From assembly GCA_023231475.1 (NCBI GenBank), contig JALJEE010000137.1:1-64000 (forward strand): a DNA stretch of 64,000 bases. Reading direction: 5' to 3'. A program made the translations under genes and the position numbers. How positions within the stretch are numbered: the stretch's first letter is position 1; every line of letters begins with the position of its first letter. Shown here in pieces: positions 1 through 64,000 of this stretch. The DNA is from Seison nebaliae. Lineage: Eukaryota. A model generated the notes under the pieces. The model saw only the letters and a program-made list of their open reading frames with translations, was not told the DNA's origin and did not search any database.

Positions 1-577
1 TGGTAGACATCATTATTTGCCAAAAATGCTGTTTTTTCACGATCATCCGGATGAATCTCTATTTGATAAAATCCATTAAGGAATACCATTTATGCCCAGT
101 GGCTGATTCCAGTAGCTCTTCTGCTCTAGGAAAATAGAATCGAATTGTTTTAGTAATTTGATTGAGTGGGCGAAAGTTGATGTACATTCGATATTTGCCT
201 GTTGATTTCAATACTAAAACAATATTTGAAAGCCATTCACTTGACGATCTGTCGATAATCCCCGATTTTCGAAGTTCTTCACACATATACCCAATAATCT
301 CTTGTTCTTTTTTTAAATATTTTCGAGGACGTTGTGCGATAGGAGAGCATTTACCCGTTTCAATTCGATGTTGTATTGTTGGAGATTCGGTAAATGGTGT
401 AAACATTCCTTGTTTTTCCAATATTAGTCGGACCTGTTGATTATCGACGATTTCTGGTTTAAATATGTAGTCGTTTTGATCACACTCGACGTTATTTGAT
501 TCCTCTTTATATTCTTCCGTTTGAATAATGCTGTTGTTAAGACACATTTCACATTCACAAAGTAGTCTATATTTCAA
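1..577 (-). mobile_element. Degenerate Ty3/Gypsy LTR-retrotransposon pol fragment (reverse transcriptase N-terminal part), frameshifted; runs off the window start
   Basis: The ORF contains HRIETG..PIAQRPRKY, SSSEWLSNIVLVLKSTGKYRMYINFRPLNQIT and FPRAEELL..WYSLMD. In another frame it continues GFYQIEIHPDDREKTAF (about 75-25). These are typical Gypsy RT motifs. Confidence 0.85.
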
Positions 578-1528
578 AGGTTTTCATTATTTTCAATCTT
601 TCAGCAAAATTTTTTCATAAAAAAATCTCGACGGTCTTTAATTCATAAAATTAACTTAAAAATAGCAAATGATTTTGGTAGTGTTTCTGAGGAACATTCT
701 GACCGAAGAAATAGTACAACTTCAATGATGTTTTGAGATATATATTTTTCGTCTGACATATATTGTGAATTATATTATAATAATTATATAACATTCAGTT
801 TTCGAATACTCAAATCAAATTTTTCAAAAGCAGATTTTTCACTATAAACTGCACAAAAACTATTACTTCAGTAACTGATGTTGTAATTAATTTGTACACT
901 GGAGTTTTCAAAGGTGGTGATCTCAATAAACCAAACTACGACTTATAATAATTTACGATTGATTCGAAAATGCAAAAATACCACTTTTAGAAAATACTCA
1001 ATAATTGCTTTATTTTTTAATTTTTTTCCCAATGTAATTCAACATTAAAAAAGATAAAAATTTTAAACCATAAGTTCGAAACATGCCGGAGAGAGAAAAC
1101 TGAACTTTTATCGGAAATGCATTGGATAATGCTTTAAATATTGAAAACTATTATAATACAAAATTTTCTTCATTACCTTACAGAACTTGAATAAAGCTAT
1201 TATCTATAATATAGAGTTATATCATGACTTCTGATATAGTATTTCTATAGTACGAAGATAGATATAGTATCATAACTATAGGATAGAGTCTATATCATGT
1301 TGAAAAAATATTAATTAATCTTAAAAATGTATACAAGTGTAAAGACGAGTCAGAGTTAATAGGTAGAAAACATCCTATTTTCTTGATTTTCTAGACTACA
1401 ATTGTAAGCTAAAAATTAAGAAAAATTTGATGATGAATTAATTACTTGGGATATCACAAGATGTTTAATTATTTTTCATAATTCGTTTCAATTGGCAACG
1501 AAACATTTCTATTCGTAACTAATACCAA

Positions 1529-4500
1529 ATGACGAGTTTGCTCAGGAATAAAGCACATGAAAAAGTGAAAGGGAGTGAAAGTTTAAATTCCTATGGGGCG
1601 AAAGATCTATATGGAATTGCTCTCAAACGAGAATTCCATAAAGTTCGTGGAGCGCTTAATGACACTTCTGTGACTTCTGGATTAGTTCGGCAACAAACTG
1701 TTTGTCAAACACTTCAGCAAATTTATGTGGAATTTAAGTCGACTGTTTTGCCCGATTACTTTTTCTCGATGTTTCTCGATTTCGGTGATTTATTATATTC
1801 GAAGAGAGTTAAAATTTTTAAATTAATTTATTCTATGTTAACCATATTGGATTAAAGGAATATCGAATTGCCTTAACTTATTGTTATGAGATATGTGTGA
1901 AAAATTCTCAGAAAAATTTCCTTCACGCATTTTATGAAGAATTGGAAGAGACGACAAATTACAATTTCCAATCGGATCAATTTCATTCGACAGTTTTAGA
2001 ATTTGAAGAATTAATTTCTGATCCTGAAATTTCGAAATTAGAGGTTTAATCATTCAGAGATTAAAGTAAACTATTAATTTTTTGTTAAAGTTACGAGGAA
2101 TGACAGGTTATATTCTGATGAAATGTTATACTTTGATGGCTTCCGAAACTAGTGAGCTAAATAATGGGAAAAGTCACGGATCTTTTAATAATCTTTATAA
2201 CGACGATATTCGAAAGAAAGTGCTCAATATGATGCAATTATTTCGAATAATAATTGAATTAATATTGAAACAAAATGAAATTTTTCGAGAGTCTTTATGT
2301 TGGCTCATTAATTCGATCGCTTCTCATATTTATGAAATTATCAAATTGTTTATTGATCATGGATATGGTCTAGAATTGTTGAACATGTCAATTTGGATAA
2401 CAATCTCTTTCGGACGATTTATTGTTCATCAAATGCCTGATTATTTTCAATTTATTTCTCAATTACATTGCGTCACTCTTCATCTGTTGATTAAGGATGG
2501 TCAATTGAATGTATCGGAAGTTAGTTGAAATTCATTTATAATTAATTATGAAATTAATAATTAATTAATGATTATTATTAGTTATTTAATTATTTTGAAA
2601 TTAATTTAATCATTCTAGAAATTTCTCACTCGAGGTTATGAACAATTGAAATTGATGTATTCATTGATTGAAGATGAAGATAAATTTTCTTGGTCAATCA
2701 GATTCCGTGAAGCCGTTCTGAGATTGACCGTTTATGATTTTTTGTTAAACTGTTTAAATAATACGCGGAAATCGATACGGATGAGTATGTTGAAGAAACC
2801 GGTAGATAGTAAAGAATTGGGAAGGAATGAAGTTGAGAAAGAATTAGAAAATAAATTACCAGAAGGTGGAAATGCCGCACAATTCATGACATTGATGGTG
2901 GCACTCCAATATTTGTGTGATGGCAATTACAGTTATTTCCAGTCATATGGTTCCGGTTTACCGATATCGAAAGATTCGGAAAGTCAATTACTCATCGATC
3001 AGATGATTGAGGTCGCTATTAATCTGGTGAGAGAGAAAACGTTGAAATTGACGACTGAACGGAGATTATCGTATCGTAAAATTCTACATGTTCAATCTTC
3101 CAATTTGAATGTGTTCAATTTGTCGAATGTTGTACCGAAATTACAGGAGAATAATTTCATTGGAAGTATTTCTCGCTCAAATTTATCGATTCCGATTCTC
3201 GAGGTGATTCTGTTGGCGAAAATCACATTCCGTTTCGAGAATTATAGAAATTTCTTAATTTTGAAATTGTCGATCGTTAATTTTGTGGTTTTATCAAAAA
3301 TGTTACCCACTCAATATATTTATTCATATCTCGATATGTCAATGATTAGTAATGAAGCGGAAATGACAAATGAGTTGGATGAAAACGAATCGTTGTCACA
3401 ATCATTTCCTGATTGTAATAAACAGATTTTGTACAATTTAGTGGAATTGGAATTGTTGAATGAATTAGCAATTTATAAGAAGTGGTTGAAAGATAACAAG
3501 ATGTTACCACAATCAATTTTATCAAATAAATTAGTGACACAAGGTCTATTGGATTTGATGCAGATGGATCTGTCGAAAGATGATAAAAAAATGAAAAAAA
3601 AGATATCAGAAACCACATTATTAAATTCCATCGAAATGATATTAATTCGATTATATAAATTGAATTTATTGAAGAATGAATTCTTCCCGATAATCGATAT
3701 CGATTCGAATTTATTGAAAGATTGTCTACTATTCGTGACGACTAATATTGATACGATTTTAAAGAATCACATTCCAATTCAACAATTGCCTCAAATCGAA
3801 TGGTTTCGATTAATTCCTGATTTGGATGAATGGATAGTTTTATTGGAATTACTCATTTATTTAATGGAAGAAATATCGTTGAGTTCGATAGATATGGAAT
3901 TATATTTGGGAATTACTTCAAGAATTGCACATTTATTTCAAACTCTCCATTTCTTCCATTATACGATGGAAATGAAAGGAAATGAATTGAAGAATATTCT
4001 CAATAAAATTCGAAGTACTCCTATCAATCTCTTCAGTAATACCGTTAATATGACGACATATCAAATATATCATCGTAATTCTCTCACGGCTTTATACAAT
4101 GCTATTGTCAATTTAAATTCATTCAAATTTCAGAATAGTAAATTGGAATATATTTCTTCGAATTTATTTCGTAAATTGAAATTCAACGAATCATATTTGA
4201 CACTGAACGGTAAATTAATTATTAATAATGATGATATTCAAATATATGATATCTTCAACGATATTTCGAACGGATTTGAAGAGAATGATAATTTAGAATC
4301 AAAACTACTCAACATTCTATTATCGTCAAGTTATGTGTGTGATATTTCTTGGCATAAAATATTTATGAATATCGCTCTGCATTTCGACGAATGGAATAAA
4401 GTGAAAAATTCAAAAGAGAAAGAAAAATTTTCAAAATCTGAACCACAATCTCCCAAAGAACGATCGATGTCAATCGCTCCCAAATTGAGTGATGGTGAAG

Positions 4501-7500
4501 GCACAACTAATTTACAAGCGACATCACTTCAATTATTACAAAAAATTGTCAACCAAACAAATGAAATTGTCTACTCTGATAATTTAGCACAACAAATTAA
4601 TGATCGATTCAAATGGGATACGAAAGAGCGAACTCATTTAATTTTAAAGATTCATGAAGAATTCAATACGAAAATAAATTTAAATAATATTTATGAACAA
4701 TACTTCTTAACTCTTTTCACTAACATACTCAAATTACCTGAGGCAAATGAACATCATCAAATCTCTCCTGCAGAGCAAGAAAGTAATCGAATTTCGAACA
4801 TAACTAAATTAACGAAACTTCTTCAACGTCAAATAAAAGCGTCGGGAACTGACAAGAAACTTCAATTAATAATTTATTCGACTTATTTAATTGTGTTGGG
4901 TGAATTGACGAAAAAATATCGTGTTCGAATTGAGAAACATAACGAGCAGATTAAACCGATTCTTGAAAAATTATCGAAATTATTGGAAGCCAGTGAGGAA
5001 GAGGAATGGAATTTATTTCAACATTCTTTCTGTAAATACACGAAGAAATTCGATGTTGTTCGAAACAGTTTCCACGTTCCCATATTGAGAAGTTCGACAA
5101 ATTTCAAATTTTTCATCATTGCTGATTTGCAAGGAACCAAAATGAATTCGACTACACATTATGCTATTTATAATCGAGAAGTCGATTGTGAGGGAGTTCA
5201 CGCCTTAGTCTCCGACGATACATTTAAAGGTTGTGGAGAAATGATACCGATAACCATTCCGACGGTGACTATCCATAACGTGAGACCATATCAACCATAC
5301 GTTCAATCTATTGGATTCTTTTCATTCGAAAATAAGAATCCCATTAACAATCTTTTCAATTGGCCGACAATCTCCATTCCTGCATCTGCCCAATTATCAT
5401 CATTAAAATGTTATTCTCTTATGTGCACGGCTACTTATAAGACGCAGCAATTGAATCACTTCAAACAACCGTATTTAAGGTTATTAGATTACTTTCTTGA
5501 GATTCCCATAAAGAGAAGTTCAAATTATACGTCCCATCTCACAAACCATCAAATTCCATTAAAGTTCCATTTTTTTTATATTCAAATTTTTTTAAAAAAA
5601 TTTTATAAAAAGATGTGATAAATATGTGTTGGGTATAACACCACCATCACTCATACGTTGTTTCATTCGGAATATATTCGAATATGTCGAATTGAGATCG
5701 TTAAGAAATTGCTTGAAACCATATCTCCTTTTCGGCTTACCTCACAATACTCAATCTCATGTTAATTTCAATTCATTAATTTTTTAATTAATTTCCTTCT
5801 AGAAATTAAGATTGACATTAATCGATCATTTATTCTTATCATTCAATCTCGCCACATTCCTCAACGAACAATATTTTATGATTCAACAATTCTTCTATAT
5901 GTATCTACTAATCATTCCTTTCATTCAGAAAGGTAGTGAACATGAGAAAGTGAAGAATGTTATTAATCAAATGATCACCATCTATCTCGTCTTGCCACAA
6001 GGCAAACAATTCTTTAATGTCATTAATAATTATCCGATGACAGAACATTCGTCATATATCGTATCGAATAATTTCGAATCATTAGAGAATTATTTGGATG
6101 CGAAAACGATCAATTCTCGGAATAAAAATTATCTGACCTATTACAACTTTTTCAAAAATTTCACCAACTCTTATCTTTATATGATTAGTATCATCATTAA
6201 ATATTTCATTCGAATTCATCAGAATGAATGGCAATTTTATGCACAATCTGATATGGGCAAACGAATCATCAAAACTTATACGGAAACCATCGATCAATTT
6301 AAATCATTTCTCACTGACGAATATAAATTGATTAGTACACCCGCACCTATCGAAATTATACGATTTGACGTATTAACGTTCTCGAAGGAGATTATCGATT
6401 TTTTCGATTTTTCGAAAAATGAACCGAATATCAATAATTATCGATTGATCATCGCCAATTATGATCCCAATCAAGACAAACCGATGAAGAATATATTGAA
6501 GGAAATTAATAAATTACGACGATCGGGTATTTATTTCCATTTACTTTTGTCCATCTTCCACAAACATTTCCTCAATGATAATATGGATCCATTAAAATCA
6601 TATATTATTTGCATTCTTCATATGTTCAAATTGAAATTCGAAGAGTATTCGAAATTGAATAAAATTGGTAAGCGTTCCCAAATCAATGGGGTGAGCAAGG
6701 AAGATCTGGGGAAGAATATGACGGCTTTCGAAGAAGTATTATCACCAGAATTGATTCCCATCATGAAAATTTTAAATTATCGTACTCCAACTAAAAACGA
6801 CATGACGGCTCTCGGCTTAACGAACGACGATCTCTATATTTTTTTCCACAATCCGGTTTATCCTCCGACGGAAATACGGAACGTCAGTTTGACGAAAGTG
6901 AAAATGCAAAGTATGGCGACGAAATATAAGCAATCGAAAGCGTCATTTGAGAAATTGAGAAAATATGTTCGTCGTCATAAATATCGAAAATTTGCAAGAA
7001 AGATCAACGAGATAAATATGAAAGTTTAAAATTAATTAATATAAAATAATTAATAAAATAAAATTATATAAAAAAATTAAATGTTTCAGTTCAATCTATT
7101 GTTAGCTGATATCGATACGTATTGTTTATTCGCATTAATAAACGGAATGTCGAATTATGAAAATAAATCGAAAGAACAAAACAATTCCATCAATTCAACT
7201 ATTACACCATTTTATTCCACTTTGAACGAGTTAGATAAATTTAATCGATATTTTATATCGATTAATTATTTATTATTTTAATTAAATTTTAAAATTGTTA
7301 GATGTACATTATTGGAGACTTATAAGAATCAATTAATCGATCCGTCATCATCAATCAAATCATCATTATCGACCGATATGGTAATGACGGAGAAGAATGA
7401 AAATTCGACTATAAATATTTTGAGAACGAAATTTGCGGGAAATAATTGGCAAATGTCAGACGCTGCTAAATTCATTCAATTATTATGGAATTCTTTAGGA

Positions 7501-10500
7501 TGTGATGGTGACGTTGTCGATAACGATTTGTCGTTAATTCGAGAACGACCGATAATGAAACCGATCGGTTATGAATGTCGATTGAGTATCTCAGCTGTGA
7601 CAATGGCAGTTTACAATATTTTTAGATGTTACTTGAAAATTTCAGTTCTCAGTTATCGATATAACGATTTCAAACTACTCCAAAATGTTAGTCAGTTGAT
7701 GTTACAAAAGTTTAATTTGATCAGTCAATTGGTGAGTGACTTAACTTTCATCGCTTACAAACCATCGAGTAAGCAAACACCGAAACCGAAACTCCACACA
7801 ATTCTCTTCACATTTAAAGATTTTTTAAATCTAACATGGAAGACTTGGTATTTGACGGCGGATAATTTATGTGATATGCTTTGGAATTTCATTCTCCAAC
7901 TTTATCCGACCGACTCCGACCAACCCATCAATTTCTTTACGACATTAATGAGATTTACAGCTGCTGCACCATTCGGTGAATCGAGTATGTTTAAAGAACC
8001 GTTCGATATCGCCGATAAATTATTCTCAACCGTCACCGACCAAGTGAGTAAATTAGGTGGTTTGACGATGAATAATTTGAATGATGATAATAAAAAACGG
8101 ATTGGATCGAGTAATTTATTTCATAATGAAATGGCAATAATTTATGATATTGATTGGGAAAATTTCATTCATTTCTCACTCTTCACTATTCATCTCCTCC
8201 TCATCAAAAACAAATGGGAACATGTAATTAGTTTAGGACTCAAATTCTCGTTTATTACCAGACAACATTATGATGGAACCGTTTTGCCCATCATCATTCA
8301 TGCACAACAACAGATAAAGAATTTGATATTAATCAATCAAAAATCGTCGAGTGATGGATCGTCTCTAAATATGTACAATTATCTCTACAACGATAGTTTT
8401 CCGTTCATGTTAAGTTATATGGAGAAAATGATGATTTTGGAAGTGTTTCAATTGATGAATCCTCCAAGAGCTCTTATGAGAAAATCACATAAAGTCACAA
8501 AAAACAAAGCGAATAAGCCAAGTGTCGAAGGAGATAACAGTCCCACCAGTTCTTATTATTACGGTTCCAGTTCCGGTCGAACGAAACCATTTTTTCCCAT
8601 TCTCGTCGGTGTTCCCTTGAATAGTAAACCGTTATTAGAACGTCTCAAAATGGTAACTAGTTCATTTGATACCGAATCGATCGACATGTATAAAGATTCA
8701 AATTGTCAATTCCTTCCTTGTCCGTCCCAATTCACCATCATAATCAATGATAATGTTTATTCAAGTGAAAATTTGAAAATAATTTCAACTAAGAAATTGA
8801 ATTGGCGACCAGCCAAAAGTCCGGCGTTAGCATCAATAATGAGAAAATTGTCCATTTGTCGTGAGAGATACAAATTCTATTTAGATCAATATCAATCAAT
8901 GAAACAACAACAACTCGCAAAAAATATAATCGAAGAGAAAACTGCCAAATTTTTAGATGTCGCTTTATCGGCTTATCGTCAGGCGATGGATTGTTTCAAT
9001 AAATCATCGTTAACATTTAGTGGAATAAAATTCCAGATAATGAATGAATTCGCCATTCTGAAGTACCATTCAAAAAAGTATTTGGAAGCGTTACAATTAT
9101 GGAATTTGATTTTGGATCGAATTCTCAATCTATCTAATTCTAGTACAAAATGGTTGTCGTTAGTAGATAATGAGGATGATAAAGAGATAATTATTTTAGT
9201 GGAATGTTATGTGGCAGCCCTTCGACGTAACATGTCGTCGTCGAATATGATAAAAGAGACGAACACTTTCCTCCAATATCTTATCGTTTATGCGATTTTC
9301 GTAGTTTATCATATCGGCCGTTATGGTGGTTCCAATAGTTCCAGTCATTCACTTGAATGTTATTTATTGATTGGGATTATATCAATAATTCTCATTCAAG
9401 AAGAGAATCCTCTTCAACCATCAAATCCCTTATTATATGCGGGGTATAATGTCTTCGATTGTAATCGATCGAAATCTATCGACAAAAATTTAATTGCAAA
9501 TTTAAAAATTTTTAAAAACTTCTCGAAAATAAGTCCTACCAAATTCATTCATATCCTCCTCATCGTCTCCAATCATTTAGTGAATTGTAAATATTTCGAA
9601 CTCGTCTTTCCCATGTTGTCTCTCATCGAATATCTTTCCATTTTCATTACGAGACAAACAAGTATTTATGTTCAATGTCGAATTTTGCGATGTCGAGCCG
9701 CAATCGAATTAAAATTGTTCTCTATCGCTTATGATATTCTCGTACAATTGATGACTCGAAAGAACATTCCACGGGTCATTAAATGGATATCACCCATATC
9801 AATACAAATTTTTAACGATGATCCATCCAAGATTGTCCATGGTCCATTACCATCAATCAATCCGAAATTTCCGTCACTAAAAGATTTGAATTTCGATGAT
9901 AAATTGAAATTTAGTACTCCCTCCAATATTCATGCTTTGGAATTCCTTCTTAGTTGGACGATGCAAATCGAACTGGTCGAAGTGTTGGAATATTATAATT
10001 CGATTGAACTTCAATTATTATTGATCCATTTCCTCATTTCAATTTCCGCTACCATCGTCGATCCTAAATCAACTTCAACGTTTCCTTTTTTTTCATTTCA
10101 TAACAATATCATTAAACTTTCACAGAGATACGGATGATCTTGTCGACCGAACCGACTTGACAATTTCAGCACAAAGAACGTCCAAAATAGGTCAGGATTT
10201 TTTTGAATTTTCTTATTTGAATTTTTCAGGAACGAAAATTAATAAAAAGAGAGAACGCAATTCAAACGACATAACCTTTCTTAAAGATTGTATCATGGAG
10301 AAATGTTTAGTATTAATCACGGCTCAATTGAATATATTTTCTGTGAAACCGACGAAATTCGGGAATTTATTGACGAATTATGTGAACGAGGATCAAGTGC
10401 AGAAAGTGCAAGAACAATATTTATGTTAGTCTGAGATTCGATTGATGAATATGTTGCGATTAAATTTCTACTACTTTTTTAGTTTCCGATACTCCGCCAT

Positions 10501-13500
10501 ATCTACAAAATTGGATCGAGTTTTATTATTATATTCAACTCACGATATATTATGCGCAAATGTATCAGGAATTGTCGATGAATTTCTTCTCACTTCAAAC
10601 TATCAAACGATTGTTGTCCAAATACGACGTTTGTATTCAACAATTAGTTGAGAATGATCCCGATCCGTTTGAATTGAATAAAATGAAAGATACAACAAGT
10701 GAAAATTCTCAATCAATTAAATTTACAAGTATTCCTTGGTATCCTGGGACGGAGAGTGAATTCAATGAGAAAAATGATTTTTATAAATTCTGTTTAATTA
10801 CGAATGGGGAGATGTGGTTGAATCTGAAGACACTCTATATCCGATATAAGATGAACGACCATAAATTTATGGTGAATGAGATGACGGCAAAAAGTTCAGC
10901 TAAACAACTGATGGCCGTCCAACATAATACATTATTCTACTGTAATTCATTCATTGAGAGTGAGGAATCGAAAGAATTATCTCATGGAAAATACAGATTG
11001 CCGATAGTTTATTATTATCGTGCGCGAACTCTCGTCAATACCGGATCGACATCAACGGCATTGACAAGTATTCTTGTTAGTAGAAGAGAAAAATATTTCT
11101 TTAATTATAATTATTTATTTTAATAATATTTAAATAAATTTAATTAATTAGAAAGGGATCGAAATGTTGGAATCAATTAAATTACCATCAATTTATCATC
11201 AACAAATTCTATCGATGTCTTATTTGTTGAAAGTGAATTTGATGACGTTCATTAGTCAATATCAATTATCGATTGTCGAGTCGTATGAGAATCGATTGGA
11301 TGGTTTGAATTATATACCGATAATTAAACAATCATTGAACAAATCATTGAAACTTGAATTATGTTCTGTTAAATTTTTAATTATTTATATATTATTCATA
11401 TGAAATCGCTTAAAGTTAATGGAATATGGGAGAGATGTTAAATTGTATGAGAACAATCAATATTACTTAAGTACACCGTTCACAAACGAGAATGAGATTG
11501 AGAGGTATTGGACGACAATAATCGATCCGTTTTATCATTTAATTCAAACGAAATTGGCGATGGGTCGCTTGAAAATTGGTGAATTTAACAATTTGCCTTT
11601 AAAAGGAATTAAATTACATTTATTATTCGCACAACAATTCGAACATCTCTCCCAAATCTACAAATTGTGGAGACAAATCAATCGATATATGAATGAAACG
11701 GCATCGATACCGTTTCTCATTGAAAGCGAATTTCATTCGTTCACCTGGACACTCTTCTCTTCCATTCTAATAACATTCAATCAATTCGCTTCAATTGATA
11801 AATCAAATAATTCCGAACTCTTAAAAGTGGAAGATAGTGAAGCAATTAAAAGTATCTCTCATTTGACATTGGACGAGGTGATTGAAATTTCGGAGAAATA
11901 TACAAAATTCATTTTAGAGAACTTTCCCGATTACAGTTTTCTTCGAGATATTCAACACAATATCATCGCTTTCTATGTCCGTCTGTACTTCTTTAGTTAA
12001 ATTTTATTTTTCTTCAAATAATTTGAAAGTTCATCGTTCGGATAGGTGAAGAAGAAGAGAAAATGATGTTATTCACTGGAATTGAGAAATATGTAGAGTT
12101 TCTGATCGAATATCAAGAATTGAATTCGCAACGTTCTGAAATTTTTTCGAAAGAAAAAGAATTTTTCAATCGAACTGAATTCGAAATTATGCCCTACTGT
12201 CTATTAGCTAATGTTTACGCTATTTATTATCTTTTTGCACCACAAACGAAATATGCAAATAAAGAAGAACAAGAAGTACTCGTTCATTTACCGGAATTGC
12301 GGAATGTGAATGACGAGAAACCATTTCATTTGTTACAACATCTGAAACTGATAAAAATCAATTTACAAAAGTTATATAGTAAAGAAGAAACAACACCTCA
12401 ATTATTATTAATTGATATTTTGGAATATCTTTTAAATCTCTCACAACATATCACACTGACAAAAACGACCGGAATCGTTCCAGAAAAACATTCGAAATTC
12501 AGAAAAAGTTCCGTTTCTTTTTATTCTTTCTATTTTTCTTCATGAAGTTTAGCTGAAAGGTATATCATTCCCATCGTTCAATCTCCACATTACCATTCAG
12601 TTTGTCTTCAGTTAGAAGATGCACGAAGACTGCACGGTTTTATTTTTTCGTTTTATTATCTATTCTATTATCTTTATCGTCGTAGATGTTCAACTCATGG
12701 CCGCTATAAGTCAGTTAGCTAAGGCTCGTGAAGTAAAACGACAAAAATCGGAAACGAACAAAAAATCAAATCCATCAAATAGTCAAATTACAGGAAGTGC
12801 AACAGCTCCAACCACAACTGAAGGAAAATCGAACAAAACAAAGGTGTCAAGTCGTAAGTCGGGAAAGACGTCGAAAACCAAAAAGAAGAAAGTGAAACCG
12901 AAAGAAAAAATGGACGAAAAATCACAAGTTGGGACAGAAATGAATATTCGAATTCTCGTCACTAGATATATTGTGACATCTCTCGACGTGCTCTCCATAA
13001 TTGGATATAAGAGAAATGATTATCTATCTCTCGTCATTTTAAGATCGACTGATACGAATCATACAGTGGATGTTATACCGATGTTGAAGAAAGATTTGTT
13101 TGCATTGCAAAAACGGTTATCCACCATATTTATTATTAAATTTTTTATTTATTAATTACTACAATTATTATTTTTATCTAGATTAGATAACTTGACGAAA
13201 TTTGTGATATCGGAAGAGACGGAAGATACTATGGAAGTTAAAATTATTTAAATTTGAAAATTTTTCACAATTTTTTTTCATTTTAATCATTATGTGCAGA
13301 ATTGGTGCACTGATTTTTATCATGCAATCGTATTGACGAAATTGGAAGAGAAAGGAAGGAATGATTTACATAAACGATATCAAAAACAAATGAAAAATAT
13401 TCAGGTGTTAAAAACAGAACCATTGGAGTTGACTGAAGCGAATATTAATGAACTGCAACTCATTTTAAATCCGTTATCTGCTTATCTCAATCCGAATATT

Positions 13501-13563
13501 ACGAAAGTTGGACATTGGATCATCAATATTCTGAGTGAAGTGGACGAGTATTTAAAGAAATGA
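1529..13563 (+). CDS. CFAP54: Cilia- and flagella-associated protein 54 (about 18 exons, >3000 aa)
   Basis: Co-linear + strand ORFs join through 17 short GT(T/C)..AG introns. The segments LPDYF..FGDLLYSKR|EYRIALTYCY, GCGEMIP..NVRPYQPY and KWEHVISLGLKFSFITRQHYDGTVLPIIIHAQ resemble remembered CFAP54 sequence. Confidence 0.75.
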
Positions 13564-13686
13564 AATTTATTTGAATGATGAATAACCATTGAATGAAAAT
13601 GAGTAAATCCTTTGGAATAATTCAAATCAATGGAGAAATTGATAGAAATGGAAAAAATTTTAAATGAATTTTCAATAAATTCTTTT

Positions 13687-14619
13687 TCAATCTTCCTTAA
13701 ATAATTCGATAAATTCGTCAGCATCCTTTCTAAAATTAACTAATAAATGATTTCGATGTGCCATGAAATACCTCATTTCAGATGGCCAATAGTGACGTTC
13801 ATAAACGTTTTTCAATATTATATTCGATTGATCCAAAATTGTATTGGCGGTGCTTAATAAGTAGAGAGTGTGATCTAATTTCTTCGTTAATTCATCCATA
13901 AGTTCAGAAGTTTTTTGAATTTTCTTGTACCAATAGAACATATCGATTCGATTTATCGCCACTTTCCTTTCTACTTCGAAGATTTCCATCGAACTTAAAA
14001 CATTCTTCATGTTTTCAACATCGGCATCTTCGATGTCCAGATACTCTTTGAATAATCGAAATAATTTATTAATCTCTTTTCGTTTCTGTCCAAAATGTTG
14101 TAGATCTTTAATGATCGATGGTGATTCTTTATATAAATCGAATAATGGAATTGGATTCCTCTCCAATTCTTCATATTTCTCTAATAAATCGCTTAAGAAA
14201 TGATATACTAAATTTGGTTTTATATCCATTTCCAATAATGCGATATTAATCTCATATCTCTTTTTTCTGATAATGGTCCGATCGTTAAAATCTATAATCT
14301 CCAATAATAATGCGAATAATAAGAACTTAATATATTTCATCAGTTGCGGTCGATATAAATGAAAATTGATCTTGTCATATAAGCTCTTGCAAGAAGAGAA
14401 TGCACTTGCTAATGACTCTTCATTTTTCATTAACAGTTTATGCTTCTTCAATTGTTTCTTGACATCTTTCAAATCTTCCCCAATTGTTTGAGAAAGTATG
14501 CGAATCTGCCATTTACGTAAAGAGAATATATAACTTGTGATTTGATCTTTCAATGCAAGAAATAAGTGATTCAATTCATCAGGTTGACATGAAATTATCG
14601 ACAACTCCAATTTCTCCAT
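13687..14619 (-). CDS. Uncharacterised intronless, helical/coiled-coil-like protein (310 aa)
   Basis: A 933-nt ATG-initiated ORF in very AT-rich DNA, rich in K/E/L. No family recognised. Confidence 0.65.
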   Translation of the reverse strand: MEKLELSIISCQPDELNHLFLALKDQITSYIFSLRKWQIRILSQTIGEDLKDVKKQLKKHKLLMKNEESLASAFSSCKSLYDKINFHLYRPQLMKYIKFLLFALLLEIIDFNDRTIIRKKRYEINIALLEMDIKPNLVYHFLSDLLEKYEELERNPIPLFDLYKESPSIIKDLQHFGQKRKEINKLFRLFKEYLDIEDADVENMKNVLSSMEIFEVERKVAINRIDMFYWYKKIQKTSELMDELTKKLDHTLYLLSTANTILDQSNIILKNVYERHYWPSEMRYFMAHRNHLLVNFRKDADEFIELFKED

Positions 14620-15326
14620 AATTCTAATTATAAGAAATTTTCAGTGTACAATTATCCCAAGTTAATTGTGAATGAAAGTTGTTTGACAACATTTCTCTAA
14701 TTTTATATAACTCTCCTTAATTGTAAATGGAAAAGACAATTGTAATAACCATTGTCTTTCTCATTCTGCACTCGTTTTAAAAGTACAGTAATAAAATTTG
14801 TAATTTTTTTTCATTTTATTTATTTAACTTAACTTTTTTTTATTTATTTTTGTAAATTTATCATCGAGTTATTTCCGGACTATTAATAAAAAAAATAAAA
14901 AATTTCTTACATTTTTCTTCGTAATACGAAGAACAGAATGAAAGACAATTCGAGACCATAAAGTTGACCGATGAGAAATTTAACATTCTCTTAATCTTTC
15001 AAGAAACGTGTATTATTTTTAGAATATAAAGTTAAATTGAATTGTTGAAAAATATTTGAAAGTTGAAAATTTTAGTATTAGATTAGAAAAATTTGAAGTT
15101 TTACTATTTTTTCGTTAATAAAATAATAATATTTATTCTACTACAAATTGAACCAGAATGAATAAGAAAGAAATTTTTAATTCAAATTTGAAGCTCTAAT
15201 TTTCGAATAAAATTTTTAAAATTACGTATGGAAAATTAGCAGATATAACCGATTAGTTCTGATCCATTTTTCGTGTTTGTCATACAATTAACTATTAATC
15301 ATTATCGGCAACTCAAATAGAAGATA

Positions 15327-16543
15327 ATGGCTTTCTATAAAGGTGACAGTCGAGAGGCAGATCGTGTGCTTCATTTGAGGAAAGGAATGGAGAAAAGACA
15401 AGAGGATCTCGAATTGAAGAGGAAACAACACGAATTGGAATTGAATGAATCGGTAAAAATTTCGGAAAAATTCCATAAGTTGAGTGATGAAACGGAAACG
15501 AAGTTAAGTATGTCGACTGTCGGTCTGTTATCATTGGAAGAAATGAAGACGGTTCGAGAAATGTTCCGAAGTGAACAAGAAGATGCGAAAGCGAACGATG
15601 TTACGCCAAAGAAAATGAAGAAGATTTCCATTCCTAAATGCAAAGTTTTTTTTTATAAAAATTAAATTTTTAATTTAAATTTTAAATAGTTGGAGAAATT
15701 ATCGTTTGATTTATTTCCTGACGATGAAGAGGATGTGATTGAGGATGAAGAGAATGTGAATTTGAAAGAAGAATGTGAAGAGAAAAAGAAAATAATGGAA
15801 ACTGATAAGAAAGAAGAAGAAGTTGAAGAAGAAGAAGAAGAAGAAGATATTCAATTGAAATTGACTAAAGGAGATAAAAAGAAAGATTTTTTGAAATTGA
15901 AAGGAAGAAAACGTTTGGGAATGAATCCGAATGTTAATACGAATTTCTTACCAGATCGAGATCGAGAATTATTGGAAGAAAAACTAAGGTTGAAATTAAT
16001 CATAAAATTAATTAATTAATAATTTTAATTAATTTAAAAAGAAAAGAATTAGATGCCGAATGGAATCAACAACAACAGGAATTGAAGGAAACGATATTAG
16101 ATATCACATATTCGTATTGGGATGGAACGGGACATCGTCGACAAGTCAAAGTTGCTCGAGGTGCAACCATTCATGAATTCCTTCATCGTTCTCTTGATGA
16201 TTTGAGGAAAGAACAACAATTCAACGAATTAAGAACTGCAACAGCTGATCAATTGATTTATGTGAAGGAGGATATCATTATTCCACAATTCTATACATTC
16301 CACGATTTGATAACGACGAAAGCGAGAGGAAAATCTGGACCATTATTTTATTTCGATGTTCGAGATGATATTCGATTAGTGACTAATGCTAAAGTGGAAA
16401 AAGAAGATTCACATGCAGGAAAAGTCATTTTAAGGAATTGGTACGAAAGACACAAACACATTTTTCCTGCATGTCGATGGGAAGCGTATGATCCACATAA
16501 AAAATGGGATACTTATACGATAAAAGATTCTCGAAAGAAATAA
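15327..16543 (+). CDS. FAM50: FAM50/XAP5 family nuclear (spliceosome-associated) protein, 3 exons
   Basis: Motifs [79 protein letters not shown]. Two GTT..AG introns. Confidence 0.95.
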
Positions 16544-16619
16544 ATTTTATTTTATGTTCTTTTTAAATTATTAAATTCATTTAATTAAAGTTCGAATAAA
16601 AATAAAAAAATTTTTAATT

Positions 16620-17847
16620 TTAAATTACATTTAACATACTTCTCATCTCGTTCAATTGAGAAGTTAACCGTTCTTCGATCAATTGAACTTTGTCGTTTTG
16701 GACAGATCGTAATGACGCCACTGTATCTTGTACCGTTTCGAATCCTTCACGATATTCCTTCTTCAATCTCGAATGTTCCTCCATTAACGTGTTGAACTTC
16801 TTCTCCATATTATGGAGATATGATTCTTGAATAGTCTAAAAAAATTATGGAGAAATTTTAAAAATTAGAAAAGAAAAAAAAACTTCTTGATTCGATTTCA
16901 ACATTTTCAATTGTCGATCTATTTCCGTTCGATGATTATTGATTGTCATACCTAAACGATTTCCAATTTCATCCGCTTTCTTCTCGAATTGATCCTGGAA
17001 AATGATTCGTTTAATTAGATTAACATTTCGATTTGGAAACCGTTTGATTTTTCATTCTGGCGATATTTTCGTTTTGGCGAAGTTGTTCCTGTTTGAAATT
17101 GTTGTCCATTCGATTTGATACTTCTTCTATTAACGTTCGTGTCTTCGTATCGAGTAATTGGATATTTTTCACGGAATCACCTTCAACATTTTTCAGAACA
17201 ATTGTTTGTTCCATTAATAATTTTTCTAATTTCAATTGTAATTCAGAAATATTTCTTCGATTCTCCAAAAGTCCTTCGGCAAATTTCTCATAGTCCATAT
17301 TTTTCTTCTGTTCCATATTCGACAATCGAACATTCATATCATTCAAAATCGATTCGATCTTTTGCAATCGTTGATCATTCGTTCCGATCTTTTTATCGAG
17401 ATAATCACCAGATGCACTCAATTTATCAGCTACTAATCCGACGTCATTCTTCACATTATTAAATTCATTGCCTTGCATCTGAAATTGACTATGGAGAGTC
17501 TATTTAATTATTTCCATTTTAATTTCCATTTAAATTTATTTCAAATTCCAACTTCTACATCCGTATTCAATTTCTTGCAAACTGCCGTCATCGTCAGGAT
17601 ATGATCTTCTAATAAGCCTTTCCTTAGTGAATCATCATTTTGATTTTGATAGTTCTGATTAATATCATTCGCACGTTCTGTCATCAGATTCAAATTTGTG
17701 AAGAAAAATCAAAATTTAACGTACTAAATGGTAAGTTGACGGTTCGTTTCGGGCGGATATCGGTTGAGAATAAGTTTCCTGATGAGTAATCGGATTCCGA
17801 CTCACAACAGTTCTTTTATTGTTACGAGAATTCCCATATTGACTCAT
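16620..17847 (-). CDS. FAM81: FAM81-like coiled-coil protein, 5 exons
   Basis: The spliced product contains LLEDHILTMTAVCKKLNTDVE, IQLLDTKTRTLIEEVSN and EGFETVQDTVASLRSV, matching remembered FAM81A/B blocks. Four GTT..AG introns. Confidence 0.75.
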
Positions 17848-19066
17848 AACAACCGACAAGAAATGAAGTTATTTATTTATTTATTTTATAATTCTCTCTT
17901 TTCCCACTCTACCTTTCCAAAATAGTATCTTAGCAACAATCGATGTCAAATTATCGTCTATTCGCTTAATCTCCACGATAATAACCGATTTAATTCTCCT
18001 AACACCACATATGAACCTCAGTTAATGACAATTATTATATAATTATCATATTAAAGTTTTACTTTAATATTTTCTGACAATACTAACTTGAGAGTAACAT
18101 AAATTTTTTCCGTTAAAAATAAATTTTATCGATTATTTTCAACTGCTTTTTTCAATTTTTCCCTAACACAAGAACTGCTTATTATTAATCAATTAATGGA
18201 ATTTTCCTTTTATTCTTTTTAACAATTAAATAAAAAAACTGTCAAATAATAATTTTTTTCCGTTTCAATGGCAAGTTGTTAAATTGATCAAGAATTGATA
18301 TTTATTTAAAAGTTTGATTCAAAATACTTTCCTCACGACAAAGTCGATCAGAATTAAAATTAATTTATGTTTATCATTAAATTTTTCATAAAATTGATAA
18401 ATAAATTTTCAAAAAGTTTTTTTATTTATTTGAAATATATTTTTTGAGATTTAATACAACAAATAATAAATAACTTGAAAGAATTGTGAGTTAATTTAAA
18501 GAACGAAACGAGAATAATAATATTAATTAACGAATTCCGATAAAATTAGATGATTGTTGAAATGTGATATAGTGATTAGTTGGAGATGTGCACTGACAAA
18601 GATGTGAGTAAGCGAAGAAAAGAATTTAATAAGAATTTTACGAACAGTTACGAATCATTGGATATTGTCTATTGAATGAGAGTATCATAAAACACCGGAA
18701 TCATTATATTTGTTTAACTTCATTTCCAGCGAACCATGCCAGCGTACATGAGAGGGAACTGCGGAAAATCGTTGACGAAATCGAAGAAATCAAGGAATTT
18801 CATGAATAAAGAAAGTAATTTGAGTAATTTTATTAGGAGGAAAGCACTAAAAAAAGAACTATTTTTAATGAGAAATCAAAAGTTCCATTGTAAATAGGAG
18901 ACGGACGGAAGGAACGAAGGATTTCTCAAATATTTTTTTCAATACAATTTTTTTATTGTAATTTTAGACGAGTGGCATTCTCATAAAATTACATATATCC
19001 TTATGGTTCTATTTGTAGCGAGCTATAAAATAAAGTGAAGGAATAAAGTAAAGAAATAGGAATAGA

Positions 19067-22000
19067 ATGGAAAATGATTATGAGATAGACGATGCCTTAA
19101 AAGTAACAACAAGAAGCCGCAACGGTTGTGGATGGTATCAATTTCGAGCATATCTCCTACTCTGTTTCATATTTGGAATGACGACTGGTTTCGACTTGAC
19201 CAGTCAAATCTATTTAAGTTTTATTTTTTCTTTACCAGTTTCCCATTTTCCAAACCACATTCCCTTAAGTGTTTACACCGGAACATAAATGTATTGACGA
19301 TCGTTTAATCTTCACAAATCTTACTCATGAATTTATGTGTGATTATGGTTAATATTTAAAAAAAATTCTCTTTGAACTTCTTCCGAAGAATTGAACGGTA
19401 CAACTTATCGATGTTCGAAATGGAAATACAAAGAAACTTATCGATCGCTTGTTCAGGAGGTTCTTTCTTATTTCCTTCTCTTCTGTGAGCTATAAACAAA
19501 TCGGTTAATGGTTGTTAATAGATCGCTAATGAGAATACTCCAATGGAGTAGAACGAAAAAAATTACCTGAAATTTTCAAATTTAATTTCCATATTGGGAA
19601 ATTTGATTCGTTAAATCGATAGCTTCCATTTGTATTGCTGTATATAAATTTCACTGATATAACATTTTCATTAGGTATCATTATCATTTGTTCTTTTGTT
19701 CTCCATCCGATCCTCTCTCACTTTATGAAGAGATAGAATGATGAAAGAAGAAGTATTGAATGTTGATGGAAATAAGAAGATTTTCGTTGAGAAGATCGTC
19801 GTTAACGGTGTAAAACAGACGAACGATAAATATATAACTGATCAACATTATGAGAAGTTGTTGAAATCAAAAAACTTAGAAGACTGTCTCCATCATGCTT
19901 CCAATTTCCGTCAACGCTTATTGAGAATGGGAAGTTTCAACGACTGTTCAATCGTCATCGATAAAGGAAATCGAGAGGACAATGGAATTAATATCATTTT
20001 CTTCTCGAAAGAACCGAAACGTTTCTCTGGTGATATTCACACGACAGTTGGTGAAAATGAAGTATCATTAAAATCTGGTCTCCGTTTTCCTAATCTCACC
20101 GGCAACGGTGATATCATCAGCGAAGAAATAACTTATTCCCAAAAACGGAATTTCTCCTGTCAATTATTCTATCAACGACCATTTGTTCACACTGAGAAAT
20201 TTTATTATTTCTCCTCAATTTTCCATCGTTCCATCAACAATCATTTATCGAGTTATTTGGGAAAAAATTCCGGTATGTCATTCGGTATCCGATTTCCGTT
20301 TATTAACAAATTTTCGAGTTGGACGAATGAATTCGAAATCAATCTCTCCCATCGCAACATTTCTACCCCATCATTAGTAACGCCGTTTTATATTCGTCTT
20401 GAAAGTGGCAACTTCTTTAACACTTCACTCCAATATCGAATAGAACGAGATGAAAGAAATCATCACATATTTCCTGATTATGGATCGAAACAAAAATTTG
20501 AATTTAACTGTAATTATGTTGATCATCTCATCAATCATCTCAAATTCCAATTATTACAACAACAATCATTTTCGTTATTGAGAAATAATTTAAATTTTTC
20601 TTATACTATTCGACCAACAATTGTCTTCCCAGTCAATGGACGACATATTTCAATTTGTGATCGATTATTTTTGGGAGGAGCGACCAGTATTCGTGGATTC
20701 AAACATAATTGTATCGGAGATTCGATTGAAAAGAATCCTATCGGAGCAACTGGTATATTGGAAGGTGGAATGTCATTATTTAGTCATCTTCCCTTTCTTA
20801 GTGAGGAGACTTGGCCGAGACTCTACGAAATGGTGAGAGTTCATTCTTTCGTCAATGGAGGAACAATTCTCCAAAGAAGAGGACGAGAAAAAACTGATCA
20901 ATATCTCGAAAAGAAATTGTCGCCATTATGTCAATTGAGATTATCTTGTGGATTTGGTATCGCCTTGAATTTCCTCAATGTGGCGAGAGTTGAATTAAAT
21001 TATTGTTTCCCAATCAAATTTGATAAACACGATCAATTGAATAGAGGATTCCAATTTGGAATCGGTTTAAATTTAATTTGATACACAAATAGTTTTCTCT
21101 TTGCTCCTGCTGAATTTCTCGTAACTTTCGATAATTTTTCTTTTGCTTCTTTTACCGAAAATGTTTCTCTCTAAATTTAAATTAATAAAAATTGTAAAGA
21201 AACTTAAAAAGATATTCTAAAACTTAATTTATCCATAAAATTTTCATCCAAAATTATATTTGAGAAATTCCGAAAATTTCTTGACTAAAATTTTCATTTA
21301 TATAAAAAATTTAATTTCACAAATTCCGATAATTTTATTTCCCAAAAGTTTTGATTGAGAAATTCTCAAAACTTTTTCCAAAAAAGTTTTTTTTTGAGAA
21401 ATTCAGAGGATTGTCTAATTGTCGGATTATTTTCTAGTTTGATTTGGTTTGTCATGATAAATATTTCGGTGAAATGATACTTGCAATACAAGGAGTTGCG
21501 GCTTTAATGGGGTCGGCGATCTTAGCCCCGCTATCGGACAGATATGGTCGAAAGAGAATAATAACAATTTCCTTAGTTTCTATGGTTGTGTTCGGTGTTC
21601 CAAGTTGCTTTATGCCGGATGTCTGGTCTTACGCTTTGATGTCGTCACTTACACAATTCTCATCAGCTGTTATAATTATAATAAAAAAAAAGGAAAATAA
21701 TAAATAAATATCTTTTCCAAAAGGGAATTCCTTCTTTAGTTGTCACATTCGCCATTGAATTATTTCCAACTGAATATCGAACGTTGGCGGGAATGGGCCA
21801 CCAATATGCTTGGGTGTTCATCATTGCAACTGTTCCCCTCATTTCTTTTCTTACACCCAATTGGAGATGGATGAAATTTACAACTTATATTCTTCTTATT
21901 CCCATGATCGCATGTCTCAAGTTTTATTTAAATTAAATATTTTAATTTAATTATTTTTACGAAATTAAATATATACGAAATAATTTACTTTCCATCAGAT

Positions 22001-23559
22001 TTCTACCCGAAAGTTTAACTTGGCTCATTTCAACGAGACGAATGAGAACTGTCCATCGATGGATGTTGTTAGCTGCTAAGGTGAATGGAGTCGATTGTAC
22101 TGAACATCCATTGAGACGTTGTCGTCATAGTGTCAGTCAACGTCGTCGAATTAGCAGTCGAACAGATCCGGTCAAGCACAAAAAAAGTCATGATGATTAC
22201 GGGCCGAAAGATTCCACCATTCCAATACGTTTAGAGTTTATTATTAAATTTTTCAATTCTTTCAATTTAGTTGATGAGATGGAAGAGAAAAGAATTGTTG
22301 CAATATCTTATCGAAACAAATCGTCGGATGATGATGTGTTTTGGAATGAGAAACAAACAGGAACATTAAAAGTATTTTCACGAATTTGTACTCATCCCAA
22401 ATTAAGATTACATACTTGCGTCATGTTCGTTGTTTGGTTAGTGAAATTGACGTGATCATTTAAATTAGATAATTATAAATGTTTCTTTTTTTAAAGGTGC
22501 ATTAATCATTTAGTTTATAGCGGAAGTATTTTGACAGCGATGTCGTTCGGTGGCAATATTCATTTGAGTACATTATTAAATGTTGTCGTGGAATTACCTT
22601 CATATTTAGTGTGTTACATTCTCATGTTTAGGTTAGAGACTTAAAATTTTAAAAGAATTAATTTCAAATCGATTTTCATTCTGCTAATTTGTGGAAGGTT
22701 CGGTAGGAGAACAGTAACTTGTACATTTCACATGATGTGCGGCGTCTTCTTATTGGGGATAATTTATAATTTATTCGGTTTAGTGAAGGATTTTTTAAAG
22801 GAATAATTGGGAATGACTTTCTTAGTTTCAGATTCAGATAAAAATCGCTATCAATACGTTTCACAATGTTTATTTTTAATGGGGAAATTTTCAATTACAG
22901 CCGCTTTCGCTGCTATTATAATTTATACGCCGGAAACATTTCCAACTACTATCAGGTTACTTCCTAATTCCCTTTAATAGATTCGTATCGATTGGTGAGA
23001 GAAATTCCATTAGAATGGTTGAATTGAAATATGAAAATAATAACCTGTACTTCACCTTCATAAGGAGTTTCTAATAATTCGATTGGAATAGCATGCATTT
23101 GCGCTAAAGAGAGAGAATGTTCTCCCGAAAGCGGTGACGAGAGAGACCTTTCCAACCAATTTTAATTATTCTTTCTATATTAATTGTACAGAGGAGTTGG
23201 AACCGGATTCTGCTCGATGGGTACAAAAATAATTTCCATGGTATTGCCATTTATTTCAATTTCACTGGTTAGATCGTTTCACTCGTTTTATATTAGAAGA
23301 AAAATATTTCTCTTCTTTTCAGATGAAAGTTGATCCCGCTTATCCATCATTGACTTTCAGCATATGCTCGATTGTTGCCGGTTTACTTATCCTGATATTG
23401 CCGGAGACATTAGGTCGTCAATTGCCTCATACGATCGAAGACATCGACAAACTTTCACCACATTTCACTGAGGAGGAGAGACAAGTCGCCCGACGAGTAT
23501 ATCGTCATGAGATGAAGTTATTGCGAGAGAATTTCTGTTGCCAGTGCGCGAGGAAATGA
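19067..23559 (+). CDS. SLC22 organic cation/carnitine transporter-like (MFS), about 12 exons
   Basis: Motifs GWYQ, SLVQE|FDLVC, LSDRYGRK, ELFPTEYR, FLPES, VELP, RFGRR, YTPETFPTTIR|GVG and LPETLGRQLP. Eleven GTT..AG introns; intron 3 (19460-21437) contains SAMM50. Confidence 0.9.
19738..21081 (+). CDS. SAMM50: Mitochondrial sorting and assembly machinery component 50 (Omp85 family), intronless and nested
   Basis: POTRA-like N-terminus, PNLTGNGD, DRLFLGGATSIRGF, RLSCGFGI..ARVELNY, and C-terminal FQFGIGLNLI beta-signal. Confidence 0.95.
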   Translation: MMKEEVLNVDGNKKIFVEKIVVNGVKQTNDKYITDQHYEKLLKSKNLEDCLHHASNFRQRLLRMGSFNDCSIVIDKGNREDNGINIIFFSKEPKRFSGDIHTTVGENEVSLKSGLRFPNLTGNGDIISEEITYSQKRNFSCQLFYQRPFVHTEKFYYFSSIFHRSINNHLSSYLGKNSGMSFGIRFPFINKFSSWTNEFEINLSHRNISTPSLVTPFYIRLESGNFFNTSLQYRIERDERNHHIFPDYGSKQKFEFNCNYVDHLINHLKFQLLQQQSFSLLRNNLNFSYTIRPTIVFPVNGRHISICDRLFLGGATSIRGFKHNCIGDSIEKNPIGATGILEGGMSLFSHLPFLSEETWPRLYEMVRVHSFVNGGTILQRRGREKTDQYLEKKLSPLCQLRLSCGFGIALNFLNVARVELNYCFPIKFDKHDQLNRGFQFGIGLNLI

Positions 23560-26500
23560 ATTGGTGGAAGAAAAATTCCGCGTCGAGAATAGAAGATGGA
23601 AAGGAATCAATTGTTTTTATCTGATTCTGTTGTCATGGTATGCATGTCATTATTAAGAGTAATATTCTTTCCAAATAAAATAATCTTCACTAATTAGATG
23701 AGAGTTACAGATGACGATTACGTGTTTGGAGCAGTTGCGTGACAAATAGAAAGAAAGAATGAACATACCAATAAATGTGAATAAATGAATTTTTAGACGT
23801 TATATTGATGAACGATGAAATGTGCATTCCTCCATTCAACCACCACCACCACTCTTACTACTATCAGTCGAATATGTTGGGGAAATATGGTTGAAGGAAT
23901 GTAGAAATGAAATTTTTGTTTAAGAAGAAATTCTCAGTAAAAATTTGTGCTAACTAGAAATCAGATGAAAATAATGAAAGAAATCGGAAAGAAGGATACA
24001 GAGTGTATGTTGTGGATAAGCAGGAACTGTAACGATACTCAAACTGCCAAACAGAAGCGGATGACACGAGAACGAATTGACTATTATCAATACTAATTTA
24101 TCTTTCTTATTCCTACTATAATTTTCTTATCTCCTGTTCAATCGGAGACATGTCTCTCTCTCGGGTAGTGCGAAGAGGTTGTTTCTGGAACGGCCGCTAA
24201 CATGTTCCTCATAAGGACAATCCTTCTTACAACTTCCACTTTATATTAGAATAATTCCACTTCTTATTTATTGTTCATTTATCAACAGTCTCTTTTTCCT
24301 GTCGTCTTGTTTATTATAAATATTGATTATAAGTTTGAAATAAGTAAAATTCAAATGATATTCTCTCACTCTTCTCTCTCTATCTCTCTCTCTCCCCATA
24401 TCCATTATGTAAAAATGCAAATAGTTTGGGTTTAATTACTTTTTTTTCAACATTAAATGTATCCTAGCCGGATCTTGTGTAACAGCATTTGAAGGAATAT
24501 CTTTTTGGGAATGGTCGGAGTTCGTATGTAAATAGTAAATACATATCATCATTACGAGATGCACATATGAAGTTGGTGTGCACAGAAGCTGATTGTCGCT
24601 TTAAAATACGTCATGTTAATATAAATACGTATTCGTGATAGGTAACTAACGGATAAAAGCTCACTGTACATGCAACTCGGTTGATGGTTCGATAAAACAA
24701 CGGAAATAGATATCATTAAAAAGTTTTTAGAAAAATTTTCTCTTTGGTCTTAGCTCTTTTCCTCAATATTACTATATCAGTTAATTGAACGATAGGAAAT
24801 ATTGATCTGCACAACATATCTATCATAGTTCTTGGAAGTTCGCGTCTTGCCTCCCCTCGACCCATTGTATCATTCATGCACATTCCTCCATTATCACTAG
24901 GAAAAGAATAAGAAGAGGATTCTCTAATATATGCAGGTTCACATCCTTTTTTCGGGAATATCGTTGGGTAAGCAATATTCATAAATATTAAAATAATGCC
25001 GATAAGGAAATTGACTCATCGATGATAATGTCTTTGATTAAATAAATTTATCAGAATAACTGACATTCGAAGGTTATCTGATTGACCAAGAATGTTGTGC
25101 GAGAAGAAATAAGTCGAATCACATTCAATAAATATAATGTCAATTGTTCAATTCCTCTCCCAATGTTCTGTCGTGAATGATACCCTTGTTTTCTTTCTTC
25201 TTCTCACTCCACACAATTATTCGCAAACTAATCTTCCCATTTTTTCAAATAATTGATTAGTACGCGATCTCCACTTATTCCTTGTCATTATTTTGAAGAT
25301 GATCATATAATCATAATTTCTAGTAATCATCCATATTCTGACAGAAATATTGACAGAATATTATTATATGCATATCACGATTTACAACATAGTTTCCAAT
25401 TCTCCCCCAATTTTTACCCTTACAAGTCAGATATCTCTTTTTATTGTGTGTACCTTTTCAAATCAAACGACCGAGAACCATGATCATGTTTGTGCATATT
25501 TATTGTCTTCCAATGCATCGTATGAATAATTGAACTCATAAATTCCTAACAACGCGAGAATTATCATTAAATTTTTATTATATCATTCTTCCTCATTTTT
25601 AATAGGTTCCCATTAATCTTCCTTTCTATTTTCTACTCCTCACCAAGAAATTTATGAATATTTAAGGCATTATCTATCTTACTTATTCTATTTAGTGGAA
25701 GACAAATCTTAATCTTCCTCATATCGTTAAGATTAGACAGTAAATACGCAATTAAGAGTTCTTCTTCCTCCCCACCATTCCCTCTGTGTTGTTGTGATGG
25801 ATTTTTAGAAAGCTTAAAAATTTCTCGTTCAAATTTTAAGTTAGAGATATTTACAGATATCTGATCACAGGGCTAATATGGACGAAAAAGGTTGTATGAT
25901 TTTCCAAATTTTCATTGTCAACTTTCTTCCTTGGAATTACGTCAATCGCATAAGAAAAATTTTATATTTCTCTTTTTTGATATTGATTGGGCGGAAAGAG
26001 TGAGGTGTAAGAGAGTTCTTTTACCTGTCGAATCTTTTAAAAGGCCGGAAAAGTAAAACTGATACGATTCCTATTTGTTCCTTCCCAACACAAGAACTTT
26101 GTTTCTTGGCTCGTTATTTTTGTCGTTAGTTGTTAATGTTTCTTTTCGCTTTTTTCTTCTTCTTTCCTAGATTTTCGAGAAAAACAGCAAAATATAAAAT
26201 CGAACTGTTTAAATCGAAGAAAAACTCGAATCGTTTTCTTTTTCGTCATAATGACTACATGATTTGTGCTGCTGCAGTAACTGACGGGGTGTACGGTAAA
26301 TTTGTGTCGAACAGTCGGATGGGCAAGTGTTGCACTTATGTTATGTGCAATAAAATGTTAGGGAGCATATTATGAAATTGGAGACTGGATTATTAATCCA
26401 ATTTCTTTTCTGAAATAAAAGAAGGAAAAAAACATGAATGATTGGTTGGATATTGACTGCTAATATTGAATACGGAAATATTACTTTTTGCAACATCACT

Positions 26501-27452
26501 TCGTTTGTTTTATTTATATTGATTATATCATTCAATTCATGTCTCAATCATAGAGAGAGTTAGCGAGGAAAGAAATGAGGGCAGAGTTATGATAAATTAT
26601 AATATGTTCTCAATTCCAATAATGTTCAGTCGAATCATTCAGTAAAATCATGGGGAAATATCGAGCTACAAATGGTCAACGAGATATGAAAAGTCAATAT
26701 GGACTGCTCTCCCTACAAATTAGTCGATTCCAGAGGGAATATTGCCAACATTGATTGCATGTCTAAATCGATCAGTCATGTTAGCGCAAAGAACATTTTA
26801 TCGTTAACAATTTTAGTCTAAATGCAAGGTAGACTTCCCGTCTCCCACCTAACTGTAGAGTTCAATCGTTCTCTGCTAATATGGAGCTGGGGATGATGAT
26901 ATCGATGATGACAACAATCATCATCATTATGATGATATCGCTGAAGATTATGACGAAGAAATTGAAGGGAAAGAAAGGAAAGGAATTGAGAAGTGACAAC
27001 TATTAAACATGTATCGGAAGCAATACAATTTGAAGGATCGATTACATCTTCCCAATAGAAAGAAATAGTAATAGATGGTAAGATGAGTTAGCTAGCTAGC
27101 TCCGTAGATAAAATGAATTTCTCTTGTTGCATACTGATCCTAATTGATGTCGACAATGAATGCAATCCAATTTTTATTAGACTTCATCTTTCTCAGCTTC
27201 TCCTTCCTCTTATACTTCATCGTCGTCTTCTTTTCTTTTAATTTCGATGAGAATTCTGATTATGTCTCACACAATATTTCTTTTTTTTCTTATAAATTAT
27301 TTATCTATACGATTTTACCTCTATTTTATAGTGACTCAATAAGATTGTTCTTCTCTCACAGATGAATTGCACTTTTCTTACTTTCAATTATTTTTCATTA
27401 TCGTCAATCATTCTATAAAACATAATCGTCTTATTCTTATTTTAATGAAAAA

Positions 27453-29929
27453 ATGAAATCGCATAATTATGGGACAAAAGATCCCGAAGCCGCTCTCGTC
27501 GTAACGAAAAGAAGTGATGATGGACAAATACATTCACAAATCGATAACGATGGTTATGAATCGAGTAAACTGAAGAATTGGAATGACGACGACATCAGTC
27601 GATCCGCCCACGACAAGTCGTGTATGGGCAAAACGAAGAAATTCTTTTTCAGTAATCTAATTCTCATGTTGACGATTTTGGGCGTCATTTTCGGATTTAT
27701 TCTCGGAATCATACTTCGCTATTGGTCTCTTGGAGATACAGCAAAAATGATAGTCAGTTTTCCTGGTGAGATTCTTATGAGAATGTTGAAGATGCTTATT
27801 CTTCCATTACTCATTTCCAGTCTGATTACTGGTTTCTTTTTCTTTCCTGTCATTCCATTCATTTTCATTCCCTTCCATTTCAGGTCTAGCACATTTAGAT
27901 CCAAAATCATCTGGTCGTATGGGACTTATTGCGTTGACTTACTATTTCTCCACCACTGTTCTTGCGGCCATACTTGGTGTAATTTTAGTCGTCACAATTC
28001 ATCCAGGTCGACCGTTGGAACACAAAATGAGAAATCGGAAACATAATGCCAATCGGAAAACGGCATCGACAATCGATTCGATTTTGGATCTGATGAGAAA
28101 TATGTTTCCCGAAAATTTGGTACAAGCCACTTTCGAACAAATCGCCACCAAATACACAAAGAAGAGTGATCCTTTATCGTCGGTCGTGGGTTTTTATTCA
28201 TTTCTTGAGATTAAAATTCTTCTATTTGAAAAGGAAAGACGGATAATAAAGTAACCACTCTCGCACCCATCCTTACCACCACCATGACGATGGTGAATGA
28301 AACGATCAATAGTACAATCACATCTGACATGGTACGATCATTCCATTACAAATCTGGCACTAACTTATTAGGAATTATAGTATTCTGTACCGCTTTTGGT
28401 ATTTACATCGGCATTCTCGGACCTAAAGCTAAACCAATGTTGGATTTCTTCTCCGTGTTGAATGATATTATTATGCATCTGGTTAATGTAATTATGTGGT
28501 TAGTTTGAGAATTTGGAAGATTGGTTAAAACTTATCTAATTATTTAAAGGTATTCTCCAATTGGCATTTGTTCATTAATTATTGGAAATCTATTAAATAT
28601 CAAAGATGTTGGGGAGACAATTCAGACAACTGGCCGTTATATGGCCACCGTTATCACTGGATTACTATTCCATGCACTCATCAATTTACCTTTAATTTAT
28701 TTTGTTTGTACGAGAAAGAATCCTTTCATATTTATGAAGAATATGTTACAAGCCATCATTACGGCTATTGGTACGGCTAGCAGGTTAATTTTCCATTATT
28801 TTCCAAAATTTTTTTTCAAAAGTTTAATTTCTTCTTAATATGTTCTCAAAAATTATTTTTCTCATTCCATTTTCACAAAAATTCTTAATCTCCTTCCCTT
28901 TTTTTTTACTTTTTCGAAAACTGAGAAAATGTTTCTGAAATAATTTCAAACTAATTTTTTTCCTTTCAATTTGACAGTGCAGCGACACTTCCAATAACAT
29001 TTCAATGTTTGGAAGTGAAGAACAAGATAGATCCACGTGTCTCCAGATTTGTTCTACCGATCGGTGCGACAATTAATATGGATGGAACCGCAGTGTACGA
29101 GGCCGTCGCTCCGATATTCATTGCGCAAATGAATAACATATCATTATCTCCCGTTCAATTTTTTACGGTGACGTTACAACGAATATTCTTCTTGAGAGTT
29201 TCCTTAAAATGAAATTTGCAGATTCACAGCAACTGTGGCATCAATTGGAGCAGCAAGTATACCTTCAGCCGGTCTCGTTACGATGTTATTAGTACTAACA
29301 GCTGTCGGCCTGCCAACCGAAGATATTTCAATGATTTTTGCTGTCGATTGGATGTTGTTAATATTGCTTCTTAATAATTAAATACATCTGTTTGTTCGAG
29401 GGATCGTATTCGAACGGGCACTAACGTCTGGGGTGACTCTGTCGGATCGGCAATTGTGCATCATTTCTCCAAATCGACTTTGGAAGAGATTGATGAGAAA
29501 GCAGCAATTGATATGGAGAATAAAGAGAGAGAGATAAATCGGAAATTATCTCGTCGTCTATCACAAGTTACTAAGAAATTCTTGAAAAAAAACTCATAAT
29601 TGAAAAATGATGATAGGTTTGCGCTCAAATGTCGGGGTCGATGTATTTCAATCAAGTTTGAATTCATTAAATTTTTTTCTGAGTGAAATTTTCAAAAAAA
29701 TTTCTAGAGAATGAGTGGCGAGTTACAACAACAACAACAGGCGGCGGCACCATTACTTAGCGTTCCTGAAAATGAATGTTTAGGTAATCAGTTAACGGAG
29801 AGTTCAGATAGCCTGCAACCTCAATTTAAAAATAATTATCTACGAGTAAATCCAACACGTATTAGAACATCACCAAGTGCTCCTGGTTGGACGTCGAAAG
29901 ATTTTCAAAAAGATGAAAGTAAATTATAA
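27453..29929 (+). CDS. SLC1 excitatory amino acid (glutamate/aspartate) transporter, paralog 1, 9 exons
   Basis: Motifs [73 protein letters not shown] and [17 protein letters not shown]. Confidence 0.95.
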
Positions 29930-31076
29930 GAACAAATTCCAATAATTATTATTCTCCATTAGTTTCTAGTTCAATTTCTTGAGTTTACCTCCGAATTCTC
30001 CCATAACTTATTTATTATCTCCACACAAAGAAAAGAATGTTCGATGATTGAGATGATGTTCTTGGTGAAACAAAAAATTTAGAGAAGACAAATGTTCCAT
30101 CAAATTAAGATAATAATTTTGAACTTCATCATCATTATTATTCTTCTTCATAATAATTCCTAATCAATTTAATTCCATATATTACATATGCACTCCTCTA
30201 ACGTTACAACGATCTTCACACCTACTTGTTCCTATTCTAGTTATGTTTACGTAATGTTGTGCGCATATGCCATGTTCTGTGAAGAGTTTTGTTTATTTAC
30301 AAATGTCTATATAAATATATTTATATATATTTATTTATAGTTACATAGTTCCATATAATTGATAACGACTTCATTCAATTATTCACTTACAACTCACTCC
30401 TCCACTCATCATTCATCTCGCCCCAAATCATGGATGTCATTCCTTCTCCACCTTTCTTTTTGACGTCATCATTACTTAATTCTCTTACGATCCACCATTT
30501 CCAATAATTCTTGGGAAAATAATTAATTATTTTAGAAATCGATTTACTTTAATCGATCACTTACGAATGATGTTGATGATGATGATACTCTACTAAATTC
30601 TCAGACACCTCTCTTCAATATCGTTCCATATTTGTTCGTTATTCTGTTAATTAATTTCAGGAGAGAAGAGAAGGAGGAGAATGACAATGATGAAAATTTC
30701 TCTTTTAAAAAATCTGTTTAAACTTTGTGTGATTTCTATTTCTTATAATTTTCAACTCCTCTTTTCTTTTTCATTTGTTTCATAATTTTCTTTTTGTCAA
30801 ACTCTTTTATTTTGAACATAAATTTCATTATACATATTTGCATACGACGACTTAACGTTTGAGTGGAAATTAAACATATCTGGAGGTGATGGAAGAAGTT
30901 TGAGGAAGTTGAGGATGAAACGGTTCTAGTCTCGTCGTACTTGTGAAAAAATCGAAATTTAAAAAGAAATTCTTCTCGATGGAAATAAGAGAAAGGAATA
31001 TATTATTGAAAAAGTGAAAAAGTAGAAAAGATTTTACTTTCTTTAATTTCGAGAAGAACAGTTTCGATAGAGCACG

Positions 31077-32225
31077 ATGGAAGAGTTTAAATTGTATTCG
31101 GATTCGGAGGAGTTGTACACGAAACTTCGTTTACTTAGTTATGAGAAGAGTTATGTTTCCCAATGGAAACAGAAACCGATTAGCAAATATTATTTTACTG
31201 TTCGTTCGAATTCGGGTGAACAATTCTCTTCATTCACCGCACTTAGTGTCTGGTTAATCATTCAGCTTGGTGAAGAGATGGAGAAGCCACAAGAGTATGA
31301 CGACCCGAATGCGATTATTGCGAAAATTGTGGAGTATTTGAGAAAGATTGAAATCACTTTACCGTTCGGTCAACAGAAATTGAAGACCGGTTCAGGAGAG
31401 GAAGTCATTTTCGTCCTGTTAACTCTCGCCACGAAAGTGTTAGAGAAGATCGATTTCAAAATTGGCGAACCCGTCTACGATGAAACTGTTGCTGATATCG
31501 ATGAAGGTGATAAGGAAACAATTGCAACAGATGCTGATAAGGAGTTTGAGGATGTACTTGAAGAGAATAATGTGGAGATGTTTGAAATGGAACAGGAATC
31601 TGTTCCTAATTTCGCTACTATATCGCCCGCTTTAGGCGTTACACCGGCAACTAAACCGGAAGCAATTTTAACTTCCACAACCAACGAAACAGATTGGATG
31701 TTGGAAGTGGAACGAGTCTTACCTAAATTAAAGGTGATCATTGAAAATAAACAATATGATTGGAGATATCATTTAGAGAAATTAAAGAATCTTTCCGATT
31801 CAATTAATAAATCATTACCAGAACCAAAGATTTATTTAGACACACTAAAACATGAGATTGATAAAGCTTTCCAAAAGATGAGTAGTCGTGAGAAATATTT
31901 GAATACACATGTGGAGGATCAATTGAATATGTTCAAATCATTGAAAGAAACATTAAGTGAATTGAAGGAGAACTATAAAGTGCGTGGTGTTGGCATCGAA
32001 GAAAGATCACAGAAATTAAATTTGATTAATGATGATCTCGATCAATTGAAGGAAGAGTTGGAGGAGGTGGGACAAAACATCATCGACGGATTGCCTGTCG
32101 TCAAAATAAAGAAGACATTAGAAGAATTACGTAACGAAACGGGTGAAATGGATTTGAGGATTGGTGTGTTGGAACATGAATTATCCAAAAAGAAAAGACA
32201 GCGAATTGAAGAAAATCTCTACTAA
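31077..32225 (+). CDS. IFT57: Intraflagellar transport protein 57 (HIPPI), intronless
   Basis: Motifs EELYTKLRLLSY, NSGEQF, PQEYDDPNA, KLKTGSGE, WMLEVERVLPKLKV, DWRYHL, SSREKYLN and MDLRIGVLEH. Confidence 0.95.
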   Translation: MEEFKLYSDSEELYTKLRLLSYEKSYVSQWKQKPISKYYFTVRSNSGEQFSSFTALSVWLIIQLGEEMEKPQEYDDPNAIIAKIVEYLRKIEITLPFGQQKLKTGSGEEVIFVLLTLATKVLEKIDFKIGEPVYDETVADIDEGDKETIATDADKEFEDVLEENNVEMFEMEQESVPNFATISPALGVTPATKPEAILTSTTNETDWMLEVERVLPKLKVIIENKQYDWRYHLEKLKNLSDSINKSLPEPKIYLDTLKHEIDKAFQKMSSREKYLNTHVEDQLNMFKSLKETLSELKENYKVRGVGIEERSQKLNLINDDLDQLKEELEEVGQNIIDGLPVVKIKKTLEELRNETGEMDLRIGVLEHELSKKKRQRIEENLY

Positions 32226-35083
32226 TTCTTCAAGTTCACACTGATAATAAAATTTCAAATTATTAAGAAAGTTCCAAGTTGATCTGGTAATGTTAAACGG
32301 TATTTATTCGATGTAATTTTTTTTTTTTGATAATTATTCTAATGTTTATATTTGTTAGGAATGATGTGAGAGGAATGGTTATTTCTAAATAACTTTAACG
32401 ATAATGTTATCATCGCAAATTGAGAAGTTGCCTCTTTGTATTGATGTGGACATTTTAACGTTTTAGTACGAAAGAAGAATGATGTGATGTGACCATGAAC
32501 AATTTTAAGTTTATTATAAATTATTTTATTCTCAAACGAATACCATTCGTTTTAATCGACTAATAACGTTTGACAGTATTTATAATGGAGCAATTTTACA
32601 TATCAAACAATATTATCCGTTTGAATAATCATTCAAAAGATAATTTAATGGAATAGGGTTGTGGAAGGAAAATTTATTAATCTTTTTCTACTAGAACTTG
32701 TCTCCAGGTTTCCCAAAAGCGGTTCTTTACGGACTTTCCACCATCGCACTTCCTCACCCCATTTGAAAAGATAATTCTAATTAGGATGAGTCAAACACAT
32801 TAAAATTGTCAGTAAAATATTTCCTTTTGAATGATGTCATCGTGACCATTATTCTTACATGTACTTGATGTGAAGGTTAACGCCGTAAAAATTCCTTTCT
32901 ATTTTCAAACGCTTCCATTAAATTTAATTGTTGTTGAGGCAAATATTTCCATTCAGTTTGTCAACAAATGGATTTTGAAGTTTGAAATTCCCTATAAGAA
33001 TGAGAGAATATCGGTGAAAACTAGTAATATGAAAAGCAAATTTCATCGAATAATGTCCCATAATAGCTAGCAATTTCCTAAATTTGGCACTACGTCTCAT
33101 TTTAAAGAAATACGTCATTCTTCCTTTCAAGTTCTCCAATTCATTGAAAGTTGTTCGAATAGAACGAATAATTACTAAATAAAAGCACCTGTAACGGATT
33201 ACGTTTCAACTTCCTCTTTTCATATCAGTCCGTCTCATAATTCGCTTTTTTTGAGGGGTAATTCCCAAAGAAATTTTTTTTGTTTATTACAAATGAAACG
33301 AACCAAAACATTTCTATAAGTATATATTTGAATGTTGACATATTTCTTTCGGATTCTTCGCATCAATTATTTCTCCTTCTTATCTGAAGAACACTATCAT
33401 TCTCTCGTGTAAACGTTAAAAAGAAAACTTCACATCTTCATTCAAGAGGCAGTCATTTCAAGTATATGATGTTCATCATTCACAAACATAGAGAGATAGA
33501 AGTAAAGAGAATTATCAAACGCAATCATTCTAAAGAATTATACGTCACCAATATTTTCGAAGAAACATAATTTTTCTTACGTTAATTCAATTTTTTAATC
33601 TTCAAACCATTTCTCATAACTGATTATATTAGAAGAGTAATTTTGATACGTATTTCAATAAAATGAAACGAAAATTTCATTGAATACTTATAAAGAGTTG
33701 GCAAATGGCAAAACTCGAAAATGTCAAGAACGTAGTACAAATTGTACGTCTCACAAATTAGTCTAGGGAAACCGAAATTTGCAGTCGGAAATATGAGTTA
33801 ATGAATTACTCAATTTTCTTAATGTAATAGAAAAGAATTATTAATCTTTCAGATATTATACGTGGGAAGATCTGAAAAAGATAAAACCTTTAATTATTTC
33901 CAGAAGGTAAAATTTTTCGATATCAAACAAATTAACACGAAATTATTCACGATTTTTTTGTCTTCGATTTATTTTAAAAGATTTCTATTCAGAAAAGCAG
34001 AACGAAGAAGGAAGGAGGAAGTGGATTGGAAGTTATTAAAGGAATTAAGTGATAGCCGAAATTGATTTTAGATTGAACGTGCACAAAGAATGCACAAATA
34101 AGTAACATAATGGATTTTAATGAAAAGATAAGAGAAATGCAGATCATTATTAATTCCTACGCATTCCACTTGTACGAGATATATATATAATATTATATGA
34201 AAATTTTTTTCCGTTTTTTGTAATTCAAATTATCTTTATTAATTTTCCACAATTATAAATAATGTTTCAGATTGGAGAAATGTAATCAATTGAAAACTGT
34301 AAAAATTTAATTTGCATAAAATAAGATGATGCCATTCCACATCATCTTTGATATTCAATTCCTCCACCATCAAATTCTCTTTCCCTCATCAATATATTAT
34401 GCACAATCCGTTTTTGATTTGCACAAAAAAAAAGATGTAAAGTAATAAAAGTCTAGAATCAAATTAAGGAAACGTTACTCCCATTGTTTTTGGCATGTAC
34501 CAGCCGACAGATAAGACAAACAAAACGAATCAGTTTATTTATTGTTGTTATTATTTTGTGATAAACTGAGAAATGGAATATCTCATATAATAGCAACACA
34601 ATAATCTTTTACATTCGAAATATTCCTTATGATGATCGTATTTGAATATGTAATACACTAATTATTCTTCATAATTACTTCATTTATACAATTCTAAATG
34701 GAAAGATATGGAGGAATTCATGGGAAAATCTGTCAATGCCAAATTAATACTCTGGAGAAATTCGAGTAAATTCTCTCATCATCTTTCTTCATATATTTCA
34801 TTTGTCCCAATTACACTCTAGTTGTCCATAGATTTATGGAGAATTAAAAAATTAATTAAATTCCGTCGATTTGAGACGATTGTCTACCGAAATTATCTAA
34901 TCATATTGATTGAAAAAGGTTCGGCAACGGAACTATTATCGTTTTGTAAATTTTAATTTTGTTCTTGTTCCCATTGTTGAATAACCGTCAAATAAATTAT
35001 ATTCGTTTAAATATTCGACTATATTTCCGTCATCACAAATTAAACAGAACTTTCATTTTATTTCACCGTTCAGTGGACGTAGA

Positions 35084-37049
35084 ATGACCAATGAGGAATA
35101 TGAATTAGATGACAAACGTCAATCTATGCTTCGTTTCACTGATTCGCCAAATGATACAGACGATAACGTAGCCATGTTGAATCGTAATCCGAAAACGTGT
35201 GGTCAAAAAGTTAGTCGAATTCGAAGTCAAAACATACAAGGAATTCTGATGTTTTTGGAAGAATAGGTAAAAATTTGGTGTAAAGAAAATATGATTCTAT
35301 TATTAATTATTGGCGGTGTACTTATAGGATCGATTATTGGAATAATACTACGTCAATTCACATTGTCAGAAACTGCAATAACTATTATTGGTTTTCCTGG
35401 AGAAATTTTCATGAAGATGCTGAAAATGTTAATCCTTCCTTTAATTGTGAGCAGTTTGGTGAGTGGTTAATCAAATAGTTTTTCTGCTCATAAGCTTAAA
35501 ATTTTTTTCACTTATTTCTATTAGCACTTGCGAGATTGGACCCAAAATCTTCTGGAAGAATGGGTGGTCTTGCCATCCTCTATTATTTCTCCACGACTTT
35601 TATTGCGGCTATTTTGGGATTGGTATTGGTCATCGCCATCCATCCCGGTAATCCGGACGCCCATCACTCAAGGCAAATGACTTCATTACAACCGGAAGGA
35701 AAAGTTATAACAACTTTAGATTCGATTTTGGATCTATTAAGGTTTAAATTGAATTATTATATCTGTTAAATTCAAAAAAATTGTTATTATCCAGAAATTT
35801 ATTTCCAGAAAATTTGGCGTCAGCTACTTTTCAACAAGCTTATACTAAATATGTGCCAATTGAGAATAAGAACTCAACGTTATTGAACGACACTGTTATC
35901 GATTATAAACGGACAGTAGACTATAAAGATGGAATGAATTTATTAGGTATCATAACCTTCTGTACGGTATTCGGTCTTTATATCGGCAGCATGGGAGTAA
36001 GAGCTAAACCGATGGCAGAATTTTTTAATATTCTATATGAAATTGTAATGAAATTAGTTCAGTTGCTCATGTGGTTAGTAATCTAGTTGGTTGTTGAAGA
36101 AGAAGTTAATTCATTTGAAGGTTCTCTCCAATTGGTATTGCATCATTGATCATTTCCAATCTCGTTCATATCAAAGATATCAATACGATGGTTCAATCCA
36201 CTGGAAAGTATATGGCAACGGTTTTGGCTGGATTACTGATTCATTTCGTCGTCAATCTACCTCTCATTTATTTTGCGTGTACTCGAAAGAATCCAGTGAA
36301 ATTTCTCAAAAGTATGTTGTCGGCTGTCCTTACGGCTTTAGGTACTTCGAGCAGGTTCCATTTGATTCACATTTAAATTCTTTATCAAATTTATCTTTAT
36401 CTCTAGTGCTGCTACTCTACCAGTTACGTTCGATTGTTTAGAGAACAAGAATAAGTTGGACCCTCGTGTTACACGTTTCGTCTTACCAATTGGGGCTACG
36501 ATTAACATGGATGGAACGGCGTTGTATGAAGCGGTCGCGCCAATTTTTATCGCCCAAATGAATGGAATTCAATTGACACCTGTCCAATATTTTACAGTCA
36601 CGTTCGACATTTTGAACTTATATAATTAATTAATATTTATTAAAATAATTCTTTAAATTTAACCTATTTCTTACAGATTCACTGCAACCGTTGCATCTAT
36701 CGGTGCTGCAAGTATACCGTCAGCTGGTCTGGTTACCATGATGCTGGTGTTAACTTCTGTGGGATTACCGACCGAGGATATTTCGTTGATTTTTGCCGTT
36801 GACTGGATGTTGTTAGTAGAAAATTATATTTATTCTCTCATAGGTATAATTATAATGGAAATTTTATTGTACAGAGATCGTATAAGAACAGCAACAAATG
36901 TTTGGGGCGATTCAGTTGGAGCCGGTATCGTCCATCATTTTTCGAAAGCTCATTTGGCGAAATTGGATGAAATCGAACAGAAAGAATTGGAGGAAGAACA
37001 GATGAATGAACAACATAAATTGATGAAAATGATTTCGGAGGTTCCCTAA
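35084..37049 (+). CDS. SLC1 excitatory amino acid transporter, paralog 2, 8 exons
   Basis: Same SLC1 motifs ([58 protein letters not shown]). Seven GTT..AG introns. Confidence 0.95.
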
Positions 37050-37520
37050 ACTTTCCACTCTAACAAACTACTACTACTACTACTACGACTACTTTTTTCC
37101 CGCACCTTTTCATAAACATTTCATTCACGAAATTAATTGGTTGATGGTTTTTTATTCTCTTTATAGACACCTAACACTAAACCTTCGGTGATGGATCGAG
37201 CATAAAACTGCCGAGCACTTGTGAACTGTGAGAATGATAAGTGAATTAATTTTATTCTTTCTTTTTCATCAGGAAAACTTACACCAACTGTGAGAAAAAT
37301 TGTGAAAAAGAAATTATTTGCATAATATTTTATGTATATTTTAATATAGACTAGTTTGCTTTCTTTCAATAGACTTAATGTCTGTTTAATTCTTTTTTAT
37401 TTATTATTCTTATTTATAACGATTTATTAATTAATTTATTAGTATATCAACAATAAATAAATTATCTTGTTTATAATTCTATTTCTTCTCGTCTATAAAA
37501 TCATCCTTATTATTTCATCC

Positions 37521-39765
37521 TTAAGTATCCGGAACAGGCATTTCTTCATGTGTAAAACTATTTCTATATAGTCTGAATATTATATAAATGTAGAATAAAC
37601 ATCCGGTTAAGATCAGAATCCCACCGAATACAATAGGCGAATAATTTGTTTTGAAAGAATCATAAATTGACCCTTTTAAATTTTTTTAAATGTTGCAGTT
37701 TAACAAGAAGAATTTATAAGAACCTCCTACTACTGGTGCCACTAAACTACTAATACCTTGAAAGAAGAAGACAGTACCAACGCCATTTGTTAAATTGTTG
37801 AGGCCGACTAATTGTACAGTTATTATTCCATAAAATATTGCTTGAGCAGCTTGAGATAAATAAGATGAGGATATAATGTCGCATAAAATGGATGTTAACA
37901 TGAGAAACTGCCTAAAATAACTAGGTACATTTTCATTAGTCCTACTGTAACATAAAACGGTGCTAGACAACATATTACTCCCGATACGATGTTACATATT
38001 AATGTAATGATGATAATGTATGGAGTCAATAAGTTGGCGATTACTGCAAGAAGAATGCGCGCGATTGTTGTTGAAGCAACTAAAAGAGATTTTTGGAATG
38101 AATGTGAACAGAAAAAATTCGATAAATAACATAAATAGATTAAGTGGCTACTCGTTGTTTTGCCATCGGTGATATTTGAAGTCTTTTCAAATTCATAACT
38201 AAAAACCATGCCAATTAAGATGCCTGAGTCGCATAAGGCAAAACCGATACAGAATAGTATGAAACTAATATTAGTAATGAATTTTCCTTTAAAGAATGTA
38301 ATGCATCGACTCTAAAGTGGAAGTTGAATAAGAGAATTTAATTAAAAAAAACCCAAAGTGACGTCTCCGAATCAACTTCCATATGCATGACAGATTTATG
38401 GAAACCATCGAGATCTGTGGCATTTCGAAATTCGGGTAAATTGTATAAAGAATTCTTGTAAAAAATATCGTCACGATCGAACGGTTTGATTCTCAGATAG
38501 GAATTAATTAATTCTGCTGGAATTCTAATAAATATTCGACAGGTAGTGAAGTGACGACTGTTCCGCCAAAAAAGACAAACCTAAGAAAATTCTTTGCGTC
38601 ATGTAAACTGGTTGTCGATTTCGCTTTATGTATATCAACTATCGTATCACTAATTGATTTGACGATATCACTATTCCTTTCGATAACGCGATAACTGGGC
38701 TAGAATAAAGATGATTTTTATGTTTGTTGTAAAATCTCATTAAACTGATGCGAATCCTTCTTCCATGATCGTTTTCGATATTTTTTGTCCAGTGAATACC
38801 GATCTATGTTTGAATGAATTGTAAATGTAACTTCATATTGAAAAGAAAACAGCATACTTAGTCCATAATAAATAAGCAGGTGCATCTTTTCTTTTGGGGA
38901 ATGGAAACGAACTGTAATTCAATTCGATAGGAAGAAAAAATTGTTCGTCACGTAAAGGATTTTGTTCAACTGGAACGAAAACCATCGAACAAGCGACGAT
39001 ATGTAATACCAATCCTATTAATGGACGATAATGGTCTTTACGGGGTTTGGTTAATTAAAGGAAACCGGCTAAAATTACTTGGGTGGCCATCCATCCATAT
39101 TGATCATGTAAAATGGGTATGATGATGGTCATCACTAGACTCCCAATGCCACTACCAGTTCCAACGAACGAACTAGCTATTGCTCGGTATTTCTCGAAAT
39201 AATAACTAGGCATTATACAGGCGGATAAGAATACACTTCCGCTCCCAATCCCATAAAAAAATCCATGAATTATAATTATTGACAAAATGGATTTACACCA
39301 AGCAGTGAATAAGAGACAGAGTGTCATGATAATTCCTCCCGTACAACACACTTTCCTTGTACCGAATTTATTGATAATAACCGCTACGACAGGTCCTTGA
39401 GAAAGGTCTTAATTGGAAGATATCGAAACCAAAACCAAACCACTTAACAATGACACACCGACGAGTAGAGAGGCGACTAGATATCCTTGAGTGCGAGAGC
39501 ACTGGAAATATTCGATGTATTTATATACAACAATGCCGATGGTATTGAGCATTCCATCGGTTAGGAATAAGCAGAACTAAATTAGATTATAATCGTTTTT
39601 CTTTATGAAACTTATGAAAGAGTTGCTCAATCAAACAAAACTCGATATAAGAACTACATAGCTCCAACCGCTATCTGGAGGTTTAGGCGGGAGAATATGA
39701 GTCACCAATTCCGCTTTCACATAATTGGAACTCACTTCATTAACGGCATGATCCGACTGGCTCAT
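37521..39765 (-). CDS. SLC16 monocarboxylate transporter-like, paralog A, about 11 exons
   Basis: Motifs PPDSGWSY, NKFGTRKV, SYYFEKYRAIA..GTGSGIG, loop motif PFDRDDIFY and VQLVGLNNL..G..FFQG..SLVAPVVG. Confidence 0.9.
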
Positions 39766-39935
39766 AGAATTGCCTCTTCGTTGAATTGTGTTGACTATTC
39801 ACAATTGTAATTTTATTCTAATTATTATCATTCCATCTCATTCCACTATATAGAGAAATGGAAGAAATATTCTAATAAAGAAACAATTCGTTTTTTATTT
39901 CACATAAAACAGTGCGCGATTTATTCAAGTGTTTC

Positions 39936-42769
39936 TTATTCATTTAATTCATTTTCTCTTATTATTCCTTTGACCTCTTGTCTCTTTTGAATGATGTAGA
40001 GACTGAGTAACAATGTGCTGCCTAGACATACTGCACTCCCGCAAAACAGCAGACCATGATAAGGTTGATCTTTTATGGAAAGTAAAATAGCTATTTATTG
40101 AGCATTAATAATTGTCGTAAAAAAATGAGAATTATCACTTGTTTATATTCGATATGTAAAAGGAGGAAACCTGCTATTGATGAGCCGGTGAGACTGCCGA
40201 TACCTCGACAAATATAAGCAATTCCTACAGCGTCCGACATATCCGCTAAACCAACTAGATCGACGATCATTACAGCAATTAAAGATGCATAAGGTGCTAC
40301 TAGGGCTATTATATGATTATTCATTAACAATCTAAACTAACCGTTAAGTACACCAAGTAGAGCGAAGTAGATTTGTACATGTAATACTTCCGTGAATGTT
40401 CCCGAGCTCAATGTTGCAATTGCGCTCAAATAATTCATAATGACAACAATAAGGAATTTATAGTTGTAACATCTATTTATCACTCCTGCGACGGTCAATC
40501 GACTAATAATGGAACATCCACCTGCAGAATAATCAGAAATTAGATATTCCCCCCAAAAAATTTCCTGCTGTTCACACCAGAATGAATGATGTTTTTGATA
40601 AAAATATTTCTCATCCAAAATAATTCAGAACAAAATTCCTTAACAAAACTCTAAAGAATTTTCATTCAAATTTGAAATTAAAGAAGAAATAAATGGAAAA
40701 AATTATGTAAAAATTGACATACCAAAAATGAGTAAGAGCGACGATGATTGAGCTGAAGTTGCTTCCATTTTACTTGCATATTCATATCCCAACAATATCG
40801 TGCCATACATCCCACATTCATTAACGACGAGAAAGCAACAATAGATAAGGAAAAGTTGATGGTCGATGAATATTCGGTAATTGAATAATCCTTTTATTGT
40901 TTCAATAAATCTCGCAGAAATTGATTTCTTATACAATTTTTGATTGTCTGGAAGGAAAGATGTGGAAGAAGGGATAATGCAATCGACTTATGAATATTAA
41001 TATAACGACATGAAAAAAGAAAGTTGGATAGACAAAATGGAGGAGAGGAACTTCTCATGAAAGTTTCATATAAAAGAAGACTAGGTATTATTTGATGGGG
41101 ATGGTCTCATTTGTTTCGTGAGAATTATTGGCAGATTTTTGACAGGAATGAAATTAAAAATTGATTCTCTTAATTAAACAACTTCCACTTTTGTTCGATG
41201 GAAGTTGGAATGTAAGTGATTTGTTCATCCTACACGAAATGACATGACAGATAAATTATTAACCGCCCAATAATTGTTGCATGATCTCCGATGTATTAGT
41301 TATATTCATATTAGTAGCGATCCTGTTCGGTAAGTTGATCATGGACGCACGAAATTGTTCGATATTGTAAGCCGATCTAAATTCTTTTAAATTGACTAAA
41401 GAATGCGGATAAAATATGTCCGTTCGATTTAATGGATCTCTCGCTAATTGTTCATGTAAAACATCTTCGATTTCTCTGAAAAAAGAAATTTCCGTTTTCT
41501 ATCGATTCATTCACTAACTAACTTTGCAGGAATAATCGATGGAATTGAATTAATGACAAGTTTTTTCTTTTCTTTCCGCAATTCTGGATCGTTTACGATG
41601 GAAGCAGAAACAATTCCATGCAAATCGTCAACTACGATGGGCAAAGAACTAGGTAATTCAACGACTCGTCTTAATGTCTCTTGTTCATTAATCGAGGCAT
41701 CCTGTTCGATGGAAAATATTAGATCAAATTTTTCATTAGAACCTTCGCTTCATAACGTAATTGTGGCCGATAGGGAATTGTCGACGATTGTCCACCAGTA
41801 ATTACTGTGCTTGAAACAAAAGAGAATGTTTTTTCTCAAATTTTTTCGATTATCAAATTTATTCATTTCAACTTGTCGTATTTGAAGTAGTTAGGCGGAT
41901 TCTTCTTTCGTGGTAAATGGAACATTCCACTATACTCTCCATCGATCTTTTTCGATTGTTTCTTATTAAATTGTGGCGCATTTTCAACCATGACAAATGT
42001 CGCTGCAGCGATAGCGACTTGAGCCGCCATTCCTGGATAATGTCTAGATAGTTTTAATGATTGTTCAAAGTAACCTGCTAGCAGAATGTGAGTACCCATC
42101 CAACCGAAAATTATGATAAGTTTCGGTACCATAACACTGAAAATGATAATTCCTGACGGTGAACCAGTCATGACAATGGCATTGACAATAGCGCGATGAT
42201 TCTCGAAGTAATAGTTAGGCATAATTACTGCACTTAATGTAGTAGCACAACCGCCCAATCCAAATATACATCCTTGGATAATGATGACTTGTCTGATGGT
42301 AGACAACCAGGGAACGATGAAAGTAGTAAGAACGAGTAAGAGCGTGCCGATAAGTGTGACCCATTGGGCACCGATCCTCTTAACAAGCGATGTAATTATT
42401 GTGGCCGCGAAGAATTGCATCGCATAAGCTACCGAACCGACAATTAACGCTTGAGATTGTGTGCAGTTGAAATGTTTCGGATAGAATATGATGAGTGCGG
42501 GTAAATTGTAGCAAATACCGTCGATGGTGAACTGACACAACTATTTGAGGAGAGAATCATTCTGATGTTAAGTATTTGGAGGATGAAAATGGAATGAAAT
42601 TAGTAACGAAGGCAGCTATTGCAATTGCTACGCCCCATCCACCATCAGGCGGTGCTGGCGGCAATATTCTATCAATATTAATATGTGGCTCGTATTGGAC
42701 GAGATCAATTACGGACTGAATAAGAATCGAATTAGGTTTTGCCTTTTCTACCTTAGCTCGCTCAATCAT
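39936..42769 (-). CDS. SLC16 monocarboxylate transporter-like, paralog B, about 10 exons
   Basis: Motifs PPDGGWGVAI, NYYFENHRAIVNAIVMTGS, loop motif PLNRTDIFY and VDLVGLADMSDAVG..GIGSLTG. Confidence 0.9.
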
Positions 42770-45743
42770 TACTTCCTCTCTACTTTCTCAAGTATTTATT
42801 TATTACGTCAATACATTTATTATTTATGATTATGAATTGTAAACATGAAATTTTTATTCAGCAATTCTTATTACACTTTCTCATGTGTCAGAGGTAGGAA
42901 GAAAATATGTAATTGATGATATGTCAATGATATTAGTCTTGTTTTGCCATTGTTTAGGATATAAATTAACTATTGGCATTGTTAAAAAAATGGGGGCAAC
43001 GTATTGTAATTATATTTTTTCCACTTATTTTACTTCATACAATACGCCAAATTTCTTCCTTTCTTCACAAATCATTCAACAAACAGACAAATCCATTTAG
43101 TTACTTTTAGACTAGCTACTAAAAATAAATGTTATCTGATGATTAAAATATAATAAATCATAAAATAGAATATTCACCTCATTCCTTCTCTTCGTCTCTT
43201 GGGAAAGAAGGGGAAACATATTTATATTTGTTCAACATTATCTCTGAAAACTGGAACGGTTCAGGTTAGCCGGACTTTACTCCCATTAGAAAAAGGAGCC
43301 GCAGGACTAGGAAGTGGGAAGATTAAGTGGAAGGAAAGTCATGAATAGAATAAGAGAAATCTTTTACAGTTTTCATGCGTAAAATTATAGATTGCCGATT
43401 AAATTTTCTCCTCGCATGTTCCACCATAAACTAGAAGGATATTATCCTACTTCATCTAGGGAAAGAAAACGAAGAAGTTTTAGCCAACACAATTCACCAA
43501 TTTTTTCATTCTGATTAATTCATATTGGATTAGATTCATAAACATTAGGCATTTTCATAAATGTTGAGATAAAATGAAACTTTCAACCATTTTTACTAGC
43601 GAGAAAATTACACCTTGTAATTTTCTTTAACCCACTCCAGAGACCTTCATTCGGTATCTGGGAAAATTGGTTACCACGTCCACTTTCTCTTTGAACATCT
43701 GAACAGTTATTGCTTATTTCACAATTTTAATAAACATACATAAAAGATTTATATGTTCCATTAATTTCCTGTTAAATAATTCATATATAATTCACGAAAC
43801 TAATCAGTATTATGTACAACATCTTTTGATGATCTTACAATTCGGTTCGGTTATATTATTCAATATACATCATTCCAAATTTTACTGTTACTTTATTATA
43901 TTTTGTCTGTAATCTCAACTTACTGATCATCACCATCATCATCATCATTGAATGACTATTAATTAATGAACGAACAAATATTACATAATTGCTTCATATT
44001 TCCAACGAATGAAAAGTATGTTAAAAGAAGTGTATCTTGCTGATAATTATAGTTCGATAAGAGAGGAAGAAAACATTTTTTCTGTTAAGCATTTAAACGT
44101 GTAAGTACAAACAGAATGAGTAATTCCGTTATATGAAATATTTATTCGCTCCAAACAACATCGAGCGGAAAAGGTGAAAAACAAATATCGGATTCAATTA
44201 TAACTACGTACAAATAGAGAAATGGGTGTCTTATTTATCCATTTGTGTTTGAAGATGAGAGGGTGAAATTTGAATAAATTTTCAAATTTTCTAAAAATAA
44301 AAAAATTCTTATCTAATCGATTAATGATATTTAACCTCTTCATTCTCACTTGGCTCCCCCAGACATAGGGCAACTGTTTATTTCTCGCTTTCATGCTCAG
44401 ACATAAATGTTTAACTGAGTGAAGAAATGTGTCGAAATTGCAGGAAGGAATCGTGGACGACCGGATATCGGCAGATGAATAATAATTCATCAAGCAAACA
44501 TAAAGGAACCTATAAAAACAATATATGCTATTGAAATGACAAGATATCTTCAACTGAGACAGTTCCATTTTATCATTAAACAGTTCCATAAATATATATT
44601 ATATTATAAATCTACAAATTTACAAGGAATGTTAAATAATATAATAATGCATGCTCACCATGACTCGCCATGGTCAACATGTTTTAGTTGATGAACTAAT
44701 AAATTCACTCGAAATGCATTATCAGAGTAGACAAATATAATTATAAATTATATTTGTCTAATTATTTGTTAGTGAGTCGATAGTTAGATGATGAAGATTG
44801 GCAGAGTAATTTGATCGAATTCTCTCACTCTCAATTCGAGGACTGACAAGTGCTTTCTATGAATTTCTCCCATTTGTCCATATGTCATGAATAATGGACA
44901 CTTAATTTAAATTTAATTTATCTTACTAAAATTCTATGTTGTTTCTTTTAAGAATTCTGATTTATTTGCTCCTTTCATTCTCTGTCGTACGTGGGACATT
45001 TACGAGTAATTCGTTAGAGAATACTGGTCTTCCAAACTATTTCAACTCGTCAATGAAACATTTCTTGACTCTCAAAAAAGTAAATGCATTTTTTATTGTT
45101 ATATTTCATGAGAGAGAATCTCTTATAGTTTCATTCTCTTCTTTAGTTACATCTTCACAATCTTTCCCGTTCAAATTCTCATTTGAAATTTTATCATCAA
45201 ATTCTCGACTGTCTATTGAGTATTAATTGAAATTATTTTCAACACAATCTCTTTTTACCAGGATGACAGTTGAGAAGCTCATTCCCGATGTGTTAACACT
45301 TTTCATTTTGTTTTTGTCACTTGTTTATTTTTAGTGAAATTTTCACAAACAAAAAACAAAAGTAAATTTATTGGAAATAAAAGATGCATCCGGTTCATTC
45401 CTCTCCGATAGATTGGCAGATTCTTCCTCTCAATTATTCGTATAAAGCGCCATTTTCGATTAGAACAATTATCCATCTACTTAAAATTCGACATAAAAAT
45501 GTGAATGATTATGCATTCTATTAAAAGTTCATATTTTCTTCTATTGAACTTCGACGACTTTCGTAATTGTTCCAATGAATGAAATCATTTATAATGCTTC
45601 CGTAAATCTATAAATGCTCCAATTTATTTATTAGTTTCAATTTTTTCTTTTATTTATTTGTCAATAGAAACCATTTATCTCACATCAATTCTTTTTCAAA
45701 ATAATCTTCGAGTGACACGATTATTTTTTCAAAACCATCAAAT

Positions 45744-47138
45744 ATGGAAACATTTAATATCAGTCGAAATGTTATCGCGATCCTCTGCGTCATTTTCGGT
45801 TTACCCACTAACTTATTGGCTATCTGTCTCATCATCCGTTCGCTATGTCGACGGAAGTCGCACTCGAACAGTCGTCGACAAACGATGTGCGTTTCAATCA
45901 ATCAACCTTCATCGGAAATACTGAAACGAACCGGAACACAAATCAAAAGAAAGTCGTTGATAACGACCTCAACCAAATCACAATTGATGACTCAGAAAAC
46001 GGTATTTAATCGTTGCAATTCGTTCAATACCAATCGATTAGGATCAACATCGGATGAAACGGAAAATTATCATCATCGAAAAGGCACGTCTATCAAGAAA
46101 ATTCGAATTCCAAAATCCATTCAACTCTTTTTGTTGCAGATGATTTTTTTAGATTTAGTCATTCTTATTTATTGGTGGACGGAGATCGTTTGGACGATTT
46201 ATAATAAGAATCAATTGAACAAAAATAATCGTAACAGTTCACTTCATGTTCGATCGCGCCGACCAAAAAATTTAATGTCGTTATCATCAGTCCATTGTTA
46301 TGGAATTATCATCGTCAATAAAACAGCCATTTTCCTCAGGAATTGGTTATTGTTGATGTTTACTCTCCAGAGAATGTTGGCAATAGTATCGCCATTGAAA
46401 ATGAGAAATATCCTCTACACGATGAGAAAGGCATCATGCAATCTCATAACTTTCTGCTCATTATTGTTGATTTGTTTAACTTGCATTATTTGGTTAACGG
46501 TATCAACTCAACGATATCAAAATGAACGATGTACAATCACCGTCACATCAAGACAGCATGCTGCAATTCATAATATTGTTTATGGAACTATTGTTTATCT
46601 CCTCCCTTGTATACTCATTCTCATCATTAATTGTGCACTGTATAATGCAAGTCGATTACAATCTAAACGAATCAAACTCTTCTCATCCACTTATCCTCAG
46701 CCTCGTCGTTCCACATTAGCCATAACTGACAAAACACTCGATGTACCCAAAAGGAGTCGTTTAAGCAAGTATTCGATTGTTTACAAAAAATCTTTTTCAC
46801 ATTCAACACACTCAAAAGATCATAAAACTCAAAGAACTATTTCAAGGAATCTTCAATTACTTTTAGCTGTCTCATTCTCCTACATCGCCTTCTATCTCCC
46901 TTATGCCATAATATTCATCATTCGTGCATTAGCTAATCGATCGTCAAGCATCTACTCAACCGTCAAATATTTAAGTGTCATTTTCGACCAAATGAGATAT
47001 TTCGGACATATCACAAGCTTCTACGCTTACATTCTCACCGGAAAACATTATCGAAGACAATTAGTGGAATGTACACGAATAATAATCTGCTGTTCATGTT
47101 ATCAACATTTCAAGAAGAAAATTAATCATTTATTTTAA
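45744..47138 (+). CDS. Rhodopsin-class (class A) GPCR, orphan peptide-receptor-like, intronless
   Basis: Seven hydrophobic segments: TM1 GLPTN, TM2 LQMIFLD, TM3 C..WLL.MFTLQRMLAIVSPL, TM5 LLPCILILIIN, TM6 FYLPY, TM7 SFYAYILTG..YRR. Confidence 0.9.
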   Translation: METFNISRNVIAILCVIFGLPTNLLAICLIIRSLCRRKSHSNSRRQTMCVSINQPSSEILKRTGTQIKRKSLITTSTKSQLMTQKTVFNRCNSFNTNRLGSTSDETENYHHRKGTSIKKIRIPKSIQLFLLQMIFLDLVILIYWWTEIVWTIYNKNQLNKNNRNSSLHVRSRRPKNLMSLSSVHCYGIIIVNKTAIFLRNWLLLMFTLQRMLAIVSPLKMRNILYTMRKASCNLITFCSLLLICLTCIIWLTVSTQRYQNERCTITVTSRQHAAIHNIVYGTIVYLLPCILILIINCALYNASRLQSKRIKLFSSTYPQPRRSTLAITDKTLDVPKRSRLSKYSIVYKKSFSHSTHSKDHKTQRTISRNLQLLLAVSFSYIAFYLPYAIIFIIRALANRSSSIYSTVKYLSVIFDQMRYFGHITSFYAYILTGKHYRRQLVECTRIIICCSCYQHFKKKINHLF

Positions 47139-47141
47139 TCT

Positions 47142-48021
47142 TTAATAAATCGTCGTCGTCATGGGAGACAGCATAATCAAACCATCACCTCGTAAAAATA
47201 TCATTGGGAATTGTCTTCGTTTCGTCTGAAAAGAAACAAGAAAAGAAAATTATTTTTGGAATTGTAAATTTAAAATCATTCTTTTCTCTCGAAGAATTCC
47301 CAAAATTTTTTTCACAGAAAATTTCCTTAACTTTAATTAAAAACTATTGAAACGTAGTATCTAAAAACTTATTCTTTCTATTTTTATTTAAACAAAAACT
47401 CTAGAAATCGAATCGAATGATAAAAAATTTTGGTAAAAATTAAATTGCAGATAAAAATTTTTGGGAAAATTTAATTAAAAGGTAAATATTCTTTGGAAAA
47501 TTAAAATGATGGTGAACATTTTTTGAAAATTAAATTGACGAACTTTGGAAAATGAAGTTGCGATAAAGATTTTCGAAAATTAAGATGCAGATAAAAATAT
47601 TTGGGGAATTTAATTTTCATAAATAATTAAATAGCAGATGAAAAGTTTTAAAAATTTAAATTATAAAAAATTAAAATAACTTTATATTCGATTTCGTTCG
47701 TCTCTTCATCTAAGCACTCTTCCATTATAGTTTCTTCCACTTCCGATAATATCATGTTCATGTGATGATCATATGCCTGAATTGATAAAAATGATGAAAA
47801 AAGTAGAAATTGAATAGCAGAAAGAACATGTAATCTTCCTTTGATTTCACGATCTTTATGCATTTTTAAATGGACACGTTGATCCAAACATAATCGAACT
47901 AGATCGATAGGTGAATCGACAGCGATTCCTGTCCCATCTCTAGTTTTAGTCGAACTACTAACTGGCGATTCCTAGAAAGAAATTAATCAAAAATAATTTA
48001 AAAAAGAAATAATACTGGCAT
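47142..48021 (-). CDS. LSM3: U6 snRNA-associated Sm-like protein LSm3, 4 exons
   Basis: Spliced product [83 protein letters not shown] aligns end to end with remembered LSm3. Confidence 0.92.
47418..47660. repeat. Degenerate ~30-bp tandem repeat (about 7-8 copies) inside the last LSm3 intron
   Basis: Recurring unit resembling GATAAAAATTTTTGGAAAATTAAATTGCA, e.g. at 47450 and 47590. Confidence 0.7.
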
Positions 48022-48756
48022 CGTCGATTAATTCAAAAGATTTCTTAGACTTGAAAATTGAAAAAAAAAGTTTTTATTTAAAATTGTACTTTAAAAAATT
48101 TCTGTTCAATCCATCAATTGTGAATTCATTTTCGATCCAATCTTGTTTCCTTGGCAATTTATTTACTACAATATTTTTTTCGGAAAATTGACAAATTGCT
48201 TATCACAACTTATCAGTATTTAAGAGAGAAATATCTGGTGAATATATTTGTTTTGTTCGATCGATAGAGAATGACAGATGAATTCATGAATGAATTGACT
48301 ACAGTCCATTGGGACGATTAATGATAGATTGTGGAGAATAAACATTAATTTTCAGACGGACTACTACATATTAAGAGGAGTAAGACAGTTTGTAGGAATT
48401 TCTCTCTAAGGAATTAGGTCAGTTAACATTCTGTTTTTCTCCCGTACATTTCTCATCAAATATCTGTTCCGTTCACTCACCTCTTTCATCATTCACTCAG
48501 TTTGACGTAACGAGTCTCCCCATTATACTGGTCATTTAGAGTTGTTATGTTTATTCTTCAATTTCCTATTAATTAATTCCCGTCTAATTTATATCTGATT
48601 AAGAGAATGTCTTTAAATGTCCTTCACACATTCGACCTAAAATAGAATTAGGAATTGTTTTTAATTTAAATTTATTCTCATGTCTTTGTCATTTAATTTG
48701 TTTTTTAAATTGTTTCATTAAATCATCAGAATATGACGTAATTGAACTATTGAAAA

Positions 48757-50283
48757 ATGGAAGAATATAAACAAGTTCTCGCACTCTATCCATATGGGAA
48801 AGAGAATGAAGATGAATTAACATTAGTGAAAGGTGATATATTGGAAGTGACTGGCACTGTTAGCTTTTTTAAAAATGTTTCAGCTAATGAGAAGAATATG
48901 TGTAGCCAGAAACTGGTTGGTATGAAGGAAGGAAAATCAATATAACATTTTCGAAGAAATCGACCAATTATTATTTGTCTGATTTCGGAGTATTCCCATC
49001 GAATTATGTGACTCCTTTGGAGAAACAGAACAACGAATCTCAACCGAACGACGAGAATGACCATAATCGAAATAAACAAAAATTTAGAACTAGTTCACAT
49101 TAATTTTGATGAAATTTAAATTTGATGACAATTTTGAAATTTCAGATAGTGAAAGTGAAGATCATCTTTATAATTGGTGTAAAGTGAAGTGTAGTTTTAC
49201 CGCATCGAATCCGCATGAATTATCTGTGCAAACTGGCGATGAAGTTGCGTTAATTTCAAAAGATAAAGAGAACGGATGGTGGAAAGTACGACACAATAAA
49301 CAAGTGGGATATATTCCTCATCATTGTGTCGATTCCCATATCGACAATGTGGAATCAGTTAATTCAAATTCATTTCCTTCTTTCATTTCTCCAATTCTTT
49401 TTCCAGAATGAAAAATCATCAATCAAATCAATGGATGGAGATAAGACATCTAGAAAAAACAGGAGATCTGGTTCCAAATCCGCGAGAACGCGATCAGGAA
49501 CTGAAGGTTCTTTTTCACTTTCAAAATTTCAAATAATAAAATTTAAAAAAATTTCATTATAAAATTTAAAGAAATTAACGATATTTTCAAAACGGACAAA
49601 CATGGAATGAAGAAACCTGTTAAATTGGCTGCTTTAGAAGAAATTCATCCGATTAATGGTGCCAAACAAAATAGAATTCGGAATTCTAAGGATAATTTCG
49701 CAGATGATGATAACGAGAAACGATTAGATAAAATCGAGACATTGAAACGATCACCAACAACTGACGATCCGAAAAGAAGTTGTGAATATTTTTGAATGAT
49801 TTAAATTATTTAACATATTTAAAATTAAAAGCAAAATCCAATTTACCCAAACCAAAACGATCATCAGCTATGTTCCATTCGGAGGGATTTAATGCCAAGT
49901 CGATAGATTTGGAAACTGAATCGAACGCCGGCGAATCGGTAGATTATCGTTCGTCGAACAAACCGAGAACTTCATCGAAATTGCAAGAAATGTACAATGA
50001 AATTTCAACTTTATATGACCGGATGGGCGAGATGGAGGTGAGATTTCTTGAAAAGATCGACGCATTGACAACGGAGGTCGACGAAGAAAAGAAAGAACGT
50101 GCTTCACTTAACATCGAAGTGAATCGGTTAAGGCGATTAGTTCAGGAGTTGACGATGAAACCCTCAATTGGTCAACATTCATCTCGACGTTTCACCACCT
50201 CATCTCCTCATGTTCATTCACCATCCAGCGCTAGACGTAGTATTGGAAACACGGGAAATCATTCGCCCAATTCGTACAATTGA
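48757..50283 (+). CDS. SH3-domain adaptor, CD2AP/SH3KBP1(CIN85)-like (two SH3 domains plus C-terminal coiled coil), 6 exons
   Basis: SH3-1 ALYPY..ENEDELTLVKGDILEV..GWYEG..GVFPSNYV; SH3-2 ELSVQTGD..GWWKV..GYIPHHCV; coiled coil EVDEEKKERASLNIEVNRLRR. Confidence 0.8.
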
Positions 50284-53200
50284 ACAAAAAATCAATTGAA
50301 CAAAAATCTTTAATTTTCTTTAATTATTCTGCCAAATATATTTCCTTTTCTGCTTCTCTTAATTCTTTTCGATTTGGATTAATTAATTGAAAAGTTTCTT
50401 TTTTTTTTGAACAAATCAACTTCACTTTCCTCAAGAATGGGAGAATTGAAGTGTCAATTAAAATTTTAGTATAAACTATTCATCAGTCTGTTCAACAGGG
50501 AAATCGATTAGGCATTAAAAATAATTCTGCTTCATTAACTATCACTACATTCGATGAGATAATCCAAATTTTTCTGTTTATGATCATTAAACTGAATTAG
50601 CAGATCGATGCATAGATAATTGTGAGATAATCAACATGGAATTTAAGATTTGTGATAAACTCAGGAAAATTATCGATTATACAAAAAATCAATAACAATT
50701 CGAATAATCAGAAGAAAATATTGAGAAGTTTCTCATTTGTTCCCATTCGAAATTTCCACCAACACTCGACTAATCAGTTACACAATCGTTTAAGAAGAAA
50801 ATATGTAAATGATATTCTCGTCACATTGAAAAGGAGAATTTGCCTTATGCAATTCTATTGGGAGGCGGCACATTCATTTGCACGTGTCAATATCGGTTAT
50901 ATAATGCGAATAATGAGCTGGTATCAACTATCGACTAATTGACGAATTAACGTTAATCTTACCTTATGAGGTTGACGCGTTTTAGCATATATTCCGTCGA
51001 TGCTACCGAGAACATATAAATGGAAAAGAATTATCGTTATTTGAACAGTCATTTCTTTCACAATGACAATTAGTGTTAAGCAAAGGAGAAGTAATTTCTT
51101 ATTATGAGAACGCGTAGCAAATATGTGTGAATCGGTAGACAGGACATTTCTTATTGTTCGAATGTCATTGTTTCAGGTGAATTTCTTCATTCAATTTTAG
51201 CGAGCGAAATGAGCGTTTGATGAAGGGAATTGATAGAATAGATTAGAGTAAACTTGAATAGATTTTGTTACACCGACTGCTAACCGATGTTTTAACAGAT
51301 CACTTACAACCATCTACTGTGAGAGGCGATAATCATTTTAGTAGCAGAGTCTCTATAAAATATTGATCCGAACAATATTTTCAAGATCATAGTCAAAAGT
51401 TCAATTCTCTTTATTTACTGAATTCATTTCATTCTTACTAAATAAGATGGATAGCTAATGAATCTTCAAAGGATAATCCGTAAATGAATGTCTTCCTTAT
51501 TTATTCAATCATTCCTCAATTTTTCCTCGAAAATAATTTGTGTTCAAAAAAGAATTTTTTTTAAGATTAAAAAGTTTCATTTATCCCTTAGTAAATCGTT
51601 TCTAGTTGCTTATTATTTCTTCGAGTTCATAGGAACGAATGAATCGCGCATCGTAATTATAACATTTAAAGATTAACCGTGCACTCAAACGCTCATTGAA
51701 CTCCGAAGATTAGTTCAATAGAAATGCTCCTAATTCTCTCTACTTAATCATAATGAGAGAAAGATGATGACTATTCTCTAATTCCGGAAATTCAGTTCGA
51801 CTTAAGAGATGGAAGAGAACTCTTCCGATTTGTTCTACTTCCAATTTTACTTTCAGCGTATACATGACAAGTCCTGATGGGGTTTATGTGTGAAATTCCC
51901 TTTATCATTTGGAGTAGATAAATGCCGAAATTCGATCGGTCATCCAAAAGTTGTTTTGTTGATTTTTAGTCATGCTGAGCAATTTTCAATTATCCTTTCT
52001 CTTCTCTTCGATTGGGAGAGTAGTATTCTCTGATGATTTGAAAGTTGGAGGAAATTATAGAGTCACTTATTTAGAAATTTGATGCAGACGTCTTCCGATG
52101 CAATTACATATGTAAACACGAGTAGGTGAGTCATGCCGATAGCTAAATTGATATCTGTTAATGGTTTCAAATTTTATCGTATCAACTCTAATTTTGAGAT
52201 GGGACGAATTGGACGAATGAGATAAAAATGATTATATCGATTTCCTAAAGAATTTCCAATTTCACAATGCTCAAGTATCTTCCTCTCCTATTTACTTTTC
52301 GATTAGAATATTCATGATCATTTAGATATCATGAAATTCACTACCGGAAACCGTTTCTACTTTTGACGCGTCCACAAATTTGAGCACCATTTTTTTTTGC
52401 GGATTAATAATCCGGTGGGAGAGAATCAAATGGAATTATTATTTCCGTTCCAGTTCATTGAAATGAAAAAGTTCATCCGCCTCGATGTATTTTGGAAGTT
52501 AAGTCCTAATGAATTTCCTTTTTTATTTTAGCGCGACTTTTCTTTTCACAACGCAATGAGACTGCTCTTATTGAGAATGGAAGAATAAATTAACACTGAA
52601 TTTCTCTTCGCCGATGATTGCAATCAATGTGTTATTCCTACCTGACACCTAGCATAATCGACATGTTTCTCATTAACTGCTCATCATCGACGTATTTTCT
52701 TTAGTTGATTTAATCCAACTCTAGTCCCTTTATAAACAGATAGGCAATTGATCTATCGTTCGAACTTCCTGTAATATTCTCGCCTTTCCACTTTAGCGCT
52801 GCATGTCTCATCCAAACATTTCTCAACCCTTTTCTCAACTTGTTATTTTGAAATATTTTCTCAATCACCACAGGATTTCTCACAACTCTCTTATTAAACT
52901 CATTATAATGGAACAATTATTCGAAGCGCTTTATCAACTCTTTGACTATTTAGATTCGACGATGGCGACGATGATGATGATAATGATGACGATGTTCATC
53001 GATCTATTCTCGACTTGATCATTTCGAGTGGAGTGTCGTCAACGTTGGAGGTGTAAACATTCCCTTATTCCATTCAACGGTTTTCGATGATGTCGAAAAA
53101 AAATCGTCATGCACCAACGAAACATTCACGATAAATTTCTTAATTTAAAAGTCTTATCATTCAACTTTTATTAAAGTTGCCTATTTCACTGATGGATGAA

Positions 53201-53822
53201 ATGATGTTTGACCCGTTTTCTTCCAATTTCTCATTCCGCTATTATTAACAACAACGTTGCTAATAGTTACGTGCTACAACATCTATTATTTCTCATTCGA
53301 AAAAAAATGAGAAAATTTTCAGTTTCTTAGATGAAATTTCTTCGTCTCCTTTCTCATCATCAACTGAATCCATCATCTGATAATTTTTCTTCAATTAATC
53401 TTTCTTTCTTTCTTTTCTTCAACAGATTTTTAAATATAATTTGAAAATTTTTTAGTCAAATCTCTAACGATTTGAATTGAATTGAAAAAAACTTGAAATT
53501 AAATTTTGAAGAAAACATTTGATCAAACATCTCCTTTACTTTCGGTTAGTTATTGGATCATTTTATTTTTATTAATCAATCAGGTCCGCCCCGCCAATGG
53601 AATGCATGGGCGATATGCGATTAATCGATAATTTTGATTTTGATTATCAAAAGAATTTTCTTCGGAACTTTCTCTTTTGGGAAATATCAAAAGTAATGCA
53701 CGCTTATCGCATGCTTAATTGGTTGCATGGATCCATCAAAAATACTTAATCTAAATCTTCCTCCTCTCCGTCTTTGGTGTTGATTGTTTATCTTTCACAA
53801 ATGGCTGCATGGCTCATTCTGG

Positions 53823-53830
53823 TATAAATA
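53823..53830 (+). promoter_or_regulatory. Candidate TATA box of the bZIP gene
   Basis: TATAAATA about 130 nt upstream of the ATG. Weak evidence in such AT-rich DNA. Confidence 0.3.
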
Positions 53831-53951
53831 GACATATTTAAATTTATTGGTTTCATCCTGATCAATATCTTCTACAATCCTCCTACTTAGTAATTTCTTT
53901 TAAATTTAATATTGGAAAATATTCCAAAATTTCTCATCATTCATTTCTAAT

Positions 53952-55352
53952 ATGTCATTCCCCTATCACAGAATGCTACCAGCCAACTGGAACAATCACG
54001 AAAAAGTAGTTTGTGGAACGAACAACTCGATGAATTCGAACGACACCAACTCGTATTATAACAAAGAGAATATCAATATGCTTCTACCGACTTCACTTGG
54101 TGATAATTCGACTGATAACGCCAACGCGTTGGACAACAACAACAACAATAATAATACGACGAATCCGAATGTTATGGCGTTTATGGGTCTCATTAATCAA
54201 ATCGGAATGGAAACTGATAAAACGAAAGAGAAGTCGCTGATAAATAATAATCTTAATTCCAATCTATCAGAATCAGCCATGAATCCTGGCGGAATGATTC
54301 CATCGATGGCAGCGAATCAAAATGTCACAACGACTACAACGAATAATGGCGATGAAATGAGTAATGCGAATGACTTGAATAATTATGCATTGAACGTTTA
54401 TTTCAATTCTTATGCTAACTTTTTTGCAGCTAATCCGAATATGATTCCTGGAGGAATTGACATGATCAAAGACACTCTTCCACAACCAGCAAACACTGAT
54501 AATAACAACAATTTGAATAATACAGAAAATAATCAATCAGCAATGTATTTCCCTCAACAATCCGTCTCTCAACCAATACCAACTGAAGACTTTTATAATA
54601 ATAATAATAACAACAATAATAACATTTGTCCGTCGATGATAAATACGAATCAAGGCAAATCAATTCAAAATAATGAGAATGGAAATAATAAAGATAATAA
54701 GTTGGAACATTCAATGAATAGTTCATCGACATCATCAGGATTCGCTTCATCGTTCTCTTCCAATGATACGTCGACACCACATCGAAAAGAAGCGGATGAA
54801 ATTCAACCACAAAAACGACTGAAAGTCGAAGCGAACAATGCACAATCAATTACCAGTTCAGCATCTCCTGCTTCATCAGTTTCCTCTTTTGTCACAACTG
54901 CCGTCCCAGCAATTCCTCAATCGACTGATAAAAATGAAACGGCAGCAGAAATTCCGAATGACAACGAAACTATCAACGGAGTTGCTGCATTGGCAGCGGC
55001 AGCATTCTCATCAACATCGACAGCAGCTCTTTTGAGAGGAAAGAATTTTATCGCTCACAATTCAGCCCATCATCCTTCAGGTCAAAAGAAACGACCACGT
55101 CCAGTTCCAGAAGAGAATAAAGATATGACTTATTTCGAAAAACGGAAACGAAATAACGAATCAGCTAAACGATCTCGAGATCAACGACGTGTCAAAGAGG
55201 AACAAATCGCTTTACGTGCCGTTTATTTGGAACAAGAGAATTTCCAATTAAAAGCGGAACTCCATAAATTGAGGACATACATACTCCAACAACAACAACA
55301 ACAAGCACTCAACTCCTGTGAAACTGTTCAATTTACACCACTCCAATTTTGA
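53952..55352 (+). CDS. PAR-subfamily bZIP transcription factor (ces-2/TEF/HLF-like), intronless, Asn-rich low-complexity N-terminus
   Basis: [59 protein letters not shown] basic region plus zipper. Confidence 0.92.
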
Positions 55353-55684
55353 GAGATCATTCCCATTTCAATTTCATCGATTTCAATTTATTTATTCATC
55401 TTTCCACTTACTCATTCCCATTCAATCTCATTCCATTACGAGTCAATCAAAATTGTCTTGAATCAAATCTGAGGGATTTAGTTTATAAAAGAACAATCAA
55501 ATTTTATTTGTATCTATTCACCATTATATGATTTATTAATAAATTTCCATTATATTCTTTCTTTCCTTCTTTCTTTGGCTTATAACGAAAAAAAAATTAA
55601 AGGATTTTCTAATAAAAGAAAGAAAATTTTTGTTTTGAAATTTTAGTTCTTTAAAAAAAAGAAGAAAAATAATATCAACACGAG

Positions 55685-56552
55685 ATGAAATTGAAGAAAG
55701 ATCGTAAACCGAAAACTGTTAAATATCTTTTGCCTTTCTAATTATCCTTTATAATCATCGAAAGGAAATTAAGAAGGGATTGGAGAACATTCCTGATAAC
55801 GAATTTTATGAAAAACGAGGTGTTCTCTACATAGGCCATTTACCGCCTACATTTACCGAAAAAGCGATTTATGAATACTTCTCTCAATTCGGTACGATCA
55901 CTCGATTGAGAGTATCTCGATCAAAAATATCAGGTAGAAGTAAAGGATATGCATTTCTCGAATATGAACATCGTGAAGTCGCTCAAGAAGTATCGAAAGC
56001 GATGAATGATTATCTGTTGAAAAATCGATTTTTAAAATGTTCCACTTCAACTCACATAATTTCTCTAATTCATCATTCGTTTTAGGTCATCTAATTTCTA
56101 TTGATAAATGTCATGTGAAAATGTTTAAGGGATGGAATCGGAAATTCCAGACATCCAAATCCAGTATCCGTCACAAATTGCAAGTAAATCAGAAATCTGA
56201 TGAAGATGAAGAAGTTTCATTTTTAATTAAATTTAATTTTTTTAAATTTTTTTTTAAATTTCATTAGAAGCTAAAAAAGAATTTTCAGAAAAAGTTAAAT
56301 ATTATAGTACGTAAATGGCCAGAAATTGACTTCGATAAAATTGTTCATTTCAACAAACCAATCATGGAGGAGGCACAAACAGAAGAAGTTACTGTAGAAC
56401 CTGAAACACCAAAAACATCAGAAAAAGAAAGTCCAAAAACGTCAGGAAGAACATCAAGAAAACGGCAAATAAGTCAAGTGACCAGACGATCAGAAAGATT
56501 AAAGAGGAAGAATTCGATTGACGAATATTCTCCGAAGAAAATAAAAAATTAA
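55685..56552 (+). CDS. NIFK: NIFK/Nop15-like nucleolar RRM protein, 4 exons
   Basis: GVLYIGHLP..YFSQFGTITRLRVSRSKISGRSKGYAFLEY..MNDYLLKNRFLKC. Three GTT..AG introns; basic C-terminus. Confidence 0.88.
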
Positions 56553-56815
56553 AATGTTCCAACGCTCAACTATCGAATTGTTTGTTTCCTGTATTTTTCC
56601 GTTTTTATGGTTTTTGAAAATATGTTGACTATTTTCATAATAAATTCTTTTTTTGAGCTTAATATTTGAATATAGTGGTGAGATGTTTAATGAATTTTTG
56701 TTGTTGCAATTTATGTTCTTGTTTTCGATATTAAATCAAATTATATAATGATAATCGAGTCGGAATTATTGATAAATAATCAGTGATAACGATAATCAAA
56801 TTACCATTTCTTCCA

Positions 56816-57979
56816 ATGGGACTCGTTGACAGTCGTTTGATGCATGAAGCGACGAAAGGTATAAAAGTGTATAATGTGGATGCTCGAGGTCACAAGGGAC
56901 GACAAGGTCTATTATCAATATCTGATGGTTTTGTGAATTTTCGAGCGGAACCGTTGACCTTTCGGAAACGTGAGAAGAAGATTGATGGTGAGAAATCGGT
57001 TGTGGTGTTGAAGAAGGATGGTTTCAAAATCAGTTGGAATCTGCACAACATCCGGAAATATGGATCGATGGAGAATTATTTCGCCATTTATACAGGACGG
57101 AAAAGTTGTACTGGAGTTGGAATATTTATTTTCCTTTGTTGTTCCCGAATTGATTTGATGAAAAAACAAAAATCGATGATGTTGGACAAAAGTTTTGTGC
57201 AGGAGATCGATCGCATTTCAACCATCGACCAACAACAACAGCTTGAAAAGTGCTCACTCAATTCACCGTTTTCTCATGACGATATTGTGGAGGACGAGGA
57301 GAATAAAGAGAAATATATTAACCAATTATTCAATATTTTGAATCCGTCACAATTCTCTAATATCTACAATTATTCACAACCGGATTATGGAATTATTTGT
57401 AGTAGTCAACATACTCGAACTACAACCATCGATACTGAAGGTGATGGTATTGATCTGGTGAATAATATTTATAATAGTAACACGGAAAACGATACAAGAT
57501 CATCATTTTCTTCATCATCATCTATGTCGTCATCCTCCACATTCTCCACTTCCACTTTCATTCCCATCGTCTTAAGTCAACGATATGAATCTTTTTCCTC
57601 TAACGCTTCTCCGATGAGATCGTCGTCAGTGGAACAAAACGATGATTATTTAAATAATGATGTTCATGTAAATAAGGAATTTATGAAATTCGTGAAACAA
57701 TGTAACGAACCGATAGATGATGTAATCGCTTATGCCAAACCGATGAAAGTAAAAGAGGCACCGATTATTCTATCGACATATGGTCGGTCGAAAAAGGATA
57801 TTATTTATACAAAAATCGATAAAGCTGATCTCATGTCACCAGAAGAGAATAATGAAAATTTAAATGTGAAAGAAAAAGAATCGGAAGAAGATGATATAGT
57901 GGAACGAAATAGAGAGATTTTTACGTCTATCGACACTTCTCGTACAGCAGTTATTGCTGACAAAAATCCTGATGATTAA
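56816..57979 (+). CDS. IRS-type PTB domain adaptor, FRS2/FRS3-like, intronless
   Basis: MGLVDS fits the MGxxxS myristoylation pattern. WNLHNIRKYGSMENYFAIYTGRKSCTGVGIFIF resembles the IRS/FRS2 PTB domain; the tail is Ser-rich with Tyr motifs (YIN, YLN, YAK, YTKI). Confidence 0.8.
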   Translation: MGLVDSRLMHEATKGIKVYNVDARGHKGRQGLLSISDGFVNFRAEPLTFRKREKKIDGEKSVVVLKKDGFKISWNLHNIRKYGSMENYFAIYTGRKSCTGVGIFIFLCCSRIDLMKKQKSMMLDKSFVQEIDRISTIDQQQQLEKCSLNSPFSHDDIVEDEENKEKYINQLFNILNPSQFSNIYNYSQPDYGIICSSQHTRTTTIDTEGDGIDLVNNIYNSNTENDTRSSFSSSSSMSSSSTFSTSTFIPIVLSQRYESFSSNASPMRSSSVEQNDDYLNNDVHVNKEFMKFVKQCNEPIDDVIAYAKPMKVKEAPIILSTYGRSKKDIIYTKIDKADLMSPEENNENLNVKEKESEEDDIVERNREIFTSIDTSRTAVIADKNPDD

Positions 57980-58908
57980 TCGTCACCTTAAAAAATTGTT
58001 AAATTATCTTTTTCCAATTCCCCGTCAATTCTTCGATTACATCCATTCTATTTATTTGTGTCCTATTTAACTGAAAGAAAATTTATCCATATTTTTCTTC
58101 CATCATCATTCTTTTTTATTGTAGGAAATAAAATTCATCCAAAATTTCCACTCTATAATTTTACTTCATTATCAATAACGATGGAATTGATGATGATTCT
58201 GGAAAATTGGTGTTTTATAAAAGAATCTTTAAAATAAAATAAATAAAAAATTTAAAAATAATTAAAAATTAATAAACTACATGAGAAAAAGATTATTTTA
58301 AAATAATAATGATAATCTATCATACTTGAAAGGAAAAGATAATTATTTGGAGGATAAATTCAATTTGACTTAATTTCGAGTTGAATCAATTAAATTATAT
58401 GTTACTCTTATCATCGATAAGTATAAGGAATTTGGATAGAATCTAAAGAATAATAAATAAGTTACAATATGCACTTCTGTTTAAGTATGGGGAGGGGGAG
58501 GATAGTGAACAAGTATACAAAATAAAGATGGACATGTTGATTAGAGGACATGTATAAAAATTAGAGAAACCTAATAATTATGTATAATTATGAGAGAAAA
58601 AATATTAAGATTGAGAAGTCTAAATATTTAGTCAAATTGACATATGGTAAGAAAAGATGAATACATTTTATACTTCCTCTCTTCCATCTGGTCAGAAAAG
58701 GATTTTTCTTGTGTAATGTGATTGGAAGATGATCGAATGGAAATGATGAATATCTCCATTAATATTTCCTCCTTCTCTTCCTCCTTCTCATTCTCACACA
58801 ATTCTCAAGAATTATATGTTGTATTTGTTAAATTTTAAGTTTAGAAAATAAATTTTTTCTTCCTCCCAAAAAAATATGAAATAGTCAATCCAAATTTATT
58901 GTTGAAAG

Positions 58909-61900
58909 ATGAATGAAAATCATCTGAAGAATATCTCGTTCATTTTGAATGAGTTGAATGTTCAGTTGGAATTCGATCACGACAAACGGTACGACATCAA
59001 CATTCTGTTATTAAATTATTTTTATCAAAAAGCGTTTATCGATTAAATTCAGTTTGAGTAATATCAATCCTTCTGATTTGGATGTTGACGATTGTTTGAA
59101 GAAGTTGCGCAAATTGTTCCATTATGTCGAACGGAATTTTATTCTTCAGTTTTCTTTTAAATTTCCATTGGAAAATTTCATTTTAAAAATTTTCAAAAAA
59201 ATTTCATTTTTTCAGACGTCATTCTGACGTGAATAACAAGAGAATAATCGATAATTTATGGATCGTATTTACTTTGTATTTGGATCATCAGAATTCGAAT
59301 ATTCGACTTTGCACCAACGAATTATTCGATCGATTCGTTACCATATTGGACGAATGTCAATCGATATCGATAGGGGAGAATGCTCTCTTGAAATTGCGAG
59401 AAAGAAGTAATGAATTTAATAAACGATATCGAACGATCGATGAAATGATCGAATCGACATTAGGAGCCATTCAAATTCGAATAACGAATTATATAATTCA
59501 AAAAAAGAAATTAAACGAAGTCGATTCGGAGACTTTAGTCTCGTTAATAACGTTCATTAATGAACGTGTTAAACGATCGATTGAATTAATAAATAATTTA
59601 TCATCTTCCAACAATTGGTATCATTCCATTCGATATTTGACGAGAATAATTTATTTCGAAATCAATAAAAATTATGATCAAAATTCAAATAAAACCGTCG
59701 TGAACGATTTACTCCAAATTATCATTTGTATATTGGGACGATGTCATTCGATCGAGAAGAATTATTATGATCGAGTATTGACATTGAATCGTTTAATTGA
59801 TGATATTAAGAACGATAAATTTCATGAATTATCTCAAATCGAATTGAAGGAATTCCTGTATCTGGAACCGTTATTTGAAAAGATACCCAAATATAGTACG
59901 TTCTATCCAATTCTCAATAATTATCTTGTCGAATCCATCATCATTCATTCCAAATCAATCTTCCAACAATTATTATGTTTCGCTCAAGAGGAACATATCA
60001 TCAATTTATGTCGATTACTTTTACATCATATTTTCGATGGGAGATATTTGAGTGGCAGTCGTCGACTCTTCCTCCAACTCTTCATTTTACTATTAACTAA
60101 TGGGAACGATACAATGAATCATCTCTCACAATTATATGAATGGCATTTAAGTACGAACATTGAATTTAAATTATTATTGAGATTTCTCGCTACCATCCGA
60201 ACGGTTTTCATCAAAATTAATGACGTTCTTCTTCACAGTGAGAAATTTAATGGAATTGAGAAATTGGATGATATTTCCGATCGACAAATCATCATATCAT
60301 CATATGATTTATTAACCATGTTAATTCCATTATTTATTCATTTTCATCTCATCGAAAAACGACATAAAATCAATTTACAATCACCTTTATCCACCACAGA
60401 TAAGTTTGATGATACTTCTAAAACTTCTTTTATTTATTTCATTCAATTGTCATACAAATTTCTCATCGAATCCAAACAAGAAATGATTCTTATAAAAATC
60501 GTCAATTTCTTCAAGAAACTTTTCCAGGAATTGACATCGTTGTCCAATAATCGATATCGATGGAAAAACGAGAATAATAAACAAAAATTTTCAAAAAAAA
60601 ATTTATTAAATTCTCTTAAAAGAGAAGAATTCAATGGTCATTCAATCATCAATCGTCTCCAACAATTATCATCATCTTATGAATTAGTAACGACCTCAAT
60701 ACAACTCCATCAATTATTGGAAGATGATGATATATTTTGGATGAAAGAACTTCTCTTCAATGAACAAATGGAAGAAGAAATTTTCGAATTGAATCTCTTC
60801 TCATTTGAACAACTCTTATCATTCACTCAAGAGACAACGATACAAATCGACAAATTATTTGAAAAAAGAATTTTCTCCATCGACGTTGACGAATTTGTGG
60901 AAATTGACAGTGTATCACCCACCAACAACTCGTCCGATGATTCGGATATTTTTGCGAAAGTCGATGACAATGAGAAAAATTTGAGAAATTTATCCGAAAG
61001 AAAATCGAATAATTTTCTCGAAAATTTTTCAGAAGACGACGACGACAACGACGACGGTGATGATGATGATGACGATGATGATGATAGTAAATGTGATATT
61101 TTTAATACAAATTCTGACAATTCGTATGAGGATGCAATTGAAGAGTTGAATTTGAAGGAAATGGATGAGATCAAATCGAAAAGTATTTCATCAATTGTCG
61201 ATTTGAATCATCTGGAATTGTCGATGGATGATGGTTTATATGAATATTATTCAAAAAAACATCTTCCTCAATCACTTCAATCCAGTTCAATAGAGAATAT
61301 TAAATTATCATTCATTCGACGATTATCTGCGACGATTTTAGTGAAATTATTCGGTTTCCAATTTCCATCAATGGACGGAAATGAAATTTTGGATCATCGA
61401 GAAATTCGAACGAAAAAATATTTGTTGAATGAATCACTTCATTTATTCTCTTCAATGATATCGTTGGATTTATCATTATTCATTTTACCGTTCAATAAAT
61501 GGTGGTTAATGAAATGGATTGTATCAAGAAAAGATGGAAATATTCCATCAACTATCGAAGAATATCTTCATAAGATTTATCCCAAAATAAACGATGGTTC
61601 TTTATTCAATAATTATTTGAGAATATCAATAAACATTTTAAATTCCATCAATTCCGTTGAAGATTTGAAAATTGATGAAATTAAAAGAAGAAATTCAAAT
61701 TTTATTTTATCTAATTTCTCGTCATATTTCCATCATTGCTCGTTATATTCGAATTCACAATTCGATTTCTCTTCGAACGTTTCAGTGAATATACTCAAAT
61801 CAATAATCGATATTGTTCCCAATTTGGACGGATGTTTCGTTTATCGATTACTTCATTCTTCTTTTATTCATTCGTTCGATGAAACGAGATCGACGTCGTC

Positions 61901-62498
61901 TATGAAATTTTTATTCTTTCGATATTATCATTCATGTATGAAACATCATTGGATGTCGTTGGAGAAATATTCAAATTCATTTCTGAGAAAATCAGAAAAT
62001 ATCATCGATTTCAATCATTGGATTATTCGTGAATTGATTTATGGAATGAACAACGATAATTTATTTGAAGAATTCTGCGAAGAATTTCCGTCGTTTGCGA
62101 TCGATTTTGAAAAAATACAGAAAATATTTAAAAAAGGAAAATTTTATTATTTGGAAATAATTCGAAATCTTTTCTTTAATATTATGAGTGTGGAAGAAGA
62201 TGAGAAAAATTTTCATCAATTATCATTCCGTTTATTGATATCGATGTTATCGAGAGATGATCATCAATTTCGGATGGAAATTTCGAAGGAAATCATCAAA
62301 TTCTTTCCCAATCTCGTTCAAATGAGAAACCGATCAATTTTCGATATCTCTACAGAAACTTCTTATCTTCATCTTATGACAATTTGTTTGACTTTTATTT
62401 TCGTTTATCGATCCTCACAATTTGCTACCATTCAACCATTCTTCTCTTATTCCATGGAGACATTCTTCACATTAACTAATCAATCCAACAACAACAAC

Positions 62499-62536
<38 letters not shown>

Positions 62537-64000
62537 ATATGATGATGGAATGGAGATAATGGTGAAGGAATTTCAAGAGACGATTAAACAGAAATTTTTG
62601 TTTGATGTTTTTCTTCATCTTCTTCGATTGTTGTCGATCGTTCAACATATTCTCATGAAAGTGAATGAAGATAAATTGAGAGAGAAAGATGACGTTCTTC
62701 ATCTCATCAGGAATTATTTACCGTTTTATTCAGAGAATGAAGAAAATCAAATAATTGTGGAACGATTAACAAAAGATGAAATTAAATTGAAAATTGTGGA
62801 ACGAAAGAATGATCAAATAATCAATTCTCATTCGATCGTCAATTCGACAGGTGTACAACAACAATCTCAACAGAATTTAGATGGGAAATCCATTCATAAA
62901 TTAACTGATACGATTCAATCAGCTTTTTTGAATACATCTCTAATGAAGAAGATTTCTCAAGATTCAAATTATCAATCGAAGAAAGCGTTGAGTTTCAATT
63001 CATTATTTAATCGACGAACATCTCAACATAACATCGCCAGTCATTTACCACTCCAATTATTATCACCTGTCAAATTGAATGGAACGAACAAACTAGAAAA
63101 GAACGATAATGATTCCATCACCTCTATCTCATCTACCAATATCATCAATCGACGACAACAAATTCGTCAACCTCATAACAAATTATCAACACAAACAACA
63201 CAAACAACAACAACAACAACAATCCATAAGAATAAACATTCACCGTCATTAACATCGTCGACAGATGAGACAATAAAACAACGTGTCCGAATATCAGAAG
63301 CGGCAGAATTAATTTATAAAATAACGAAAAATTATTGGACGTTACCGGAATTGGGAGCGACTTATCAATCCTTACCTCATTATCATGAAATGAAGAAGAA
63401 TATTCAGAAAATTTATGAATTGTCTCGTTTACAATTGAACATCGACTATTCTCATCAATCGTTATCCTTCCGAAAATTCGTGAAATTCCTTCAAGAAATT
63501 TTCCGTCAATTAACTTTATTTATTCGTCATATGTCGCCGAATGATGTGGGAATGATTTGCTCCGAATTAATTTCTTATTGTACACATCTCTTCCATATCA
63601 TACCCAATTCCACCATCACTTTAATTCATCAGATGTTGTGGTCGTTAGGACATGTGTCGAATGGTCGAATTCATCTCACCCAAATTTTGAAAAAAGCTGA
63701 GGAGAAAAATGTGGAAATATCGGGAAATTATCAAGAAGATTTATTGGATTATATCAATTCATATCACTCTTCCATTTTCGATTTGGAGAATGAATTGATG
63801 GTGAATAGTTTGATGAGATGTCAGAATGTGGGTGGAAATACATCGCCGATGTTGAAGGAAGCCATTCCGAAATTCGAAAGATTTTGTTCAAATTGTATCA
63901 CATCATTTGGAACGGATATTAGACGTGACGTTTCAATTTTATCATTATTTACCGAACTTAATCGGTTTGGTATCACTTATTATGATATTGACGTTTCTTT
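58909..64000 (+). CDS. HTT: Huntingtin-like HEAT-repeat protein, 5' part (3' end outside window)
   Basis: Two short exons, then a reading frame apparently open from 59216 to the window end (absent from the ORF track, consistent with having no stop). LDHQNSNIRLCTNELF, LGATYQSLPHY..RKFVKFL..NDVGMICSELISY..LIHQMLWSLG and LNRFGITYYDID match remembered huntingtin blocks; there is an acidic disordered insert at about 60900-61150. Confidence 0.75.
61035..61085 (+). repeat. GAC/GAT trinucleotide run encoding a poly-Asp tract in HTT
   Basis: gacgacgacgacaacgacgacggtgatgatgatgatgacgatgatgatgat, in the HTT frame. Confidence 0.9.
62487..62534 (+). repeat. (AAC)4(AAT)12 microsatellite encoding 16 Asn in HTT
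   Basis: Directly visible; in the same frame as the long HTT exon. Confidence 0.9.

Follow-up and report, generated by a model that had tools for sequence, protein, structure and literature searches.

Predominance of GTT donors among the introns of a 64-kb window of the Seison nebaliae genome and a possible change of the 5' splice-site code in an animal

We analysed one window, i.e. a 64-kb stretch of DNA from Seison nebaliae, and show that the short GT-AG introns mapped there carry T at the third base (+3) in 77 of 82 cases. Three NCBI Seison nebaliae (Rotifera) proteins are identical, letter for letter, to sequence encoded in the window. The curated set of 82 introns, distributed over 12 genes, comprises 77 GTT, 4 GTA, 1 GTC and 0 GTG donors, close to the original prediction of about 75 GTT, 3 GTC, 3 GTA and 0 GTG among about 81 introns, which had also named GTTAGT correctly as the commonest donor hexamer (10/82). 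Only 4/82 donors show the purine at +3 that belongs to the GTRAGT consensus, the set thereby deviating from U2-type donors at this base. Intron density is about 7 per intron-bearing gene and the median intron length about 52 nt. To regard the GTT rule as lineage- or genome-wide is an extrapolation from this single window. The genes and their donors are listed below, "blind" denoting a gene predictor blind to the +3 base.

1529..13563, plus strand: CFAP54-like gene (SNEBB_008113, 3689 aa), 17 introns, 16 GTT (1808, 2044, 2520, 5564, 5761, 7024, 7230, 10080, 10425, 11076, 11368, 11996, 12508, 12637, 13116, 13237) and 1 GTC (10191); named from weak homologues of SNEBB_008113.
15327..16543, plus strand: FAM50/XAP5 gene (Pfam XAP5), 2 introns, GTT 15645 and 15989; blind prediction, open frame.
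16620..17847, minus strand: gene without assigned family, 4 introns, GTT 17720, 17552 (GTA alternative 6 nt upstream), 17040 and 16883; predicted blind, with an open frame of 338 codons and one exon searched in Pfam without a match.
19067..23559, plus strand: SLC22 transporter, 10 introns counted, all GTT (19218, 19348, 19460, 21669, 21921, 22437, 22632, 22778, 22956, 23268).
27453..30050, plus strand: EAAT glutamate transporter 1 (SNEBB_008120), 10 introns in the NCBI model, GTT 27832, 28190, 28499, 28784, 29173, 29357, 29567, 29656 and 29969, GTA 29919; donors 29919 and 29969 flank a doubtful 6-nt exon.
35084..37293, plus strand: EAAT glutamate transporter 2 (SNEBB_008122), 8 introns, all GTT (35210, 35466, 35742, 36074, 36355, 36602, 36812, 37041).
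37520..39765, minus strand: MFS/MCT-like transporter a (Pfam MFS_1), 10 introns, 9 GTT and 1 GTA (38857, GTATGC); six-frame curation, open frame, placement of 38857, 38745 and 38608 uncertain in an unconserved loop.
39950..42769, minus strand: MFS/MCT-like transporter b (Pfam MFS_1), 8 introns, 7 GTT and 1 GTA (40722, GTATGT, without in-frame alternative); 3' end approximate.
47140..48021, minus strand: LSm3 gene, 3 introns, GTA 48015, GTT 47827 and 47680; open frame of 109 codons.
48757..50283, plus strand: two-SH3 adaptor gene (Pfam SH3), 5 introns, GTT 48859, 49093, 49358, 49507 and 49779 (GTG alternative 3 nt downstream, preferred by the blind predictor).
55685..56551, plus strand: RRM gene (Pfam RRM_1), 3 introns, GTT 55718, 56039 and 56214.
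58909..64000, plus strand: large gene running past the window end, 2 introns, GTT 59007 and 59149; blind prediction, open frame.

The MCT (SLC16) label of the two MFS genes is presumably right, judging from their motifs, and the RRM gene we take to be NIFK-like. The HTT label originally given to the gene at 58909..64000 was not confirmed, searches of Pfam and PDB with its last exon giving no match; the GTA alternative predicted for its first intron does exist at 58989, 18 nt upstream of 59007.

The junctions were called from the DNA, from homology and from gene models in databases. The three database proteins were mapped exactly, i.e. the CFAP54-like protein (P0131; 100% identical, one GY..AG placement per intron), EAAT 1 (P0001) and EAAT 2 (P0014). 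Across the three, 33 introns have a single GY..AG placement each, all being GT, and two further introns were placed jointly; for the remaining 47 of the 82, GT..AG ends were assumed. These 35 database introns alone yield GTT 33 times, GTA once and GTC once. In the CFAP54-like gene, five curated donors were exchanged for the database ones (four GTT for other GTT, one GTC for GTT) and one GTC intron was added from the database protein. The count of 82 leaves aside a 42-nt in-frame GTT..AG candidate in the SLC22 gene (22229-22270), a possible small gene at 44.2-44.6 kb, two blind predictions within open frames (GTC 46756 and GTT 56388), the 3' ends of both MFS genes and UTR introns.

Both EAAT genes (for EAAT 2 the first seven junctions) were scored against an HMM of 119 non-Seison EAATs, which pins 12 of 15 junctions, every one being GTT; for two of the others a non-GTT placement scores better, by up to 1.4 bits, and the third has a margin of 1.9 bits. 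The motif-based pins proposed originally are the best placements by this HMM, i.e. MW|YSP (28499 and 36074, both GTTAGT), ASS|AATL (28784, GTTAAT; the paralogue has GTTCCA at 36355) and WML|DR (29357, GTTAAT; 36812, GTTAGT). Those in the SLC22 gene, QE|FDLVC (19460, GTTCTT) and TIR|GVG (22956, GTTACT), lie in the single open frame of 605 codons obtained by hand curation, in which the exon before TIR, the sole exon compared with structures, matches solved SLC22 chains; in the SLC22 exon homologue search 0/22 candidates passed. The RLH|AYD pin of LSm3 (47827, GTTCTT) was borne out as well, this 51-nt, in-frame and stop-free intron corresponding to a 17-residue insertion compared to human and fission-yeast (S. 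pombe) LSm3. One might suspect an artefact in which curation and a genome-trained predictor favour GTT, the true junctions lying at nearby GTA or GTG, given that the calls derive from DNA, homology and database models, that the NCBI models are themselves predictions, that for 23 of 79 curated introns a non-GTT donor is available in frame within 30 nt and that 21 of 72 blind predictions fall off the curated donors. However, introns without any in-frame alternative are GTT in 46 of 49 cases, the 12 junctions pinned by non-Seison homologues are all GTT, and the blind predictor, choosing GTT in 56/72 cases, follows the sequence when A, G or C is substituted at +3 in silico, returning only 10-13 GTT. 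We regard such an artefact as very improbable.

The GTT excess clearly exceeds the background. Window-wide, T follows GT in 2201/5475 cases (40%), and among unused GTs within introns in 63/101 (0.62), against which 77/82 is highly significant (p 3.8e-11); among unused exonic GTs up to 30 nt before a donor, 31/112 are GTT. Relative to the intron background, +3 carries 0.84 bits compared to 0.29 bits for +5 and at most 0.07 bits each for +4, +6, +7 and +8, in line with the original view of +3 U as the main donor determinant after GT. C at +3 is found in 1/78 pyrimidines versus 20% expected (p 4.5e-7).

Beyond +3, the donors share several features with canonical animal GURAGU donors, i.e. the GT-AG ends, G at +5, the coupling of A at +4 to G at +5 and a weak AG on the exon side (G at -1 in 32/82, A at -2 in 44/82), and differ from these by +3 U in 94% of the introns. 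G at +5 is present in 19/77 GTT donors versus 8% in the background (p 6.5e-6), an enrichment much weaker than in other animals, and A at +4 accompanies it in 14/19 donors versus 23/58 without G+5 (p 0.016), suggesting that the remainder of a U1-type GURAGU persists and only +3 has switched. This bears on a model according to which a normal U1 reads the donors one base over (GUU-RAGU). Roca and Krainer 2009 reportedly described such shifted-register GUUAAGU sites, and a GUU start is common to all of them, but they need G at +6, which as a signal is absent in Seison: G at +6 is at background level (4/77, p 0.87), and A+5 G+6 occurs in 1/77 compared to A+4 G+5 in 14/77. As G is enriched at +5 and not at +6, the register is normal, and a shifted register is largely refuted. 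T is found at +4 in 26/82 introns and AAG acceptors, a further difference from canonical animal introns, in 22/82. As candidate branch-point motifs, CTAAT and TTAAT occur in 11/82 and 25/82, respectively, as raw counts without control. U12-type (minor) introns were considered and rejected, the RTATCCTT donor being absent and GTATCC starting 0/82 introns. We infer that the introns belong to the major spliceosome, with short length, A+T richness and GUU as their main defining features.

GTA is scarce also within the introns. On the sense strand, intron bodies hold 8 GTA versus 21.8 +/- 4.0 expected, with 0/1000 shuffles as low, a post hoc result on 106 GTs; GTT is not depleted (64 versus 53.8 expected). 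The GTA share of intronic GTs is 8/106 on the sense versus 36/130 on the antisense strand (p 8e-5), and no depletion is found in intergenic and coding DNA or in the last 30 nt of exon before the donors (24/112). The original argument that AT-richness does not explain the donors stands insofar as composition alone cannot yield 94% T, while its premise that A would then be as common as T was wrong, intronic GT being followed by A in 8/106 and by T in 64/106 cases. Donors (77:4) and unused intronic GTs (64:8) show no significant difference in T:A ratio (p 0.23), whereas they do in T+A versus G+C (81:1 in donors, 72:34 in intron bodies, p 5.6e-9). When the reference is what follows AT, CT and TT within these introns, 77/81 is nevertheless far more T relative to A than expected (p 3.4e-8). 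Comparing valine codons with CTN codons, we see no GT-specific loss of A, making a plain mutational bias in transcribed DNA unlikely.

The likeliest cause of the GTT donors, put forward tentatively, is a U1 snRNA predicted to carry A in place of U at nucleotide 6, where it would pair with +3. In other animals A plus G make up roughly 95% of donors at +3, a share that U alone would take here, since an A at U1 nucleotide 6 would pair well only with U, so that U would fill +3 while G and C would drop out. The geometry assumed originally is correct: nucleotide 5 of U1 faces the donor +4 base (PMC10581693), placing nucleotide 6 opposite +3. The same U1 would read the few GTA donors despite a single mismatch, U6 pairing perhaps aiding the two GTATG cases, or else a second, normal U1 gene would do so. 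In favour of the U1 change are the four routes leading to the same GTT excess (33/35 database introns, 12/12 pinned junctions, 46/49 introns without alternative, and the blind predictor), as well as the persistence of G at +5 and its coupling to A at +4. The scarcity of C at +3 is more readily explained by an A than by a G partner, and a G-partner U1, which should admit GTC, is disfavoured; the argument is weakened by C being rare at +3 in other species too, where it over-stabilises U6 pairing. Entamoeba, which has a matching U1 change, may serve as a precedent for a compensating U1 (bioRxiv 10.1101/2022.06.08.495308). Against the U1 change, GTA and not GTT is depleted in intron bodies, the opposite of what a GUU-reading U1 would lead one to expect, and donor and intron-body T:A are not significantly different. 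Donors have moreover changed without U1 change in yeasts, Giardia, Trichomonas, Thecamonas and Micromonas (bioRxiv 10.1101/2022.06.08.495308, PMC10581693), and this retention of a normal U1 in most lineages with odd donors would count against it. An Rfam scan of the 64-kb window gave 0 matches at E up to 1, i.e. the window is without snRNA. Metagenome U1-like motifs with a non-U nucleotide 6 were found at three loci, which are Rfam-negative, coding-like and of 54-57% G+C; we attribute them to chance and consider them uninformative for Seison.

The scarcity of GTA can be accounted for differently if U1 is normal and binds GUA, and an altered later or auxiliary reader (the U6 ACAGA box region, Prp8, U1C, Luc7 or SNRNP27K being candidates) passes only +3 U efficiently: intronic GUA would then trap U1 unproductively and hence be purged. 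The depletion being sense-strand- and intron-specific agrees with this, as do the ability of U6 ACAGA to pair with positions 2-6 of a GUU donor and the +4 switches in 230 yeasts, which tracked METTL16 and SNRNP27K at constant U1/U6 (PMC10581693). However, the exonic 30 nt upstream of donors lack the depletion, the depletion itself is post hoc, a protein reader of +3 U was not found in the parts of the literature searched, and the yeast survey shows little +3 variation (PMC10581693), leaving an altered reader less likely than the U1 change. Still less probable is the absence of any U-specific recoding, in which A or U would be accepted and G and C rejected at +3, and a removal of GUA from intron bodies, by selection or an intron-specific mutational bias, would extend to the donors. 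The similar T:A ratios of donors and bodies, their differing mainly by the absence of G/C, and the real GTA donors at 40722 and 48015 speak for it, but 77/81 is far too high compared to the T:A ratio after AT, CT and TT, the valine codons make a plain mutational bias unlikely, and a loss of GUA would itself still require a reader.

Among known systems, a +3 U switch is described only for Entamoeba in the literature searched, as far as the sources used extend. Five of its species have 96.9-98.5% GUUUGN donors, the rigid GUUUGU hexamer making up 87.9-89.5%, with a co-evolved U1 snRNA (bioRxiv 10.1101/2022.06.08.495308). Entamoeba and Seison share +3 U in nearly all introns, GT-AG ends and A+U-rich introns. 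Entamoeba is, however, an intron-poor amoeba with a rigid hexamer and two changed positions, while Seison is an intron-rich animal with only +3 switched and +4 to +6 loose; the Entamoeba hexamer GTTTGT is found in 0/82 Seison donors. GUU donors form a sizeable minority in some A+T-rich invertebrates. In human, the named GUU classes sum to 3,604/215,155 introns (1.7%; from Table 1, PMC5387049), and the GUU share stays below 5% even if every unspecific class is counted as GUU; the same source calls A rare at +3 in fly and worm, which contradicts general knowledge and is not relied on. The +4 A/U switch of Saccharomycotina (METTL16, SNRNP27K) likewise concerns one donor base lineage-wide, but it affects +4, with +3 nearly constant in 240 species and the pairing sequences of U1/U6 unchanged (PMC10581693).

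In the literature searched, mostly main texts, a dominance of GUU among donors was not found described for Seison, for rotifers or for any other animal. Seison may be the first case of an animal whose 5' splice-site code has been recoded, a reading we hold with some reserve: together with a changed U1, tens of thousands of donors of an intron-rich genome would have co-switched from GUR to GUU at +3 alone, the old GUA word being avoided within introns. A standing puzzle, according to the Entamoeba study (bioRxiv 10.1101/2022.06.08.495308), is that changed donors mostly come without a matching change of the machinery. The clear GUU case of that study is an intron-poor protist, to which Seison adds an animal rich in introns in which a single position is cleanly switched. 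For gene annotation, splice models learned from other animals would put Seison donors in the wrong place. Seison makes the question of donors and machinery directly testable using public data, and either outcome would be informative, revealing either that U1 and donors co-evolved throughout the genome of an animal or that +3 has a hitherto unknown reader.

The DNA derives from S. nebaliae, a seisonid rotifer: exon 28551-28781 is 100% identical to the NCBI protein SNEBB_008120 [Seison nebaliae], SNEBB_008122 and SNEBB_008113, also S. nebaliae proteins, map exactly onto the window, and its G+C content of 32% is similar to the 31.9% stated for Seison genome B in the available text of PMC8351084. 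Defining junctions from DNA, homology and database gene models yielded a merged set of 82 introns in 12 genes, 39-1978 nt long and shorter than 100 nt in 75/82. Their donors are GTT in 77, GTA in four, GTC in one and GTG in none, bearing out the original prediction of GTT donors throughout the window, and the pattern is almost certainly real there. The sites are not fully independent because the paralogues of the glutamate transporters (EAAT) and of the MFS/MCT-like transporters have introns of common ancestry. The relevant features are:

19738-21081, + strand: intronless Omp85/SAM50-family gene inside the third SLC22 intron (19460-21437, 1978 nt), same strand
22229-22270, + strand: candidate SLC22 in-frame intron without stop codon, left out of the 82
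27453-37293, + strand: tandem EAAT gene pair, intron positions common to both
31077-32225, + strand: IFT57 gene, apparently intronless
37520-42769, - strand: tandem MFS transporter gene pair, intron positions common to both
38130-38080, - strand: likely in-frame intron without stop codon in the first MFS gene (a)
44190-44600, - strand: possible small gene of two exons without Pfam match, GTT donor close to 44336, left out of the 82
45744-47138, + strand: rhodopsin-type GPCR gene, apparently intronless
47827-47777, - strand: LSm3 in-frame intron without stop codon, pinned by homology
53952-55352, + strand: bZIP gene, apparently intronless
56816-57979, + strand: IRS-PTB gene, apparently intronless

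For EAAT1, the NCBI model only works with an exon of 6 nt at 29963-29968 (+), between a GTA and a GTT intron; read through without it, the protein ends at 29929, and the exon may be a prediction artefact. The label HTT given earlier to the large terminal gene found no support: its open exon of 1594 codons (59217-64000, +) has no Pfam or PDB match.

Four routes address the donors. NCBI gene models mapped exactly, without any motif being required, left a single possible GY..AG placement per intron in 33 cases, the EAAT1 end being solved as a two-intron pair (n=35: GTT 33, GTA 1, GTC 1, GTG 0); these models are predictions, so the same GTT bias could affect them if their predictor was trained on this genome. 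For 15 EAAT introns, each nearby in-frame GT/GC donor and AG acceptor was scored with an HMM built from 119 non-Seison EAATs: GTT leads by at least 7 bits or is the sole open solution in 12, leads by 1.9 bits in one, and two have no clear winner. In LSm3, a 17-residue insertion relative to the human protein is precisely the 51-nt GTTCTT..CAG intron. By reading frame only, 49 of 79 curated introns have no alternative in-frame GT within 30 nt (GTT 46, GTA 3). Finally, a predictor requiring only GT/GC and AG, with intron interiors unscored, picked GTT for 56/72 introns; when +3 of curated donors was changed in silico to A, G or C it retained 45-50 sites and chose GTT at only 10-13, thus having no preference for GTT.

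Compared with intron background, +3 carries 0.84 bits and +5 0.29 bits, with +4, +6, +7 and +8 at 0.07 or less each. In GTT donors G is enriched at +5 (19/77), associated with A+4, and lies at background at +6, and the exon side retains a weak AG: the donors sit in the normal GURAGU register, and the switch is confined to +3. U12-type introns were ruled out. Acceptors are TAG (31), CAG (28), AAG (22) and GAG (1), the AAG share (22/82) exceeding that known for other animals.

T follows 40% of GTs across the window and 63/101 (62%) of unused intronic GTs. Against 0.62 expected, 77/82 gives p = 3.8e-11, so that the earlier claim of a GTT excess beyond base composition stands, its argument that A would equal T being wrong. 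GTA is scarce on the sense strand of intron bodies (8 versus 21.8 +/- 4.0 in 1000 dinucleotide shuffles, 0 as low; a post hoc test based on 106 intronic GTs), matches expectation on the antisense strand (36 versus 36.2) and shows no deficit in intergenic and coding DNA; GTT is not avoided inside introns. With intronic GTA scarce, donors are therefore set apart from intron bodies by the lack of G and C at +3 (p = 5.6e-9), not significantly by T:A (p = 0.23), although donor T:A far exceeds T:A after other bases (p = 3.4e-8). The strongest trinucleotide depletion in intergenic DNA, counted on both strands, is that of the pair GAT/ATC (747 versus 975 expected).

Since U1 nt 5 faces +4 (PMC10581693, available text), nt 6 lies opposite +3. 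An A at nt 6 would accept U alone at +3, would leave the remaining donor contacts intact and would explain why G and C have both been lost; we tentatively favour this change as the cause, at slightly below even chances. Neither a Seison snRNA nor a splicing factor relevant to donor choice turned up; Rfam models have no match in the window, and the three hits obtained by scanning a metagenome for variant U1 are put down to chance. A normal U1 with an altered later reader of +3 would better account for the intronic GTA deficit and is unlikely without being negligible, while an A-or-U rule at +3 plus GUA loss throughout introns appears improbable. An artefact, conceivable if the predictor behind the database models was trained on this genome, is very improbable given that the fourth-route predictor did not favour GTT after in silico changes. 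A register shifted by one base was rejected and is the remotest reading, G being enriched at +5 and no higher than background at +6.

Entamoeba donors are GUUUGU in 87.9-89.5% with U1 changed correspondingly; yeasts, Giardia, Trichomonas, Thecamonas and Micromonas combine odd donors with normal U1, and Physarum has both U1 forms (bioRxiv 10.1101/2022.06.08.495308, available text). Judged by its donors, the Seison switch at +3 works as in Entamoeba but without the rigid hexamer. In the available text, little variation at +3 is described across 240 fungi (PMC10581693), and GUU classes make up 1.7%, <5% at most, of human introns (PMC5387049, Table 1). The available parts of PMC8351084, PMC10125929, PMC7310846, PMC11347168, PMC3033335, PMC5855946 and PMC11347140, and two term-searched supplements, describe no donor motif, either for Seison or for rotifers, and a literature search, with subscription journals mostly outside its scope, found no animal with GUU-dominant donors. 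GUU-switched donors apparently have no earlier report in an animal and, because they are present in all 12 genes and on both strands, are probably a genome-wide feature of S. nebaliae.
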